Notes under the pieces: generated by a model | Told to the model about the DNA's origin: nothing | Database searches by the model: none | Seen by the model: only the letters and a program-made list of their open reading frames with translations | Assembly: GCA_046563655.1 (NCBI GenBank) | Contig: JAJCTO010000010.1 | Span: forward strand, 496,001 to 560,000 | Direction of reading: 5' to 3' | Length of the DNA: 64,000 nucleotides | DNA from: Yuukianura sp. NJ FZ-2021 | Lineage: Eukaryota | Shown: piece by piece, positions 1 through 64,000 of the stretch | Numbering within the stretch: the stretch's first letter is position 1 | Layout of the letters: every line of letters starts with the position of its first letter | Position numbers and translations under genes: made by a program

Positions 1-500
1 TAAATCTATCGTTCCGACGTAAAACAACACAACTCAAAAACCGTTGACGACTTGTGTTGCTAATTGAAAAAAGTAAACAAACATCAGCAAAATCGGCAAA
101 AATTTCTATTATCGATTAAATTAGTGACTCAAAACTGTTGCAAATTGAGTGAAATTGAAAGTTATCACCGTGTGAAACAATTTGGATTTCGTGGCGAAAG
201 AGACAGGTTCAGCTTTTGTATGTCGGTCTGTACCTCAGTTGTAAGTATCGTTTGATACTACTCGTAGGAATCGACTGATTTGTCAGTCTGACTAATGCGT
301 TATAGCCAGCGTTCCTGAACGTGGCTTAATTGCCACTTCCACGGGATATCCAGTGGAAGAAATTGGTCCTACTGGACGGTGGATGGAAGAAATTAGCTGA
401 GTTCAAATACTCAGCGCCAATTTCAAATAAATTTTAATTTCTTTGGAATAATTTAATTAATTATTTATACATCTTTTGATTGATTGGTTTTGTTATTAGA

Positions 501-1050
501 AGCGCAGTTAGTGCGCAGTTATTATGCGCAGTTTGTGCGCAGTCTGTGCGCAGTTCGTGCGCAATTAGTGCGCAGTTTGTGCGCAGTTTGTGCGCAGTTT
601 GTGCGCAGTTTGTGCGCAGTTCATGCGCAGTTTGTGCACAGTTTGTACACAATTTGTGCGCAGTCAGTGCGCAGTTCGTGCGCAATTAGTGCGTAGTTTG
701 TGCGCAGTTAGTGGGCAGTTTATGCCCAGTTTGCGCGCAGTATACGTGCAGTTAGTGCGCAGCTTATGCGCAGTTTGTGCGCAGTTAGTGCGCAATTCAT
801 GCGCAGTTTGTGCGCAGTATACGTGCAGTTAGTGCGCAGTTCGTGCGCAATTAGAGCGCAGTTTGTGCGCAGTTAGTGCGCAGTTTGTGCGCAGTATACG
901 TGCAGTTAGTGTGCAGTTTGTGCGCAGTATACGTGCAGTTAGTGCGCAGTTTGTGCGCAGTTTGTGCGCAGTTAGTGCGCAGTTTATGCGCAGTTTGTGC
1001 GCAGTATACGTGCAGTTAGTGCGCAGTTTATGCGCACTAACTGTGCGCAG
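501..1050. repeat. Tandem minisatellite, ~11-bp unit (GTGCGCAGTTT and variants)
   Basis: Directly visible tandem array; the overlapping Cys/Ala/Val ORFs are artefacts of it. Confidence 0.95.
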
Positions 1051-1473
1051 ATTTCATCCAGGGTTGGATATTAAGTGGATTATTAAGTGGATGAAAGTGG
1101 CATCCCAACCATTTTCGACGGCTAAGTGGCATAGTAGCATGGTTGGTGTGTGCAAGAACGTAAAACGTTCTAGTTTCGAAAGTTGAGTCATCAAATTAAC
1201 TCAAACAAGAATGCAAGGTGAAGGTCCAAAGTATTTGGAAGTTGAGTCATAGAATTAGGTCGTTAATAAGTCATATAAGAAGGTTAAGTTCAATGATGGC
1301 ATTTTAATTTGGAAGTCTTATTTGGTACAAAGTCCGATCTGTTTTCAAAGACGAAGGTGACTCACACCTTACGTGCACACGCGTGAACAAAGTCCAAAAT
1401 CGTTAGTATGATAATATCAGCTAAGAACGTAAAAAGTTCTTAAATCGTTTGGTGAGTCACACATTTAACTCAT

Positions 1474-2022
1474 TGTGGGGGTTATTCCCCACAAACCACT
1501 ATAGCCACTTTGGTTCCCTTTCCCCTCTTCTCCCCCTTCGTCCTTCCAGTAGCAGCACAACAACAACTCCACGTCTTCACCACCAAAACCACTCTCCAAC
1601 CAATTAGACACAACCAAAGTTGCATCAGCCATCCACTCGTCTCGTCATCGTCACTGCAGTCCACTCCTGTCCACAACACAGTCTCTCCCTACTCGTCACT
1701 CTGCCCGGATCTTGTCCCGTCTCTCTCTCCACGTCTCCTCCATCTTGGATTGGCCACTGGACCACGCCGGAACTACTGTTGTGACACGGACTGACCTCTA
1801 CAAGCCCCACCGGACCAGTACCTGGTCAATCCTGCACAGGACCGAGCCCCACCAACCTCTACACTTCACCAATTCAACATTTGGCCCTCATTAGACCGCA
1901 AACTCTATCCTAATTACTGTAAATAAAGTTCATTGTCCATTTACAGCCATTGTCGTGACCTCTGCCCCACTTTATTGTTCGAGTGGCCTGTGTGCCAGTC
2001 GTCGGGGCATTGCAACCCCTCA
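1474..2022 (+). repeat. 5' LTR of gypsy A
   Basis: TGTGGGGG...CCCCTCA; about 11 substitutions versus the 3' LTR counted by eye; AATAAA near 1922; followed by PBS-like TGGGATGCTCAGACGGGA. Confidence 0.95.
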
Positions 2023-3373
2023 GGTGGGATGCTCAGACGGGAAACGAGCCACCGTGACCTCACCACAACCGGATCGTGAATCATGCCACAAGGAGCCCTG
2101 TGACCCCCGTGACCTCTCCAAAAACTAATCAAAATTTTTTTTAATTAAGCAATTGTAAAATTGTTTTAAAAATTGTGCTCATTTTGCATCAATTTTTTTC
2201 AGAACATTTCCTGGAGCGAGCCACCAACCTGCCAGTAGCCAGTAGCCACGAGCCATCGTCATCCAAAAAGCCCACGAGGAGCTGACGAAAGCCACAACCG
2301 CCACGTCACACCCACTCTCCATCTCCACGCTCCAAATCCACGCTCCAACTCATCACTTCCTGCCTCCACGTCATCTCGTCTTTTCTTCACTGCCTCCTCC
2401 GTGCAGTCACTGACCGATTGAGGCAAGGTCACAAAGGTCAGCCGTTTTCTTTTGGTTATCCCCCCTCCCACTGCGCGAGCGTTTTTTTTAAACGAAAAGT
2501 AGTAGCCCCGCGTAAATTCCAATTCAACAATCCTAACGTCCCCCTGTTCAAAATTTTTCAAATTTTCAAAAACTTAGTCGTTTTCCCTAAATTCAAATTC
2601 TTTTTTTTTCAAAAAGCGTAACGCCCCACCCAAACTAAAGTACCTCAGTCTTCCCTGCAAAGGTCAAGAGGCTATTCCCCTTTCCCTCCCTTCTGAAATT
2701 TTGGTCTGAAAATTTTTGAAACATAACCTAAATTCGAAAAACGTCTACCCCTACCCAACCCCTGTCAAAATTTTTTCTAAAATTAAAGTAGTTTGAAATT
2801 TTTTCGGTTTTCCAAATTTTTTTTTTTGAATTGAGCCTGCCCCACCTAGTCCCACCATTGAACAACGTTACCAAATTCTCATTTTCCTTACCCCTTAACG
2901 GAACTCTGCCCAAATTTTCCTTGAATACAGACACTTAGCAAAATTCCGAAATTTGTTTCCCCCCCCACCTAAACTAATCCCCAGAGTCAGCCGATTCCTC
3001 TGATTTTGCAAGTCGTACGTTGCTGCGATACCCTCTCTTCTCCTGAAGAGTCGGATTTTTCAGAATTTGGCTAAAAACTTCCTAATTCCTAAATTACGTT
3101 ACGTTCTAACTTTACATTAATTAAATTCAGATTTTGGTCCAAACTTCAAAAATTCAAAGCGGCTTTTCGTCCCAAACCCCTGCCCAAATTTTTCAAAATT
3201 CTAAAAACTTAACACTTTCTAAGTCGGTGTACTATTAGTCAGTGAGTGAGTAGGCACTACCTAATCCCCTGACTTCGCCGATTCTTCAGCTAACGCCATT
3301 TTACGTCGTGCCCTCCCCTATTGAAGTTCCCATTCTAATTTTTCGGTTCTTTTTCTGAAAATTAAGCTCAGTA

Positions 3374-3496
3374 ATGCAAATTATTGAGTGGTTTCTTTGG
3401 CTCGTCGGTTTCTTAATGTGGTTTGGCATTGCATCGGTTGGCGTAAGACTCGTTTTTCTCGTTCTTCTTGTCCGATTGGTTCTTTATTTCTTCTAA
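3374..3496 (+). CDS. Small hydrophobic ORF (40 aa) in gypsy A leader
   Basis: Manual translation MQIIEWFLWLVGFLMWFGIASVGVRLVFLVLLVRLVLYFF; below the ORF-track cut-off. Confidence 0.4.
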   Translation: MQIIEWFLWLVGFLMWFGIASVGVRLVFLVLLVRLVLYFF

Positions 3497-3700
3497 AGTT
3501 CTGTTTAGGAGGAATTTGATTGTGAAATCATAGCCCCTAGACAGTAGCTAACTCCACATACCCTATTTATTTTCCAATTCCCATTTCTTTCTTTTTCTAG
3601 ATTTAAGGTTACAAATATTAATATTCAAATTAAGTTCACATTTAATACATTTTTTTGAAGTATTCATAGAAAGTCCCTGCCCAGTCCAGAAAAGCAAGCG

Positions 3701-3817
3701 ATGTACTCCCCATTCCTTTACATTGTCTTGATCGTTGTGATTGCAACGATTGGTGTCATTGTTCAACGGATTGTCGTTTTCATTTTGGTCTCTCTTCTCC
3801 TACATTTTCTTGAGTAA
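3701..3817 (+). CDS. Small hydrophobic ORF (38 aa) in gypsy A leader
   Basis: Manual translation MYSPFLYIVLIVVIATIGVIVQRIVVFILVSLLLHFLE. Confidence 0.4.
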   Translation: MYSPFLYIVLIVVIATIGVIVQRIVVFILVSLLLHFLE

Positions 3818-3863
3818 AGCTTAAGTGCTGAAAAGCATTTAAGTTATTTTGAAGTCCCTGCAA

Positions 3864-4277
3864 ATGCAAATTTTTTGGTCCTTTCTGAAGACAGTCGTGT
3901 TTCTCGGCTTAGCAGCATTCTTTCGGATCTGCTTCATCCTTTTGGTCCTTGAAACTGTATATCTTATTGCAACTTTCCTCTCCCACATTACTTATTCCTG
4001 TCTAATAGCGACATTTTCGGTTGTTTCTGACTATATCGCCCTCCACATTATCCCAGTCTTATACCTACGACAAGCCCCGAGAACTTATCGCTACTTCTTC
4101 CGGGTCCTCATTGGAACCGAGACTTACTACTTCCTAGCCCTAATTGTACGAATCCTTTACTACCACTGGGATTTCTTCAGTCCCATTTACCGGTGGTTGT
4201 TCAAAGCATTTGCTAATGCCCAAGGCTGGTTAGTGTTTGAAACCGAACCCCGTGTAGACCCGAGACGCCGTCTCTAA
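3864..4277 (+). CDS. Multi-pass membrane-like ORF immediately upstream of gag
   Basis: ATG at 3864, several hydrophobic segments, basic C-terminus RVDPRRRL, stop 12 nt before the gag ATG. Confidence 0.55.
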   Translation: MQIFWSFLKTVVFLGLAAFFRICFILLVLETVYLIATFLSHITYSCLIATFSVVSDYIALHIIPVLYLRQAPRTYRYFFRVLIGTETYYFLALIVRILYYHWDFFSPIYRWLFKAFANAQGWLVFETEPRVDPRRRL

Positions 4278-4289
4278 GCGTTTTCAAAA

Positions 4290-5687
4290 ATGCTGTCGTA
4301 CTTTGCAAGACCATTTGCCTCTACCCCCCAACAAGACGGACACCCCACTCAACAGATCTTATCCCAATCAACAATTCCCATGGATACTGCTACCCAGACT
4401 CTTCCTCCTACTCTCAATTTGTCAACTCAAGGTCAACCTGCTGCAGTTCATTTTGCCCCAACACAAGCCCAATTCGTTCCTACACCCCCCACCCCAGCAA
4501 GTACTATTGCTAGCCCTGCAGCTGTACAAGCTCCCATTCCCCAAATTTTTCGAAATTTCCCGCCACCAGACCCAAGCAAGCAGGACATCAAGATATTCAA
4601 ACACATTCGACAGTACGATGGAATGAGCGATCCTGCTGAATACATGGCCCGATACAAATACGACTTGAGCGGATCAGGCTTTGGTGCATTCGGAGCGCTT
4701 ACTCATTTTGACAGAGTGTTGACGGGTGTTGCTAGTGCCTGGTTTGTTTCCATTTGGCCCCATTTCCGTGAGCAGTTGCAAGTTCCCTACGCAGATGCAG
4801 AAAACATTTGGAGCAAATTTGAAAAAGAGTTTGTTTCCTATTTCTCCCTGAAAGAGCGGCGAGAGGTTTTCAAAACCCAGAGCAAAGCTCTGCGGTTCAA
4901 AATAGGAGACAACATTGATCAGTACGTAGCTGAGAAGATCCAAATTCTTTCCAAACTTGATCCCATGATGCCAGAATCCCGGAAGGTTGAACAATTAGTT
5001 CGTGGTCTCCCACACGAGCTGGAACAAGCATTTGTTATGCAGAATATCCAGACCCCTTCCGAATTCCAGAAGATCCTGAGACGACTTGCTGATGTCCATA
5101 CCCGCTCTAAAGGAAGTTCCGATCCAATGGTTTCTCTTCGTGGACTTGAAACTAAAATGGCTCCCGCCATTCCAAATGCTAATTTCCTTACAACTGTTCC
5201 CTACCAAGTCCAGCAGTACCAACGCCCTCCTGCTCAAACCCAACCAGCAGTTCAAACTGCTCGCCAGCCCGATCGCCCTTTCCCTCCACAACAAAACCGT
5301 CGTTCTGATGATGGAAAGCCAATTTGCGATTACTGCAACAATATTGGACATATTGTTCGATACTGTCACAAATGGTGGTGGAGCCAAGGCATTGACCCTT
5401 TGACCCGCAACTGTAGACCACTGCGCCCCCGAAACAATCCCGCTAATCAGCAACCCCAGCAGCTGGCTAGTTATAGCCAAGCTGTTCAACGTCCCTTCCC
5501 TAACGTTGATTCAAGACCACTACAAACCAGCCCACATCAGCCGCGGTCATTTCAAAATCCACAAACTGGACCTCCAGCTCAGGAAAACCAATGGGTTCCT
5601 TCGATGATGTCTGCTTTCTCTACAATGACGGATCTTCTTACCAACATCGCATCCGTCGTACTTCCCAAACCTCCGGAAAACCAATAG
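4290..5687 (+). CDS. gag: Gag of gypsy A
   Basis: Capsid-like core (YDGMSDP...LTGVASAW...LVRGLP) and degenerate knuckle CDYCNNIGHIVRYC. Confidence 0.92.
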   Translation: MLSYFARPFASTPQQDGHPTQQILSQSTIPMDTATQTLPPTLNLSTQGQPAAVHFAPTQAQFVPTPPTPASTIASPAAVQAPIPQIFRNFPPPDPSKQDIKIFKHIRQYDGMSDPAEYMARYKYDLSGSGFGAFGALTHFDRVLTGVASAWFVSIWPHFREQLQVPYADAENIWSKFEKEFVSYFSLKERREVFKTQSKALRFKIGDNIDQYVAEKIQILSKLDPMMPESRKVEQLVRGLPHELEQAFVMQNIQTPSEFQKILRRLADVHTRSKGSSDPMVSLRGLETKMAPAIPNANFLTTVPYQVQQYQRPPAQTQPAVQTARQPDRPFPPQQNRRSDDGKPICDYCNNIGHIVRYCHKWWWSQGIDPLTRNCRPLRPRNNPANQQPQQLASYSQAVQRPFPNVDSRPLQTSPHQPRSFQNPQTGPPAQENQWVPSMMSAFSTMTDLLTNIASVVLPKPPENQ

Positions 5688-8600
5688 AGCTGCCGTTGCA
5701 GGGACGACAGCTTCTATTACCACCCAATCCAGTCTCTCAAATTAAGGTACAAGCCCCACCCAGGGTTTGTCCAACACGTCCCAAATCCCGAAAAATCAAA
5801 CAACCTAAATTCCAAACCCACAAGAATTGTTCAGCTTTTGGCAGGAAGCGCAATTCTAAAAATCCAATCCTTCCAGAAGAGTTTCTTTCCAAACTACAAG
5901 CTCTTTTTGACCACCACCGAACTTGTCCTAAATCAAACCCCCAGCCTATTTCACCTTTGGTCGTTGGGGAGGCTACTACAACATTCCCAAACTTTTGTCC
6001 TGACGCTGCAGTCCCTTCAGTCCCTACTTCCCTTCGTACTTCCGCCGCTACTCACCCTACTTCCCTTCTGGGACCTACAACTACAACCGCTACTACTACT
6101 TCTGTTCTTCCCCCTGCTCAACCTACCGCTGCAGTACCAAAGTTTGTTTCTGTTTGTGTTGGCCCTTCTGAACCTTGCCGTTCTGAATTTGTGTGTGGCC
6201 CTACTCAACTAAACCCACTAGCCGTTTCTCTAACTTCCAAATTTGGCATTAGCCCTTCCAATGTAAGCCGAGTCGCTGACTGGGTAAATTATTCCGCCGC
6301 TGAGTTCTCAGCTGCAAATTCCAAACCCCCAGATCCCACTACTTTTGATTTCGATGCCCCACCAAAATCCCCAAGTCATGATTCCGAGTTTCCTTCGGGA
6401 ATCTCAGCTGCAAAGTTCATTTCCGGAATTGACTCCACCCCCCATTCCACTTTCCATACCGATGTTGTCTTTGGTTCTACGACTCTTCGAGTCCTGTGTG
6501 ATACAGGTGCTTCTCTTTGTTGTGTCCACCCAGATTTTCTCAGGAGATTCCCAAATATTGTTTCCCAAGCGGTTGATGTTCAACCTGTTCGTGTAAAACT
6601 TTCTTTTGGTTCCTATGTTCGTTGTGGTTCCCTCCAAACTACAATGATCACTTTCTCAATTGCTGGCGTCTCCTTCCAATACCCATTCTACATCTTCCAG
6701 CACCTTTCGAATGAGATTGTTTTGGGCTCAGATTTCCTCCGTTCCCAACATTTTCTTTTGGATCCCGCGAATGAGCGCCTTGTAAAAGGTGAACTCCCGT
6801 GTACAGACCTCAGAAATGAGTATGTCTGTATCCCAAAGTCCCAAGTCCCTGTCCTTAACAAATTAACTTTGTCAGAGACTGAAGAAGTTTCTGATAGTCC
6901 CAGTATTCCAAAGTCTTCGGAAGCAGAACCAGAGTCGATCCCTCCTAAATGTACGGCCATTCCCAAAATCCCAAATACTCTAGCTAATGACATGGCTTTG
7001 AATTTATCCCAGTCCCAAAATACTTCAACTTCCCCTTCCCTACTTGACTCCGAAGCGTCCTTCGTGAGCAATTCGAATTTATCTCAAAATTCTACTCCCC
7101 CTCCGTGCCTGAGACTGGCCAGGTCAATCCTCATTAACCCAAGAACGATGAAACGAGTCAGTGTAAAAACTGATTTACCTTTCACAGGTGACATTTTGGT
7201 TTCCCCTCGTCGTGAGCTCCAACACGCAAATCATATTGCCATTGGGAATTCCATTTCTACGCTTAAAGATGGCAGTGGAGTTACGTTCTTGTGGAATTTG
7301 AGTGACCGCCCTGTGAAACTTCTTCAAAACGTCTCTATTGGCACCTTCGAACCCTTCGCAGAGTCTTCGGTACTCTGTGACCTTGATGAATTCGACCATG
7401 TTAGCTCTAAATCCTCCCAATCTTCCCTCCCAGCGCACGAGATCTTAGGACTTTCGGTTAATGATGACGCTGAAATAGCCACACTGAAACTGCAAAAGAG
7501 GATCGAGGCGTTCCAGATTTCAAATTCCCTAACCCCTGAACAGCGCCAAATCATGCAAGATTTTCTTGTAGCGAATTTGGATGTTTTCAATTTTGATCCC
7601 GCTACCCTTGGCCGTACTCACCTAACCACCCACAAAATCGACACAGGTTCTGCTAAACCGATTGCTTCCCATCCCCACAGAACCGGATTTACAGAGCGGA
7701 GGGAAATTCAAAACCAAGTCGAGCGTCTTTTGAATCTCAATGCTATCACTCCGAGCGACAGCCCATGGTGTTCCCCAGTCCTTCTGGTCAAAAAGCCCGA
7801 CGAAAGTTGGCGGTTTTGTGTTGACTTTCGTAAGGTCAACGCAGTGACTCGGAAAGATTCTTACCCCCTCCCCCGAATTGATGATACCCTCGACAGACTC
7901 AATGGCGCCAAGTATTTTTCCTCCATGGATTGTGATCAAGCGTATTACCAGGTTGAAGTTGAGCCTGAGGACCGAGAGAAGACCAGTTTTGTAACCCCCG
8001 ACGGACAATATGAGTTCGTTGTAATGCCCTTCGGTTTAACAAATGCTCCAGCGACGTGGCAACGCCTAATTGACAATGTCTTAGGTCGTTTAAAGTGGTC
8101 CATAGCACTCGTTTATTTAGACGATGTAGTTTGCTACTCCCGAACTTTTGAAGAGCATTCGGATCACTTAGCCCAAATTTTTTGTGCCCTTAGACGAGCT
8201 GGTCTCAGTCTTAAACCCAAAAAGTGTAACTTTGGCGAAGATTCGTTAAAATTCCTTGGCTATATTGTTTCCAGAGATGGAATTGCAGTTGACCCCAACA
8301 AAACAAAAGCAGTTCGTGAATTCCCCGTTCCCAAGACTGTTAGAGGTGTCCGTTCCTTCATTGGTCTTTGCAGTTACTATCGCCGATTTATCGAGGGTTT
8401 TGCAGAAATTGCCCGTCCACTACATCTTATTGTTGCTGGGAAGCGTGGTACCCCGTTCCATTGGACCCCGGAAGCCGAAACAGCGTTTCAGACGCTTAAA
8501 GACAAATTAACATCTCCCCCTGTCCTTGCGTTCCCCGATGAAGAAGCCGAAACGTCCGTGCATTGTGATGCGTCTGGGCTCGGTTTTGGAGCGACCCTTT

Positions 8601-10666
8601 GCCAAATTCGGGACGGAAAAGAGAGAGTGGTAGCTTATGCTTCGAGAGCGGTTTCCCCCTCCGAATCCAAATTTGGAACCCCCCAATTGGAAATGAAGGC
8701 TTTTGTTTGGGCTGTAGAGAAATTTCGACCGTATTTATTCGACCGTCATTTTAAAGTTGTCACTGATCACCATTCCCTTTGTGACATGCTAAAATTTAAA
8801 GACCCCTATGGCCAAATTTCCCGTTGGTCTTTAGCCCTCCAACCTTATGATTTTACCGTAGTTCATAAAAGTGGTCGTGTTCACACCGATGCTGATCCGC
8901 TTTCCCGTAACCCAGTTGACCCAGCCCCCTCTGACACAGACCATTTGGCCATTGAACATCATCTTTTGGCCTTAGCGGATTCCCCTGAATCCCCACGAAG
9001 AGTTGGAGATGCAAAACTGAAAGATCTCCAGCTTAAAGAGCCAGAATGGCTTCCTGTCATTGAGTATTTGAAAGCAGAACAACCTGGTACTTCCCATAAT
9101 TTGCCCGAACCCAAGAAATTGAGAGAGTACAGTCTTCGTGATGGCATTTTGTACCGGATGAACTACTCGGAATTTGGAAATCTCTGGCGTCTTTGTCTCC
9201 CGAAATCCCTCCGAAAATCGTCCATGGAATCCGTACATAACGACTCCCTTAGTCACCTCGGCTTACCCAAGACTTGGCATCTTCTACGCTCCAGGTTTTA
9301 TTGGCCCCGGATGTATCGCGATGTGGTGAAATTTGTCACGTCATGCCACTTGTGTCAGATTCATAACAGACGGAATTTTGCTCTCCCGCCAAATAGCGCC
9401 GGTCTTGACGTTCCCGCAATTCCATTCCACACCATTGCCCTAGACTATTTAGGCCCATTCCCAGTCACAGCGCGACGGAACAAGTACATTCTGACAGTAA
9501 TCGATCTCCATACCCGTTACGTTGAAGCCTGGCCAGTTCCCGCAGCAGATTCTGCCCAAGCAATTAAAGTACTTAACAAACACGTCCTGTTTCGCCACGG
9601 AATTCCCAAAATCATTCTGTCAGACCGTGGTACGGTTTTCCTTTCCGACGAATTTGAAAATTTTCTTTCCCTCCACGCCATTGAGCACAGATCCTCGACT
9701 TCCTATCATCCCAAGTCTAACGGCGTCTGTGAAAGACATAACGGCACGGTAAAGTCAGTAATCGGCAGATTCGTAAGTGAAAACCATAAGGATTGGGATC
9801 TACATCTCCCCAGGGCGGTATTTTCCATTAATTGTTCAGTACATCGTGTCACTAATTTTTCTCCTTATTTTCTGGTCTTTGGTAGGGAGCCGGTTTTGCC
9901 GGTTGACAGGCTGTTCCCCCTTCCCCAGGAATATTTAGAGCCCGACGATGCTCTGGACCGATTATTTGTTGCGAATAACGTAGCCCACGAGCTATCCCAT
10001 GAGCAGCAGCTTCTCAGAGTTAGGGCCCAGTTACAGATCCGTTTCCCGACTTATGTCGTTGGTATGAAAGTTCTGCTCAGGAACTTTCAGCGGAAAAAGG
10101 GTCGTGTCGGCAAATTTACGAAGAAATGGATTGGCCCTTACAAAGTCATTGACGTCCTCCATAATGGCACTGTTCGAATTACTTCGCTTCCCCCTCGACA
10201 GCCTCACGAGACTGTTGTCAACGTTCAGCGCCTTAAACCTTATAATCAGCGTGTTTATGACACGTCTGATGCAGACAGTAGTTCCTCTGAGTCGTCTGAT
10301 AACGATTTTGTCCCCCCTCCAGTGTCTGACCCTGATTTGTCCTCTAACTTACCAAAATTGCCAATTCCACCTGAGCAAAATGGCCCTCTTACGCTTCCCG
10401 TAGCGTCAAACCAAATTTGTGACCCCCCTAATGTTGACTTAAATGACCAAAATGAAAGCCGTGACCCAGAAATCCTTATTCCACCAATTTTACCCGCCCA
10501 GGATACCCTGCATCCCGTTGCGAGTAAAATACCCGTATTTTGCGCCCCTGCCAGCGTAAAAACCCCGATTTCTAGTCGTCCGAAACGCGCGGCTTACAAC
10601 AAAGCTCTGTCTTGCATTTCCCGCCTTTCAAAGCCAAAACAAGGTAGGGCGATGCTCAAGGGTTGA
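5591..10666 (+). CDS. pol: Pol polyprotein of gypsy A (protease, RT, RNase H, integrase); C-terminus altered by the insertion at ~10637
   Basis: LCDTGA protease, YLDD RT, CDAS and DADPLSR RNase H, H-H-C-C zinc finger with DDE integrase and GPY motif. Confidence 0.97.
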   Translation: MGSFDDVCFLYNDGSSYQHRIRRTSQTSGKPIELPLQGRQLLLPPNPVSQIKVQAPPRVCPTRPKSRKIKQPKFQTHKNCSAFGRKRNSKNPILPEEFLSKLQALFDHHRTCPKSNPQPISPLVVGEATTTFPNFCPDAAVPSVPTSLRTSAATHPTSLLGPTTTTATTTSVLPPAQPTAAVPKFVSVCVGPSEPCRSEFVCGPTQLNPLAVSLTSKFGISPSNVSRVADWVNYSAAEFSAANSKPPDPTTFDFDAPPKSPSHDSEFPSGISAAKFISGIDSTPHSTFHTDVVFGSTTLRVLCDTGASLCCVHPDFLRRFPNIVSQAVDVQPVRVKLSFGSYVRCGSLQTTMITFSIAGVSFQYPFYIFQHLSNEIVLGSDFLRSQHFLLDPANERLVKGELPCTDLRNEYVCIPKSQVPVLNKLTLSETEEVSDSPSIPKSSEAEPESIPPKCTAIPKIPNTLANDMALNLSQSQNTSTSPSLLDSEASFVSNSNLSQNSTPPPCLRLARSILINPRTMKRVSVKTDLPFTGDILVSPRRELQHANHIAIGNSISTLKDGSGVTFLWNLSDRPVKLLQNVSIGTFEPFAESSVLCDLDEFDHVSSKSSQSSLPAHEILGLSVNDDAEIATLKLQKRIEAFQISNSLTPEQRQIMQDFLVANLDVFNFDPATLGRTHLTTHKIDTGSAKPIASHPHRTGFTERREIQNQVERLLNLNAITPSDSPWCSPVLLVKKPDESWRFCVDFRKVNAVTRKDSYPLPRIDDTLDRLNGAKYFSSMDCDQAYYQVEVEPEDREKTSFVTPDGQYEFVVMPFGLTNAPATWQRLIDNVLGRLKWSIALVYLDDVVCYSRTFEEHSDHLAQIFCALRRAGLSLKPKKCNFGEDSLKFLGYIVSRDGIAVDPNKTKAVREFPVPKTVRGVRSFIGLCSYYRRFIEGFAEIARPLHLIVAGKRGTPFHWTPEAETAFQTLKDKLTSPPVLAFPDEEAETSVHCDASGLGFGATLCQIRDGKERVVAYASRAVSPSESKFGTPQLEMKAFVWAVEKFRPYLFDRHFKVVTDHHSLCDMLKFKDPYGQISRWSLALQPYDFTVVHKSGRVHTDADPLSRNPVDPAPSDTDHLAIEHHLLALADSPESPRRVGDAKLKDLQLKEPEWLPVIEYLKAEQPGTSHNLPEPKKLREYSLRDGILYRMNYSEFGNLWRLCLPKSLRKSSMESVHNDSLSHLGLPKTWHLLRSRFYWPRMYRDVVKFVTSCHLCQIHNRRNFALPPNSAGLDVPAIPFHTIALDYLGPFPVTARRNKYILTVIDLHTRYVEAWPVPAADSAQAIKVLNKHVLFRHGIPKIILSDRGTVFLSDEFENFLSLHAIEHRSSTSYHPKSNGVCERHNGTVKSVIGRFVSENHKDWDLHLPRAVFSINCSVHRVTNFSPYFLVFGREPVLPVDRLFPLPQEYLEPDDALDRLFVANNVAHELSHEQQLLRVRAQLQIRFPTYVVGMKVLLRNFQRKKGRVGKFTKKWIGPYKVIDVLHNGTVRITSLPPRQPHETVVNVQRLKPYNQRVYDTSDADSSSSESSDNDFVPPPVSDPDLSSNLPKLPIPPEQNGPLTLPVASNQICDPPNVDLNDQNESRDPEILIPPILPAQDTLHPVASKIPVFCAPASVKTPISSRPKRAAYNKALSCISRLSKPKQGRAMLKG
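5675..5714 (+). promoter_or_regulatory. Putative -1 ribosomal frameshift signal (G GAA AAC plus downstream stem-loop)
   Basis: Heptamer in gag phase just before the gag stop; pol is in the -1 frame; hairpin AGCTG..CGT/ACG..CAGCT follows. Confidence 0.6.
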
Positions 10667-11027
10667 GCATAGGTCTTCTGGAGGGAGTTGACAAATAATA
10701 CGACCTTCAAAATAGCGGCGACGATGAGAATTGGAATAACACTGAAATTTTATTTCAAGCATACACGAAAGATAAACTAAGGAATAGGCATTTTAACTAA
10801 CATATCATTTTGTGACTGTATGAATCTTTCCATGACGTGCCTTGTTTGTTGTGTCCTTCAGTACTACTTTCGGAGATCGTTTGAGAGACTTGTTGGGTCC
10901 TGATGTCAGTCTGAAACTCTTAGCACCATTACGTTTACTTGACTCCTCACTCGGATGATTGTTCTCAGCATTTATTCCTTCGTGCAAATTCCTAGCACAG
11001 ATATTCTGCAGCAAGTACCGATTCTTC

Positions 11028-11759
11028 TTAGACTAAACAAAAACAAAAATCAGTTTTAGTAACCATGCAATTTTCCCAATTGTTTGGGTTATTTTTTCTT
11101 ACTTTTGTTTTGGACACTGTGGAAGTTGCGATCCCTTTGCGTTTTCTGCTTGACATAACTTTCTGGTCTTGTTGCAAAGCTAGTGTTTTCCTGAAGCAAT
11201 GTAACTGGCCGAAGGAAGGAAGCCGTATCAACTCCAAATTTTTTCCGTCAACCAGTATCACTTGGCGCATGATCCACAAAGCAAATAATGCACAAGAATC
11301 CGGGTAGTATTGATTAATGGCATTTGCAAAACGGTGTTTCTTGTACTTGAGCCGAACTCCCGGATACTGCGCTCTCAGGCGAACCATAATGTTTGTCTTT
11401 GCTGCCTTCTCATAAATGTCGCCTCGGAGTTGACAAAAGTAATGAACGATTCCGGAATCCACATCCACATACATCATGGCGAGATGATCAAATGCATTTT
11501 CGTCAACGTCTCCGTGCGTCAAAAATACAATTGGCAGGAAAATTTTTCTGTCTTCTTGACTAAAGTTGGGAAAAGACACAATTTTCTTTGAATACAATTG
11601 TTTCAGGGAGCTTGCGACGCCTACTTTGTAGCCTTCCAGTTGTACCACTGCTTCTCCATCTTCCACAAAAGTGAACTTTTCACCGTAGTCTAGCCTGTAC
11701 TTTGACATAATCTGATTGAATTCTTGACTATCAATTCTATTAAAGTGAATTACTGACAT
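11028..11759 (-). CDS. Ulp1/SENP-like (clan CE) cysteine protease-like protein
   Basis: IFLPI...DHLAMMYVD...IVHYF...NQYYPDSCALFALW matches the His...Gln...Cys layout; the usual Asp position reads C. Confidence 0.6.
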   Translation of the reverse strand: MSVIHFNRIDSQEFNQIMSKYRLDYGEKFTFVEDGEAVVQLEGYKVGVASSLKQLYSKKIVSFPNFSQEDRKIFLPIVFLTHGDVDENAFDHLAMMYVDVDSGIVHYFCQLRGDIYEKAAKTNIMVRLRAQYPGVRLKYKKHRFANAINQYYPDSCALFALWIMRQVILVDGKNLELIRLPSFGQLHCFRKTLALQQDQKVMSSRKRKGIATSTVSKTKVRKNNPNNWENCMVTKTDFCFCLV

Positions 11760-12332
11760 TTTAATTGTTACAATTAATCCAAACAATAATTACTATACAC
11801 GCAAACTTTGCATGGAACCAGTTTCTTAATTCTGTATCCGATCTATCGCAGTCATGAAAAACTAAATATAAACAATGCTCCTGCATCGTTGCCAAGGAAA
11901 CAGTGGGAAGGTCACAAGGTCATTAAGAATTATGTATCGATATTTAAAATTTTGATAACTTTTTTTGACAATAAAAACAATTCAATGTAAAAATAAGTAG
12001 AAAATGAAGGGGAATGACACTAAAGAACTGTCTGACGATATTTATTTCATTTTTAAATATTCGATTTATATAAAATACATTACATAATTAATGAAAATTA
12101 GTTATACACTAATGGAATAAACAAATTGTCATCACAACGAAGCTGCTGTTTATTTTGAATGTTGATGATCATATCACTAAATTTTTTTTCGAATTTGTTG
12201 ACGCGAATAATTCTGCGGAAGTTGTGATACGTTTGAGTCAACTTCGTACAAACTTAACGTTCTGAAGGTACCGTCTTCCTAATCCTGTGAGTTTTAGCGT
12301 CCTTGTCAAGCATTTTCGATTAACTAGCCATC

Positions 12333-13390
12333 ATGGCGCCGAAGAAAAAGGCAACTTCCAAACCCGAAGCTGAGCCTGCCCTGAAGGTTGCAAGACTTGA
12401 CGAATCAAAACGTAATTCGTAGAGTTATTTATTTTTTAACATAATTAATATATATTTTCTGATATATATCATATTTATTTAATAGCAAACGAAAACAGTG
12501 ACGTAATGGCTAATCATGCGCAAAATACTGCTGATGTGAATGACTGCATCGAATCCAGTGAACAAACGGCAGCGGGTACTGCCTCACCCTCAGGTATTGG
12601 CTACATTGGATTAAAATATTTTATAGAACTATAACCAATAGTTTGTGTGCATTTAGACGATCAACCTCTGTCAATGGAGAGTGAACCCACGCCAGGTACA
12701 AGCGGTACACAAGGATTGATGTCTCCGTTTCAGCAATGGAAGAACAAGATCGGAAAAAATCAAATGAAATCAAGTGAGGACTCTTCGGAATTTCCTGTAA
12801 TCGATGTGAAACAGCTGAACGCTAACATCCCAGTTACATCTCGAGTAATCGAAGTCGTCGTGCTGAAAGTTGCACGACCAATGGCGTACGGAAACGGAGG
12901 TCAACTTCAACATTTTGTTTTTGGTGACGAATCCGGAGAGATCCAGTTCACTTTATTCGGAGGAATGAAACCACAATGGGAGTCCCTGCTTCAAGTATGT
13001 GTAATGTATTATTTCTAGATAATTATTTTATCTAGCTAACTATTATTTTATTTATTATATAATTATTATTTTCAAATATATTAAAAGTTATCAAATAACC
13101 TGTTTCAGGTCAACTCTTTCGTCCGAGTAGAAGGATTCCTTCTTCGGCCAAAAGACAACAGAAACAAATGGACAAACGCATCCTTTGATGCAAGCAGCAC
13201 TGACGCCACCTCCATTACAGAGCCCAAAGGGGCGAGTCATGAAGTCAAGCTAACTCCGATCGATTCAGAAGATCTCAAGTTAATGTCGGATGGCCAATTT
13301 GTCGATATGGCTGGACTCGTCATCGATGTTGGTGAGATTCGGCAGTTTCCCAATTGCAAGCTTCGACAAATCACTCTCACTCTCAAATAA
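12333..13390 (+). pseudogene. RPA70-like OB-fold ssDNA-binding gene, 4 exons, 3'-truncated
   Basis: Exons ~12333-12411, 12486-12593, 12657-12994, 13110-13390 with GT-AG introns; FVFGDESGEIQFTLF (DBD-A like) and FVDMAGLVIDVGEI (start of DBD-B). Confidence 0.75.
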
Positions 13391-13775
13391 CAACGTCATT
13401 AAACTAACTGTCAGAAAATGAACAGATCAAAACTTCGTTGTTAAAAAATAATTTGAGTGTAATGCAGACCTAATTCAAGCATTTTGAGGACCTAAGAAGC
13501 AGCACTGCAAAAGTGACCGGCCATTCTCACGTTGTTAATATACCACTTTGAGTACAATGTAGACCTAATAAAAACACTTGAGTCATACATAAACCCCCGA
13601 ACGGGATTGGGCTCATGTTTCAGTGGAAAGATTGCTAAAAAACAGGACAGACGGACGGACGGACAAAGTCGTATCAATAGTCTTCTTCAGCACGTCGTAG
13701 ACGTGCGTCTCCAGAAGACTAAAAGCGCTGACTGGGTATATAAATACTCATGCTGTTCTTTTTATATATTTTCAG

Positions 13776-14762
13776 ATGGACCCCCCTCATGATGATGACA
13801 TAATGGACGAAGGAGATGATGCATCTGAAGGAATCGCTGAGATCGATTTGGCTGCAGAAGATGACTTGATGAACTCTCCTCCTCAAAATAATGCTGTTTC
13901 TCCGTCTTCTTCATCCTCTTCGTCTTCGTCGTCCTCTTCGTCTGCGTCTTCTACCGTCATTGCTGCTCCCGTTTCTACGCCCGCCATTGCTCGGATTCCC
14001 GATGACGACTGGGACATGCCCCTTGCTGCTGCTTCCCCCCCGAAGTCTCCGAAAAAGCTCAATCGGCAGTTGTTTTCCCCAACCTCTAGCAGCTTCCAAC
14101 CAAATTCCCCCCAAAAGTCGCTCCAGGACATGGTTTCGGCTCCTCCTCCAGCACCCCGCCCAAGACTTGCTTCTGTCGTCGTGGTTGTTCCCCCCAAGCC
14201 CCAGGATTCTGCCATGTTTCGTCGTCCTCGTGACCCAGCCCCAAAATCCAAGCTACAGGCTCAGCATCATGGATCTGCGAAGATTCCCTCGCTTCTGGAT
14301 TTGCAGTTTCCTTCTGGACCCCCTAAACTCCCCCCAGTTGGTCGATCGCGATCCAGCTCCCCTACAGCTTTGACACGCAAAATGTCAAATGTTTCGTTGT
14401 CCCCACGAACCCCCAAAATCCTGGTCCCAGCACTTCGTCAAAATCTGTTCCCCCTGTTCGAGCACAATTCCGTTCCAATCGGCCCTCTCCGTACAACGCT
14501 CGTCCAGTTCCACCTCGAAATCGCTCTGCTTCCCCTCAATTTCGGCCACTTCCTTCAAATTCACGCCCAGTTTCTCCAGCCGCTTCTTCAAATTCACCAA
14601 TTCCGTCCACTTCAACTTCAATTACCGTTCCCGTCACTTCTGCCACTTCACAATATCCATTTTCATCAATTCCCCCTGGATACTTCCCCTACTACAAGCT
14701 TCTCCCAAATTCAGCAACTTCTGTTACCTTCACCTTCAACTCCCCACCAACTTCAAATTTAA
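13776..14762 (+). CDS. Pro/Ser-rich disordered third ORF of gypsy A (not env-like)
   Basis: Lies between pol and the 3' LTR; ATG directly preceded by polypyrimidine-TTTTCAG; no signal peptide or transmembrane segment. Confidence 0.55.
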   Translation: MDPPHDDDIMDEGDDASEGIAEIDLAAEDDLMNSPPQNNAVSPSSSSSSSSSSSSSASSTVIAAPVSTPAIARIPDDDWDMPLAAASPPKSPKKLNRQLFSPTSSSFQPNSPQKSLQDMVSAPPPAPRPRLASVVVVVPPKPQDSAMFRRPRDPAPKSKLQAQHHGSAKIPSLLDLQFPSGPPKLPPVGRSRSSSPTALTRKMSNVSLSPRTPKILVPALRQNLFPLFEHNSVPIGPLRTTLVQFHLEIALLPLNFGHFLQIHAQFLQPLLQIHQFRPLQLQLPFPSLLPLHNIHFHQFPLDTSPTTSFSQIQQLLLPSPSTPHQLQI

Positions 14763-15032
14763 CCCCAGCTCCAGGAGTTCCAGCTCAAGTAGTTCCCGCA
14801 ATTCCAGCCCCAGCAGTTCCGGCTCCAGCAGCAAATCCAGCTCCAGTTCCCCCCTTTCCCCCAGCTCTCAATCGCCGTCAGCGTCGGGCAAGGTGGTGGG
14901 CTCAGAACGGCGATATTGCAGCTCCGAAGAACTCTGGCGTTCCCCCGAAACCGAAGGACCCACCAGCTCCACCACAATAACCCCCACTTCTTCTGCAGAT
15001 GTCGCCGGGACGTCTCCAGGTCGTTGGGGACC

Positions 15033-15581
15033 TGTGTGGGTTATTTCCCACAAACCACTATAGCCACTTTGGTTCCCTTTCCCCTCTTCTCCCCCTTCGT
15101 CCTTCCAGTAGCAGCACAACAACAACTCCACGTCTTCACCACCAAAACCACTCTCCAACCAATCAGACACAACCAAAGTTGCATCAGCCATCCACTCGTC
15201 TCGTCATCGTCACTGCAGTTCACTCCTGTCCACATCACAGTCTCTCCCTACTCGTCACTCTGCCCGGATCTTGTCCCGTCTCTCTCTCCACGTCTCCTCC
15301 ATCTTGGATTGGCCACTGGACCACGCCGGAACTACCGTTGTGACCCAGACTGACCTCTACAAGCCCCACCGGACCAGTACCTGGTCAATCCTGTACAGGA
15401 CCGAGCCCCACCAACCTCTACACTTCACCAATTCAACATTTGGCCCTCATTAGACCGTAAACTCTATCCTAATTACGGTAAATAAAGTTCATTGTCCATT
15501 TACAGCCATTGTCGTGACCTCTGCCCCACTTTATTGTTCGAGTGGCCTGTGTGCCAGTCGTCGGGGCATTGCAACCCCTCA
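15033..15581 (+). repeat. 3' LTR of gypsy A
   Basis: Near-identical direct repeat of 1474-2022. Confidence 0.95.
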
Positions 15582-15585
15582 TCAT

Positions 15586-16131
15586 TAAGAAAGCAAGGTT
15601 AGGTGCAAAGGTTAGGTGTTCCAAAGCTTTGAGTTGAGGGGACTACCAGGGCGCAAAATAACCTTCAAGAGTAGTTAATGCCAGCAGAGATTCAAAACGA
15701 CAGCCATGTTGCAAAATATTTACAATTAAATGGAGACAACATGACAGATTGTGTTCAACTGACCAAGAGTATACTTGGCTTTTCTATATATAAAAAAACC
15801 AAATATTTTCTAATTTCGCTTCGATGTACCACTGGAGTACAGTATTACACACCACTACCACCACCAGCATCATCACCACACCACCACCACCACCACGACC
15901 ACCACCACCTCCACGACCGCCACCACCACCACAAATTGTTATAAACTTAGCGTTACCGAGATATTGTTCAGTTGCAAGGTTGTATCCGCAGAGTGCGAAT
16001 GTGCTGCACTTAAGATAATACTAACCACCTAACCTCTATAATTTTTGTAATTTACGTCATGAACGTGTACTGGGAAATTTGTGGCGTTCCCTTTTCTCGA
16101 ACGGACGCACTAAATCGACACCGTCGTACTG
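15586..16131 (+). repeat. Left arm (with 1133-1473) of a dispersed repeat whose inverted copy is at 20963-22576
   Basis: Reverse-complement match to 20963-21660; the inverted copy shows the empty gypsy A site (ACATTTAACTCATTAAGAA). Confidence 0.85.
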
Positions 16132-16583
16132 TTCATTCATCTGGGATGTCATCAGAAGTTTACGAAGATGCACCAAACTCAGATTCTGAGGAATCAGAGA
16201 ATGATGACAGCATCTCGGACGCTGAATCGGAAGAGAGCAAAACCGAAGCAATAATGAGCAAATCCAGCATATCATTGATCTTACACGCTCTGCACAATGC
16301 CGATGTCGGGGCTCATCGACTCACTTTAGATGGTTTGCGAACAATTGTGGAAGCCGTAGATGACGATGGCGAGGACAATGAGGAAAGTGAAGGCTCAGAG
16401 AGCTATTCGGAGGCTGACGAAGATGACAACGAGATGCAATCGGACTCGTCGGATAAAGATCAAGAGTCAAAATTAAATTCAAATCAGTTGGAATACTTGA
16501 TAGCAATTGTAAAAGCAGGAAAACGAAATGTAATTCGTTTGACCAAGTCTGCGTTTATGAAAATTCTTGATGATATGTCATAA
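16059..16583 (+). CDS. Small protein with degenerate C2H2 finger and acidic tail
   Basis: WEICGVPFSRTDALNRHRRTVH (first Cys replaced by W), followed by D/E/S-rich blocks. Confidence 0.5.
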   Translation: MNVYWEICGVPFSRTDALNRHRRTVHSSGMSSEVYEDAPNSDSEESENDDSISDAESEESKTEAIMSKSSISLILHALHNADVGAHRLTLDGLRTIVEAVDDDGEDNEESEGSESYSEADEDDNEMQSDSSDKDQESKLNSNQLEYLIAIVKAGKRNVIRLTKSAFMKILDDMS

Positions 16584-16930
16584 GTGTCCTCACCGAGGCA
16601 TTGAACATTGCAAAGGTGTCATACTTTAAGTTATACGACAAATTCAATCTTGTGAATAAATCTTTGTATTGAATTTATGATTTGGCCTTGTTAAATGTCT
16701 GATTAAGTAACAAGGCGTTCTTTTTAAATTTGGGAGAATATTTTACGTAAGCAGTGGAGTTTCTGAGAATAGTCAACTGATCATATTTTATTTAAGAACG
16801 ATAGGAAGTATACGTGTTGTAGTAAAAACTGTGAATGATTATATTCCATAGTGTAAGGTCACTCGCACAGTCAAGGCCTACTTAAAATGGGCTTCTCTCA
16901 ACATTCTGAAAATATAAGATGTGCACTTTG

Positions 16931-16978
16931 AAACAAGGTAGGGCGATGCTCAAGGGTTGAGCGTTGGTCTTCTGGAGG
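16931..16978 (-). mobile_element. Isolated 3' terminus of the same Helentron/DINE family
   Basis: AAACAAGGTAGGGCGATGCTCAAGGGTTGAGC...GTCTTCTGGAGG, nearly identical to 10637-10684; no partner end seen. Confidence 0.75.
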
Positions 16979-17225
16979 TAGTTGGCAATTGATACGGCTT
17001 TTAACCGGCTGTCCGCAAACCCGTTCAAGAAAAACGTTAAGAAAAAGCAGTCAGGTGTTTAAATTTTGTAGGATTATGCCGTATTTATACATTTCCATGG
17101 CGCTCTTCTTTCTGTTATTTTTTATGCCTTCTTTTCCAAATTAGGAAAAGAATCACACCTTTCTTATACAAAACAAACAACGAAAGAAGTTGCAATTATA
17201 AATGCCGTTCCTATGCCATTCCTTT

Positions 17226-17752
17226 TTGGGTATAAACTTGGGTATAAACCCTACAAGCAACCTGGGTTTAAACCCTGCGTGCGACTTGGGTTTTAAACCC
17301 TGTGTGCAACTTGGGTTTTAAACCCTGCGTGCATTTTTAAAATTGCAAGTAGGGTTTAAACCCACGTTGCACGCAGAGTTTAAACCCAAGTTGCACGCAG
17401 GGTTTAAACCCAAGTTGCACGCAGGGTTTAAACCCAAGTTTTATGCAGGGTTAAAACCCAAGTTATGCAGTGTCTACGTGGGTTTTAGACCCTGCGTGCA
17501 TTTTTAAAATTGCAAGCAGGGTTTAAACCCAAGTTGCACGCAGGGTTTAAACCCAAGTTGCACGCAGGGTTTTAAACCCAAGTTTTATGCAGGGTTAAAG
17601 CCCAAGTTATGCAGTGTCTACGTGGGTTTTAGACCCTGCGTGCATTTTTAAAATTGCAAGCAGGGTTTAAACCCAAGTTGCACGCAGGGTTTAAACCCAC
17701 GTGGGTAGTAGGGATTAACACCCCACGTCGCATGTTGGGTTTAAAACCCACC
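17226..17752. repeat. ~24-bp minisatellite built on the palindrome GGGTTTAAACCC, with orientation switch and higher-order duplication
   Basis: Unit TGCACGCAGGGTTTAAACCCAAGT repeated in both orientations. Confidence 0.9.
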
Positions 17753-19011
17753 ATGGCAAAGCAGGGACCGCGGGCTCGCGTGTCCCTGCAAACATGAGGT
17801 TTTTTAAAAAAAAATGGTTTTAATGGTTTCCCAAATTTGTTTTTTGACAATTTTTTTCCCATCTTATAGAATCCTCGTTTGTAGTAATAACGTTTCCCCG
17901 TTTTTGTAATCTATCCTTGATTGATGAAGATTTGAGTGGATATGAGTCTATAGCTTTGTCATATTGTTTTGGAGATAAAGTTGGTGATGTGCCAAATGTA
18001 TTACATTCGTCATCCCTAACAATTTCAGAATCTCTTTCAAAAAGTGATGGAAAGGGTGTTGTTTTGTTCCCTAGTTCTAGTAACCTTAAAATTCTTCCTT
18101 GTACTACCAGCTTGTTTTTTTATTGGTATTTTTTTTTCAAGAATTCTATGGACAGTTTGTTGTTGTGTTTGTAGTTCTTCAAATTTACGCAAATGTTTAT
18201 TAACTTCATTCGATCCTGCTGGTACATTGAAAAGTAAATTTCGTTTTTTTGCCCTAGGACGTACATGATCTGCTGATTATCAATTAAAATTTCCCAATTA
18301 AATCATTTACAAATCAAAAATCATTATCAAAACAAAGCATAACACAAAGAAAAAACACTTCCATTTTTAATATTGCACAACACGCGATACGGAGCTTATA
18401 TTTAACGAAAATGATTTCAGAGAAACAATAGTTTGAAACATGAGGCAGGCATACAATTTTTTTTTCCTGGCAGCCCACACGTCCCTCAAACAGCATGCTG
18501 GAGTATTTACATCTATGTTCAAGTCACATCCCACTGCATGATATCATGTCAGCTTCCTCAACACGGATGGAATGTTGCGAAGTTCAAAGTAGACACTCTT
18601 TTCATTGAGCCATGTTTAGGATCGGCACAAATTGATGTATTTCCGAAGCAGCTTCAACTACTTCTGGTTAGGTCTCGTAGTTAGCTCCACATAGTTTAGA
18701 ACCTCAGCGTCCACCCCTTTATCCGTTACTGCGTAATATAGAAAATCCACAACATGGCATTTCTGTAATTAACAATAGTATACTACACACTCACATTACA
18801 TCGGTTTGAGATTCTTCAAAATATTAGCAAGCTTGTTCGCCAAGTGAATATCAATGGAAAATGAGATACCAATTCAACAACTCCTGATTATACCAATAGG
18901 AACATTACAACAATGTCTTCTTTCAAAAAAAAAAGTGACACGAAATTTTAAGGTTTTAAATTTAGAACAGCTTTGAGTCAAGGCATTGCTTTTTTCTACG
19001 TACGCACAAAA

Positions 19012-19699
19012 TCAGGGAATAGCCAGCTTGAGTTTATTCATTTTCAAGTATTTAAATTTGTATTGTGTTACAAAAAACTCACTAGCATGTGACAAATTGT
19101 CTCGCCAGGATTTCTCCAAGAACGGGTTATCAAACATCATCGCAGCGAACCATGACGGAATCGGCAGATCGATGTTTCGACGAATTTGGATACAAGTAGA
19201 ATCGGCGTGAACTAGAGGTGGCACGAATTGGTCGCAGTTCCCACCAGCGCGCAAAATAGTTTCGTTGATAAGTTGTGAAGTACACAATCCCTTCGTAGAG
19301 ACTGAATGCGTCCGTATTGCGCAACTCGGCGTCGACGTAGTCTGTGATCGCGCCGCACCGAAATCTTCCGAGCAGAGTAAAGAATCGTTCAACAAACATA
19401 CCTCTGCAAATTCCGGAAAATTCTCGCCCTCTTGATACGAAGAGTGAGTGACACCTAGTGCTGGAGTTACAGAACTCCTGAACGTCGAGGTGCCAGTGGT
19501 AGAATACTGCGTCGAGGGTACATTGTTTGAATTCATTTAAATTAGCTTGGCTGACTGAGCCTGGTCGACCGATGGCAAAAAGAGCACGGGCGTAACAGTC
19601 GAGTCCACGTGGGCCTCCGGGGCTTAAGGCTTCCTCTCGTAGGTACGCGCGAAGGTCTGCTACTTCAGTTCCGGCCAAGAGCGGTTGATGCCTACTCAT
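19012..19699 (-). CDS. Hypothetical protein, possibly frameshifted across two overlapping ORFs
   Basis: GC-richer coding-like island; ORFs 19130-19699 and 19012-19536; no family recognised. Confidence 0.35.
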
Positions 19700-20648
19700 A
19701 CCAACTGGACTGAACTGTGACGGTTAGGCTAGGACTTACACCTTATTATTATTATCCCAGGTCCGTGCGCCTAATTCACTAAGCTACAACTGGTAGGTAA
19801 CGACTTTTATAGCCACCCCACCTTACCCACGGAATATATTTTTAGTATCCCTAATTCGTTGTACCTCCATATTGTTCATAAATCCCCCCATTTCGTTCCG
19901 AATGATAACTTCCCACCCAGATTCGCAGGTTATATGCATGCGAGGATTTACGAATTTAATTCGTAATATAAATGATTAGTCGCAACGGGCCTGGGCTCCT
20001 ACGCACCGTTTGCATTCAGTTCTTGAGGGCGCGTGTGTACATCATACAACATCATTCACATTTCAAGGCATCCATGATTCAACAAACCTTCAATTAATAA
20101 AGCTTTCAATTCAAAAAGAAATTTCATTAGATACTGTTAAAAAGAACTAAGCGGAAACAAACCTGGAAACCGAACTTGAGTTTTCAGAGCTGTCCTGACA
20201 AACCTGCTGGTCGTGGCACTACACACTCGTAATATGTTCTTAATCTTTCCCGCAATTCCCTCGTAATATCTTCCTACTCTCCCCCTCCACATAGTTCCCA
20301 CTCATGACACGTTCTTAACCCCCTACTATCATCCAACGGTTGTCGGGACTTGGTGGGTGGTGGTGGTAGGTGGTGGGTGGTCGTCGTCGTCGTCGTGGTG
20401 GTGGTGGCGGTGGATGGGAGGTGGTGGTTCTGTTTGTGCGAAATTATTCAGCACACGACTGTAGGCAACCGACAGAAATTAGTTCAAGAATTTATTCAGT
20501 TGCAAACAGAAAAACTTTTTTTTTTTTTAATGATGTAACTTTGTATATGCAATTAAAAATCCATTCCTCATTTCACAATTTTTCACCGTCGAAAAAAAAT
20601 TTATTCAGTTGTCAAAAAAACAACTTCTTGAAACAAATAGAATTTTTT

Positions 20649-21035
20649 TTAAAAGCGTTTGATCCTTCGTCGGAAAGTGCGTTGCATAGCAAACACATTT
20701 GGCGAAATCCCAACGCATTTGCGCGGTCGGCCTTTTCGTCGCCTGGGAGGATCCGGTCCTGCAACATCCGCTCCCGTTCCCCCTGCTTCGGCCTTGATCA
20801 CTCCCGCTCGATCCGCTTCGGCCTTGGTCACTCCCGCTCCTACCGCGCCGGGTACTTCCGCCCTGGCTTCTGTCACAGACAAACCGGCCATGGGTGCTCC
20901 CTCCCCGGCTCCTGCCGCTCTAGCTCCTTCCGCCTCGGCCTTAGGCACTCCCGCTCCGTCGTCAGTACGACGATGTCGATTTAGTGCGTCCGTTCGAGAA
21001 AAAGGAATGCCACAAATTTCGCAGTAGACGTTCAT
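20649..21035 (-). CDS. Small C2H2-like finger plus AT-hook protein
   Basis: CEICGIPFSRTDALNRHRR, Ala/Gly repeats, RRRKGRPRK. Confidence 0.5.
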   Translation of the reverse strand: MNVYCEICGIPFSRTDALNRHRRTDDGAGVPKAEAEGARAAGAGEGAPMAGLSVTEARAEVPGAVGAGVTKAEADRAGVIKAEAGGTGADVAGPDPPRRRKGRPRKCVGISPNVFAMQRTFRRRIKRF

Positions 21036-22576
21036 AACGTAAATTACAATAATTGTAGAGCTTAGATGGGTAGTATTATCTTAAGTACAGCACGTTCGCA
21101 CTCTGCGGATACAAACTTGCAACTGCACAAAATTTCAGTAACGCTAAGTTTATAACGGATTGTGGTGATCGTGGTGGTGGTGGTGGTGATGGTGGTGGTG
21201 GTGGTGGTCATGATGTTGGTGGTGGTAGTGGTGTGGAATACTGTACTCCACTGGTACATCGAAGTGAAATTAGAAAATATTTGATTTTTTATATATAGGA
21301 AAGTTAATTATACTCTTCGTCAATCTTGGCATTGGACACAATCATTCATGTTGTCTGCCTTCAGTTGTAAATATTTTGCATCCTGGCTGCATTTTGAATC
21401 TCTGTTGGTCAACTGAAGAAAATTTCGTCAGCGCTAAGTTTATAACGAATTATGGTGGTGGTGGTGGTGGTGGTGATGCTGGTGGTGGAATTAGAAAATA
21501 TTTGATTTTTTATATATAGAAAAGTTAAGTATACTCTTTGTCAATTGGACACAATCTTTCATGTTGTCTGCATTCAGTTGTAAATATTTTGCAACCTGGC
21601 TGTCATTTTGAATCTCTGTTGGTATTAATTACTCTTGAAGGTTATTTTGCGTCCTGGTACAAACATACCCACATATTACGAAACGAGTTCTGTGGATCTT
21701 TAAAATCACCGTACTTATACTTGAAGCCGTGTTGTGTCTTGACACTTTTCCGCCGCATGTCTCTCATTGAATTAGTGCAATGGGGTGGGATGGTTGGGAA
21801 TGCAATGTAAGGACCTATTGAGATGGTGGGTGCGTTAACTAAACACAAAATTTGATTCTATATTGACACACCTTTCTCTACCGTCTACTTACATCTAAGT
21901 TTCCAACCAGAAGTCGACGTGACTCGGCAAGAGTCTGAGACTCGGCAACAGTCGGTAAGACTCGGCAAGAGTCGCTGAGATTCGTCAAGATTCGGTGCGA
22001 CTCGGCAACTGACGATTAACATACGATCCTGGACTTTGTACTCTTCTGTGCACACTTTGGGATATGACTCACCACAGTCCTTGTGTCTTTCAAAACATTT
22101 CGGACTTTGGACCAACGACTACAAGGCCTTCGAAAACAGACTTTCAACCTTAAACTGACCTTGCATTCTTGCCAAAGGGGTATGAGTCACCTCTCCTCCT
22201 TCCGTCTTCGAAAACAGACTTCGGACTTTGTACCTTGAACTCAAAGCTTCCGAAAACCTGACCTTGCATTCTTAATGAGTTAAATGTGTGACTCACCAAA
22301 CGATTTAAGAACGTTTTACGTTCCGATTTTGGACTTTGTTCACGCGTGTGCACGTAAGGTGTGAGTCACCTTCGTCTTTGAAAACAGATCGGACTTCCAA
22401 ATTAAAATGCCATCATTGAACTTAACCTTCTTATATGACTTATTAACGACCTAATTCTATGACTCAACTTCCAAATACTTTGGACCTTCACCTTGCATTC
22501 TTGTTTGAGTTATTTTGATGGCTCAACTTTCGAAACTAGAACGTTTTACGTTCTTGCACACACCAACCATGCTACT
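20963..22576 (-). repeat. Inverted copy of the repeat at 1133-1473 plus 15586-16131
   Basis: Reverse-complement identity; has an internal duplication and an extra 21660-22230 segment. Confidence 0.85.
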
Positions 22577-23039
22577 TGGCATTCCTGCCACTTTCAGCGG
22601 ATAAAAGTGGTTTTCGAACCAATAACAGCGGATAAAAGTGGCATTCAAAACACTTTGCTCGGATGAAAGTGGCATTCTAGCCACTTTCAACTGCTTAAAG
22701 TTATTTTAAATTTTAATGATATTGTAATTTTTCTGTCAATGTTTACTTGCCAAAAAATTTCGTCCGGGTAGCACAATTGCTCGGGAAGAAATAAAGTGAA
22801 ATCGACGTTCACTCTGCTGAACCAGCAATACTGTTGCTACTTCGTTATGGCTTCAAAAGATGGTTTTAAAAAAATCAGCAGCACAATTTTGCGTGGTGAT
22901 TCGCTGGTTACTTGGAACTTTCGTAAGTTCAAAAACCGATAGTATTACATTACATTACAAAATACTTTTACAAAACGTCACTACACGAAAGCATTACGGG
23001 TTGATTCCAAATTTACTCAGTATTCTGCGTTAAAATTGA

Positions 23040-25234
23040 AAAGACGTTGTACGGCATCTTGGTTGTTCCGCACAGTCTCGTCCTTGGTCTTCTGGGCATA
23101 GACTTGTCTAAAATTACTTTCTTGGTCTTTGATTACCAAAAAGTACTTGTTGCCCCGTTTTGAGGTCGTATTTGCATATCCCAGATCCAAATGTAGACAC
23201 TCGCCAACTTTGAAGTTCCTTTACTTTTGCTGGGTTTGTAGCCTTGTCTCTTGGATTTTCCAAGAATACATGAATTGCAGCTGAAGTCCTCTTCTTTCAT
23301 TCTCTCCAATCCGGAGGCTGCTTCTTTCTCTTTGCTTAATTTCAAATATTCCCCATTGATGTGGGCAAGGCCCTTGTGCCAAGTAATCTCCTTTATACAC
23401 GTGAAGGCGTGGTTCCTGATGGGTCTAAACTTCATGATTTGTAGCCCATCTTTTCTGACAGCTTCAATGTCTGGTTCATTGTTGTAGTAAAACGTTATGT
23501 CCCCATAACGATTTTTGATCACTTCAAATCCTTTCTCTAGAAGGACATGTTCTTACACGAGATTGACTCCTTGTGGAACGTAATCCACATTTTGTAACTC
23601 GATGATTCCCCATCTGCCTTGTCTTAAAGCGTTGACTTTCACTGAGCCAAAGCCTAAGGCAAAACTGGTCGAATTATTCGCCATGGAAATCCGCTTCGGT
23701 TCTTCGTAAACCGTAAAATCCGAAAACCATTCCCGGTTTCCGCAATAGTGCTGATCCGCACCGGAGTCGTTAATCCATTGGTCCGCGAGGTCATCGCTTT
23801 GCCACGCCATGTATGCATTTTTGTCCCGTGTGGACTGCTCATTCGGTTTGTAGTTTGGATCCCTTTTCCATGTTCCCATGTATCTATTTATTTTCTTTCC
23901 TTGAGGCCAGAAGGTGCTGACCTGTCTTGGGTTCAGCGTCAAACCACAATTTTTGGCCCAATGGCCTTTTTGGTGGCAGAGCCGGCAAACGTCATTTGTT
24001 TTGTCTCTCTGATTTTTAAATTTCCCTCCTTTTCCTTCGTTGGAGTAAAAAGACTTTGATGCTGACTCATCATTCTTCTTTTCTGTGGTTGTGGTTTGTT
24101 CTAGGTCAAGAGCATTGAGTTTTGAGAGGAGATTCCCAGTGGTTCTCTTCGTGCTTTCCACTGACTTCCATGCCTCCTTGAAGTGTCTGTACTTGCTGTC
24201 ATCCAAGCTTGTAATTATACGAGACACCTCAGATTCCTCGTCCACAGTTGAGCCAAGTGACCTCACTGCACGGCAATGTTTTGTATCTCGATCATGGCTT
24301 GAAGAGCTCTTTTGTCTTGGCTTGTCCTCACATTGTAGAACTTCTGCCATAAAAGGCCTTTGTATTCACCACTTACGTCCTGGTGAATTGCTGCCAATTT
24401 TGTCCACGCTTCAGAAGCCGTGGCACAACCTGCTATTGTGCTCAACTCCTTGTCCTTGATGCACAAGTACATTCAGGTAATGGCCTCATTGTTTTGCTTG
24501 TCCCATCGACTTTGTTTCGTGCCAGCGGTTGCTGGTCTGGGCGTAGTCCCTTTTACTACCCCAAGAATGTCATGGGCACGAAAGAGACTTTCAAGTCTCA
24601 ACTTCCAAGTTATGTAGTTGTGGTCATTCAATTTTGCAATTGAATCCGTATCAAATTTCTTGTTTAGAAAATGATAGCTTGTAACCGTCTCACCGGTGAG
24701 TGCAGCGACTGCAGAGGAAGAGGCGTTAGCGTTCGTAGCCATTTGACTAAACTTTAGAGAAAGTTTTCTCAGAGTTTCGTGCTGATAACGTGTTGAAATT
24801 ATTTAATAAACGCCACACAAACTACATAACTGAACCTGGATTTTCTGAGAGTTTTTATTTATAACAAATAAAGTTGTTACACCAAAATTCCACGAGGCAC
24901 TACTACTTTTAGTAATCTAGGTAACTAGTATTTATACTAACCAAGTAACCTAGAAACAACACTAGTCATTTCCTAGTGACCTTAACTAAGACGTTATTCT
25001 TCCTAGAGTGTATGTCAGAACTGACATTATAACTATTTTCCTGGTTCTAACAAATTATACACAAAGAATAACCTTGTATTAATAACCTAATGATTTGTAG
25101 GTTACCAATTCCGGTTCCTTATTCATAATTGCGTTATAAAATCCTAGATCTTAATTAGTCATTTAGAACCAGCAATGAATCATAAATTGCATCATAATCA
25201 TAACTACTCTAATTTTTGTTTGGTATTTTCAACA
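23040..25234 (-). mobile_element. Ty1/copia remnant: 5' LTR, gag, protease, start of integrase; disrupted and 3'-truncated
   Basis: LNDHNYITWK gag N-terminus, CRLCHQKGHWAKNC knuckle, WINDSGADQH protease, WHKGLAHIN...CNSC pre-integrase; stops and frameshifts. Confidence 0.92.
24791..25234 (-). repeat. Copia 5' LTR (444 bp)
   Basis: TGTTGAA...TTCAACA termini; followed on the minus strand by PBS-like CGTTATCAGCACGA and the gag ATG. Confidence 0.8.
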
Positions 25235-26739
25235 GTACTTCAGATGACGCTAACAGTAGACTAGATTATTACAGTATTCGATTATAGTAAAGTACATAAT
25301 TCTAATGAAAACGTTATTTAAATTAAACTGTTCAATTAGTAATAAAATAGTGACAACCTAATATCTAATTGTATAATATGACAAAAATAAAATATAATAA
25401 TGTGTAACAATAATCATAATATTAAGAAGTTTTAGAATCTAATACTGTTCGGCTAAAAACTGTACTGTTAGGTATACTATTGTATATTATTGTAATGTTA
25501 TAATATAATACAATAAGAACTAAATATTATTAGAATTTAACGTTATAAAGTTAAACAATATTATTATAATTATTAATTATAATTATTAATATTAATCTTA
25601 TTATTATAACTAATATTATTATTAATACTAATATTGTTATTAATTATTAATAATAAATAATAAAATAATAATGTGAATTGGATGTAATGGATTGGTATGA
25701 TTTAATAATTAATAATTTGATGCTAAGTGTAATCTTTCTCCCCTGTTCTGATCACTTCTGATTTTTCTGTTGGATCGCTAAAGCAGCGATCCAAAATGTG
25801 AGTATTGCTGGCGCGGCGAGCCGAGCCAAGAAAATTTGTCTCGATACGCGATCAGAGCCGAGCCACAAAATTAAGTCAGCGATCCGAGCCGAGCCGAACC
25901 AGTCAAACGTCGTGATCCGATCCAAGCCTGGCTCGATTGTTCGCATCGGCTCGGCTCGCTTCCGCGATCCAGGCTGGATCCCTATTTTCGCACGTTAAAG
26001 TTGATAAATCCTAAATCCTCCAGTATTTTTTACTAATCTTATTTAAATAATTTATTCCAAAAAATATAAATTGATTTTAGTAAATTATTTTCATATTTAT
26101 GACATAATGAGCTCAACTAACGATTAAGTTTTGGTATAATTTATTTGGCCATATGCGAGCAGGCGAAATGGGGTATAGGAGGCTTTTAGCGCAATCAACT
26201 GGTGAAGAACAAATTTTGAAATAGTAAAAGCCAAGAGTGTAAAATGGTAAAATACAATATGGTGAAATACACAATTTTGAAATCGTAAAAAGCAAGTTTC
26301 AAAAAATACTTACTTAAAATACCTAATTGATATCTTGAAAGCTAGATATACATAGTTAGGACTAAATAAAAGGACTAGTCATAAATAAAAGGACTAATTC
26401 TAATTGTGTTTGAGAAGTTACGTTAATTATGCAAGTTTTGTATTCCTCAATGGCAATTTGTTTTGTATTTTGGACATGACATGAGGATGGTGACTTAAAG
26501 TTGAAGTGAATTGTATTAACTAATTTCTATTAAATGTTGATAATTAAAGCTAATTTATATTTGAATTATATTTGTATTTGAATAAGATTAATTGATCATT
26601 GATATTAAGTGCTGAATATCGATTTGTATCAACCAAATTCCATTAACTGAAAGTGGTGTGAAGTGCTCTGTGTGGAACTCACTTATTTTGACTTCTTCAC
26701 CTGCAGCTTAATTTTTATATTTTCAGTGAAGGATACAAA

Positions 26740-29706
26740 ATGGAAAGAATTCCAGTGGTAATAGAATTTACGATATTTTGTTTATCCATTATTTATACAT
26801 AAACTGTCAATTGAGCGAAACACTTGTTTCGACAAAATTATAGATATGTATGAGAATAGTTTATTTGTGGACTATTTGTCTATCCTAAACTAAAACTAAA
26901 CAAACACGATTTTGTTAGGTAAAACCATGGTACATGTGTGACACGAGTCAAGAATCGGCATCATTACTGCGTAGTGACGTCTTCTACCATTTGAGTCCGG
27001 ATTCGCAAACAAAACTTGACAACTTCATAAAATTAGTGTGTCACTCTGAAAAGTTACTGAAACTTTTACCAACAGCTAAAGGAGTACACTGGAAAAAGTT
27101 GAGGGATGCCTGCGAATCCATCCTAGATTTATCTCTTGCTAAGAAGGAAATCACTGAGAAGATTTACGTCGATCTGTTGCTTACTCCCGGAATGGATGGT
27201 GTGAAGGTATGTCACAAATTGGGTAATTGATTGAGATTGATATAACCACAGTGTATTCTGCAAAGTATTACACCGAAAAATGTACAAAACGATTACAGTT
27301 GTAGTAGTAGCTATATTTCTTCAAGCTAACTCTTACGATATGTATCTGTGTTTTTAGGATTTCCTGGTGGAATATTTTAGAAGGCTCCAAAATGAAACAA
27401 CGCAATTTGACAACGACAAGTCAGCCCGTGTAGTAGGCTGCACAATTGCAGATGGCCCTTTTGCGTTTTGTGAAAGGTGTTGTTGTAACATTCAATGTTT
27501 GCGTGTGCACAGATATGTTATACCGTTGCTCAACGGTATGAGGTAAGCAAATTTTAACTTCAAACACATGACCACACTCCGATCGCGTTTATAATAGGAT
27601 ATTGATTTCCAAATCATGTTTCCAGTGTTGACGGGGCAATCGAGAGATTAACGCGAAACCGTGATGCAGAGTGCCACAATTGTCATACCAAAACAGTCGT
27701 TACTCAGCAATCCATAGTTGGCGACATTCTTTGCTTTCGGTCTTCCCAAGGTAAAACAATAAATGAATTTTGCAGTAGATATATATAGATAGATAAATCG
27801 GAAACAAAAATTCTTCTTCTTCTTATAATTCTTAACCTAACCTAACCTAATTATTTGGGTTTGTTTACTAGGTAATCCGCAGCTGACAGTGAAAATTGGT
27901 GCAGACACTTATGAACTTTTCGGAATTATCGAAACTGACGGGAGGAAATGGAGATATTTCGCGAAGAACGCCGGAAGTGACCGTTTAAAGATATTGAACT
28001 CGGCAGGGTGAGTTTAGTACAATGGAATACTGAGTACACGTTTTCATATCGCATTTGATTTAGAAATATGGAATTTTACGAGATTCAAGAGATTGGTGAT
28101 TCCATCCTTTTCTACGAAAAGTTTGAACAAATCGCATACTTCACCTCGGAAACGAATATTTCGTCTGACATGCGTTAGTGAGGCACTAATTCATTAATTC
28201 ATTATTTACAATTTCATAATTCATTCATATTTGATAATGGATATTTTTTGTTTAATTACAGATGAACTAAGCGAAATGCAAGTATTCTTGACAATACCTT
28301 CCACTATTGGATTCTGGAAGACTGTCAGAAAAATACGAGTGAGCTGGAGCGTCATGGATTATCAAATGGGCGACGAAATTACCATAATCGTATCCGACAC
28401 AAACGAACCGCTGTGCCGAGAGAAGGTCTTGCATTCACGAGGTTACATTGACCTTCGATTGGGAAATTCAATTGACGTAAACTGCAATTCAGACGAGTTA
28501 AACTTTCGTGCGGAATTTCTACGAGATGGAATCGCTCTACACCAAAATAGCTTAAAAACTCATCGGCGATGGATGGAACAAAATAAGGATATGATCCAAC
28601 ATTTACAAATTACAGAGTTAGCTTTGCCCGGCACTCATAACTCTGGATCAATCCATCGAGAAACGGGGTTCTTTGTAAAACACGCCGCTTGGTAAGAACT
28701 TTGTTCTGGATTTATTTCGTCAATGGACACTTTTTAAGTTTTTAACGAGGTCTAGGTTTACCCGATTCTGAGAACATTTATTTACTATAAACGACATATT
28801 TCCAAACACTTCTTTCAATAACTTGAGTGCGTATTTTTTCAGCCAGGAAATGACAATTGAGGAGCAACTTATAATGGGTATACGTGCACTGGACTTTCGA
28901 GTTAAACTTTCGGAGACTGAAGAAATTTATTCCGCGCCTCTTCAAGATTTTCGCGAAGTTGCTCCAACTTATTACCTACAACACGAAGTATGTCGTTTTG
29001 GTACATTGCAGGCTGCGTTGAGAGAAATAACAGAATTCCTTAAATCATCACCACTAGAAATAGTTATTATCGACCTACACGGTTACTTGGAATCGTTGGA
29101 CGAAGCTGGACACACTGCGTTATCAAAATTTTTACAAGACGAGCTTGGGCTTTATTTGTACAAAAATACTAACCATGGGTGGCCGACGCTGGAGGAAATA
29201 TGGAGAACCCACGGAAGAGTTCTGATATGCTATAATGATGCCGAAACCGTTCAACGCATTCCTTGGTTGTTCGACGGAGTTTTCCAAGTGAGTTTGTTCG
29301 AAGCTTTTGATATATTGTCGAATAAAATTTTTGTATTTCAGCTTTTGTTTTGTTGCAGCATTGGGGAAACAAACAAAACAAAAATGACCTGAAAAATTAT
29401 CTCAACGGGGTGACTTCAACGATGTCTACCTCAAAAGATAGGTGTACAGGGTTGATGTGCGAACTAACCGAAAGTTTAACAACCACAGTACACCACATAA
29501 TCCACAGCACGGGAATACGCGAGTCTGCAGACCAGGTCAACACAGATGTTTCATTTTGGTTATTAGAAGACTCGTTTGCGAACGTGTGTAACATAGTTTA
29601 CACGGATTTCTTCGCCGGAAACAACAATATTCAAGTACTAATACGTTTCTCCATCGAAAGAGCAACATCGAAAAGGGCAAATGAAGGACAAATTCAGAAT
29701 CGGTAA
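26740..29706 (+). CDS. Nine-exon gene: PI-PLC X-domain (PLCXD-like) protein with long N-terminal extension
   Basis: Phase-consistent GT-AG exons (~26740-26757, 26919-27206, 27358-27542, 27626-27750, 27872-28008, 28064-28172, 28262-28691, 28843-29287, 29359-29706); LPGTHNSG, CQEMTIEEQLIMGIRALDFRV, EIVIIDLH and NIVYTDFF motifs. Confidence 0.85.
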
Positions 29707-30678
29707 TTGAATTTCCTTGCTATTGAAATTTAGTGGAATTATATTTGTTACTCTTTTTCCATCAAATTTAAAAGGTCTTCTAATAAATGAAAATAAAACG
29801 GTGTAGCAACAATACGAACTAAGAATTATTAAGTAGATTATTTGACATTGTTAAATTTATATTTTCAATATTTCAATTTGTATTACTAACGAGGAGGCGA
29901 TTTCATGCGTTTCTGAAATTCTGAAAGCTGGAAGTGGGTCTTATTTTGAAAAACATTTTTGGCATCATTCCCGTTTCACAAAGCGAAAAAGAAAACAATT
30001 CGATCATGTGTAAGTTTCAATTCAACTCGTGTGAGACACAAAGAAAAAAGCATTCACATTGAAGCGACAAAGGGTGGAGAATACTGTTAATGAAAACTTT
30101 GAAACATGTGTTTAAATGGGGTTTGTCGCATTTTTTTCTCCTATTTCTCAACGTCTCCCCTCCCCTCCCCCCCCGCGATTTGGAGGAGTGGGAGTTTGAG
30201 TTCTAGGGTGATCGCTGGTATAGCGTAGGTGTAATGTGGAGTAATTTTGCTTCCCGCCGTCACATGATATATCGAGATATACGGACTCAGACTTGTACGA
30301 TTTGATGGTGTAGAATATGGCGCTAAAAAACTACCCGTTCTTTACGTCATATCAATGGGAGTTCTGTAACTTGGCCGGCTCTCAAACACTGTTAAATGGA
30401 CTGATCGATTGGACTGATGCGTTGTTAGTTTTACTAGTTTATTTGTATTCTACCAATTAATCCAATTATTGACTCAAAACAAGATTCCAACACCAAAATT
30501 AGTCAGAATACTAATAATCGTCACTGGAGCGACAATCACCTTGCTTAACCACACTCCGGCAGTGGTCGCCTCGACGTATACTGTTGTTTATCAGTGATGT
30601 CCAGTGATCTTCTCAAAACGATCCTCCAAGGCAGCGTGGATCCAACAACTCCAAGTTTACTCCGAGGGTCACCACAAA

Positions 30679-31170
30679 TGTAGAATATGGCGCTAAAAAA
30701 CTACCCGTTCTTTACGCCACATCAATGGGAGTTCTGTAACTTGGCCGGCTCTCAAACGCTGCTTAATGGACTGATCGATTGGACTGATGCGTTGTTAGTT
30801 TTACTAGTTTATTAGTATTTTACCAATTAATCGAATTAATGACAACTTAGAAACTTAAAAGGAGATGTTGTCTCTTCAATGTCTGAATCTAGTCTTATTC
30901 TATACTTATTCTTATGGGAACACACAAAAAGGAAGGGAGACCAAAAGGCAGAATAGCCGGAGGACAGACGCGGACGCTATCCCTCGCACCTTATTTCCAC
31001 CCACTATACATAGATGCGACTTGTGGCGAAGCTATAACTTATAGGGGAAACTCTAAACACTTAAACCTATATAGCCACAAAGTCTCAAGAAAAACTGACC
31101 TTTCGTTTTTAAAAGGCGGGAGCTTAAACTTAAACATAAGAAAAAATATATATAACCCAATTATCCTACA
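30679..31170 (-). repeat. BEL/Pao LTR (492 bp) with a partial second copy at 30309-30473
   Basis: TGTAG...CTACA termini; purine tract GAAAGGCAAAGGTGGGAG precedes it on the minus strand; direct repeat 30309-30473 versus 30679-30843. Confidence 0.8.
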
Positions 31171-32600
31171 TTTACTCCCACCTTTGCCTTTCAGTGCTAA
31201 CGAAAGGGAAAGTCACAAAATTAAAATTAAAACTACGTTATGGCTTAGCACCATCAACAAAGGTGAAAGTGCCTTATGTTACAAAGTAACCTAAACACTT
31301 AACCTAAAAAATGAAAATGAAAACTTAACCTCTAAACTGAAATTAAAACTGAAATCAAATCCTAAAATTAAAACGTATCTAAATGAAATGATCTCACTGT
31401 CCATAGCGAACTGGTTTCCGAATTGCACGTCCGCTTCTTGTTTTCTGTTCTGGTTCTGCAGTGGTGACCTCGTCTTCGTCCTGACACGGCAGACACTCGC
31501 AGTAAGTGTCGCTGTCACTTTCCACTGCAGATTCGTTGTCGATGAAGTTGGAGCTCTCGGCTGTCTTGACAATGTTGCTCTCGGCTGTCTTGACTGGTGG
31601 CTCCGGTATCTCGTCATGTCTCAATTCCAATGGCACTAGTCGTTGAATGGGACGCAGCAGCTCTCCATTCTTCGTCTTCAGTTTGGCTACCCGAATTTCT
31701 CCATCTTTCCCAGGAAGCAGCTCCAGAATCCTCCCCATTGGCCAGAAAATCCGCTTCTTATTGTCCACTTCGATGAGTACGATTTCTCCAATGCTGAAAG
31801 TCCTGGTCTTCTGCTCCTTTCCCCGTTGGACTAACTGACCCAAATACTCAGAACGAAAACGCTGCTTCACTTCCTGTAGTAACTGGTCCAGCCATCTCTT
31901 CTCTTGTCCAAGGGTCTTCGGTATGATCAGTTGAGCCTCCGGCACTTTGCAATTCGGTAGATTATGGATGAACATTGTCGGGGTCAATGGTACAAAGTCG
32001 TCTTGATCTTCTGTGACGTACGTCAATGGTATGTGTTCACCGCAGCTTCCACTTCGCACAAAGCAGTTTCCAATTGAACGTAAGTCAGCTTCTGGAATCC
32101 AAGCATCCTACGGAGAAGATCCTTGGTGCTCTTGATGAGCCTCTCCCACCATCCGCCCCACCACGGTGCAGAAGGTGGGTTGAAAATCCATTTAACTTTC
32201 TGTTTCAGGGTCTTCTGTTGAACAAGGTCCCAATCGATCTCTTTGAACAGATTCACTGCTCCGACGAAGTTCGTTCCGTTGTCGGAGTAGACGATCGATG
32301 GACGTTGCTTCCTCTTGCAGAGTTTGATAAATGAGAGAAGCAAGTCATCAGTTGACAATGATTCGGTCACCTCCAGATGAACACACCGAAACACTGCACA
32401 AGTAAACATGTATGCTTTCTTCCTGTTCTTCAGGGTTAAGGGGCCTGCTAGATCCACTCCAGTCACTTCAAAGGCACTGGCCTACCTTACCCGCGGTTCC
32501 GGTAGAGCACTAGCCACAACTTCAACTGTCTTACCATCAAACCTCTTACACACGATGCACTTTGTTATAACTTTCTTGGTGGCTCTTTTTCCCTGGATGA

Positions 32601-33675
32601 TGTTACACCTGGAAAAAGTGCATGAAGGTAGTTTTAAGATGAGATATTATTATTATTTGTATTAGTTCATTCATTTTGCTGTTTTCAAAATGTTGCAAAA
32701 ATTTAGTCAAATTGTAGAAAAACTTAAAGTGTCGTAAATTTGATAGAAAAGACTTTGGCGTTGGCATTAATGGGATCAATAAGGTTAAGCTCTAAGTTGC
32801 AGATGCATTAGAGTGCATGGGAAGACACCAGATTCAAGTCACCAGCAATTGAGATTGCTGTTGGCTTGAACATGGTTTTAGATTATAAAAATACAAAGTT
32901 GCGAATTTCCCAAAATTTTGCGAAAAAATACAATGTCAAGAATTGCAGGGTAGCAACCAAAAGTAACATCTATAAATATAGGGTGCAAGCATGCAGACAT
33001 TCGATCATTTCCTTCAGTTAGATTTTCAGTTTAAGTTTACTTCTTAGTTAAAGTTCTCTTTAAAAATTTTAAGTCATAATTTTCTTTTAAGACAAATAAA
33101 ATTTCGAAAATTCAAAAGTTCGATTCACTTCCGTCTCTCTCATCTACAACCAGCCAAGGAGCTAAGCTAAGCCAGGGAAAGATTCAGCGAGACTTGGACC
33201 CTTCGTCATCTGCATTCGACAGCCGAGGTAAATAACAAAGCAAACGATTCGATCATTGATTTGGGATTCAGAGGGACCGGGACTGGGAAGGGTGCAGGGC
33301 CTGTCGGCTCCTGGACGGGTTCACCCGTCAAAAGGTTAGGGCTCCCTCCACCGGAATTCCCTTCGTGCGCCTTGCGCCTCCGACACGGGCAGTTGCGACT
33401 GACCCAAGGAGGTGGGGCGTACAGTTAAGTGGGCCCTTGATCATAGGTGCTCCCTTTCAGCGTCCACTCCGCGCCACCGACGCGGGTAGTCTTTGACTGC
33501 CCAGGGTGGCGAAGTGGGTCTGCTGCCGGATCTACGGACCCCTTAAGGGTCAAACTTTCAATACCTACAAATACAATTGGCCTTTTTAGCGCCAGGTGAC
33601 CACGCTCCTTCGCTAAGTGGCCAATCGGGTAGGGCACTTATTCGAAGTGACCCCTTGACCTAATTGGCCCTTACA
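32601..33675 (+). repeat. 5' LTR of gypsy B (1075 bp)
   Basis: TATAAATA at 32971, initiator-like TCATTT/TCAGTT at 33005-33019, AATAAA at 33095, candidate splice donor GAG|GTAAAT at 33228. Confidence 0.9.
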
Positions 33676-34079
33676 AATGGTGCCCGATGCAGGGGTCGTA
33701 TGGTCAAAACGAAATTTTGGTCATGAAGCATTACGTAACTTGTCTTCAAAACATTTTGATTCAGTTTTAAGCGAACTTTCAAAATTCTGGATAATTAAAA
33801 TCGTCATAATTCAAAAAGTATTTTGCATAAGTGTTCCAAACGAGCAGGAGTAGTTAGGCAGGTTCTAGGCACCATTTTCCACTCATTACCAGCACATGCC
33901 CAAGGTCTGCGCGACGCATGCGCAGAACGAAAAAATTGACTTTCTTGCACTAAATTGTAGGGCCATGCATTAGAAACGCGTACTTTGTTTAGAGAAGCTG
34001 AAAATATTTTTAAAATTAATATAATAACTAAATAATTAAAATTTAACTCGTAAATTCAAATTAAATTTTGGATACGGGC

Positions 34080-34210
34080 AGTAATCCTCCGGTCATCCTC
34101 CAGTAATCCTCCTGTAATCCTCCGGTCATCCTCCTGTAATCCTCACTTCATCCTCATGTCAACCTCATGTCAACCTCATGTAAACCTCATGTAAACCTTC
34201 GTCATCCTCT
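34080..34210. repeat. 11-bp tandem repeats in gypsy B leader (ATCCTCCnGTn / AACCTCATGTn)
   Basis: Directly visible. Confidence 0.85.
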
Positions 34211-34622
34211 TCCATTTAAGCATCCCTTTAAGCACGTAGACTTAAGTAAAATCAGCGCAGGTCAGGTCAGTGACCCTTGACCTTTAGTTTAAATTCATTT
34301 TTTTTGCAATTAAGTTCAAAAATTTTTAAAAACAAAAAATCACACAAACTTTCTAAATTAAAATTCATTCAATTCTAAAATTTTTGAAATTAACATTTCA
34401 TCTTTAAATTCGAAGTTTTGAAATTCTATTTCAACATTTCGACTTACTTTGGTAAAAACTAAACCATAGTTAAAACAAAATCTGACATTAAGTCAATCAC
34501 TTCGCTACATTCCAACTCTTTCTTGTCTCTATTTTGTTTAGAATAAACTGCGCCCTTAGCTTTTGAAAAAAAAAATTCTGGATCCAATTGATGTAGTTAG
34601 GCATCTCCATTTTACATTCATT

Positions 34623-35168
34623 ATGAGTATTCTGTTTAGGACTTGTGACGGGACTCTCCCGCAATCAGATCAGAGACCCTTAATAATTGCACACGTCACT
34701 AATAATTACGGAGCCTGGGGTAAGGGATTCTGCAGTCAATTATCATGGCGATACCCGCTTGTAGAATTGCATTTTAGAGCTGAAGGCTGGAAGGCCAGCC
34801 TAGGAGATATACAGACTGTTCCAATTGGTGAAGGGCTTCAGGTTGTTAATTTGTTCGCTCAACGCGATCCTTGGCATCCTGTTCCTATTTCCTATTATTC
34901 GTTAGATAAGAGTCTTGAGAAGCTAGGCGAATTAGCTAAAAATACAAAGGCCATTGTTCAGATGCCCTTAATAGGCACTGGATGTGGGCGCGGGTGCTGG
35001 GTGGAAGTAGAAAAGCTCGTTTGGAAGCATTTATGTAATAATAGGATTGATGTTCTCGTATGCTTGGAACGCAAAGTCGATTCCAACAATCAAATTATCA
35101 CACACAATTGTTTGACTAATCATCGTCATAACCCAGAGGCTCACTCTGGAATTTATCATTATCAGTAA
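34623..35168 (+). CDS. Macrodomain protein, TARG1/Poa1p/DarG-type
   Basis: IIAHVTNNYGAWGKGF, VVNLFAQ, MPLIGTGCGRGCW motifs. Confidence 0.85.
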   Translation: MSILFRTCDGTLPQSDQRPLIIAHVTNNYGAWGKGFCSQLSWRYPLVELHFRAEGWKASLGDIQTVPIGEGLQVVNLFAQRDPWHPVPISYYSLDKSLEKLGELAKNTKAIVQMPLIGTGCGRGCWVEVEKLVWKHLCNNRIDVLVCLERKVDSNNQIITHNCLTNHRHNPEAHSGIYHYQ

Positions 35169-36690
35169 TTCTATTCTAAAAATTACCCTGAGACATGGGA
35201 ATTAACGATGTCGTTTTCGACGTCGTTGTCGTCTTTACTTTTGTTTCCGTCATAATAAGTTTCAATGACAACCCAAGTTGGTACGTCGATAATTGAACCC
35301 CATGATCATATTCTGTTTGAATTTTGAAATAGTGAGGTTGTCTAAAAATGAAGCGTTCCGTTTAAAAGTATGCGTACACGCAGGATGGAATGGCGTTCAG
35401 CTTTCTCTTTGTCTCTTTGGCACTTAGTGATTTGAAGTTTACTTGGAACTTTAGGTTAGGTAAGATAGTTAAGCATGGTTCATACGGGTTAAGTAGTCGG
35501 TCGACCCAGGTCAGAATAGGCTCAACTAAGGCTCAACACCCAGTTCTACCTCAGGTATTCCTTGTACATAACATAGCTTACAGATAGGTCATATTAGATT
35601 ATAAGGCGCCACTCATAGCTTTAGGAAATGATCCCATTCTTAGCGCGGACTGGCTAGAATGTAATATTAAGTGTAGCAAGGATTTGCGCAAAGGTGATGC
35701 CGTGTTTACGAAGGAGACTTAGATCCGAAAGGTTAGGTCAAGGTCGGGGTGATCTTAGGCAACTGTCTAGAATGACGGGGCTGGTATTTGGGCGTGATGC
35801 CTACCAGCTGCCCCTTCAACAAATAATCCGAATCGAAGTGGATACTGAAATAGGCCCTCAGGCGGAAACTTCGGAGTGAGGTAGGCTCATTTGTAAAATC
35901 AAGCTAGCACTAGGTCACGGTTAGGGTTTAGAGTAGCAATGGCTCTGCCGAATCTATTAATCTTAACGCATAATTAAGTCAATTTATGAAGGAATTTCAA
36001 TAGTAGGTATCTCTTTCAGCGGTGTGAGCTAGCTCAGGATCCAGCGAGGACTCACGATTTCGTAACGATGTTAAACGGGTCAGGAGAGGTAGCTCTTTCC
36101 GCAAGTATTTCATAAAAAGGGGTTTGTTACAGTTCATGAAGGCCGCTTTATTTAAATTTAGGTCGGAATCAATGCACCAGGATTAAGCTCCCTGTTTTGT
36201 GCTCTGACCGGGTCAATGACACTTGTCCTGAAGAAACAAATCCCGTGTCAATAATTAACAGTTTGTTTGCTTGTATCTATTATGCCATGAGTGGTGACAT
36301 GTTTCTCCAGAGGGCCATGAACTGGGGAGATACGAGCTAACTACTTTGAAATTACCTAGGGATTTTATTTGAAGCATTGCCGTGTGTGGGCTGCTTCTTG
36401 TAACTTATGAAAGTGGAAAAAGCATTGCCGTGTTTTAGGCTGAATCCCTTCAAGTTGCTAAGGACTTATGAAGTTTAAATTGGTCGTATTTATTATGAGA
36501 AGTTTCATTGTTCATCTGAGAAGTTATAACATTTTGCGCATCCCAGCAGTGGAATTGTGGCATTAATTGTTTTTGTTTGAAAGAATAACAGAACATTGAC
36601 CTCCCGGAAGTCCCTTGATAATTCCACTCACTGGCGTGATCTACTTCCTAGAAAAAGGAATACGAAACTCCCTCAACTCCCAGCTCAACC

Positions 36691-38031
36691 ATGCGTCTGT
36701 TCGTGCTACTACTATTTATTGTTTCGGGTTACTGTAGTTACCTTAAGTGGGAAGGTCCCACTACCATTCACTGTCACGATGATGAGCGTAGCAAGAATCC
36801 ACCACGTATCAAAAGATACATTCCTTCAAATACCCCTTGGATCAAACGGAACATTACTTGGTCCATTGCTAACGTCCCATTACATTTAAATCTTAGCATT
36901 GTTAAGCTTGAAGCTCGACTGGCAATTGCTAAGTGGCAAGCAGCATCCAACTTAAAGTTCGAAGAACTCGAGAAACCAGCGCAAGCGGACATTCGAATCA
37001 GTTTTGAAAAGTTAAGCCACAATGATTCCGCTCCATTTGATGGAAGAGGTGGAGTGTTGGCTCACGCTTTCTTTCCAAGTGAAAGTCTGCTTGGAGGCGA
37101 TATACACTTTGACCTTGCAGAAAATTGGATCGTTGGTAAAAATGGAAAGGGAGTTAGTTTCTTTTCTGTACTATTACACGAATTCGGACATGCTATTGGA
37201 CTACGTCATTCCGACGTCCGTGACGCGATTATGACAGCATTTTACCGCGAATATGATTATTCAATTCGGATCAGTGACGATGATAAACGAGCTCTACAAT
37301 TTCTCTATAAAAATGCACCTAAATACGCGCCAATTCGGAAAAGTAGTTGGACAAATGATGACAATTTGGAAAAGAGCTTATGCCAAACAAATTACCGAAC
37401 TATTGCCAAAATTTATAACGAAATTTACCTTTTCGCGGACAACTATCATTATCGAATCGAAAACGGAGAAGTTTTTCTCTCCCAGCGAATGTATAATCAC
37501 AAATATTTTCAATATTTCCCAGAACATTTAAAATCTGACTTTGTGTTTCAATACGATCGAATGACTTACATTTTTTCTGAAGGGAAATATTTTAAGTACA
37601 TTTTTGGCGCAACTTTGGATAGGGGCTACCCGCGTAGCATGTCAAAGCTCAATTTAGCAGCCAATGCAAGCATCATTGGAGCCATGGAAATTGAGCGACG
37701 ACTCTATTTGCAAACAGCGACCGGATGGCGGTGTTACTATCACCACCAGCGCGAGTTATTCGAATCTTGTTGGGACGCGAAGGTCACTCAGCAATTGGCA
37801 CAGTTCACGACCCCTGTCACACAAATTGGAAGAAATGCTATGAATTTTAGCTTACTTAATGGCAATGAAGTTCTAACTTTTTCCTTGGACTTTGTGAAGC
37901 TTTCTTCTGAACCATTGATGGAATTTCTAAAAATTCCTTGTGTCGAAAATATTGTGGCTGGAAGTGCCGAGGCACAGCCGCAATGGTGGATTCTTTGTGC
38001 AGCTCTATTATTTATCTTATACCTTTTGTGA
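36691..38031 (+). CDS. Matrix metalloproteinase (M10A), intronless, with hemopexin-like region and hydrophobic C-terminus
   Basis: Signal peptide, furin site RIKR, FDGRGGVLAHAFFP, GGDIHFD, HEFGHAIGLRHS, Met-turn AIMTAFY, GYPR. Confidence 0.95.
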   Translation: MRLFVLLLFIVSGYCSYLKWEGPTTIHCHDDERSKNPPRIKRYIPSNTPWIKRNITWSIANVPLHLNLSIVKLEARLAIAKWQAASNLKFEELEKPAQADIRISFEKLSHNDSAPFDGRGGVLAHAFFPSESLLGGDIHFDLAENWIVGKNGKGVSFFSVLLHEFGHAIGLRHSDVRDAIMTAFYREYDYSIRISDDDKRALQFLYKNAPKYAPIRKSSWTNDDNLEKSLCQTNYRTIAKIYNEIYLFADNYHYRIENGEVFLSQRMYNHKYFQYFPEHLKSDFVFQYDRMTYIFSEGKYFKYIFGATLDRGYPRSMSKLNLAANASIIGAMEIERRLYLQTATGWRCYYHHQRELFESCWDAKVTQQLAQFTTPVTQIGRNAMNFSLLNGNEVLTFSLDFVKLSSEPLMEFLKIPCVENIVAGSAEAQPQWWILCAALLFILYLL

Positions 38032-38213
38032 GATACGTTAATTCTCCATTAAAAATGTCATAGTTGAGCACTATTGACTGGTTTTACCACATCATCGAAA
38101 ATGAAATGAATTTCGTGAATTGATGGGATTGAATGAACTTCGATTGTTCCAATTCCAAAAAGTTTTCAACCCTTTTTAACTTTTAATAGATTGCCTTGAG
38201 GCTGTAATAGCTC

Positions 38214-39787
38214 ATGAGCAAAGAAAAATCCAGTCGTCGTCTACAAAACAAACCGCCAGAATTTGGTCCAGAAGATTTAGAAGTTTTAGAAAGAGAGATC
38301 AGAATAGAAAGAAGCAAATCAAGATCACCCAGTACTGTTGAGATAGAAGTTAGCACTGAACAGACAGCAGAAGGCATTGTAGGGAAAATAGTTGTAGGAA
38401 GATCGGAGTCTGTAGGAACTCCTGATAGATTAGCGGTCGGATCTGTTGCTTCTGGGCTTAGCATCGCTTCCTGTGACGAGGAATTAGCGGAAATTAACGT
38501 TCCAATTCCACGAATTGAAGTTATTTCAAGTGAATCAGCCATGGCAGCTACTTCAACCCCTGTGGTTAGCGCGATTTCAATTTGGACACCTCCGGGTGAA
38601 CTGACCTTTAAAGGTCAACGGGGTGCCAAGGCAAATGAATTTTTGGACAAATTTAAAGCAATTGCTGTCTCCCAACATTGGGATGACGCAACTAAAATTG
38701 AGCATTTTGGCCTTTACTTAATTGGGCCTGCGAAGATGTGGCTATCAACATTTAAAAATGAATGGAAACGTAATCCTTTGAACAAAAACGCTCAAGGAGA
38801 CGTTAAGACTTGGAAACAAATTTTCGTGACGAGTTTAAATCTCGTTTGACTAAAGACGCGTTAGAGGACAAATTAGCATCTCGCAAGAAGGACAAAAATG
38901 AAACTGTTGAAGACTATTACTATAACGTGATGAAGCTCTGTGACCAGCTTGAGGCTAGTCAAGGGTCTTCGATTAAAGAAGATGAGCGGATTTTGTATTT
39001 GTTGAAAGGATTGACCCCGGAGTTAGCTTGGGTCATCCACCAGAAAAGTCCATCGACTACTAAGGAGGTTCTGAGTGAATTGATTCGGAAAGAAAACTTC
39101 GATTATAGCTTCAAACGTAAAACAACGTTAATGCAAAATAGAGAATTAGAAGAGGCTGTTCAGACTATTTTTCCACTGGCAATTAGCGACGAATCAGGTA
39201 ATGACAAGCAGTCAATGACGGTTCAAACTTCTCAGATGGGTTATCAGCGGAGTTCTACCATTCCTGGTTCTCGAGGACGAGTACCTGGAACTCAACATTC
39301 TCGGGGAAGCGGTCAAGGATCTGGAATTCTCCGTGGCCAAGGAAGCCGTCCAACGGCAGTCTACACTCGCTCTTATCAACCTCGTCACACTGCTCATGCG
39401 GTTGGATTTGAGCCAATTCCGCAACAAGTTGCTCATTGTTACAGCTGTGGGTCAAGCTCTCACCCCACCAGGCAATGCCCGGAAGAGAAGATTTTGCGTA
39501 CTCCGGCACGGCTTAGATGCAGCATCTGCGAGTCTACCATGCACATCGGTAGAACCTGCCCTCATCGCGAACAAGTCGCAGCTCGCCGTGCGTGTTACCA
39601 GTGTGGCTCCGAGAATCACATGAAGCCTCAATGTCCGCAGCTTCAACGGAAATCTCCAGGTCCTCGGCAGATGAATTGTCAAATCTGCAAATCAAACGCT
39701 CATCCTACTCAGGAGTGCCCGCACAAACCCAAACCGGAAGCTCAGTTGGAAAAGAAAGTTGTGGTAAAAGAGGAGCGACGCCAGTAG
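38214..39787 (+). CDS. gag: Gag of gypsy B (one frameshift near 38820), four CCHC knuckles
   Basis: WDDATKIEHFGLYLIGPAKMW; ETVEDYY...LLKGL; four CX2CX4HX4C motifs. Confidence 0.9.
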
Positions 39788-39789
39788 GA

Positions 39790-42700
39790 GGGACTGACGT
39801 CGATTTGAATCTTAATTCCTCCGTAGTACATAGTTGTCATGCAGTAGAGCCATCAGATTCTTTTCCTGAATTAAATTTTGGTAACGTGGTTACCACAATC
39901 TATTTCGTTGATGGCGATAAACGACGTCGTATTACTGGATTAATTGATACAGGAAGTCCAGTTAGTATAATTATGGCTCAGCACGTTCAAGCTCACGAGT
40001 TGGTTCCTCAACTTCCTGGTCTTAAACTATTATCCGCCAATCAGGCTAAAATTCCAATCTTAGGTTCTGTCAAAAAGTCATTAGTTTTCTGAAAATCTTC
40101 TGATCAAGTTTTGTCTCATTCCTTTTTAGTTATTGAGAAATGTCTCTTTGATATAATTTTGGGAAACGATTTCAATTCCAAAAATCTTCTCACCCTTAGT
40201 TTCAATTCCGCTCCAAAGGGATACGGAAGTTATTCATACGTCGGCATGAGAGTTCCACGACCTTTCAAACTATTTTCAAACGATAGCTTAGGACTACCTC
40301 TTCATCTACATCACCTTCAGCGGCAAGGTTCTAATAAATTGAACCATCATACCCCAAGGTCATTACCATTTCTGAGGAAATTTTGCCTCCATTTTCTACA
40401 ACCAAAGTTCTAGTGAAGCCAGTCACTCCTATCACAGGAACCTTGTCATTCGAACCAAATCAGCATCTTTTAGATCGACTTGGGCTCTGCATTCCATATT
40501 TAGCTCATATTGAAGAAGGCTGTTTTGAACTACCAATCGACAACCCAAGGCCGGTTCCAACTACTGTTTATGCTGGTGTTCACGTAGGAAATTTGACGCG
40601 TGTTCAAATCCGCGAGGTTGAAGCAGAGGACAATATTCGCCAAGCTAGGTTTAAATCCACGAAGGAAAATATTGATCAGATTATCATTAATCCTGATTTG
40701 TCCATGGCAGAACAGCAACAACTAAAAGATTTGATTCTTAAATACGGGGATACCATGGCATGGGACCTTGATCAGTTAGGGAAGGTGCAGGATGAATATT
40801 TCAAAATTGATACGGCGGATGCAGCACCCATTTCCAGTGCCCCTTACAAAAAGGCGCCTCATGAAAAACGCATCATTGAGGAGGAAGTGGATAAATTACT
40901 TAACGCAGGGATAATTCGAGAAAGTACTAGCACTTGGAGTGCAGGTGTCAGCTTAGTTAGACGTCCAGGTAGTGACAAAGTTCGAATGCTGATTGACTAT
41001 CGTCGCTTGAACAATGTAACTAAAAGCCAGTCTTATCCAATGCCCGTCATCAACGAGATTCTTTCTTCTTTCACCGGATGTAAAGTTTTCTCTTCCTTAG
41101 ATTTAGCCTCTGGCTACTTCCAACTTAAAGTCCATCCGGATGACGTGGAAAAGACAGCTTTTATAGTACACAATGGAACGTATGAATATCAATACGTCAG
41201 TTTCGGAATGAAACATGCTCCTGCCTTTTGCAATTCGGTCATTACGAAGGTGTTAGGTCGGCGTCTTTACAAATTTGCTCAGGCTTATTTAGATGATCTT
41301 TGCATTCACTCCAAGGACTTCAAAACTCATTTAGAACATCTGGAAGACGTTTTTCAACAATTTCAAAGATTTAACCTCACTTTCAATCCCGCAAAGTGTC
41401 ATTTTGGAAAAAGTAAATTAGAGTTGTTAGGTCACGTCATCTCTGACAAAGGCATTTCAGTTTCTGATTCCAAAGTGAAAGCGATATCTCTCATGCCTCC
41501 GCCTAGGAATGTTGGCGAAGTCAGGACATTTCTCGGTTTATGCGGATTTTACCGTCGATTCATTTTAAATTATAGTCAAGTAGCTAAATCACTCACCGAC
41601 CTCACAAAGAAAGAGAAGCCATTTCAGTGGAGTTCAGATTGTCAGGAAGCTTTTGAAACACTTAAAAGTAAACTTATGACAGCTCCTATTTTAGCCTACT
41701 TTAATGAAAATTTTGAATTAGAGCTTCATACGGATGCTTCCAACAAATGTATCTCGGCAATTTTAAATCAAAGGAACTTAGACGGAAAATTAGAAGTCGT
41801 TGCGTATGCTAGTCGAACTTTGAAGGGTGCGGAAGAGCGTTACAGTACAACGGACAAAGAAGCTCTCAGTGTTGTCTGGGGACTAGAGAAATGTCGTGAG
41901 TACATTGGATTTCGGCCATTGATCATCGCGGTCGATCATCATAGTCTTTGTTATTTAAAAACATGCAGGAATTTCAGAAATAGTCGGTTAGCTCGATGGG
42001 CCTTACGTTTGCAGGACGTAGACTACGAGATTCGTCATGTGAATGGGAAAACTCACTATCAGGCCGATTGTCTATCCCGCTTTCCGATCGACGATGAACA
42101 AGAATTCAAAGATGACTTTCCGATTCCTTGGTTTCTTACTACGGTTGTCACTCCTACCGATTCAACCGACGATCTTCAGCGCAATCAATTGGCTGACTCC
42201 AAATTGAAATTTATTATCGAAAAACTTAAATCACATTCTCACCATAAATTCTCTAAAAAGTTTATTCTTGACGATGATTTGCTCAAGTGGAAATGTATCA
42301 AAACCGGGAAACTTTTACCCGTAATTCCTCATCTTTCAATTCCTGAGATACTGCCACGCTTCCATGACGACATTCATTCTGGTCACATGGGAGTAGAGCG
42401 GACTCTGGAGCGCGTTCTTCGCAGTGTCTTCTTTTTCAAAATGCCTAAGATCGTTGAGAATTATGTCCGTTGTTGCAAAACGTGCCAGCTTCGGCGCAGT
42501 AGAAATACGAAACCTTTGGGGAAATTGTGTCCTATTTCCGTAGGTCAAATGTTCGACCGAATGAGTTTAGATGTAATTGGACCGCTGCCATCGTCCAAAC
42601 GTGGTAACAAATTCATTGTCGTTGCTGTAGAATTTCTTTCTAAATTTGTTTTCGCTCGAGCTATCAAAAAGCAAACTACTAAAGTAATGTTAGATTTCTT

Positions 42701-43721
42701 GACTGACATTTTTCAGACTCATGGACTACCAAAAACTCTTCTCAGCGACAATGCTTCAATTTTTACGTCTGACTTTTTCAAACAGTTTCACAAATCCCTT
42801 GGGATTATTAACGTCTTTTCCAGTCCGTACCATAGTCAAACTAACGGGCTCTGTATCTCTCCGAACAGAAGTATTGAAGAAGTTTTAACGAATTACACTT
42901 CCGTGTCTCAGCGAGATTGGGACAAGTATTTAGGGTCTGCCGTTTTCAGCCTAAATACAGCGGAACACAAAGAAAGCACTGGTTTTTCCAGTTTTTACAT
43001 CATGTTCGGTCGCCACCCGAACCATCCGTTGGATCTTGTCTGGGATACTGTACAATCCAACGACGACATTCCCACTCGCATACGCAAAATGCAGGAAGCT
43101 AGAGATTTAGCCAAACTTGGCATTGAAAGAGCGCAGGCTCGTCAGGCCAAGTCCTACGATGCCAAGCGTCTCCTTGATGAATTTGAAATTGGTGATTTGG
43201 TTTTGGTCAAGGTGACCAAGGTGGAACCTGGCAGGTCACGGAAATTGTGTTTCCGTTACCGCGGTCCTTATGTTATTGTTCAAAAGAACTCTGCTCTGTC
43301 TTACAAATGCAAGCCTCATAAGCAACAAGATGACTCAGATCCGATTCGCGTTCATATTTCTAATTTAAAGAAATTTGTAGACAGTGAAGGTATGACCCAC
43401 CTTTGTCACAAGCCGTGTTTGTCTGACCCGGGACGGGCAGATTCTAAACCGGGAAAGCTTCCTATGGAAGTGGTAAAGATAACGGAAACCCCAGAAGCAG
43501 ATCCTTCGGATAAGTTGATTCCGGATGATCTGTTAGAATTTGAGTTTGAAGAACCTACAGTAGATAAAGTGAGCTTAGGCTCTGAATCTGAAAGTGAAAG
43601 TAGTGAAAATGCATCATCAACTGAAGACGAGGAGATTGAAAAAGATAAACTTGAAAATGTTGTTAGAACTAGGGCTGGAAGAGAAGTCAAGAAACCTGTT
43701 AGGTTTGGAATAGACTCATAG
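39790..43721 (+). CDS. pol: Pol of gypsy B: protease (frameshifted near 40090 and 40380), RT, RNase H, integrase
   Basis: LIDTGS and IILGNDF protease; LDLASGYFQ and YLDD RT; TDAS and ADCLSR RNase H; HSGH..CKTC, DDE and GPY integrase. Confidence 0.95.
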
Positions 43722-43763
43722 TTATTCTAAAAGGGAAATCGAATGGAATAGAAATTAATTCAG

Positions 43764-46007
43764 GTTAAGCTCGAGGTCGTACTGATTGTAGCGGCTTTTG
43801 CGAGTATTACCACTTCCCAGAAAAACTCAATTTATCCGACTCAAGTTCGAGTCACCTCTGGAGCCTTCGTTCGAGAAATCACGGACGCGGAGCTTTACAC
43901 GGCAACTGTTCCTCTCATCTACGATTTAAATGTAACCTTTGCGGAAATCCCACAAAATTTATTTCGTTCCAAAATTTGTGAAACAAGCGCGGATGGATGC
44001 AGTTTTCAGATCACAATTCGCGATATGGTTAATCATGTTAGCCAGACTTTAAGAAACATTTTGAAAGACATCCTTCATGATCCATCCTCCGGAACAGCAC
44101 GAGAGTTCCTGGCCAGAGGACAGCGTTCTCTTGATTTAGAAAGTCTCAATCCTCTCAATCTTGTTTCCGATTTTTATTCATTCTGTTGCGGCTTTGTCAG
44201 CAAAAGAGACATGAAGTGCCTCTTTTCAAATGAAGTTGAAGTTAAAAAGTTCTTGGAAACCTTGAAAGGTTCAGTGGTGGCCAATAACCAAAACGTCATG
44301 ACCATCAAAGAAAGTTACGAACTGTTTCGTGGCAACGTTTCCCGAATTGTTAACCGAATCCATAGCAGCTTAGAATCACTAAGCCAAGAAATGAATGAAA
44401 CCATCACTGAAGAAACCGAAATCGCTAGACAGGTGAACGCATTGTCACGAGAAGTCAGCACGTTCCAGAGAGGTTTCATGCAAACATATTTTCATCTGAA
44501 TTCAATTGCCGAAATTATGCAGTTCACTGATCTTCAATCCCATTGTCGCAGTCATACAATTCCCTTGCTCGCCGTTAATCCCCAACGACTCACCAAAGAC
44601 TTACGAAACATCAACCGAAAAATTAGAAATGATGGTTACACCTTGGCCATTTCAGCAGAAGACGTTTCCAAATACTATAAATTACGAATAGCGGACTGCA
44701 CCTTCACTCCGGAAGGAAGAGTAATTTTTCGGGTTAAAATTCCTATTCGACGAATTGAAGAAAATTGGAAGCTATTCGAGATGGTCAACATTCCATTTGG
44801 CTTCAAAGGAAGTATTTGTATGATTCAGCATGCACCCACTTACGTAGCTGTTGCCGCTAACAACATCATCACCATCCAGGGAACTCAGCTGCACCAATGT
44901 CAGCCTCATTCCGGACTCTGTCTTGTACCTCAAACGAACAGCAATCCAATGGTCGGTTTCCTTTGCGTCAAACATCTGCTAAAAGGTTCAAGCGTTCGAG
45001 AACTAAATGATGTATGCATTTTTGAGTGTGTGTTGGGTAACAACGAATTAACGGTCACCCAATTAAGCTATGATACTTTTATTCTAACTGGAAAAGTTGA
45101 AGGCACCAAAATAGATTGTGGTGAAAGCAAAAGCTTTTCCGTGGGTCCGCCGACGGAAGGCGTGGGAAGCCTTCAGGTGAAATTAAGCTGTGATTGCTCA
45201 GTAAAAATTCCAGGAAGATCCCCAATTCGACCTCCATATCCTTGCCCGGACGACCTCGTAAACTATCCCACAGTCCATATTATAATTCCTACCGTCATGT
45301 CAAAAATTGATGTTATGCTAAAAGCCAACAATCGAGGTGAACCAGTTACTTTTCCCCACCTCCATGCAGTTTTCAATGAAACTTGGGACCTAGGTTCACC
45401 CCGCCTAAATTTAACAGAAGTCAGCAGAATTAAACAATTGGTAGTACCAAATTTAATTCACGTCATTGCTCCCACTACAGATACCATGCTGATAGTGTGG
45501 AACATAGCTTTGAGCGTCATTCTGGGATTCATGATGTACAAACAATGCTGTACCAACGGAATCGGCCCAGTCATAGGACTCGGATTGATGGACCGAATTA
45601 GAGGAGTCGCAGCACAAAGCTCGGAAGCCCATCACACCACAAACATTGTCATAATTGGAATTTTGTTTTTCCTACTGCTACTTGTTCTTCTCGTATGGTA
45701 TATTTACCTTTATCGAATCTGCTCAGAGCAAAGAAAGAACGAGTTCAACGTTCCCCCAGAGAAAAAGAGAGAAGGAGCCGATGTAAAGCCTGCCACCGAG
45801 ATTAAGGACGGAGCCTCCAAAGTTAAAATTCCCAAAGCATCTGCAGAAGTTAATTTGGAAGTGGGAATTGGAGAATCAAAGAAATTTTTAGTCCCAGAAG
45901 GAATGCCTTTACGACTCACAATGAGTCATGCTGAAACTCGCGTCCTTAAAAGCTTCCAGCCCAAACTTGATCCAACGTCAGAAACGACGGTTGAAACTTA
46001 TGTCTAA
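43764..46007 (+). CDS. env: Envelope fusion glycoprotein (baculovirus-F/errantivirus Env-like), probably spliced
   Basis: Frame is open 87 codons upstream of the 44025 ATG, starting after TTCAG with hydrophobic VVLIVAAFASITTS; furin-like RGQR; heptad region; Cys-rich ectodomain; YY..IFRVKIPI..LFEMVNIPF; N-glycosylation sequons; C-terminal transmembrane helices. Confidence 0.85.
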   Translation, partial: VKLEVVLIVAAFASITTSQKNSIYPTQVRVTSGAFVREITDAELYTATVPLIYDLNVTFAEIPQNLFRSKICETSADGCSFQITIRDMVNHVSQTLRNILKDILHDPSSGTAREFLARGQRSLDLESLNPLNLVSDFYSFCCGFVSKRDMKCLFSNEVEVKKFLETLKGSVVANNQNVMTIKESYELFRGNVSRIVNRIHSSLESLSQEMNETITEETEIARQVNALSREVSTFQRGFMQTYFHLNSIAEIMQFTDLQSHCRSHTIPLLAVNPQRLTKDLRNINRKIRNDGYTLAISAEDVSKYYKLRIADCTFTPEGRVIFRVKIPIRRIEENWKLFEMVNIPFGFKGSICMIQHAPTYVAVAANNIITIQGTQLHQCQPHSGLCLVPQTNSNPMVGFLCVKHLLKGSSVRELNDVCIFECVLGNNELTVTQLSYDTFILTGKVEGTKIDCGESKSFSVGPPTEGVGSLQVKLSCDCSVKIPGRSPIRPPYPCPDDLVNYPTVHIIIPTVMSKIDVMLKANNRGEPVTFPHLHAVFNETWDLGSPRLNLTEVSRIKQLVVPNLIHVIAPTTDTMLIVWNIALSVILGFMMYKQCCTNGIGPVIGLGLMDRIRGVAAQSSEAHHTTNIVIIGILFFLLLLVLLVWYIYLYRICSEQRKNEFNVPPEKKREGADVKPATEIKDGASKVKIPKASAEVNLEVGIGESKKFLVPEGMPLRLTMSHAETRVLKSFQPKLDPTSETTVETYV

Positions 46008-46148
46008 AAGTGACTAAAAAGATGTTCATATGAACTGTAGTAGTGGTCGAGAATTGTAGAGTTATAACTTTGGATCAGGTGTACACTGAATTGTGCCCTG
46101 TAATTTTAAAACAACAATGAAATTGTTAGTGTAACTATTCTGTTTTAG

Positions 46149-46331
46149 ATGGACTTAGAGCGCGAGCTTAGGAAGCGACGTCGAGCTCTCATGTTAGCCG
46201 CCATACGACTGGCCAAGCGCAGGCGAGATAAGACCGCTAGACTTTGTTTCTGTCAAGCAAAAATTCAGGAGTTGACTGTTAGAATTGAGGTTATGGAGAG
46301 AGAACTTGAAGAAGATAAAGAAAATGATTAA
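46149..46331 (+). CDS. Small basic/coiled-coil ORF (60 aa)
   Basis: ATG directly after TTTTAG; LRKRRR and KRRR basic patches followed by heptads. Confidence 0.45.
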   Translation: MDLERELRKRRRALMLAAIRLAKRRRDKTARLCFCQAKIQELTVRIEVMERELEEDKEND

Positions 46332-47478
46332 CAAAGTCAATTTACATTGTTTTACCTTGTGAAAGAAAACGTAGTAAAAACGTAGTGTTGCAATTTAATA
46401 GTGTCTCGTGGACCTTTGAGCTTATTAATGCCTATTGTACATGCTAAAAATATCTGTCAAATTGCGTCAACTTGGTTCATTCCATGCAGTTAATTCCGGT
46501 TCGGATTACAGTATTGGAAATTCTGTCAGATTAGTGACTTCGGTCTGATTAGAGTAATGGTATGAATTCGGATTTGTGCCTTCAAGGAGTGCTAGCATCC
46601 AGCGGCTCAGCCTCTAGTTAGTTTAAAACTAAGATTCAATCGACACATTGTCATGAAGAATTGTAGGTTCTTCTGTCACGGTCGCCGAATCCAATGTAAA
46701 CATTTGTTTTGTGAAATGACCCAGTCTTCTAATGCGAAGTTCAGCATTGGTTCATGAGTACACTGAATTTCACCAAATGCAGGAGATACAATGTTGTTGA
46801 ACACCGATTCTTGCCTTGACTACAATGTCAAAATAAACTAGATCTTAACGTATAAAATTATAATACTCCAAGGAATATTTCTTCAAAGCAGTTAGAACGG
46901 TTACAGTTGGTAAATCGTTCTGATTTATGTTGCCTGTTTCTTGAGCCATTACTTCTTGGCCAAAGTGTACACGTCAATTAATCCTGCATAACATGGTTGA
47001 AATTCGGAACAGAAGAATGTCTCCATTTTTAGTAAACAAATATGATTGAGTATTTTTTTACGTAGATTCAAAGAACCTTTCACGGGTTGTCGTAGAATGC
47101 GAATTCTTAGTAAGCACGGATTAGAAATCACTACAATGAAACAGCATTGCCACATGATTATTTAGTCTTTCCAAATCCAACTTCAAATGAGATCAAGTAC
47201 CTTGACCTCTAACCTGGTCGTCATGACGTGTTTTGGCATACCAGCCACATAATTAATTAATATTCAATATCAAATTGAAAAACTATTCATCATATTCGAC
47301 GAAGCTCTTTTTAATTTTAGGTTGACAAGGAAATCTCGCTTTATTCAAATCTTTAGACAAAGAAAATTCCTGAGTTAGCACTTGCAAATTCCCCAAAAAG
47401 GAAATTGTTGAGTTGGCTAGCTGTAAAGCAGCGCTCACGACGAATTCTTGACCTGCAAGGTCACACCGCCACGTCCGT

Positions 47479-48177
47479 ATGACCTCGGCCCCGCTGAAGC
47501 CTGGAACCCTTCACTTTTATGAGTTGCCAGAGCTAGTTTTGGACAAAGTCTTCCAGTTCTGTTGCGTCAACGATTTAACAAACGTAGTCGACGTGTTCCC
47601 CAAATTGTTAAAATACATAGAGGAAACGAAAAGACGGGCTCGAGCCAAACAAAATCAAATATTCAGTAATATTGTAATACTCCAGCGATCGTATTACCCA
47701 GGAATACTTACAGTTGACCCCAACAGTCATACAAAAATAGAACAATTCTTGGCAAAAATACCACTTAACGTTTTTCCAATTCTCTTAAGTCAATTTATTT
47801 TGGATTACAATCAACCACTCCAGCTTCACTGGCCGGCCATTGTAACTTTCGCTCCAGCAGAGTTGGAACGGATCTTGCGCAAATTCGGGATTGAATATTA
47901 TAACTTTCACGACTATTGTACACTTGTTCCTCTTGGGCCTCGCCCAAAACCATACCGTTTTCAAACATTAGCAAAACAAATTCGAAAGTATACAAAAGAT
48001 AGAGAAGACTTAGCGACTCATTTAGAAAGAATTTACGCGCGAGAACTTCCTATCTACTTATCGGCTTTTACTACCGCTCAACGTAAAGCCCGGCGGCGCG
48101 CTCGGCAATACTACACGCGTCGAGGGTTAGGAGTTACTGACGAGTGGCTCGATATCGCTCTGTGGGAATTTCTCTAA
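47479..48177 (+). CDS. F-box-like protein
   Basis: N-terminal FYELPELVLDKVFQFCCVNDLTNVVDVFPKL fits the LPxE..I..L...DL..V F-box pattern. Confidence 0.65.
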   Translation: MTSAPLKPGTLHFYELPELVLDKVFQFCCVNDLTNVVDVFPKLLKYIEETKRRARAKQNQIFSNIVILQRSYYPGILTVDPNSHTKIEQFLAKIPLNVFPILLSQFILDYNQPLQLHWPAIVTFAPAELERILRKFGIEYYNFHDYCTLVPLGPRPKPYRFQTLAKQIRKYTKDREDLATHLERIYARELPIYLSAFTTAQRKARRRARQYYTRRGLGVTDEWLDIALWEFL

Positions 48178-48191
48178 TTTTCTCCTGCATA

Positions 48192-49070
48192 ATGCTGCGA
48201 TTCAAACGGTGTGCCAGCATCGCATTGCCACTCCGACCAAGTTCTGGAATTCTTCCAGGATTTGTGTTTTTATGTCCAGCTGATACTGTTTTAGCGGCCA
48301 AGGGAACAGCAGTAATTCGAACCTTTATTGAAGTTGACCTCCCGGAAGGAACTTACGGTCGTATAGTTCCATCCAGCGAACTCGGAAATTTAATTAACGT
48401 AAGAATGGACTTAATTGAACGGGACCAGCGCGGACCAATCGAAATTATCCTTTATTCTCATGATTATACTAACCGAATTATTAAGCGCGGTCAACAAGTC
48501 GCTGAAATCATTTGTGAAAGATTCGATAAGTATGAGTTACAAGAAGTCGCACGGCTTCCGCGAAGAGAGGAAAATGTTATGCGCGCGACTTTTGCCGAGA
48601 CGGCCTGGATGAGGAAAGTCCGCTTCAACCTTCTCGTTATCCCGACGATATGCCGCACTCGGCGAACCTTCGATTTACGGCCAATAATTTTGGGCAACAG
48701 CGGCAATGAGGTTTTCCCGGAAAGAAAATTATTTCCAGTCTTGGAATTTATTGAAGAATCGGGAGATCAGACCCAGAGCCAGATCGGAATTTGGAGCGAT
48801 TTCTTTTTACAATTAGCTACAAGAGATATAGAAAACATTTGCCTTCATTACCAAATTTATCCTCCAAGCTACTATTTTAAATATAAAGAAATCATTTGCA
48901 TAGATTTGCTTCAATGTGATGCGAAATCCTCTTTCCGGCTTTTATTGAAAACGTTCGAGGGTTATCGTCGATATGGTAGATCAATTCGAGAGGAATTGAT
49001 GTACCACATCAGACTTAAATCCCGGGGAGACTACGAACTCCGACCCAGAAGTAATCGGTTCCTACATTAA
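48192..49070 (+). CDS. Degenerate dUTPase-fold protein with C-terminal extension
   Basis: LPEGTYGRIVPSSEL, LIERDQRGPIEIIL, IKRGQQVAEIICER align to dUTPase motifs 2-4 with catalytic substitutions; motif 5 absent. Confidence 0.8.
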   Translation: MLRFKRCASIALPLRPSSGILPGFVFLCPADTVLAAKGTAVIRTFIEVDLPEGTYGRIVPSSELGNLINVRMDLIERDQRGPIEIILYSHDYTNRIIKRGQQVAEIICERFDKYELQEVARLPRREENVMRATFAETAWMRKVRFNLLVIPTICRTRRTFDLRPIILGNSGNEVFPERKLFPVLEFIEESGDQTQSQIGIWSDFFLQLATRDIENICLHYQIYPPSYYFKYKEIICIDLLQCDAKSSFRLLLKTFEGYRRYGRSIREELMYHIRLKSRGDYELRPRSNRFLH

Positions 49071-49236
49071 GGGGATCCTAACTTGTCAAAGGAAAATTAA
49101 CTGTAGTCCCTGTTACACACGTAGTAAATAGTAGAGAAAAACTGTAGTTTATTTATAGTAACAAACATTATAAGGGAACGTAGTTCTAAATAAAAATTTG
49201 TAAAATGTAAATCCGAAATAATCAAATTGATTTCAG

Positions 49237-50463
49237 ATGTCTTCAATTTACACTTCTGCTAAGGATCGATGGGCTGAGAGATTGCGAATTAACCGTCGCA
49301 GAACCATTGTTTTGAATCACCAAATTCGGTCTCAGATTCGGGCAGTCCAGGGTGCCTCCTTAATTTGCTCCATACATCCCTCTGCTCTTCCCAAAACTAT
49401 TCATCATCCCCACTCCTACTTTCATAGACATGAGCAGGTTCAAAAGTTTATTTCACGAATAGCCAGGCAAGAACCTATCGCAGTCACGTGCTTCCAAAAC
49501 GAAGAGACTTACTTAGGGGAGACTACAGCAATCGGCCTCTGCTCATTAGGAATGTCATGTGTCATTGAAACAAAGGAGCTTTATCTTCAAATCAAACCGT
49601 TCTTAGAACCAATTTTCCTGGACGCCACTACGCCAAAAATTTTTGCCTCCTACAGTGAGATTCTTTGGCTCATTCGAGATTTCGGCCTTTACACAGTAGC
49701 TGCCATTGACATCACTCAACTCAAGCTCACGCCAGCTTGGACACATGATATCAGTTTCAACCTTTTATGCGAACAATTCCTTGGAGAATCGCATCAAAAA
49801 CCGAAATTTCATGATCCCACTCTCCTCAAGCTATATACAGCCATGAAAGCACACACAGACACTCTGTTTCGCCTCTGGAAACGTATGAGGATTGGATTGA
49901 CAAAACGAGCTGATTTTGCAGATGTCATCAGAATCATGGTAAAAGCCTCGGGACAAGCTGCAAGTAAGCAGCTTAAATCACCTGGATTAGTAAAAGGCTC
50001 TCGACCGCTAATAGTTCCAGCAGACGTTCCTTCCCGCCGTTTGGACAAACTCATCAGCAATGTTATTATACGACTCGGCGTTATTCTTGACCAACCTCTC
50101 TCCAGTTTTCGCACTCGATATTGGGAATGGGCGACCGTTCAACAAAGTCACGCTCAGGCACGTGTGAATCGATTTCTCCAGTCATTCAAGCTACCTACGG
50201 ATCACCCATTGACTAAAACGGAAGTCATAGCCGAAATCAACAACCTCTTTATGGACGACATCGGTGCAGTAGCTTCATCCACTGGACACTCTCCACAACC
50301 AATCGCTTCACCCGAAGATAGCCCTCCTCCTGCGAAAACACCGCGATTGTCGGCTCCTCCTCCACCAGCAATTGCCGGTACCTCACGCAGCAGCATTCCC
50401 ATACCATCACTGGATCGTTCCTTTCGGCCTCCTGCAGTGCCTAACTGTAACAGTGTAACCTAA
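49237..50463 (+). CDS. Rrp6/EXOSC10-like DEDDy exonuclease-domain protein, predicted inactive
   Basis: TYLGETTAIGL, VIETKEL, FLDATTPKIF..SEILWLIRDFGLYTVAAID resemble Rrp6 SFLGLTCLMQI, IIDTLEL, LTDPAIVKVFH..SDIEWLQKDFGLYVVNMFD; ExoI VDLE reads VTCF. Confidence 0.75.
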   Translation: MSSIYTSAKDRWAERLRINRRRTIVLNHQIRSQIRAVQGASLICSIHPSALPKTIHHPHSYFHRHEQVQKFISRIARQEPIAVTCFQNEETYLGETTAIGLCSLGMSCVIETKELYLQIKPFLEPIFLDATTPKIFASYSEILWLIRDFGLYTVAAIDITQLKLTPAWTHDISFNLLCEQFLGESHQKPKFHDPTLLKLYTAMKAHTDTLFRLWKRMRIGLTKRADFADVIRIMVKASGQAASKQLKSPGLVKGSRPLIVPADVPSRRLDKLISNVIIRLGVILDQPLSSFRTRYWEWATVQQSHAQARVNRFLQSFKLPTDHPLTKTEVIAEINNLFMDDIGAVASSTGHSPQPIASPEDSPPPAKTPRLSAPPPPAIAGTSRSSIPIPSLDRSFRPPAVPNCNSVT

Positions 50464-50465
50464 CT

Positions 50466-51104
50466 GTGGTCACATTAACCAAACCACAACAGACAGCAAC
50501 CATTGTGCGACCATTCGAGGAAGAGTCTACTACCCCGCTCACTGCAAGTCACATTTCCGTTGACCCAGCACCTACTCCGACAATTGCAAGCAGCGAGCCT
50601 CAAGGATGTATCGATGAGCCGTATGTTCCTCGTTCATCTATTGAAACGGAACTTAGAGCTGAATTGGACAAATACAAAATCAAATATCTTGCCATGTCCG
50701 CCAAAGCCCGCACCCTAGAAATTGGGCTCGACCTATACAAATCCTCTCCCCGATCCTCTGAACGATCCTCTCTACGATCCTCTGCCTTAGCCGTTCCTAC
50801 TGCCATTCAAGTGAAGCTGCCTCCCCTCTGGACGCCTCCTGGTCCCAACAAGACGCCGGTTATGGCAGTCACGGCAATGTGTGCCCAAAACCAAGTTGGT
50901 CACACTCCAACTCCAGGGCCAGTTGCAGGGCCATTTTCCAGGCCAGCTCCAGGGCCAGTTGCTGGACCTTCTTCACGCCCAGCTCCAGTGCCAGCACTAC
51001 CTCCGGCAGCCAACTCGGTTGTTATCATAGACTCCGACGACGACGACACCATCTATCGCGCTTCGGACTCTGAAACCGATTACAGCTCCGACGAGGACGT
51101 CTGA
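50466..51104 (+). CDS. Pro-rich/coiled-coil ORF with acidic SIM-like tail, possibly the frameshifted continuation of 49237-50463
   Basis: No ATG start; ELRAELDKYKIKY coil; ends VVIIDSDDDD...SSDEDV just before the purine tract. Confidence 0.5.
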   Translation: MVTLTKPQQTATIVRPFEEESTTPLTASHISVDPAPTPTIASSEPQGCIDEPYVPRSSIETELRAELDKYKIKYLAMSAKARTLEIGLDLYKSSPRSSERSSLRSSALAVPTAIQVKLPPLWTPPGPNKTPVMAVTAMCAQNQVGHTPTPGPVAGPFSRPAPGPVAGPSSRPAPVPALPPAANSVVIIDSDDDDTIYRASDSETDYSSDEDV

Positions 51105-51121
51105 AATTAAACCGGGAAAGA

Positions 51122-51366
51122 TGTTACACCTGGAAAAAGTGCATGAAGGTAGTTTTACTCCGCGCCACCGACGCGGGTAGTCTTTGACTACCCAGGGTGG
51201 CGAAGTGGGTCTGCTGCCGGATCTACGGACCCCTTAAGGGTCAAACTTTCAATACCTACAAATACAATTGGCCTTTTTAGCGCCAAGTGACCACGCTCCT
51301 TCGTTAAGTGGTCAATCGGGTAGGGCACTTATTCGAAGTGACCCCTTGACGTAATTGGCCCTTACA
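51122..51366 (+). repeat. 3' LTR of gypsy B, internally deleted (245 bp)
   Basis: First 36 nt match 32601-32636; the remaining 209 nt match 33467-33675. Confidence 0.92.
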
Positions 51367-53411
51367 ATGATCCAGTACTTTTCACGTAACTTGGCCATCA
51401 TCAGCTGTGCTCCTCCGTGTGCGTTGAAGATGTGAGTGTCCCGGATGATGAGATTGACAATGGGATGAGAATGTGGAAGTAAAATTGGTTTCCTAAAAGT
51501 GTCTGTGTCGATCCGATTAGTCACTTTGGTTTTCACTTTTAGTAGTCCATCTGAGTCCACTTGCACTCTCAAACCCTGAATGACACTTTTGTCCATGGGA
51601 AATGATTCCTCCTGAATGATCTTGATCAATCTTCGTTCTGCCTCCTCCAGTTCTGTGATTGTAGGAATCTCGGACTTCTCTGTAGACTCCTTCTTCAAAA
51701 GACTCACAAACCGGATGACATAAGCAAAAACACGAAGAGTCTGATGAAATGAATACATGGTGACGAGACAGGCGCAGGAGTAGTAATGTTCGTGAGTGTC
51801 GTGATACTCTTCTTACGCTCCTGATTGACTGCATCTTCGTCCACCGATGATTCTGATCTGGGCCACATCTCCTTTTCCAATTTCGGCCAATCAGGTCCCT
51901 CCCACCATCGCGACAGCACGAACCTGGTCGGAGAAGTCCCCCTGGATGGCAGATCTGCCGGATTTTCCAAACCCGGAATGTGGTTCAGATGATGGAAGAC
52001 GACTGCACGGATATCTGCTTTGACACCAATCTTCCCCATCCGGAAACGAAGTAAAATTGAAGGAAGAAGTTCAAGCAGATTCGGTCCTTTCTCTAAGCAC
52101 TCATTAAGTGACGGATTCCTCCCGATCTTGCACGAAGCGTCGAACACTGGACGCACGGTAGTAGTTAAACTGGCCTTGAAGACGGCGCGATGAAGAACAT
52201 AATGACACGGAACACTCTCACTGTCACCCAAGTCCTCGACCACTGAAATTATGCCCTCGGATTCCCATTCCCGAAACACTTTGTCATATTCTGAGAACCG
52301 ATTCAGAGACACTAACTTCCTGGTGGTGTTTTCCAACCGTTTCTGAGCCACTGCACGATTTGTAGGAAGGGATTGAGAGCCATTGATCCAAGGTAGAGAG
52401 ACAGTGTATCATCCTTCCGGATCTGTAGTAACTGTCTTCTGAAAATTTTCAATAGCCTCTCTCTCCCGGTCTTCCTGCGTCTTCTTTTCTACGGGATCAC
52501 GAATTCCAAGGACATCCAAAGACCAAAGCTGGGCGACTGTCGAGCTAGCGATAGTTAGACCCATAGAGGGGCTAAAAGAAGAGGGGCGTTACCCCTCCCC
52601 ACGTCGCCATTGTCGTTAGAACGGCAGATGCCATGATAGTCGCCATTGCAAACGATGTTGCTCGGCGACTGGCAGTGACGACTGCCCCTCCATCCCTTCA
52701 CCATCCCACCGATGGACACGTCACAAGTCAAGGTCGTTCTAGCCTTGTCTAGAATGGGGAAAGTGGTTGATTTCATTTTAGTCTTCTGGAGACGCACGTC
52801 TACGACGTGCTGAAGAAGACTATTGATACGACTTTGTCTGTCCGTCTGTCCGTCCGTCTGTCACGTTTTTTAGAATCCTTTCTACTGAAACATTAGCCCC
52901 ATCGCAGTCGGGGGTTATCTATAGCTCAAGTTTTTTCATTACCTCTACATTGCACTCAAACTCGTACAATAACAACGTAGAAGCAGGCGGCTACTTTACG
53001 TACCCGCAGTATCGTGGCTCCGCAAAACTGTTTTAGTTTCGATTGCACTCAAAATATTTATAAACAACGGAGTTTTGATCTGGTCATTTTCTGGCAGTAT
53101 GTTTAATTACGTTGTTAAATTAACACCGATCAGAGGGTAGAAAATCCGGCTCAAATGTTTAGCATGTGAATAGTGCATAACAGGGGTCAAAGTTGCAGTT
53201 ACTAGAAATTTTTATAATTTTAATTTTCACAAGCGATATACGACCCCTCGAGCCAGCGTTCATTTTTTGTTTCACTAGAAATAAATTTGCATTCACTAGA
53301 AATTTTTATAATTTCGATTTTAAACAATCGATATTGGACCCTATAAATGCGCTTAATTTTGTGCATGATGCAAACTTATTGCACATGATTGTAAAATTGT
53401 GCAGTTATTTT

Positions 53412-54625
53412 TTTTTTTTTTTTTATTAGTTAGTTACTCCCCCTTCGGGCTCGAAGCCCATGGGGAGGGAGTTCGATCGTTGGATTGGGGTGAATAACAT
53501 TGTGTGACAATTCTTCATGACTTTAGTGGTAGATTGAGCTGTTATCAATAATAATTCTGCTGAGATTGAGGATTCCGTTCTAGAGCTAATTTCGAATTAC
53601 AAGATCGGATGTCGTAATTAACTTTTTCTTAGAGTGGAGTTGAATGACGCAATATACTAAGACAAAAATTTGAATGACATACAGAATTGTAAAGTCAGGA
53701 TCTTCCAAAGTTTGGTATTTAGAATAAAGCGAAATTAATGACCGGGATTCTTATGCTACATATTACATAGATCAATGCCATTGGCTTAAGGTTAAATTTC
53801 AATAACCGATCCGCTTGAGTTCACGGTGAAAGTAGTGGTGTATTTCCCGCTGGTCATGATCAGTTTTCCGCTCCGGATTTTAAATTTTGCGTCTGGATTG
53901 TCCATTCGCAATCTGTTCCTTTCCGCTCTCAAAATTCCTTCCCTGGTCCTTTCCAGTTTTGTGCGCTCTGGATTGATAAAAATTTGTCGAAGATATGGGT
54001 CGTCACGAATGCTTGATTTCTGTTTCAGCACGGTATGTTTGTCGACTTCACGCAGTAGCTTCACTTGTACGAGACGTGGACGGTTGGATTTTCTCCCAAG
54101 TCTGCGGCATTGGCTGAAGTCTATCGTAGGGAGCTTCAATTTTTCGAAAACTGTCTGGATCGTTTTGTGAAGACTGGAAATTGTGTCAGTATCTTTTTCT
54201 TCAAGGCCAGAAATGATTAGGTTCGAACAGATGAGCTCCTTATTGATTCGGTTCAATTCCGAATCAATATTGTCAAAACGGTTGTTCACAGCGATAGGGT
54301 CAATAGTTTCTATACCTTTCAATTTTTCAAAAACTGGTCGCCATTCCATAAACTGTGTCACGAGAAATCGCATCTGATCTTCTAGCGAGCCGGTCAAAGG
54401 GTCAGCCTGGGTGTCTTTACTTTTCTTGTCCTCTTTTTGGAGTGGAGATGACGCCGGCCTTTTGGAACTATTAGCAAGGTTAGTGGATGATGCCGAAAGA
54501 ATTGGATTCAGCGTCGGTGATCGAAGTAACTTAGACATGTTGCTATTGTTAAGGCAAATTTCAATGCACAGGAGTATTCAGTCATGCGACTGCCTGTCAC
54601 AGGAGACAAAATCGAACTCCTAACC
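53412..54625 (-). mobile_element. ORF1-only non-LTR retroposon with poly(A) tail and 15-bp TSD
   Basis: TSD TTGTGCAGTTATTTT (53397-53411, 54626-54640); T run at the left end; 3' stem-loop at ~53435-53472. Confidence 0.85.
53792..54538 (-). CDS. LINE ORF1-like protein (coiled coil plus RRM-type domain)
   Basis: NLIISGLEE...RRLGRK..RPRLVQVKL...IFINPERTKLER pattern of CR1/L2/Jockey-group ORF1p. Confidence 0.8.
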   Translation of the reverse strand: MSKLLRSPTLNPILSASSTNLANSSKRPASSPLQKEDKKSKDTQADPLTGSLEDQMRFLVTQFMEWRPVFEKLKGIETIDPIAVNNRFDNIDSELNRINKELICSNLIISGLEEKDTDTISSLHKTIQTVFEKLKLPTIDFSQCRRLGRKSNRPRLVQVKLLREVDKHTVLKQKSSIRDDPYLRQIFINPERTKLERTREGILRAERNRLRMDNPDAKFKIRSGKLIMTSGKYTTTFTVNSSGSVIEI

Positions 54626-56384
54626 TTGTGCAGTTATTTTGACGCTGGGTAATGGACGTTGTCATGACAACACTGGCAATGAATTACGTGCAGGTTGTTT
54701 AGGTTAGTTTCAACGTTCAATTTTGTGCATGTTACACATTTGTCAAATTTTGCAGTCCGGTAATTTCACGCCCGGTAATGGACTTTGTTATTTCAAAATT
54801 TGTGCATACTAGAGAACAATAATTTATTGTGCATCAACGTAATTTTGAAGAGAGTGAGAACTGTTCAGAGCTCAATCTGTACATTTTGATGGAAGCGGTT
54901 TTTTTAACATTTTAAAAACGTTTTCAAACGGTTCATTATCATCTTGGTGCAATTCGTGCACAAAAACGGTTTCTCTCGTTTGGTCGTATCCATTGTCTAC
55001 TCCTCCAGAAGACCTATGCTCAACCCTTGAGCATTGCCCTACCTTGTTTGATTTTATTTTCGTGCATATGGCTGTGGATGTGGTTGCCTAACATGGGGAG
55101 AGTGGTTGATTGCATTTCTGATTCTATTTTCGTGTATATGGCTATGGATGTTGACATTGATGACCATGTCAAAGGTCAAGGTCGTTCTAGCCGTTTAACT
55201 TTTGTTTACTTTTGCTGCATCGCCGCCATTTTCGCCTGAAGAGTAGTTGCCAATTAGCAATTCTTGTGTTGTAGTGACTGGTTTGATTTAAAATAGTACA
55301 CAGTGAAAGGAGTTGTATTGGCGAAAGGGAATGGGACTAGGGGAAACCGGTTTTGTCTTATTGAATTTGAACACCTTTTCATCCTTTCCGTGGCTGGAGT
55401 GGAAAGGGGAGCCCTTGGTCTTAGTAAACTCAGGTGAAGGGCTGAATTTTGTCTTCTCGTCAGTGAAACAGTAATTTGTTTTGTATAAGTTTGTGTATGA
55501 TATGGCGGTTACGTTTTTAGTTTAACCCCGCAGATTCAACATTTGATTGTAATTCCTGTGCTGTACTGTTTTGCTTGCTCCAAAATAGTATAAAGTGAAA
55601 GGAGTTGTATTCGAGAGCTCGGTGAGACAGCGGGGAACCTGTTTTGCCCATTTGCATTTGAATATTTCTCTTACCCTTTTCGAAACTGGAGGGGAGAAGG
55701 GAGCCCTTCATCCTAATAAACGCAGGTGAAGGGACTTGATCTTTTATTAATTCTCAGTAGGAACTGGAAGTGAGGGATTGGAATTGTTGGACAGGAGACC
55801 TTACGTAACAGGCCAATGGCATATAATCCAAGTAGGCTGTGAATGTGCATCTATACGGACAGGTCTTCCGATTTGTAGCTGTATTTTCAAATGGAACAAG
55901 AGAAAAGTTTGATTTCCACTGTGAAATACCGCAACAAAAAAAAAAACGCGGAACTAAGGCATTGGAAGACTGCTGTGCTGTTGCATTGCAGAAAAACCAG
56001 TCAAACCACTAAATCTCCCCTTACACTTCTTCATGCTTCTCCACAACAGTTTAAGGCACGGGCTGCACTCTATGAATTACTGATCGACTACCAGAAAATC
56101 AAGAAATTTACGGTGCAAAAGTTAAAATCGAGGTAAAATTCTTTCAAACTTCCCAATACATTACCGATATAATCAAATAAACGTCATTTTTTGCTCAATT
56201 TTGTAAGAATTGGCTCCGATTTCTAGCAAAGTTTGAACTCTAAACTATTATTTCTGTTAGACTTTAGAAGTATTTGTGCTATTCACTTCAATGTATTTGA
56301 TTTTTTGTATGTAAAAGGTACTAAAGTTGAACGTTTTACTCCAACTAGCCAATAAATTGAAACAAAAAACTCTGAGAAACGCTT

Positions 56385-56951
56385 AATCAATCAATCAATC
56401 GTTTTATTTGATTTTGGCCAATGCCCTATCAATTACATTCCTGCAGTTCCATTAAGTATTAAGAATTAAACACCAGTGTGACCTAGTCAAGTGGTAAAAT
56501 GCTAAATTGAAAAGAAAATGAGTAAAGTATGTAACGTCAATCGAATATAAAAATGTAGTTGACACTGAAGGGAGAAGTAGAGTCATGGGAAAATTTACAA
56601 TCGAAAATCGTTCATTATTCATAGTCCAGGGGTCATCTGTCCAGCGTTGGCTCGAATATTGACAGCACTTTGTGGTGGATTTTTTGAAGTTTTTTGATGA
56701 AGGTGACATCCGAGGCGTTTAGGTTGGTCCAAAAGATTGGGCATTGGTTTGGCGGGAGTCTCAGTTGTATTCTGTGGGGTTCTGTAAGCGGACAGGTCCA
56801 GAGTGCATGGTAATATGAAAGTTGGTCCCCACAGTAAGTGCATCTCTTTTCGGTGAACTGACCGAAGTCAAGCCATTTCCGGTTGAAGTAGAGTAGGTTC
56901 GAGTTCAGTCTAATCTGAAGAATGGGAGTAGTGAGATAGGAAGGAAATCGT
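56385..56951 (-). mobile_element. 3' fragment of a non-LTR retrotransposon
   Basis: IRLNS...CTYCG..SYYHALWTCP C-terminal zinc finger, then 3' UTR, AATAAA and (ATTG)n tail. Confidence 0.7.
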
Positions 56952-57666
56952 TTGTTGTATTTTTCTTTCCACCATTCATTTGACGTCCCAGACAAGCAAC
57001 AAACTGTGAGTCTCGAGGGTTCTTCATTAGAACCAAGTAATGGCAGTTTGCAGTAATTTCCTTTAAGTTCTTGTGAAAAAAATTTTGCACAAGAATAATG
57101 AGCGACACATTGCGGTGGTGAGATGTTCTAGTGAACGCAGTACCAACTTCGGAATTCTGTCCAACTTCATGCATTAAATCATCCAGCACTACAAGGGACG
57201 GTTTATCAGATCCGTCATGCCATTTATCCAGTAGCCCTTGGTGAAACTTTATTTGAGGCATGGCACATTTTAGTTGTGTAAACAACTCTGGCTGTAACTC
57301 TGTATAGCAGTATGTAACACGATTGAACTTTTCCCCAGTAGACGTCAGAATGATCTCGTTCCGACGAAGGATGATTTCCTTAACCAGAGTACTTTTTCCG
57401 CTTTGAGTCATCCCGCTGATGCACATCGTAAAAGGAGCACGTAAATGAGCATCAAATGTTGCCCCGGATAACTCGTCCATAAACAGCGATCCTTTGCCAT
57501 GCTCTTCCGATACATATTCGGCAGGAGTCAAGTGATAAGCAATGTTGTCGTTAACAGGAATGGGGACTTGCATAGTCTTGCATGTCAATTTGTGACGTTT
57601 AAAGTTATCCGACCGTCCAAACTTTTTTGAACAACCTGAACAACTGTATTCCATTTTTATATTCAC
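56952..57666 (-). pseudogene. Polinton-type A32/FtsK packaging ATPase with N-terminal zinc finger, truncated at the LINE fragment
   Basis: PFTMCISGMTQSGKS, LVVLDDLM, SHHRNVSLIILVQNFF, NCHYLVLMKNPRD. Confidence 0.88.
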
Positions 57667-58189
57667 TACGGCAAGGTGTTTACGCTCTGTGAATTCGTTG
57701 TAACTTTTGTGATTTCCACTCAGCGAGAAAAAGAGAGATTCAAAGAGAATATATCTTGTCCGCTTCTGATCTGCGACTAAATGAATTCTCTATCAGGGTG
57801 TAGGACTTATACTCCTCCTCATCTTGCTTTTCAGACAGCCCAAAAGCGTGCTTCTACTCCTCACTCCTCTTCCTCTTACACCTCTCCTCCTCCTCAGATA
57901 ACTGAAGAGCATGCCTATACTCCTCCTCCTCAAATAGCTCCAGAGCATACCTATACTCCTCCTCCTCCTCCTCCTCCTCCTCAGATAGCTCAAGTGCATG
58001 CCTATACTCCTCCTCCTCAGATATCTCAAGAGCATGCCTATACTCCTCCTCCCCGGCCGAAGAGCTTGCCTATACTCGCCCTCCTCCTCCTCAGTCCACG
58101 CGCATACCATCACCCATCACCTAACCTAACCTAGCCTAACCTTACGGCATCCTACTGGAATCATCTTATTTTAGTACACTGTACTTCAA

Positions 58190-58700
58190 ACAACTACACT
58201 GGACTTTACTGAAACTGTTTTGTAATTTCAATAAACTACACTGGACTTTTCTAAAACTGTTTTGTAATTTCAATAAACTACACTGGACTTTTCTAAAACT
58301 GTTTTGTAATTTCAATAAACTACACTGGACTTTTCTAAAACTGTTTTGTAATTTCAATAAACTACACTGGACTTTTCTAAGACTGCTTTGTAATTTCAAT
58401 CAACTACACCGAACTTTTCTAAAACTGCTTTGTAATTTCAATAAACTACACTGGACTTTTCTAAAACTGCTTTGTAATTTCAATAAACTACACTGGACTT
58501 TTCTAAAACTGTTTTGTAATTTCAATAAACTACACTGGACTTTTCTAAAACTGTTTTGTAATTTCAATAAACTACACTGGACTTTTCTAAAACTGTTTTG
58601 TAATTTCAATAAACTACACTGGACTTTTCTCAAACTGTTTTGTAATTTCAACCACCTACATTAGACTTTTCTTAAACTGTTTTGTAATTTCAACCAATTA
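58190..58700. repeat. 42-bp tandem array (mirrored at ~58830-59250)
   Basis: Unit AAACTGTTTTGTAATTTCAATAAACTACACTGGACTTTTCTA. Confidence 0.95.
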
Positions 58701-59632
58701 CACTACTTTTCTCAATCGCCGGGGAATTTTTACCCTATGTCAAATTGGAGTTGGACGCGCTAACTCATGTTAGCACGTTGTAGCTAAAAAAGTGGTAAAA
58801 ACTCCCCGGCGATTGAGAAAAGTAGTGTAATTGGTTGAAATTACAAAACAGTTTAAGAAAAAGTCCAGTGTAGTTTATTGAAATTACAAAACAGTTTGAG
58901 AAAAGTCCAGTGTAGTTTATTGAAATTACAAAACAGTTTTAGAAAAGTCCAGTGTAGTTTATTGAAATTACAAAACAGTTTTAGAAAAGTCCAGTGTAGT
59001 TTATTGAAATTACAAAGTAGTTTTAGAAAAGTCCAGTGTAGTTTATTGAAATTACAAAGCAGTCTTAGAAAAGTCCAGTGTAGTTTATTGAAATTACAAA
59101 GCAGTCTTAGAAAAGTCCAGTGTAGTTTATTGAAATTACAAAGCAGTCTTAGAAAAGTCCAGTATAGTTTATTGAAATTACAAAGTAGTTTTAGAAAAGT
59201 CCAGTGTAGTTTATTGAAATTACAAAACAGTTTCGGTAAAGTCCAGTGTCGTCCACTGAAGTACAGTGTAATAAAATAAAATGATTCCAGTAGGATGCCG
59301 TAAGGTTAGGCTAGGTTAGGTTAGGTGATGGGTGATGGTATGCGCGTGGACTGAGGAGGAGGAGGGCGAGTATAGGCAAGCTCTTCGGCCGGGGAGGAGG
59401 AGTATAGGCATGCTCTTGATATATCTGAGGAGGAGGAGTATAGGCATGCACTTGAGCTATCTGAGGAGGAGGAGGAGGAGGAGGAGTATAGGTATGCTCT
59501 GGAGCTATTTGAGGAGGAGGAGTATAGGCATGCTCTTCAGTTATCTGAGGAGGAGGAGAGGAGGAGGAGGAAGAGGAGTGAGGAGTAGAAGCACGCTTTT
59601 CAGCTGTCTGAAAGCAAGATGAGGAGGAGTAT

Positions 59633-60723
59633 ATGTCCTACACCCTGATAGAGAATCATTTAGTCGCAGATCAGAAGCGGACAAGATATATTCTCTTTGA
59701 ATCTCTCTTTTTCTCGCTGAGTGGAAATCACAAAAGTTACAACGAATTCACAGAGCGTAAACACCTTGCCGTAGTGAATATAAAAATGGAATACAGTTGT
59801 TCAGGTTGTTCAAAAAAGTTTGGACGGTCGGATAACTTTAAACGTCACAAATTGACATGCAAGACTACGCAAGTCCCCATTCCTGTTAACGACAATATTG
59901 CTTATCACTTGACTCCTGCCGAATATGTATCGGAAGAGCATGGCAAAGGATCGCTGTTTATGGACGAGTTATCTGGGGCAACATTTGATGCTCATTTACG
60001 TGCTCCTTTTACGATGTGCATCAGCGGGATGACTCAAAGCGGAAAAAGTACTCTGGTTAAGGAAATCATCCTTCGTCGGAACGAGATCATTCTGACGTCT
60101 ACTGGGGAAAAGTTCAATCGTGTTACATACTGCTATACAGAGTTACAGCCAGAGTTGTTTACACAACTAAAATGTGCCATGCCTCAAATAAAGTTTCACC
60201 AAGGGCTGCTGGATAAATGGCATGACGGATCTGATAAACCGTCCCTTGTGGTGCTGGATGATTTAATGCATGAAGTTGGAAAGAATTCCGAAGTTGGCAC
60301 TGCGTTCACTAGGACATCTCACCACCGCAATGTGTCGCTCATTATTCTTGTGCAAAACTTTTTTCACAAGAACTTAAAGGAAATTACTGCCATTACTTGG
60401 TTCTAATGAAGAACCCTCGAGACTCTCAGTTTGTTGGTTGCCTGGGGTGTCAAATGAATGGCGGAAAGAAAAATACAACAATGGAGACTGCGTATAAAAA
60501 TTGCATGTCCAAAGACTATGGATACCTCTTTATCGATTTAACACAGCGTCAGAATGATTTGTTTCGCATTCGAGACAATATTTTTCCTGAAAAGTGTAAA
60601 GTTTACGTGAAAGACAAAACTAGCCCGTACATGGTGCTAGAAGAGGCAGAATATGATCAGCTGACTTCGAATACGTCAAAGGTTAAATCTGTTTGGATGC
60701 CGCCAATGAAACAGAAAAAGTAA
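59633..60723 (+). pseudogene. Polinton-type packaging ATPase, second copy, frameshifted by a 7-nt deletion
   Basis: Same motifs as the left copy, continuing to YGYLFIDL in ORF 60397-60723; AAACTGC lost between ACTGC repeats near 60390. Confidence 0.88.
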
Positions 60724-60840
60724 ACGATTCCCTTTGAAACATATGCGGATGACGCAAAAAGCAATTTGATGAAACGAGAAGTAACTCAACTGAACGACTA
60801 GTTCGACAACGGAGAGACATCAGTTGAACTTCAAAACCAC

Positions 60841-61425
60841 ATGCTCCATGGTCTTCTTCGTAAATTCCAGAATAGACGAAGCGTGGAACAGCAAAAGCCA
60901 TACGATTCAAAGGACACAAAGGCATTGGAAGTTGAGGCAAAAGGCGTGCAAGAACACAAGCCGACGGAGTTGCCAAACCCGATTCTGGAGCAAAAACAAT
61001 TCTATTTTTCAAACTTTCCAAAACCAGGGCAAAATCTGCTTCACTTTTTTGTGAAAAATGGAGCCATTCTACAAGGAGACACTGTTGTTTTTGGCAATGA
61101 ACAAATGCAGCGTAGTGACTTTGAAGATGGAATTCGTGTTATTAGTGATGGCAGACGCAGGCTAAAGGGTTCATTGATTTCGGGAATGATTCAGTTTATG
61201 AAATCCCGTAAATTTCCAATATATGAATTACCTGAAGCAAGACAATACCTACTTCAACCGTCTCGAAGAGCAAAAGGAAAGAAAAGACGTAATATGGAGG
61301 ATTCCAGCACGAGTGAAGACGAAGAAACTCCCAGTTATGACGAAGGAGAAGATGAAAATGAGAGCGAGTCTAGTGTGGATGACACCTTTCTGGAAGAGTG
61401 GATACCTCCGGCCAATTGGGAATAA
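60841..61425 (+). CDS. Hypothetical protein, Polinton-like region
   Basis: 194-aa ORF directly downstream of the ATPase; acidic tail; no family recognised. Confidence 0.45.
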   Translation: MLHGLLRKFQNRRSVEQQKPYDSKDTKALEVEAKGVQEHKPTELPNPILEQKQFYFSNFPKPGQNLLHFFVKNGAILQGDTVVFGNEQMQRSDFEDGIRVISDGRRRLKGSLISGMIQFMKSRKFPIYELPEARQYLLQPSRRAKGKKRRNMEDSSTSEDEETPSYDEGEDENESESSVDDTFLEEWIPPANWE

Positions 61426-61603
61426 ATTTCAACACAACAAAAGTTTACAGTTTCATACAACATTGATTTATTATTTTGTGTTTGAATTTTGATTAAATTT
61501 ACAATTTGAATTTAATAAATGTTTTTTCAATGTGACAAAAAATTTACAAGTCTAGATTTTATTGAAGTGTAAAAGTGTAATACTAAACTATACAGAAATT
61601 CAG

Positions 61604-62473
61604 TTAACAGAAAATATCGTAAGCGGAATGATCATGTACACCATGGTGAATAATCATGCTCTTGACTTCAGAAGAATATGGCGCCAATCGATAAGTTTCG
61701 AGGTTTTGAAGTTGTCTCTCTCCATAATCTCCTTCTAAAACTATCCTTGATTTGTTGATTCGCTCCTGTTGGTCCTTTGTAACGTCCGCTATGTGCTTTC
61801 GATAGCGCGGCATTATTGTATCATTGAGTGCTAGGCAGCAGCAGTTACGTTGTCGAAACATGCTTTTGAAGCGATTTTCCTTTTTGTATGGATGCATTTT
61901 CTTGTCTACTTTTGCGCCTACAACCTTTCCAATCATTTTCTTAATTTTGTTGACACAAGTGTTGAGACCTTCCTTACGTAGCTTTTCCAGGAATTCACGT
62001 TTTGTTTCGTGAACTAGCTCGTCCAGATTCCGTTCCGGATAAGAAGTTGGAAAGCAGCCACACTTTAGAAGCGATTCCACTAGGCAAGGAATATCACTGA
62101 CGTTCACTGTGAGAGGACCACCGCTTCGAATAAGAAACACTTGGTCTGATTCGTTTTTAATGCAGTGGATTGGAAGAAGTGGCGTATCAAGTTTGTCTTT
62201 CATTATTTGAATTTCCGATGCTGGTGGTTGTCCCAGAACTTTGAATAACTTCAGGAATCCGTTCTTGCGGTTTCTTGTCATGATTCTTTCAAAATGTGGA
62301 AGATCATTCATCATTCTCCCAGCTTCGATGTACGCTTTAACTAGTTTTTCGACCACGGTCGGTAGTTCCTCTGCTGCTAGCAGAATGGAGTGTTCAGCAA
62401 TCTTGATAGCGATGACATCTTCCATGTCACTAAATGGTGTTAAAACTTCCATATACTGTCTAAACCCCTCCAT
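61604..62473 (-). CDS. Hypothetical protein, Polinton-like region
   Basis: 289-aa intronless ORF; no family recognised. Confidence 0.55.
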   Translation of the reverse strand: MEGFRQYMEVLTPFSDMEDVIAIKIAEHSILLAAEELPTVVEKLVKAYIEAGRMMNDLPHFERIMTRNRKNGFLKLFKVLGQPPASEIQIMKDKLDTPLLPIHCIKNESDQVFLIRSGGPLTVNVSDIPCLVESLLKCGCFPTSYPERNLDELVHETKREFLEKLRKEGLNTCVNKIKKMIGKVVGAKVDKKMHPYKKENRFKSMFRQRNCCCLALNDTIMPRYRKHIADVTKDQQERINKSRIVLEGDYGERQLQNLETYRLAPYSSEVKSMIIHHGVHDHSAYDIFC

Positions 62474-62530
62474 GGTTATAGTTGTGGATTGAGACTGGTT
62501 TCAGAACTAATTGATTGCTAGTCTCAAAAC

Positions 62531-62725
62531 TCACTGTTTAAGTACTACTTGGACAACGTTTGAAATGCTATTTTGAAATTTTTCAAATTTTATTTTTGGT
62601 TCAATAACTTCATGCTGTCTCTCAATTAATTCTCTAATCAATGAACTTTTTCCACTTTGCGTAGGCCCACTCAAAACCATTACAAATGGATGAATTAATT
62701 CAGGCCTGAACTCCATCTCCTTCAA
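62531..62725 (-). pseudogene. N-terminal fragment of another Polinton-type ATPase
   Basis: HPFVMVLSGPTQSGKSSLIRELI Walker A, then truncated. Confidence 0.75.
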
Positions 62726-63131
62726 AGTTTGTGGTGCAAATGAACTATAGAGATCAACAACCCCACATAATATTTTGCAAAGTACAATTCACCAAAACAA
62801 GTTTGAAATCATTATTAATCACTGTTTTAGTTGTGATGTTGAAAAAGATCGTACTTAATTCTTTGCTAAAAAACGAATTCAACTGGATGACGCTATCTCA
62901 GTTCCTAATTCGAAAAAGATCGAATTTAGTTCTTGCAGAAACGAAATGAACGATATGACGTAATTGCAAGTATATATATCGCATCTGGACCATACTTTCC
63001 ATACCAGTTTATTTCCAGAGCTTACATAGCAAAGACTTTCACAACTAGTTCACGATGTCAAAACGCGCAACCTTGAGTAACAACTTTCCACCCAAAAACG
63101 ATTTTGCGCGCGTTACATTGAAGAAAATTTG

Positions 63132-64000
63132 ATGTGCAAAATATGCAAGCAAACATTCTCTACTACCCAGGAATTAGTAGCACACAAGACAAATGTGAAT
63201 TGTGAAACATCAGAAACAATTCTTGACTCTTACCGTATTTTACAGTGTTGTGTCTGTGATTCTCAGTTCGCAACACATTTACTCCTTCAAGAACATCTAA
63301 ATCATCACCATTCAATCAACCTTCCCCTGGAACCGCAGTATGGATCAGGCTTGCAAGATCAAATTAATGTTGTGCCTGTTACCGATGCCTTGAGTATAAT
63401 ATCAAAATATCGAGCTGATATGAATGTGTTCGAATGTAATGATGAAATCTCTGAACTGGATTTTTATAACAGTGTGAAAGCGTCAATTTTCGCAGTCCTC
63501 CAAACCGATCTTACAAAATGGAAAAATGTTAAAGTGTTCTTTACGATGAATTGTAGGTTCATCAAAGAGGATGTTGCTGGAGAAGTCGCCGACTCAACAA
63601 TCGGAAAATTTACCTCCTTCGCACACCTTCTATTCAACGCGGCAAATATACAACAGGTTTGGTCACTAGTGTGTCAGCAGTTTTCTTCAAAAATTGAAGA
63701 CTTCACGAGTGAGCGAAGTGGCTGGGTTCTCGACAAAATTACAAAGTTTAAGCTGACTACTTGTTTGTATAAGCTCTCAAACGTCGAAACATATATTGAA
63801 ACTCCTTATCCTCTGTCTGAGTACTCCAAGGTTTTACTGAACATTGATAACAGTGTCGAGTGGCATGACAATCGACAAAACAAGTGTTTCTTGTGGTCAG
63901 TGTTAGCACACGATAAGATTGCAGGAGTGACAAATGCTAACAATAATCGAGCACGTTACGACAAAAGGGTTGCAAGTTATGTGAAACATATTGACAAATT
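63132..64000 (+). CDS. N-terminal part of a Polinton/adintovirus-type protein-primed PolB ORF with C2H2 fingers (runs off the window; absent from the ORF track)
   Basis: Manual translation is open to the window end: CKIC..H, CCVC..H...H, QYGSG, IEDFTSERSGWVLDKI, YIETP, LLNIDN, NKCFLWSVLAH; polymerase catalytic motifs are not in the window. Confidence 0.7.
   Translation, partial: MCKICKQTFSTTQELVAHKTNVNCETSETILDSYRILQCCVCDSQFATHLLLQEHLNHHHSINLPLEPQYGSGLQDQINVVPVTDALSIISKYRADMNVFECNDEISELDFYNSVKASIFAVLQTDLTKWKNVKVFFTMNCRFIKEDVAGEVADSTIGKFTSFAHLLFNAANIQQVWSLVCQQFSSKIEDFTSERSGWVLDKITKFKLTTCLYKLSNVETYIETPYPLSEYSKVLLNIDNSVEWHDNRQNKCFLWSVLAHDKIAGVTNANNNRARYDKRVASYVKHIDK

Follow-up and report, generated by a model that had tools for sequence, protein, structure and literature searches.

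The interval 32601-51366 of the window (the whole stretch of 64,000 nt that was analysed) is one LTR-bounded element of 18,766 bp, and its existence is confirmed. We consider it, with a probability of about 0.7, to be an endogenous retrovirus of Ty3/gypsy (Metaviridae) type, large and env-bearing, present here as a defective copy; two blocks of captured genes lie between its primer-binding site (PBS) and its purine tract. Its load, with a matrix metalloproteinase (MMP), a macrodomain and two host-like enzymes that have degenerated, is unusual for such an element. The features are as follows.

31394-32107, minus strand: DUF5641, further along the BEL/Pao continuation
32023-32596, minus strand: BEL/Pao integrase, continuation with zinc finger CIVCKR and then core (translation and excision)
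32597-32600, no strand: ATGA target-site duplication, 5' copy (direct reading; identical 4 nt at 51367-51370)
32601-33675, plus strand: 5' LTR, 1075 bp, TG...CA
32637-33465, plus strand: 829-nt block without counterpart in the 3' LTR (LTR comparison)
33678-33695, plus strand: PBS-like site TGGTGCCCGATGCAGGGG, starting 2 nt past the 5' LTR
34623-35168, plus strand: macrodomain ORF, 181 aa counted from the first ATG
36691-38031, plus strand: MMP (matrixin) ORF, 446 aa (Pfam, PDB)
38214-38849, plus strand: gag, first part (frame 0), stopping within the capsid domain (Ty3_capsid 0.0021, below cutoff)
38807-39787, plus strand: gag, second part (frame 2), containing four CX2CX4HX4C knuckles
39553-40413, plus strand: protease, LIDTGS ... 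ILGNDF (motifs by direct reading), in-frame TGA at 40090-40092
40338-43721, plus strand: pol with RT, RNase H and integrase (H2C2, core, SH3), 1127 aa open
43752-46007, plus strand: env gene for an F-type fusion glycoprotein, open over 751 aa
46149-46331, plus strand: small Arg-rich ORF, 60 aa, putative coding
47479-48177, plus strand: orphan ORF with putative F-box-like N-terminal motif, 232 aa
48192-49070, plus strand: dUTPase-like ORF, 292 aa, with dUTPase fold (aa ~1-130) and then ~165 aa of unassigned kind
49237-50463, plus strand: Rrp6/EXOSC10-like DEDDy-fold ORF, 408 aa
50451-51104, plus strand: Pro/Ser-rich tail ORF, in another frame than the Rrp6-like ORF and overlapping its end
51114-51121, plus strand: purine tract GGGAAAGA, adjoining the 3' LTR
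51122-51366, plus strand: 3' LTR, 245 bp
51367-51370, no strand: ATGA target-site duplication, 3' copy (direct reading)
51371-51812, minus strand: BEL/Pao integrase, N-terminal half, the insertion host (translation and excision)

Ends of the element and its insertion site

The features that the first-pass annotation had named are all present at the ends of the element: an LTR pair, ATGA duplicated as a 4-bp target site, a site resembling a PBS, and a purine tract. The architecture is of tRNA-primer type (LTR-PBS ... PPT-LTR), and the 4-bp duplication is of integrase type. The whole window has no tRNA gene to compare with the PBS-like site. Self-BLAST and a repeat finder detected just one direct repeat pair in the element, in two parts: 32599-32636 equals 51120-51157 (38 nt, 100%) and 33466-33676 equals 51157-51367 (211 nt, 97.6%). 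Base-by-base reading showed that the two LTRs are unequal, 1075 bp (5') and 245 bp (3'), both with TG...CA ends, and that the 245 nt common to both have five mismatches and one gap. So the single LTR pair that had been claimed is real, but its members are not equal. The missing part of the 3' LTR is the 829-nt block, whose edges carry no duplication.

The window was compared with contigs of public runs (X1-X4), which possibly come from the same sample and are thus not fully independent; 32 pieces were listed and 958 further pieces lay beyond these. One contig (X4 record 24) is continuous through 32601-32957 and several contig joints lie inside the 829-nt block. It means that the block belongs to the LTR of this family in other copies, which is evidence for loss from the 3' LTR and not for gain in the 5' LTR.

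Excision in silico (32600 joined to 51371) gave a single minus-strand BEL/Pao integrase frame, running from ...KYWII directly into QGKRATKKVITKCIVCKR...; the host BEL copy carries another stop of its own. The uninterrupted BEL site was found twice in the public-run contigs, with 32596 joined to 51367 (X3, side 211) and 32598 joined to 51370 (X2, side 59). These results support entry of the whole element into the BEL integrase gene at once, with 4 bp of the target duplicated, in agreement with the earlier claim of a single integrated unit.

An assembly artefact joining unrelated repeats is very improbable. The region is repeat-rich and none of the public contigs listed spans the whole stretch, but the duplications match and the BEL frame is restored exactly, so both ends derive from one insertion. 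In addition, contigs from X1 and X2 cover 30 of 30 bins of the stretch, and several gene junctions are bridged: LTR-leader (33627-34273), pol-env (43527-44012), env-spacer (45491-46076) and spacer-orphan ORF (47135-47666). Among the 32 pieces listed, no contig bridged macrodomain-MMP, MMP-gag, dUTPase-exonuclease or exonuclease-3' LTR.

More than one copy of the element exists. After 51366 a loose end with a different flank is present in X1 and X2, variant contigs have 275 nt of the exonuclease-like ORF swapped for 15 letters (X1, X4), one variant skips 102 nt between MMP and gag, and another pol contig has 87.5% identity. Full-length siblings sharing its gene order did not appear among the contig pieces listed.

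Core genes and defects of this copy

All 12 ORFs of at least 150 aa in the element are on the plus strand (the longest minus-strand ORF has 143 aa), which is matched with the claim that everything lies in the sense direction. The gag - pro/pol - env order and the Ty3/gypsy identity are backed by homology, with gag families below the curated cutoffs. The second part of gag hit Retrotrans_gag (5.1e-4) and zf-CCHC (7.3e-4), both below cutoff, and the frame change within 38807-38849 divides the capsid domain. The protease ORF had no match in the Pfam search. Pol showed RVT_1 (9.7e-26), RNase H (5.9e-32), Integrase_H2C2 (3.7e-15) and rve (2.6e-10); together with the protease ORF the order is PR-RT-RH-IN. 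Its nearest database proteins are 33-38% identical across most of the length, no close relative was found in 5.8 billion proteins, and the best named matches are chelicerate, not insect. Env belongs to Baculo_F (2.8e-8; 33.3 bits, above the cutoff of 24.1), with an RGQR site, then a conserved SFCCG segment, and a transmembrane segment at the C-terminus. Judged from these homologies, identification as an env-bearing Ty3/gypsy-type provirus is supported.

Close relatives among 80 metagenome loci were two short ones, L007 and L010. On contig L007 a sibling pol, 60.6% identical over 776 aa, precedes an env that is 49.8% identical over 651 aa. Its env is 48-50% identical to that of the element, and an ATG precedes the L007 signal peptide. 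The env of the copy in the window, in comparison, starts signal-peptide-like without a preceding ATG (first ATG at 44025), and is probably broken. L007 stops 750 nt past env, in a stretch that does not resemble the window there. The window's copy is defective by its gag frameshift, protease stop, env without upstream ATG and 3' LTR minus 829 nt, and can no longer replicate on its own; its exonuclease-like and tail ORFs also stand in different frames.

Genes upstream of gag and downstream of env

The identities proposed for the two upstream genes agree with PDB and Atlas results (macrodomain) and with Pfam and PDB results (MMP). The macrodomain matched 5e3b (1.4e-13), 2fg1 (1.1e-12) and the CHD1L macro domain (3.4e-4) by phmmer against PDB, and Macro clusters made up all 30 Atlas matches (best 0.95); the Pfam Macro model itself gave no match. 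Both ligand loops are kept relative to solved relatives. The MMP consists of a signal peptide, RIKR, a catalytic domain with HEFGHAIGLRHS and Met-turn, hemopexin and a hydrophobic C-terminal tail (Peptidase_M10 2.4e-46, hemopexin 2.1e-5; MMP-11 in PDB 2.9e-33), and its zinc site and Met-turn are intact. Its best database identity is 38-42% over ~37% of its length, its terminal branch is 4.5 (median 0.36), and no viral protein occurs among the named ones in the best 120 matches. It would be an old, fast-evolving gene with its catalytic site still kept.

Downstream of env, the folds of the supposed pseudo-dUTPase and pseudo-Rrp6 are backed by Pfam and PDB, with catalytic motifs altered or replaced. 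The dUTPase-like ORF hit Pfam dUTPase (1.7e-13), shrimp dUTPase (1.1e-21) and Drosophila dUTPase (7.9e-18), with retroviral dUTPases at just 0.01-0.02; its catalytic motifs are altered and its C-terminal part had no match in the PDB search. For the Rrp6-like ORF all 13 PDB matches were Rrp6/EXOSC10 (best 4.3e-4), DNA_pol_A_exo1 (0.0012) was below the Pfam cutoff, and five of five DEDDy residues are replaced. TTTCAG lies immediately 5' of its ATG, and TTTTAG lies likewise before the 60-aa ORF. This small ORF, formerly called a coil ORF, and the Pro/Ser-rich ORF have no Pfam family; both are present as sequence, with identity at the level of motifs, in the latter a SIM-like C-terminus with acidic tail (VVIIDSDDDD...SDEDV). 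The F-box identity of the orphan ORF was not sustained: it has no Pfam family even at E<=10, no match at E<=0.001 among 1.84 billion representatives, Atlas leads alone (0.86-0.89) with recognition below the Atlas threshold, and an AF2 model with pLDDT 37.

The data support a location of four ORFs (macrodomain, MMP, dUTPase-like, Rrp6-like) between the PBS and the purine tract, in sense, without own termini. A check for such termini or for duplications flanking any of the cargo ORFs found none. Codon usage of the four correlates with pol plus env at 0.55-0.72, and their +1 frames at -0.11 to 0.32.

Nested secondary insertion, in which the 5' and/or 3' cargo joined an ordinary 9-10 kb provirus after integration as retrogenes or mobile elements, is improbable. 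The 829-nt LTR difference means that the locus was altered after insertion, and just 5' of the macrodomain ORF stand AATAAA (34542) and A10 (34566). X4 record 24 carries a diverged macrodomain piece (86%) and the following spacer (83%) and then an LTR start ~850 nt on, which means that the arrangement differs in one relative at least, or that this relative has a nested insertion or deletion. But the LTR block occurs in other copies, the whole cargo is in sense, and the cargo is not bounded by terminal repeats, either inverted or direct. Nor did we find A-rich or poly(A) tails after the cargo ORFs, or LTR fragments inside the element (best match 13 nt, chance level). Moreover, a separate contig (X1 record 6, 6240 nt, 42747-48986) unites pol, env, spacer, orphan ORF and dUTPase-like ORF at ~97% identity (162 other letters), so this linkage is not private to the locus.

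A one-off chimera is less improbable, though still unlikely. Here a standard gag-pol-env element would have gained host or foreign DNA by read-through or template switching, and the defective genome so formed would have been copied a few times in trans, with the cargo as roleless passenger. Defects in gag, protease and perhaps env, and the lost catalytic residues of two cargo genes, fit with this. Among 28 listed differences in the element (of >1400), synonymous and non-synonymous changes numbered 2 and 5 in cargo ORFs, 2 and 3 in pol, and 5 and 0 in env, so the cargo differences listed are mostly non-synonymous (5/7). Beyond the public-run organisms, no relative of the element was seen to carry the cargo, either in protein databases or in the metagenome loci (cargo homologue in 0/80). 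However, since pol too lacks a close relative in 5.8 billion proteins, missing cargo relatives there are expected. The MMP is far from all cellular MMPs found, yet its 446-aa frame is open with the zinc site kept, which is unlike neutral passenger DNA; the ligand loops of the macrodomain are kept, and six cargo ORFs (181-446 aa) are open without exception and share the sense orientation. So we favor a captured-gene retrovirus: the element probably represents a real lineage of complex Ty3/gypsy elements that bear env and have captured accessory genes, and the earlier reading as a complex invertebrate retrovirus lineage is partly supported.

Possible roles and comparison with known systems

The 5' block has the macrodomain and then the membrane-tailed MMP with furin-type site and intact zinc site; the 3' block comprises the Arg-rich ORF, orphan ORF, dUTPase-like and Rrp6-like ORFs and the Pro-rich SIM-like tail. 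These intronless genes may be retro-copied cellular-type genes captured long ago, which evolved fast inside the element since, and could be expressed from spliced or subgenomic RNAs. By analogy, the MMP might cut extracellular matrix so that enveloped particles pass between tissues, the macrodomain might act on ADP-ribosylation by antiviral PARPs, and the two pseudo-enzymes might bind or serve as decoys to counter nuclear RNA surveillance or silencing that depends on SUMO. We infer in this way possible cargo roles in tissue invasion or defence antagonism. Translation of gag from genomic RNA would be awkward with genes upstream of it, which counts against the favored explanation.

The complex vertebrate retroviruses (lenti-, delta- and spumaviruses) have a block of small accessory ORFs 3' of env, and non-primate lentiviruses and betaretroviruses carry dUTPase. 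Like them the element has accessory ORFs past env, for which spliced RNAs are probably required, but its pol is Ty3/gypsy-type, its env is F-type, and its cargo has recognisable cellular enzyme folds, partly 5' of gag. Some insect DNA viruses have MMPs, corona-, toga- and hepeviruses have macrodomains, and herpesviruses have inactive dUTPase-related proteins; the MMP, macrodomain and dUTPase families are used by viruses against host tissue or defence. Those viruses are not retroelements, no sequence relationship of the element's cargo to the viral versions was found, and its dUTPase fold is nearest to arthropod cellular enzymes.

Ogre/Retand-type elements have an extra ORF upstream of gag. They share with the element a very long internal region and additional ORFs including upstream of gag, but are in plants, without env, and have extra ORFs of other kinds. 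Giant Ty3/gypsy elements of this type are treated in PMC11963269 and PMC7264820.

Env-carrying Ty3/gypsy elements ("errantiviruses" in the wide sense) are widespread in invertebrates and often multi-copy, according to the available text of Chary & Hayashi (eLife 2026, PMC13524379). The element has the same LTR-gag-pol-env order with glycoprotein F-type env, but differs from those described there by its 18.8 kb and by no fewer than four extra genes backed by homology, of which two lie 5' of gag. The terms dUTPase, metalloprote-, macro- and accessory are absent from the available main text of PMC13524379. This comparison is by gene content; the best named pol matches are chelicerate, not insect.

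No retroelement with MMP or macrodomain came up in the literature searches. The gene combination, earlier taken as undescribed, is only partly without precedent, since dUTPase and DEDDy exonuclease already occur in LTR elements of bdelloid rotifers, as far as the available part of Rodriguez, Kenefick & Arkhipova 2017 (PMC5408684) goes. Juno, Vesta and TelKA are described there as carriers of captured sequences, namely dUTPase (as a domain), an ORF3 for a DEDDy exonuclease of RNase D/Rrp6-like kind, and F-type env in one lineage, all three kinds of which occur in our element. In that account, the rotifer elements have dUTPase within pol, exonuclease catalytic residues kept (DEED) and one ORF3 downstream of pol, whereas our element has dUTPase-like and exonuclease-like genes as separate ORFs past env with catalytic residues replaced, and beyond these an MMP, a macrodomain and orphan ORFs.

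Ends and insertion site of the element

Self-comparison of the window revealed a single direct repeat pair around the element, which is 18,766 bp long and has the following terminal features.

Termini of the element (window coordinates)
32597-32600 and 51367-51370: target-site duplication ATGA, 4 bp, read directly
32601-33675: 5' LTR, 1075 bp, TG...CA, base-by-base reading
from 33678: PBS-like 18-mer with TGG start, 2 nt past the 5' LTR, motif level
adjoining the 3' LTR: purine tract GGGAAAGA, motif level
51122-51366: 3' LTR, 245 bp, TG...CA, base-by-base reading

TG...CA direct LTRs, a short duplication, a PBS and a purine tract, by which Ty3/gypsy LTRs are judged, are all present, with LTRs of unequal length. 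The LTR pair had 5 mismatches and 1 gap over 245 shared positions, a divergence of about 2%. No tRNA for the PBS-like site was found by tRNA scan of the window, and the Rfam scan gave no match. In the leader, past the PBS and ahead of the macrodomain ORF, an 11-nt unit (GTAATCCTCC-like) was repeated about twelve times in an array (34070-34201).

When position 32600 was joined to 51371 in silico, an unbroken minus-strand BEL/Pao integrase frame with zinc finger and core was obtained, reading ...KYWII before the joint and QGKRATKKVITKCIVCKR... after it, and DUF5641 was found farther along. The uninterrupted BEL site was also present in public contigs, with joints 32596>51367 (contig set X3) and 32598>51370 (contig set X2). 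The LTR and duplication reading, the restored frame and the empty-site contigs confirm the ends and the insertion site, as a single insertion into the BEL integrase, just as the first-pass annotation had claimed.

A block of 829 nt (32637-33465) in the 5' LTR was absent from the 3' LTR, and its edges carried no duplication. In another contig this block runs on from the LTR start, and several variant joints were seen; so the short 3' LTR is attributed to a later deletion. In all four public runs, joints also passed over about 250 nt of this block (33026-33279), which means that the family has LTR length variants.

Retroviral core genes and their relatives

All 12 ORFs of at least 150 aa inside the element were on the plus strand, and the longest minus-strand ORF had 143 aa. 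The core genes are as follows.

Core genes of the element
38214-38849 and 38807-39787, plus strand: gag in two frames, capsid domain split by the frame change, then four CCHC knuckles
40090-40092: in-frame TGA of the protease, between its motifs LIDTGS and ILGNDF (motif reading)
pol: 1127 aa open; RT, RNase H, integrase H2C2, core and SH3 (Pfam)
43752-46007, plus strand: env, F-type, Baculo_F 33.3 bits vs 24.1 cutoff (Pfam)

The order PR-RT-RNase H-IN with Ty3-type domains was found in pol by Pfam, with the protease recognized by its DTG and ILGNDF motifs. Env is the third ORF, after pol, and encodes an F-type class I fusion glycoprotein, as in env-carrying Ty3/gypsy elements. PDB sequence search returned nothing usable for gag and env.

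A programmed -1 frameshift was considered for gag. The only in-frame slippery heptamer is TTTAAAT at 38834, where the capsid domain splits, and we read the frame change there as a mutation and not as a signal. At the gag-pro and pro-pol overlaps no in-frame slippery heptamer was found. The signal-peptide-like start of env has no ATG ahead, and its first ATG is at 44025. The defects of this copy are the gag frameshift, the protease stop, the env without upstream ATG, the frame difference between the Rrp6-like ORF and its tail, and the shortened 3' LTR. It is an old, inactive insertion within a nest of other elements.

A search of 5.8 billion proteins gave gypsy-type pol proteins as the best matches for pol, covering most of the length at 33-38% identity. 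Those with names, one of them Ty3-I Gag-Pol, mostly belonged to a pseudoscorpion, a tick and a spider, and none of the best 120 pol matches was labelled as insect. Profile scan of metagenome contigs identified one close sibling, L007 (5702 nt), whose pol was 60.6% identical over 776 aa, with an env of 49.8% identity over 651 aa after it. The furin-type RGQR/RGKR site and the cysteines were conserved between the two env proteins, and L007 env has an upstream ATG. This contig ended 750 nt past env, and that stretch was unlike the window's. Another contig, L010, carried a pol fragment (57%). Among the 80 metagenome loci, env was found in L007 only and cargo homologues in none; the 78 loci other than L007 and L010 were distant and mostly short. 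Viral contigs contained no relative of the pol, MMP or env alignment, and prokaryote genome contigs no match to the env alignment. The pol and env of L007 mean that the gag-pol-env core belongs to a lineage present in at least one other sample. In L007, env (2735-4948) was open over 737 aa with the ATG ahead of the signal peptide, and pol is open too; the two point to a relative in that sample that has decayed less.

Cargo upstream of gag and downstream of env

The remaining ORFs of the element, here called cargo, lie on both sides of the core.

Cargo ORFs in order
34623-35168, plus strand: macrodomain, 1.4e-13 to Streptomyces structure 5e3b
36691-38031, plus strand: MMP, Peptidase_M10 2.4e-46 and hemopexin 2.1e-5 (Pfam)
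after env: Arg-rich ORF, 60 aa
after the Arg-rich ORF: orphan ORF, 232 aa
dUTPase-like ORF: dUTPase fold, Pfam 1.7e-13, shrimp dUTPase 1.1e-21 (PDB)
Rrp6/EXOSC10-like ORF: 13 of 13 PDB matches to Rrp6/EXOSC10 in the same region, best E 4.3e-4
Pro-rich tail ORF: in a different frame from the Rrp6-like ORF, ends VVIIDSDDDD...SDEDV

Both ligand loops of the macrodomain were kept (NNYGAWGKGF and PLIGTGCGRG align with loops of solved proteins), and Macro clusters made up 30 of its 30 neighbours in the Atlas, a protein-cluster resource. The Pfam Macro model gave no match to this ORF, and word search of the protein database gave no relatives. About 50 nt upstream of its ATG we observed AATAAA, with an A10 run 18 nt on (34542-34575), which may be coincidental or a remnant of a retro-copied end.

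The zinc site HEFGHAIGLRHS and the Met-turn AIMTAFY of the MMP were intact when aligned to MMP-11, as in a matrixin. A signal peptide is followed by a very short pro-region and an RIKR site, and the C terminus forms a hydrophobic tail. The matrixin pro-domain carries the cysteine switch PRCGxPD. This cysteine-switch pro-domain was absent from the element MMP (no PG_binding_1 match in Pfam), and the approximately 35 aa between signal peptide and RIKR contain IHCHDDE. The protein database gave 226 MMP matches, none close. The best were cellular MMPs with 38-42% identity over about a third of the length, and no viral protein was found among the named ones in the best 120 of the 226. In a tree of 31 MMPs the element MMP had a branch of 4.5 substitutions per column (median 0.36), too long for it to be placed.

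Downstream of env, the orphan ORF had been read as an F-box protein, and its LPELVLDKVF...NDL motif resembles the F-box consensus. No test supported this: there was no Pfam family even at E<=10, no relative among 1.84 billion representatives and nothing usable in PDB sequence search, the Atlas gave leads only, and the single-sequence AF2 model was unusable (pLDDT 37).

In trimeric dUTPases five motifs are conserved, among which are the catalytic Asp and, at the C terminus, the Gly-rich motif V. Compared with the shrimp and fly enzymes, the dUTPase-like ORF showed AGFDL changed to PGFVFL, PRSGL to PSSEL, IDRDYRG to IERDQRG and RVAQL to QVAEI, and the Gly-rich motif V was absent from this alignment. 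The fold is present with motifs I-IV altered and motif V gone, so the earlier label pseudo-dUTPase is a fair one. In PDB sequence search the fold came closest to arthropod enzymes, with retroviral dUTPases far behind. The fold is followed by about 165 aa of no known kind, for which the same search gave nothing usable.

The Rrp6-like ORF scored 19.1 bits in Pfam, under the 23.6 cutoff, and its single-sequence AF2 model was unusable (pLDDT 36). All five DEDDy residues were replaced: D and E of ExoI by T and F, D of ExoII by E, and Y and D of ExoIII by A and H. Because other residues occupy all five positions, pseudo-Rrp6 is a fair name too. The proposed SIM tail is matched with a SIM-like motif in the Pro-rich ORF, and stands at motif level.

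The cargo would be expressed through spliced RNAs; TTTTAG directly before ATG 46149 and TTTCAG directly before ATG 49237 are a weak lead. No upstream 8-mer was common to three or more ORFs.

Linkage of the cargo, proposed lineage and genomic surroundings

The element is a Ty3/gypsy-type genome, and the cargo lies within the part that is reverse-transcribed. No LTR fragments were found inside the element (best match 13 nt), no inverted or direct terminal repeats around the cargo blocks and no A-rich tails after the cargo ORFs, so the cargo has no termini of its own of these kinds, and the view that the block entered as one unit held. No element sequence was repeated elsewhere within the 64-kb window. 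Codon usage of the cargo was like that of pol and env in frame and unlike it out of frame, a likeness that host genes would show too.

Public contigs of one organism, from three runs of one sample that is possibly the source of the window itself, covered 30 of the 30 bins of the stretch compared; X3 came from another study. One contig of 6240 nt ran from pol through env and spacer to the orphan ORF and the dUTPase-like ORF with 162 differences, which means that the pol-to-dUTPase linkage exists outside this exact copy. Further contigs bridged LTR-leader, pol-env, env-spacer and spacer-orphan ORF; among the 32 contig pieces listed, none bridged macrodomain-MMP, MMP-gag, dUTPase-Rrp6 or Rrp6-LTR. 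Signs of other copies were a different flank past the LTR end in two sets (X1 and X2), variant contigs in which 275 nt of the Rrp6-like ORF were replaced or 102 nt from the MMP-gag interval were skipped, and one pol contig at 87.5% identity. X3, a second organism, contained env and pol pieces, one of 310 nt without difference, plus BEL flank. Counts of synonymous and non-synonymous changes rest on 28 of more than 1400 differences, too few to judge.

A diverged relative was present in a 6.5-kb contig (X4 record 24), with a macrodomain piece at 86% and the following spacer at 83% (34642-35776). About 850 nt farther lay the LTR start (32601-32957), with the initial 321 nt of the 829-nt block. Such a contig may derive from a deletion, from a nested copy or from a relative with a different arrangement.

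Large DNA and RNA viruses use genes of the cargo kinds to cross tissue barriers and blunt host defence. We speculate, with a probability of roughly 40%, that the element belongs to an as yet undescribed invertebrate (probably arthropod) lineage of complex, enveloped Ty3/gypsy retroviruses, a lineage which stably carries two accessory blocks directed against tissue barriers and silencing. The first block would be the macrodomain and a membrane-bound, furin-activated MMP upstream of gag, and the second the pseudo-enzymes downstream of env, with a dUTPase fold and an Rrp6-like fold with SUMO-interaction tail. The cargo may have been captured as intronless copies of cellular-type genes, and then evolved for long at the pace of the element. 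The MMP would act on matrix and so cross tissue barriers, and the macrodomain would act on ADP-ribosylation; it and the others may blunt ADP-ribosylation-, RNA- or SUMO-based silencing, with the inactive dUTPase and Rrp6 folds possibly acting as decoys.

Animal LTR retroelements are usually seen as gag-pol, sometimes plus env. If the proposed lineage is real, this would be the first known retroelement encoding an MMP and a macrodomain, and retroelements would join the viruses using macrodomains and matrix proteases. An 18.8-kb element with enzyme genes to either side of its core would show that invertebrate retroviruses can become as complex in gene content as the complex retroviruses of vertebrates, by a different route: taking up genes for cellular enzymes. 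The questions raised are whether PARP-based defence in an invertebrate is countered by a macrodomain carried on a transposon, whether an MMP encoded by the element aids enveloped particles on their way to the germline, and whether the dead dUTPase and Rrp6 folds decoy RNA surveillance or silencing that depends on piRNA and SUMO.

Our literature search found no retroelement with MMP or macrodomain, and no animal element with such cargo upstream of gag; longer elements could be listed in the supplements of PMC13524379, which lie outside that search. This source describes Ty3/gypsy elements with F-type env as widespread in invertebrates, and the cargo terms are absent from its main text. According to PMC5408684, additions of dUTPase and DEDDy exonuclease are already known in rotifer LTR elements, and two proteins of the piRNA pathway, EXD1 and Maelstrom, are DEDD nucleases without activity.

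The window is a nest of mobile elements. A second LTR element (1474-15581) has 549-bp LTRs (1474-2022 and 15033-15581) that are 98% identical, end in TG...CA and are flanked by TCAT. Inside lie gag (4278-5687), a pol ORF (5510-10666, 1718 aa open) and, past pol, about 4.4 kb with ORFs without Pfam family. A C2H2 zinc finger occurred together with a Pox_A32-like packaging-ATPase domain in two ORFs, at 56905-57789 (minus strand) and 59612-60406 (plus strand), which lie in an inverted duplication (56952-58633 vs 60481-58813, 96%) and are separated by tandem repeats of 84-bp period (58185-59260). A Pol_BBD ORF (23553-24365, minus strand, 1.1e-15) is a fragment of yet another retroelement.

Follow-up and report, generated by a model that had tools for sequence, protein, structure and literature searches.

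Env-carrying retroelements are thought to persist because they infect the germline from cells next to it. According to the main text of Chary and Hayashi (eLife 2026, PMC13524379), gag-pol-env "errantivirus" elements occur across most metazoan phyla. LTR retrotransposons with captured ORFs are described from bdelloid rotifers (Rodriguez, Kenefick and Arkhipova 2017, PMC5408684), and a review (PMC6431247) treats the giant Burro elements of planarians. The betabaculovirus metalloproteinase is presented, in the portion of the source cited here (PMC4500397), as a protein proposed to degrade the basement membrane and so to aid systemic spread. The locus described here, in a 64-kb stretch of DNA analysed as a whole (the window), carries an ORF for a matrix metalloproteinase (MMP) within a single 18.8-kb LTR retroelement (32601-51366).

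The structure of the element was read from the window and from contigs of three DNA sequencing runs of one sample in one study (X1, X2 and X3). The target-site duplication ATGA (32597..32600 and 51367..51370) flanks the element on both sides. A PBS-like stretch starting with TGG (33678..33695) lies 2 bases past the 5' LTR, and a purine-rich, polypurine-tract-like tract (51108..51121) abuts the 3' LTR; these features were also read from the sequence. The 5' LTR (TG...CA; 32601..33675) contains an 829-base segment (32637-33465) that is missing from the 245-base 3' LTR (51122..51366; blastn and sequence). By blastn, 32599-32636 paired with 51120-51157 at 100% identity and 33466-33676 with 51157-51367 at 97.6%. 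The long form of the 5' LTR may be native, because an X3 contig was continuous over 32601-32957. An X2 contig linked 32598 directly to 51370, which is the empty-site form. A nested second element was ruled out: the sole internal repeat consisted of 52 bases of low complexity, and internal LTR remnants were absent. The tRNA scan and the Rfam scan of the window each returned no match.

The gene order is macrodomain, MMP, gag, PR, RT-RNaseH-IN, F-type env, ORF232, dUTPase-like, DEDDy-exonuclease-like and ORF217, and all eleven element ORFs share the + strand, on which the LTRs and all MMP features given below also read. The LTR pair, target duplication, PBS, polypurine tract, CCHC gag, PR, RT-RNase H-IN order and F-type env are those of an env-carrying Ty3/gypsy element, a member of the Metaviridae and an errantivirus in the broad sense. 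The initial annotation had placed the MMP upstream of gag in an env-bearing element, and this was confirmed: the ORF lies inside the LTR pair, ends 183 bases before the gag ATG (38214), and shares the element with an env of the Baculo_F type. Two ORFs and a 4.5-kb leader precede gag, and a search of the leader (33.7-38.3 kb) for a consensus splice donor found none. Reaching gag past them poses a problem for translation.

The core genes are recognizable, and gag, PR and env are damaged in the window copy. The gag gene (38214..39787) encodes a capsid-like region and CCHC knuckles (Ty3_capsid, E 0.0021; zf-CCHC, E 6e-4), and its reading frame shifts near 38.82 kb. The protease (39553..40413), identified in translation by DTGS ... 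ILGNDF, is interrupted within its fold by an in-frame stop codon (40090-40092). The pol region (40338..43721) encodes RT, RNase H, integrase and an SH3-like domain by Pfam (RVT_1, 8.5e-26; RT_RNaseH_2, 4.9e-32; Integrase_H2C2, 3.1e-15; rve, 2.1e-10). The closest known pols were 35-39% identical and belonged mostly to arachnid Ty3/gypsy elements, some of them named after transposon 297; a scan of viral contigs with the element pol found no relative. The env gene (43743..46007) is of the baculovirus F type (Baculo_F, E 2.8e-8; 33.3 bits against a cut-off of 24.1) and encodes a transmembrane-like segment close to the C-terminus by hydropathy, and its third codon is an in-frame stop (43749-43751). 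Env was searched for an RxK/RR site and none was found, so common furin processing of MMP and Env is not indicated. With lesions in gag, PR and env, the window copy is a defective provirus. Because a 1.34-kb ORF would remain open by chance about six times in ten at three lesions per about 7.8 kb, the open MMP frame in this copy is no proof of selection.

The remaining ORFs include several with enzyme-like similarity. The macrodomain ORF (34623..35168, 181 aa) matched 5e3b, "Macrodomain protein", at E 1.8e-13 and 2afc and 2fg1 at E 1.5e-12 in a phmmer search of the PDB; the Pfam scan of this ORF gave no match. Downstream of env, ORF232 (47479..48177) had no Pfam, NCBIfam or PDB match, and its atlas feature matches (0.86-0.91), some of them to F-box clusters, gave a weak F-box-like lead. 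It is followed by a dUTPase-like ORF (48141..49070; Pfam dUTPase, E 1.7e-13; TIGR00576, 3.1e-11, under its cut-off) and by an ORF resembling DEDDy-type 3'-5' exonucleases (49231..50463; DNA_pol_A_exo1, E 0.0012, under the cut-off), for which all 13 PDB matches were Rrp6/EXOSC10 (best E 4e-4). The last ORF in the ORF table, ORF217 (50451..51104), is Pro/Ser-rich with an acidic end and matched none of the Pfam and NCBIfam families. Synonymous codon use, compared with that of pol, env and gag together, gave r values of 0.71 for the MMP, 0.71 for env and 0.70 for the dUTPase-like ORF.

The MMP ORF (36691..38031) starts with ATG and runs for 446 aa with no internal stop, as the initial annotation had reported; the remaining two frames across this interval contain 14 and 40 stops. 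Pfam Peptidase_M10 (PF00413) matched residues 50-206 at E 2.3e-46 (158 bits against a cut-off of 24), covering profile positions 2-158 of 159. The catalytic domain (36817..37320, residues 43-210; defined by Pfam, with an AF2 pLDDT of about 90) contains the complete zinc site HEFGHAIGLRH (37177-37209) and the Met-turn with Met181 (37231-37233), both already recognized in the annotation. The ORF keeps each of the 13 columns that are invariant in a 36-row MMP alignment (A2), among them H163, E164, H167, G170, H173 and M181; the ligands of the structural zinc, H110, D112, H125 and H139, show no variation in alignment A3. The closest PDB sequence was MMP-11 (E 2.8e-33), and the MMP-14 and MMP-16 catalytic domains matched at about 1e-29. 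A Foldseek search with the AF2 model found full-length MMP-13 at E 3e-22, with full-length MMP-1 and MMP-12 also alike, and catalytic-domain chains aligned with TM values of 0.83-0.94 and an rmsd of 1.4-2.5. By its sequence and predicted fold the ORF is a matrixin (MEROPS M10A), and it is predicted to have zinc-dependent endopeptidase activity.

Residues 1-18 are hydrophobic by hydropathy, in agreement with the signal peptide that had been proposed, and the signal-peptide-like N-terminus was set at residues 1-16 (36691..36738; hydropathy, AF2 helix 2-15). The propeptide remnant that follows (36739..36816) is only 26 residues long, up to and including the furin-type site RIKR (residues 39-42), and contains the switch cysteine C28. 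The very short prodomain with a reduced cysteine switch is borne out, since the Pfam scan of the ORF found no PG_binding_1 (PF01471) bundle; C28 aligns in the PRCG cysteine column and is nearly invariant (alignments A1 and A3), within a motif that is degenerate (IHCHDD vs PRCGxPD). R39 and R42 were invariant in both the 13-row and the 12-row alignment, which supports the annotated furin site. The element MMP therefore lacks the latency propeptide typical of MMPs (a three-helix bundle plus PRCGxPD), a feature that is not universal among them. Judged from the sequence, its N-terminus looks edited rather than random, with the signal, cysteine and furin site in register and the bundle removed.

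The C-terminal half resembles hemopexin domains over part of its length. The Pfam Hemopexin match was weak (24.9 bits against a cut-off of 21.3, residues 285-320), and a profile made from 31 homologues matched residues 229-341 at E 3e-15. These hemopexin-like blades (37375..37713) begin close to C231, which is invariant, and have pLDDT values of 74-90. No profile match was found beyond residue 341 in any frame of the MMP region, so that the erosion of the hemopexin region described in the annotation is upheld and a hidden frameshift behind it was ruled out. The C-terminal half matched a sea-urchin MMP (3e-7) and a copepod MMP (1e-4) by blastp. The pLDDT was 74-90 at residues 230-350 and mostly below 60 thereafter. 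The divergent region at residues 342-430 (37714..37980) was unmatched by the profile, and its lost similarity could be decay. It ends in a hydrophobic tail (37981..38028, residues 431-446), identified by hydropathy and an AF2 helix at 431-445 of low confidence, in which AGSAEAQPQ is followed by 15 hydrophobic residues. C436 falls in the column of the terminal cysteine of the four-bladed, disulfide-closed hemopexin domain, and part of the tail may be the last hemopexin strand. Of the GPI/TM-like tail claimed at the outset, the hydrophobic segment stands and its GPI nature is plausible only; the sequence makes it a plausible candidate for a GPI signal or membrane anchor.

Among the best 150 matches in 1.84 billion representative proteins, databases that do not include the host proteome, 109 reached E 1e-30 and none was more than 47% identical to the element MMP. 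Near-identity to a known MMP was therefore not seen; the annotation had named near-identity to a host MMP mRNA, combined with confinement to this copy, as counting against its reading. In a search for MMPs fused to retroelement domains, the three longer proteins were all fish multi-domain MMPs, and RT, integrase or gag domains were present in none of 12 homologues (the 11 longest and P0245, of the 150 listed). A metagenome scan with the MMP yielded a single locus, whose match was only 12 residues long. Contig L002, 7.8 kb of viral sequence that includes an MMP, was found to be a fragment of an AT-rich DNA virus and not a retroelement.

The viral comparison covered 19 of 80 IMG/VR loci. A tree of 58 rows was built from HMM-extracted domains by quick search with SH-aLRT support, using 40 database rows (hand-picked named and top-scoring matches) and 19 rows from the 80 viral loci, with L063 (protein start same as L004) and P0024 (split catalytic domain) left out. 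The element MMP fell into a weak, unstarred polytomy with 15 viral rows (SH-aLRT 81) on a branch of 0.82, and long-branch attraction is likely because of this long branch and the unstarred grouping. Animal hemopexin domains matched the C-terminal half of the element protein, but the C-termini of viral MMPs did not (E above 0.29). The phylogeny that had been recommended against viral MMPs thus gave a weak grouping with them and a C-terminus of the animal hemopexin type; tree and architecture together do not support placing the sequence among the MMPs of large insect DNA viruses.

Contigs from X1 and X2 covered all 30 element bins, MMP included, at several divergence levels; X3 left most of the element uncovered. 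The contigs fell into four identity classes (49, 59, 53 and 81 of 242 in X1; 102, 126, 60 and 74 of 362 in X2). Word depth was 121-165 (X1) and 122-197 (X2) in the three MMP bins, and 121-274 (X1) and 95-385 (X2) in the internal element bins. The MMP region was recovered in contigs from two runs with 21 differences per 1120 bases relative to the window; hence the gene is not confined to one copy, confinement being the second half of the condition that the annotation had set. In another copy, a contig joint (38056/38159) connects the MMP end with the gag leader. The open MMP frame in the window copy reflects the gene of the family. One 1119-base contig from X1, spanning 36903-38022, falls one base short of the window inside the MMP; because the other frames are rich in stops, the MMP of this abundant variant may be broken, provided that the contig is correct.

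The capture of a cellular MMP as a gene of this element is well supported. As had been proposed, an intronless MMP of cellular architecture, catalytic plus hemopexin, sits inside the LTRs of a Ty3/gypsy element. In a fuller reading, to which we give an even chance, it is the matrixin gene of a multi-copy, env-bearing Ty3/gypsy element, derived from a cell, remodelled, and serving as a surface protease that opens the matrix. The ancestor would have been a cellular, furin-activated, hemopexin-bearing animal MMP acquired as an intronless copy; against this reading, the capture may have been fairly recent, from a host gene outside the sampled databases. During remodelling the helical propeptide bundle would have been lost, but not the signal peptide, the switch cysteine or the furin site; the catalytic domain would have stayed fully conserved, and divergent sequence with a hydrophobic tail would have taken the place of the end of the hemopexin domain. 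In an expressing cell, the MMP would enter the secretory pathway and be cleaved at RIKR by a furin-type convertase; so little propeptide would leave it weakly latent, as the annotation had proposed, and favour early activity, and the hydrophobic or GPI-type end may retain the enzyme at the surface of the cell or of budding membranes. There it could cut basal lamina or cell-surface proteins, which would help enveloped particles to get out of one tissue or into another. We infer this matrix-opening role; it is the one proposed for the betabaculovirus metalloproteinase.

The capture might instead have left only a passive passenger, that is, a host MMP cDNA transduced into the leader by template switching, functionless and decaying. 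This is possible, although we consider it rather unlikely. It would account for the 100 C-terminal residues of the MMP that are unrecognizable, for the one-base length difference between the window and the abundant variant, and for the defects in the rest of the window copy. A decaying insert would hardly be expected to keep all catalytic and metal-binding residues despite at least 53% divergence from known MMPs, or to have an N-terminus that seems edited, with its parts in register. The MMP also equals gag, pol and env in word depth and resembles the core genes in codon use, and a useless 1.3-kb insert before gag should be costly and hence lost.

A functional gene with another target is improbable; the predicted competent, secreted or tethered protease would fit it equally. 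The enzyme would then shed or destroy host surface or immune molecules, or process element proteins. The macrodomain, the possible F-box protein and the dUTPase resemble host-interference equipment, and the hemopexin domain, which docks substrates, has been remodelled. Pointers to such a substrate are absent, the sole viral precedent cited here indicates the basal lamina in the part of the source used (PMC4500397), and, as a weak argument, Env shows no recognizable motif for processing by a convertase or an MMP-type enzyme, for which a dedicated protease would be required. That the MMP lies outside the element, as a host gene, a separate insertion enclosed by the LTRs or a chimera of the assembly, is very improbable. 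None of the longest contig pieces listed connects the LTR with gag across the MMP, but the element has a single LTR pair flanked by a target duplication, an empty-site contig, no second internal repeat pair, one strand common to all ORFs, even word depth, a contig joint that ties the 3' end of the MMP to the leader of gag, and an MMP without introns or flanking host exons.

Returning to the reading of the MMP as a matrix-opening element gene, the locus may, very tentatively, represent a lineage of complex, possibly infectious Ty3/gypsy retroviruses of invertebrates with cargo like that of large DNA viruses. If so, a constitutively activatable surface MMP would break through basal laminae on the way from soma to germline or from host to host, and the macrodomain would reverse antiviral ADP-ribosylation. 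The dUTPase and the DEDDy exonuclease would serve replication in non-dividing cells, an F-box adaptor may also belong to the cargo, and the ORFs on either side of gag-pol-env would be expressed through some transcript programme. A built-in matrixin would be a concrete and testable candidate for how particles cross tissue barriers, and would add an independent recruitment of an MMP by a virus-like agent, beside that of betabaculoviruses. Loss of the bundle, retention of the furin site and addition of a tail are what would be expected of an enzyme active without host activation cascades. With its neighbours, which include the macrodomain and the dUTPase-like and exonuclease-like ORFs, the MMP shows that Ty3/gypsy elements can be comparable in accessory-gene complexity to complex retroviruses and that cargo can sit before gag; this placement is what raises the question of how gag is translated.

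We found no report in print of MMP cargo in a retroelement, and no precedent for a retroelement-borne MMP in the literature searched. The proteins closest in setting are granulovirus mp-nase (XcGV MMP) and its counterparts in other large DNA viruses of insects, which share a virus-borne matrixin catalytic domain (30-40% identical); unlike the element MMP, these are genes of 100-230 kb DNA genomes. Like furin-activated and membrane-type MMPs (MMP-11, MT-MMPs), the element MMP has RxKR directly before the mature N-terminus. It shares the catalytic-plus-hemopexin layout of cellular MMPs and the hydrophobic C-terminus of the membrane type; GPI-anchored forms include MMP-17/-25 and Drosophila Mmp2. 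It differs from cellular MMPs in the absence of the PF01471 bundle, the degenerate switch and the last one to two hemopexin blades, which are unrecognizable, and in being intronless within a mobile element. One database protein (P0368) has a similar minimal propeptide and tail and is only 24% identical.

Compared with the retroelements themselves, this element shares with errantiviruses, as described in the main text of PMC13524379, the LTRs, gag, PR-RT-RNaseH-IN, F-type env, multiple copies and a 4-bp target duplication. The errantivirus setting in the initial annotation therefore applies in part: the element is an env-bearing Ty3/gypsy element, but not a plain errantivirus, given its length of 18.8 kb, at least six extra ORFs (the MMP and at least five further non-canonical ones), two of them before gag, and a pol only 35-39% identical to the nearest. 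The main text of that paper contains no mention of metalloprote*, dUTPase, accessory or exonuclease, and a matrixin protease and a macrodomain go unmentioned in the sections of the bdelloid and Burro papers used here (PMC5408684, PMC6431247). As those sections describe them, bdelloid and Burro elements have in common with the present one a dUTPase, a DEDDy exonuclease or other enzymatic ORFs beside gag, pol and env; their extra ORFs lie downstream of or inside pol, whereas here two cargo genes precede gag.

The MMP (matrixin) ORF at 36691-38031 (+) encodes a complete, fold-competent matrixin with secretory features, carried in a multi-copy, env-bearing retroelement. Starting with ATG, it ran for 446 codons without interruption, and the two alternative frames across the same span contained 14 and 40 stops. 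Pfam analysis placed Peptidase_M10 (matrixin) at residues 50-206 (E 2.3e-46; 158 bits versus a cut-off of 24) and a marginal hemopexin repeat at residues 285-320. The closest solved structures by sequence were the catalytic domains of MMP-11 (E 2.8e-33), MMP-12, MMP-20, MMP-2, MMP-13 and MMP-14. An AlphaFold2 model, computed from an input alignment of 36 rows hand-picked among the 120 database matches listed, had a mean pLDDT of 71 (about 90 in the catalytic domain, 74-90 at residues 230-350, and mostly below 60 beyond). Foldseek matched this model best to full-length MMP-13, MMP-1 and MMP-12 (E 3e-22 to 9e-19), and comparison with catalytic-domain chains gave TM 0.83-0.94 and rmsd 1.4-2.5.

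The initial annotation had described a signal peptide, a very short prodomain with a reduced cysteine switch, a furin site, and a complete zinc site with Met-turn, and each was recovered. The N-terminus was hydrophobic by hydropathy, and only 26 residues of propeptide separated this stretch from the mature end. In alignments, C28 sat in the cysteine column of PRCG, R39 and R42 of RIKR were invariant against 12 and 11 other MMPs (two alignments), and HEFGHAIGLRH, Met181 and the structural-zinc ligands were all retained. The description of the hemopexin region as eroded was fair, as a 31-homologue profile matched residues 229-341 (E 3e-15) and nothing past 341. A hidden frameshift was ruled out as the cause of the erosion, because scanning all three frames with the profile gave no match beyond residue 341. 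With regard to the proposed GPI/TM-like tail, the last 16 residues were indeed hydrophobic, and from the sequence a GPI anchor is a plausible candidate. Since C436, within this tail, aligned with the hemopexin-closing cysteine of other MMPs, the tail may in part be what was once the final hemopexin strand.

The element around the MMP was 18,766 bases long. A direct repeat (32599-32636 plus 33466-33676 versus 51120-51367; 100% and 97.6% by blastn) surrounded it, and boundaries read base by base placed the 5' LTR at 32601-33675 (+) and the 3' LTR at 51122-51366 (+), both TG...CA and bordered on both sides by the same 4 bases, ATGA. A PBS-like stretch with a TGG start lay 2 bases past the 5' LTR, and a purine tract adjoined the 3' LTR; no second repeat pair was found when looked for inside the element. 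Three public DNA sequencing runs of one sample (X1, X2 and X3) were matched to the window, and in an X2 contig 32598 ran straight into 51370, showing the surrounding sequence with the insertion site empty. The element sits inside another retroelement on the minus strand, whose uninterrupted form was seen in X2; integrase-like ORFs of this host retroelement (31397-32481 and 51312-52408, both minus; weak Integrase_H2C2 match) lie on either side. Only the 5' LTR carried an 829-base segment (32637-33465), with a word depth about 10 times that of the element interior; it is either an inserted high-copy repeat or marks a deletion in the 3' LTR. As an X3 contig was continuous across its left junction, the long LTR form may be the original one.

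All ORFs between the LTRs were on the plus strand, in the order macrodomain, MMP, gag, DTG protease, RT, RNase H, integrase, env, ORF232, dUTPase-like, Rrp6-like and ORF217. The 181-aa macrodomain ORF (34623-35168), 1.5 kb upstream of the MMP, had no Pfam match and matched PDB 5e3b 'Macrodomain protein' (E 1.8e-13) and 2afc and 2fg1 (E 1.5e-12). The gag, upstream of the protease, contained a capsid-like domain and CCHC, and env was of the Baculo_F type (33.3 bits versus a cut-off of 24.1). The pols nearest to that of the element were arachnid, at 35-39% identity. Downstream of env lay a dUTPase-like ORF (48141-49070; Pfam E 1.7e-13) and a DEDDy/Rrp6-like exonuclease ORF (49231-50463), for which 13 of 13 PDB matches were Rrp6/EXOSC10 (best E 4e-4). 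ORF232 (47479-48177) had no family or PDB match; its Atlas feature matches scored 0.86-0.91, several of them to F-box clusters, and its N-terminus (LPELVLDKVF...) looked F-box-like, a lead only. ORF217, the last before the 3' LTR, was Pro/Ser-rich. Between env and ORF232, a 60-codon ORF (46149-46331) encoded an Arg-rich, coiled-coil-looking peptide; the frame may be due to chance or may specify a small accessory protein that binds RNA.

The core genes of the window copy carried three lesions in about 7.8 kb, namely a gag frameshift midway through the capsid-like domain (near 38.82 kb), an in-frame stop in the protease at 40090-40092 between the DTGS and ILGNDF motifs, and an in-frame stop at the third codon of env. 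The LTR pair showed 5 differences in 249 aligned bases. At this density of lesions a 1.34-kb ORF stays open by chance about six times in ten; the open MMP frame is therefore no evidence of selection at this locus. The MMP could be a passive, decaying passenger, a reading that we consider rather unlikely. The other copies bear on it from both sides. At 80% likeness, 242 (X1) and 362 (X2) contigs matched the element (49/59/53/81 and 102/126/60/74 across four identity classes), covering 30 of 30 bins. Word depth in the MMP bins, at 121-165 (X1) and 122-197 (X2), stayed inside the range spanned by the internal bins, and the LTR bins were several-fold higher; such depths are not copy numbers and served only to assess the presence of the MMP segment alongside the rest of the element. 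We took the segment to be present wherever the remainder of the element is. In another copy, a contig joint at 38056/38159 tied the end of the MMP to the leader of gag. A 6240-base contig extended across env, from pol on one side to the dUTPase-like ORF on the other. A 1119-base contig spanning 36903-38022, wholly within the MMP ORF, had 21 differences to the window and was 1 base shorter, with the alternative frames closed. Either this abundant variant carries a broken MMP or the contig is wrong, and the result counts against the finding.

Record 17 of X3 (6537 bases) was a diverged relative, about 83-86% identical to window 34642-34861, 35375-35776 and 32601-32957. In it, the macrodomain region preceded an LTR start by about 850 bases, an order unlike that of the window element, which hints that the macrodomain module is placed elsewhere or belongs to another element family.

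A stretch of 3 kb separates the 5' LTR from the MMP, which ends 183 bases upstream of gag, and a search of the leader for a consensus splice donor found none. We propose that the protein would enter the secretory pathway and be cut at RIKR by a furin-type convertase. Lacking the helical bundle that keeps the switch cysteine bound to the zinc, it would have little latency. The tail would keep it on the membrane, where its substrates could be basal lamina or surface proteins around the cell that produces it. The protease may instead be functional against targets other than matrix, as in immune or receptor shedding; a macrodomain, a dUTPase and a possible F-box protein in the same element would suit such a role, which we judge improbable. 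That the MMP lies outside the element, or is an artefact, is very improbable.

Two further features lie elsewhere in the window. An open frame of 1718 codons at 5510-10663 (+) probably encodes the polyprotein of a further mobile element, and a large inverted duplication in 56952-60481 (56952-58633 versus 60481-58813, 96%) encloses arrays of an approximately 42-base tandem repeat at 58185-58712 and 58813-59249.

As for origin, the matches listed by a word-indexed search reached 42-46% identity where they covered at most one third of the query and about 30% where they covered two thirds; the best were MMPs of sea urchin, octocoral, copepod, springtail and fish. Exhaustive HMMER analysis of 1.84 billion representatives gave 7866 relatives; 109 had E-values of 1e-30 or below, and none of the best 150 exceeded 47% identity. 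In a quick tree of 58 catalytic domains (167 columns), the element MMP had a long branch (0.82) in an unstarred polytomy with 15 viral rows (SH-aLRT 81), and no starred clade contained it. Its C-terminal half matched hemopexin domains of animal MMPs (3e-7 and 1e-4) and matched viral MMP C-termini at no better than E 0.29. We therefore take the gene to be a cellular MMP that was captured, and the grouping with viral rows to be a probable case of long-branch attraction; the capture and architecture proposed initially hold. In codon use the MMP resembled pol, env and gag (r 0.71), a weak indication of long residence in the element or simply of origin in the same genome.

Catalytic domains encoded by large DNA viruses in IMG/VR were 30-40% identical to the element MMP. 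P0368, a 430-aa database protein only 24% identical to it, had the same layout of signal peptide, minimal propeptide (IGRCGTDD, without the helical bundle) and hydrophobic C-terminal tail; the minimal-propeptide and tail layout is therefore not unique to the element. Searches of the literature on errantiviruses, retrotransposons and endogenous-retrovirus gene capture found no retroelement-borne MMP. Env-carrying Ty3/gypsy elements are described across most metazoan phyla in PMC13524379, whose main text contains no occurrence of metalloprote*, dUTPase, accessory or exonuclease. The available parts of a giant-transposon review (PMC6431247) report that LTR elements take up occasional ORFs downstream of pol, and mention no metalloprotease. 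In bdelloid LTR retrotransposons, according to the available sections of PMC5408684, in which 'macro' does not occur, dUTPase, DEDDy exonuclease and GDSL esterase ORFs lie downstream of pol or inside it; the dUTPase-like and DEDDy-like ORFs of our element correspond to two of these enzymes. An LTR retroelement that has captured cargo is thus of an already known kind, and the novelty lies in the type of cargo, its placement before gag and how large the accessory set is.

Follow-up and report, generated by a model that had tools for sequence, protein, structure and literature searches.

The last open reading frame of an 18.8-kb env-bearing Ty3/Gypsy element in Yuukianura sp. NJ FZ-2021 is, as far as its sequence tells, the gene of a pseudo-nuclease, a descendant of an Rrp6-type exonuclease that has apparently been kept for a long time by this lineage as an accessory gene. 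Tentatively, the reading that I favor is that the protein oligomerizes, binds the RNA of its own element and shields this RNA from decay. Within the window (the whole stretch of 64,000 nucleotides analyzed here, positions 496,001 to 560,000 of contig JAJCTO010000010.1), the element displays the hallmarks of an errantivirus in the broad sense, namely LTRs, PBS, PPT, a target-site duplication, the PR-RT-RH-IN order and env (Table 1), and its protease region is interrupted in this copy.

Table 1. Features of the element and of its last gene (positions within the window).
Feature	Position	Strand	Basis or remark
5' LTR (TG...CA)	32601..33675	+	self-BLAST and sister-copy BLAST; 4-bp target-site duplication ATGA upstream, TGG-starting PBS downstream
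Macrodomain ORF (accessory)	34560..35168	+	PDB macrodomain matches, best E 1.6e-13; no Pfam match; dN/dS 0.21 vs sister
Matrix metalloproteinase (MMP), hemopexin repeats, hydrophobic C-terminus (accessory)	36652..38031	+	Pfam Peptidase_M10 E 2e-46, Hemopexin E 2e-5
gag, two frames in window copy	38211..39787	+	Retrotrans_gag, zf-CCHC slightly under cut-off; sister has one 530-codon frame
Protease region and pol (RT, RNase H, integrase), Ty3/Gypsy order	39553..43721	+	Pfam RVT_1, RT_RNaseH, rve, Integrase_H2C2; ORF list
F-type env	43752..46007	+	Pfam Baculo_F E 2.8e-8, over cut-off
Accessory ORF X	47452..48177	+	no Pfam match; N-terminus F-box-like by eye; dN/dS 0.10 vs sister
dUTPase-like ORF with extra C-terminal domain	48141..49070	+	Pfam dUTPase E 1.7e-13; dN/dS 0.12
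Splice-acceptor-like sequence	49219..49236	+	ends in CAG, ATG immediately after; from sequence
Short basic N-terminal arm	49237..49401	+	net +8 over first 60 residues; no PMC2NT
Rrp6/RNase D-type (DEDDy-fold) exonuclease domain, predicted catalytically dead	49402..49896	+	dN/dS 0.15
Four-helix domain at HRDC position	50008..50283	+	AlphaFold model, pLDDT 65
Pro/Ser-rich linker	50284..50463	+	frame break of window copy at ~50443-50463
C-terminal tail	50451..51104	+	coiled-coil-like heptads, Pro-rich repeats 50907-50978, SIM-like VVII and acidic run ~51018-51047
Polypurine tract and 3' LTR	51109..51366 (3' LTR 51122-51366)	+	3' LTR internally deleted vs 5' LTR; ATGA next

The first-pass annotation described two reading frames at this place, and the frames themselves stand: ORF1 runs from an ATG at 49237 to a stop at 50463 (408 aa) and contains WLIRDFGLYTV, and ORF2 (50451-51104, 217 codons from stop to stop) lies in another frame and lacks an initial ATG. 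However, 18 residues are still to come after the VVIIDSDDDD with which ORF2 was said to end, and ORF2 is not a separate gene. The comparison of sibling copies that had been suggested for detecting a fusion was informative here, because the sister copy on contig C9 is a single 618-codon frame carrying the same motif at its end; ORF1 and ORF2 are thus, on sequence, one gene, with ORF2 as its C-terminal tail, and the single frame in C9 rules out ORF2 as a gene of its own or as the product of a programmed frameshift. The break is confined to the window copy, from which only a truncated protein would therefore be expected, and matches to ORF2 were limited to the window and C9 loci (2/3 candidates). 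Upstream of the ATG, a YAG is found at a distance of 0-37 nt in 6/7 representatives, and the pyrimidine-rich TCTCAG/G is common to three copies with dS >1.

The Rrp6/EXOSC10-like blocks that had been noticed in ORF1 go beyond chance. A phmmer search of the PDB gave 13 matches at E<=10, every one of them (13/13) to Rrp6/EXOSC10 (best E 4.3e-4), and a profile built from four divergent family members gave 18 matches at E<=1, the top 13 being Rrp6/EXOSC10 (best 1.1e-7), so that the significant DEDDy profile match on which the first-pass annotation had staked its proposal was found. Pfam PF01612 scored 19.1 bits on ORF1, under the cut-off of 23.6 that the relatives L013 (26.7) and P0003 (32.9) pass. 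The structure alignment proposed at the same time also leads to Rrp6: the 12 top rows listed by Foldseek are Rrp6 (12/12; best E 6.5e-6), and VIA against yeast Rrp6 gave Z 10.8 (rmsd 2.4, 102 aligned residues), a value that for VIA alone is tied with EXD2 (Z 10.7) and that comes from a weak model (pLDDT 58; residues 107-211, the low-confidence C-terminal half of the exonuclease domain, below 50). Egalitarian-BicD and EXD1 were also among the fold matches. Sequence and model together place the domain, as a prediction, in the DnaQ-like exonuclease fold of the DEDDy/RNase D superfamily. As a lead, the ESM Atlas gave a feature score of 0.94 to clusters of 3'-5' exonucleases from large DNA viruses.

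That the DEDD acids are mostly replaced was borne out as well. In the D/E/D/Y/D catalytic columns, the residues of ORF1 are T84, F86 (a gap in some alignments), E141, A202 and H206, which means that the acids of ExoI and ExoIII and the tyrosine are lost, that the Glu at ExoII is the single remaining acid, and that the signature of active enzymes (ExoI D-x-E, ExoII D, ExoIII Y-x3-D) is absent. The catalytic residues are lost in 9/9 family rows and D-E-D-Y-D is kept in 9/9 control rows, and ExoII carries the common replacement Gln in 8/9 family rows; the catalytic residues were lost before the sub-lineages, of which there are at least five, diverged.

The genome holds 16 related loci, and 12 full-length relatives have frames that are open over 423-618 codons. 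The order env-(X)-(dUTPase)-dead exonuclease-LTR recurs in six other full elements, all young copies by their LTR pairs (95.7-100% identical); in one sub-lineage the dead exonuclease follows env immediately, and the metagenome contig L070 shows the order MMP-dUTPase-dead exonuclease. The dead exonucleases form one clade (support 100/99), as do the integrases of their elements; across sub-lineages, however, identity is 19-22% in the exonuclease domain and 59-63% in the integrase. Word-based protein searches among near lengths confirmed 0/2383 candidates for P0001 (E<=0.01) and 0/3515 for alignment A1 (E<=1e-6) and found P0003 itself alone among 1475, and DNA scans with A1 gave 50 candidate stretches in metagenomes and 67 in viral sequences, none of them confirmed.

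Could this be a captured nuclease that has simply lost its function and now decays as a passenger? The broken frame of the window copy and the fragments at several loci (C4, L015, L018, L070) would fit, but the 12 open frames, the common replacements at the catalytic columns and, above all, the selection tests speak against it. The purifying selection that the first-pass annotation had made a touchstone was found, with a dN/dS of 0.15 for the exonuclease domain between the window and the C9 sister copy; other estimates for family pairs, from the domain or the whole ORF, were 0.05 and 0.11, 0.07-0.33 and 0.10-0.19, and all pairs that span the domain and have a measurable dS (up to ~2) stay well under a dN/dS of 1 (dS was saturated in two pairs). 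The C-terminal tail gave 0.39 (p 0.031), and values for the Pro-rich linker (0.40, p 0.58), the helical domain between window and C9 (0.16, p 0.15), the last 60 tail codons (0.28, p 0.095) and the L016/L017 tail (0.60, p 0.49) were not significant. The decaying passenger thus appears largely refuted, and I consider it very improbable; the dead exonuclease diverges far faster than the integrase and yet is under purifying selection.

What remains of the other parts of Rrp6 bears on a second explanation, namely that the protein acts as a decoy: by titrating subunits or cofactors of the exosome, or partners from the SUMO pathway, it would lift the silencing of elements in trans. Its precedent, as reported in PMC4577213, is that over-expression of catalytically dead RRP6 in Drosophila S2 cells acts as a dominant negative and leads to more retrotransposon and repeat RNA; the protein used there was full-length, with docking domains that the window protein lacks. 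SUMO, according to PMC8490990, connects piRNA targeting with heterochromatin, and many of the effectors bear SIMs; the host genome has both a SUMO gene (an exon was recovered without the end of the fold) and an intact Rrp6. However, a profile of the Rrp47/C1D-binding PMC2NT region, made from 37 cellular N-termini and recovering the host Rrp6 exons as positive control (E 4e-18 and 3e-13), matched 0/7 dead and 0/9 active element protein sequences, and only ~55 residues lie upstream of the exonuclease domain. Rrp6 joins the exosome core through its C-terminal exosome-associating region (EAR), as described in PMC5314766, and an EAR profile found no match in the dead family, this profile being weak enough that the host region itself reaches only E 0.0045. 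The decoy idea of the first-pass annotation thus has an experimental precedent, but an exosome titration by the usual docking parts of Rrp6 is unsupported.

The SIM-like motif argues in both directions. VVII followed by DSDDDD, a hydrophobic core with an acidic run in a disordered tail, is indeed present in the window and C9 copies, but a motif of this class turns up by chance in 3-11% of shuffles of this tail, depending on the type of shuffle (651/20000, 1799/20000; 542/5000, 417/5000), by a threshold fixed after the motif had been seen, and it occurs in only 1/12 full-length dead relatives. It is not conserved across the family, and SUMO binding as a core function of the family therefore has to be given up. 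Since catalytically intact element-type Rrp6 proteins bear such motifs in their tails more often than shuffling predicts (10/24 database matches vs 2.6-3.7 expected, with >=10 in 0/500 shuffles; 5/8 genome copies vs 1.8-2.8 expected), it may be a lineage add-on, a pattern that would suit a decoy, although cellular Rrp6 tails are also somewhat raised over shuffles (12/68 vs 7-8). Overall, I rate the decoy as unlikely.

Further along the protein, the ADWRxRP loop and the HRDC, both parts of the catalytic module of Rrp6, are heavily altered or unrecognizable in the dead family, and RNA binding by this family is therefore an assumption. Profile and fold searches gave no clear HRDC match for the helical domain: hhalign reached E 0.029 (probability 1.7%) against element-type and E 0.35 against cellular HRDC regions, with a positive control at E 1.6e-15, and the best VIA match was an unrelated spidroin repeat (Z 7.3, rmsd 3.1, 92 aligned). 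Net charge of the exonuclease domain ranges from -10 to +4 across five dead rows, so there is no uniform basic surface. A strongly remodeled active-site loop and HRDC could mean that the fold now serves outside RNA decay, as a protein-protein scaffold or a modulator of the host that works alongside the other cargo (macrodomain, dUTPase-like, F-box-like, MMP), and the gene does have the dUTPase-like gene as its neighbor in L070 as well as in several sub-lineages. Nevertheless, because one sub-lineage has neither the dUTPase-like gene nor X between env and the exonuclease, the gene is independent of both, and the basic N-terminal arms and the common Gln at ExoII suggest that a ligand occupies the old pocket; such a scaffold seems to me quite improbable.

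Coiled-coil scores exceed those of shuffles in the C-terminal segment of 12/12 full-length relatives, by a purpose-made heuristic; six proteins were scored over 21 residues, and the six that had scored zero at this width were rescored over 14. The dead Rrp6-like protein thus always ends, by prediction, in a coiled-coil-like segment. If it shields element RNA, as I tentatively prefer, it would be made from a spliced subgenomic RNA, would oligomerize via this coiled coil, and would hold RNA with the retained exonuclease fold and the basic arms without cutting it; element transcripts would then be protected from Rrp6/exosome-type 3' decay through competition for RNA and not through exosome docking, and in this sub-lineage alone the SIM-like motif may tether the protein to SUMO-rich silencing sites.

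Egalitarian has a non-cutting exonuclease domain and binds RNA and routes it, and complex retroviruses have Rev-type proteins for RNA routing. The pseudo-nuclease may likewise be an RNA adaptor for the life cycle of its own element rather than a means of counter-defense, binding element RNA for unspliced export, localization or packaging. Several observations suit such an adaptor: the gene is always retained in last place and with a coiled coil, the acceptor-like sites imply a multi-mRNA programme in need of export control, Egalitarian-BicD and EXD1 are among the fold matches, and at locus L019 the exonuclease domain follows a gag-like N-terminal stretch and lies upstream of the gag of an unrelated Gypsy. 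On the other hand, Egalitarian ranks below Rrp6, and divergence faster than pol fits conflict at least as well. I regard this adaptor as a close rival of shielding, though doubtful in itself; if correct, a complex retroelement of an invertebrate would have turned Rrp6 to a Rev-like or Egalitarian-like function.

Shielding can be extended to a bolder and rather unlikely proposal, in which the env-bearing lineage encodes a counter-silencing pseudo-nuclease derived from the host exosome nuclease that would oligomerize on nascent element RNA, block Piwi-coupled exosome decay and engage SUMO-dependent silencing through lineage-specific tails (the SIM here, and Pro-rich repeats possibly competing for proline-peptide-binding cofactors). 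Such cofactors, and a requirement of Piwi-mediated silencing for the nuclear exosome, are described in bioRxiv 10.64898/2025.12.16.694471. If true, an animal LTR element would carry its own protein suppressor of nuclear RNA silencing, in a cassette whose other genes (macrodomain, dUTPase-like, F-box-like and metalloproteinase) are like those of large DNA viruses. Animal retroelements are usually credited with few means against small-RNA and exosome silencing; VANC is the name associated with the role of transposon-encoded silencing suppressor. The gene also offers a small soluble protein for asking whether elements can shield their RNA from exosome decay.

Active DEDDy cargo is already known from rotifer retroelements and the dead form was not found in print: the literature searched, mostly open-access and with Repbase outside its scope, contained no dead Rrp6-like gene in a retroelement. 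According to PMC5408684, the Juno and Vesta LTR retrotransposons and the Athena/Terminon retroelements of bdelloid rotifers carry a DEDDy-exonuclease ORF3, its role given as unknown, with 3'-end processing or silencing proposed. In Juno and Vesta, as in the window, a DEDDy/RNase D-type exonuclease is extra 3' cargo; however, as portrayed there, the rotifer ORF3 keeps its catalytic residues (DEED) and comes with no true env and no coiled coils, whereas the window domain is predicted to be dead, is Rrp6-like and followed by a coiled coil, and stands downstream of an F-type env and further cargo. The same source names EXD1 and Maelstrom as catalytically dead DEDD proteins with RNA binding retained. 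EXD1, Maelstrom and Egalitarian share with the window gene a DEDD fold without catalysis, but they are host genes of other DEDD subfamilies, and the window gene is element-borne and closest to Rrp6. With Rrp6/EXOSC10 itself it has the exonuclease fold and the xYLG and RDFG blocks in common, and differs in lacking the catalytic acids, the tyrosine, PMC2NT and introns, with HRDC unrecognizable and no EAR match by the weak profile. The carrier has the gag-pol-env order, F-type env, LTRs and PBS of the env-carrying Ty3/gypsy 'ancient errantiviruses' as described in PMC13524379, a study whose supplements include springtail members.

As to descent, recent capture of the host Rrp6 is ruled out by the tree, in which the host exon falls among cellular Rrp6 (99/100) and the dead clade stands apart on a long stem. 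The host retains its own intact, intron-containing gene. Descent from the pool of intact element-borne Rrp6 is unsupported, the trees giving the dead clade no fixed sister group; a single clade of dead and cellular sequences is not rejected by the AU test (p 0.61), and for the N-terminal arm the match to the element-type profile is as weak as that to the cellular one (E 0.017 and 0.019). That pool is represented in the same genome by another Gypsy lineage (L021-L045), whose intact Rrp6-like ORF3 has EXO and HRDC and often a zinc knuckle, and whose integrases form a separate clade, 27-32% identical to those of the dead-exonuclease elements. Like the dead gene, this ORF3 is intronless, Rrp6-derived, located behind pol and devoid of PMC2NT, with a low-complexity tail that often bears SIM-like motifs; unlike it, D-E-D-Y-D is intact in 9/9 aligned copies and the gene directly follows the integrase. 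Rrp6-derived cargo is thus carried by two Gypsy lineages of one genome, in an enzymatically intact form by one and in a dead but selected form by the other, which offers a natural comparison of active and dead forms.

The two motifs quoted in the first-pass annotation, which saw a catalytically dead Rrp6-like domain followed by another ORF with a SUMO-interacting-type tail, are both where it placed them, with VVIIDSDDDD near the end of ORF2. A DNA search of the genome gave three matches (the window locus itself, contig C9 with a 98% copy, and contig C4 with an 80% fragment), and the C9 copy fuses ORF1 and ORF2 in a single 618-codon frame ending with the same SIM-like motif, so sequence comparison shows one gene, the last ORF of its element, and ORF2 does not stand as a separate one. 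The frame break lies at about 50443-50463, and since the gag region, the protease region and the 3' LTR are likewise damaged, the window copy is a decaying member of a young family. Judged from its sequence, the gene is a real, selected pseudo-nuclease accessory gene of a retroelement.

Features of the window and their coordinates
Feature	Position	Strand	Description
Element, 18.8 kb	32601-51366	+	LTRs, PBS, PPT, ATGA target-site duplication
Macrodomain ORF and matrix metalloproteinase (MMP) with hemopexin repeats	34560-38031		between 5' LTR and gag
ORF X (accessory)	47452-48177		N-terminus F-box-like by eye
ORF1	49237-50463	+	ATG to stop, 408 aa
ORF2	50451-51104	+	217 codons stop to stop, other frame than ORF1, no starting ATG
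Presumed BEL/Pao-type pol	31394-32481 and 51312-52408	-	on both sides of the element, by integrase motifs
Large palindrome	56905-60481		arms about 735 nt, 99% complementary, 42-nt repeats
Multi-exon host gene	28198-29706

The likeness of ORF1 to Rrp6 is weak yet specific in single-sequence comparison, as all 13 matches at E<=10 in a PDB sequence search were Rrp6/EXOSC10 (best 4.3e-4), and it becomes significant with a four-sequence family profile (best E 1.1e-7, with Rrp6/EXOSC10 as the top 13 of 18 PDB matches). Pfam PF01612 scored 19.1 bits on ORF1, under the cut-off, and passed it on two relatives, locus L013 and database protein P0003. An AlphaFold model of modest quality (residues 56-345, mean pLDDT 58, below 50 for model residues 107-211) retrieved Rrp6 structures as the best 12 Foldseek matches listed (best E 6.5e-6, TM about 0.33), and structure alignment with VIA-align gave yeast Rrp6 a Z of 10.8 (rmsd 2.4, 102 residues), tied with EXD2. 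Descent from Rrp6 is thereby shown at the level of sequence and predicted fold, and the claim that the DEDD acids are mostly replaced was borne out: the five catalytic columns of ORF1 hold T84, F86 (where a second alignment has a gap), E141, A202 and H206. All nine aligned family representatives are without the acids of ExoI and without the tyrosine and aspartate of ExoIII, and eight of them carry Gln at ExoII; D-E-D-Y-D stands in 9/9 control rows. The full set is present in 101 of 147 aligned database Rrp6-like proteins, most of the others being fragments (the 147 come from 150 profile-search matches, with P0005 and P0006 omitted as chimeric or repetitive and P0035 because the domain was not covered). 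Catalytic residues are missing as well from several Rrp6-like database proteins outside the dead clade, P0011 and P0027 among them, and loss of activity may thus have occurred more than once.

Purifying selection is likewise evident, with an exonuclease-domain dN/dS of 0.15 (Nei-Gojobori, window versus C9, p 6e-4) and two further sub-lineages gave 0.05 and 0.11; a mere passenger gene is very improbable. Pairs of whole or part ORFs gave 0.07-0.33 in one set and 0.10-0.19 in another, at dS up to near 2, and controls from the window-C9 pair gave 0.13 for pol, 0.31 for env and 0.12 for the dUTPase-like gene; the C-terminal tail stands at 0.39 (p 0.031), and several short gene segments were not significant. 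Identity between sub-lineages is 19-22% in the dead exonuclease domain and 59-63% in the integrase; the domain, by these comparisons, is always kept yet fast-changing.

The window element reads macrodomain, MMP-hemopexin, gag, pol, F-type env, ORF X, dUTPase-like gene and dead exonuclease. Protein-level searching of this genome in two rounds (10 and 15 matches) located at least 16 loci altogether, which fall into at least five sub-lineages; at least 12 of these loci, the window not counted, hold a full open frame (423-618 codons). The last position is fixed: six other full elements (LTR pairs 95.7-100% identical) all have MMP-gag-pol-env with the dead exonuclease last, preceded by a dUTPase-like gene in four and by none in two, and among the remaining mapped loci one has env directly before it, the others being partial or rearranged. 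The MMP lies upstream of gag in all six; outside the window, the macrodomain is seen in the C9 sister alone. By eye, F-box-like N-termini also mark accessory ORFs at L051:3328-5941, L062:7828-8637 and L054:3230-4195, and the C8 element has three tandem paralogues between pol and env; a Pfam scan of eight such ORFs gave a weak F-box match (E 0.32) in one only. Long tandem-repeat arrays on both flanks of three young members (L004/L006, L050/L052, L059/L061) suggest an insertion preference for satellite DNA. A cassette of X, dUTPase-like and dead-exonuclease genes at L054-L055 (G000:C10:956433-962865) has no gag-pol of its own nearby, and X and the dUTPase-like gene are repeated after it. Locus L019 (G000:C10:1068458-1070254) suggests that the module has moved between lineages: there, a dead-exonuclease ORF whose N-terminal stretch looks gag-like by eye is found immediately upstream of the gag of a Gypsy element to which the family is not related (integrase 26% identical). 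A profile search of 1.84 billion representative proteins gave 419 matches at E<=0.001, the top two being dead-type and metagenomic (P0003, E 4e-42; P0004, E 4e-18); the contig of P0004, L070, carries hemopexin, dUTPase and dead exonuclease in the window element's order in broken frames, with no gag, pol or env match. Of 10 clusters looked up, Orchesella dallaii is the single one with a species name, and the host is probably an arthropod of springtail type.

In a domain tree of 37 rows, an author-chosen subset of 161 aligned domains, the dead proteins fall together in one clade (100/99) apart from cellular Rrp6, with which the host's own intact, intron-containing gene groups (99/100); the integrases of their elements likewise make up a single clade, whose branching order is compatible with that of the domain. 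In a second Gypsy lineage of this genome, EXO-HRDC ORFs with intact catalytic residues follow the integrase directly. PF01612 matches the genome 57 times, about 25 of the best being long intronless ORFs (L021-L046); those inspected stand directly behind an integrase, keep their catalytic residues and HRDC, and often have a zinc knuckle. The dead gene may derive from this kind of element-borne pool or, separately, from a cellular Rrp6: the branches that join in the tree are long, and dead and cellular proteins as one clade were not rejected by an AU test (p 0.61).

In Rrp6, PMC2NT is the part that binds Rrp47, and the EAR region provides attachment to the exosome core (PMC5314766). A PMC2NT profile built on 37 cellular N-termini picked up the host exons and matched none of seven dead and nine active element sequences; since this region and the catalytic residues, both checked, are absent, the dead gene is not Rrp6 proper. 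An EAR-region profile matched no dead or active element sequence and was weak on the host gene too. The helical domain after the exonuclease occupies the HRDC position, and it was recognised as HRDC in neither profile comparison (E 0.029) nor fold search. That the protein is a decoy for exosome or SUMO partners, as the annotation proposed (SUMO background in part of PMC8490990), draws on SIM-like motifs (my own criterion, a hydrophobic core with at least four acids within eight residues) being over-represented in the tails of element-type proteins that are catalytically intact, 5/8 in this genome versus 1.8-2.8 expected and 10/24 database matches, so labelled from their N-termini, versus 2.6-3.7, with 12/68 cellular tails versus 7-8; it is nonetheless rather unlikely, given the missing PMC2NT in the seven dead-family sequences and a motif that, although present, is confined to 1/12 full-length dead relatives with a chance expectation of 3-11% in the window tail. 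The SUMO-type motif is a lineage-specific extra. A coiled-coil-like C-terminal segment, by contrast with that motif, is common to 12/12 full-length relatives, its score (my own heuristic, two window lengths) being reached by at most two of 300 or 500 shuffles.

An acceptor-like YAG precedes the ATG by 0-37 nt in six of seven representatives, as a raw count. The reading I tentatively favor, short of calling it probable, is that the dead exonuclease would be expressed from a spliced RNA, would oligomerise, would bind RNA without cutting it and would shield element RNA from exosome-type decay. It has precedents: over-expressed dead RRP6 raises retrotransposon RNA in S2 cells (PMC4577213), Piwi silencing requires the nuclear exosome (bioRxiv 10.64898/2025.12.16.694471) and there are dead DEDD proteins that bind RNA (PMC5408684). 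An adaptor for export, localisation or packaging is an unlikely alternative to such shielding, and a scaffold acting without RNA is improbable; a silencing-suppressor role is plausible from the sequence, and the full counter-silencing reading is doubtful. DEDDy cargo in LTR retrotransposons is described from bdelloid rotifers in the section concerned of PMC5408684, with catalytic residues intact, whereas those of the window family are replaced, and a passage of PMC6338049 cites DEDDy exonuclease as a known accessory domain of such elements. PMC13524379 catalogues Gypsy elements with env from animals other than insects, among them springtails; term searches of its text and seven supplementary files did not find such exonuclease cargo, and the literature searched gave no paper on a dead Rrp6-like gene in a retroelement.

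Elsewhere in the window, the element sits inserted within what I take to be the BEL/Pao-type pol, and Pfam gave no match on 51704-52405. The palindrome contains a zinc-finger and P-loop ATPase ORF, presumably akin to a Polinton/Maverick packaging ATPase, and the multi-exon host gene resembles, as I assume from its motif, a PI-PLC X-domain protein.
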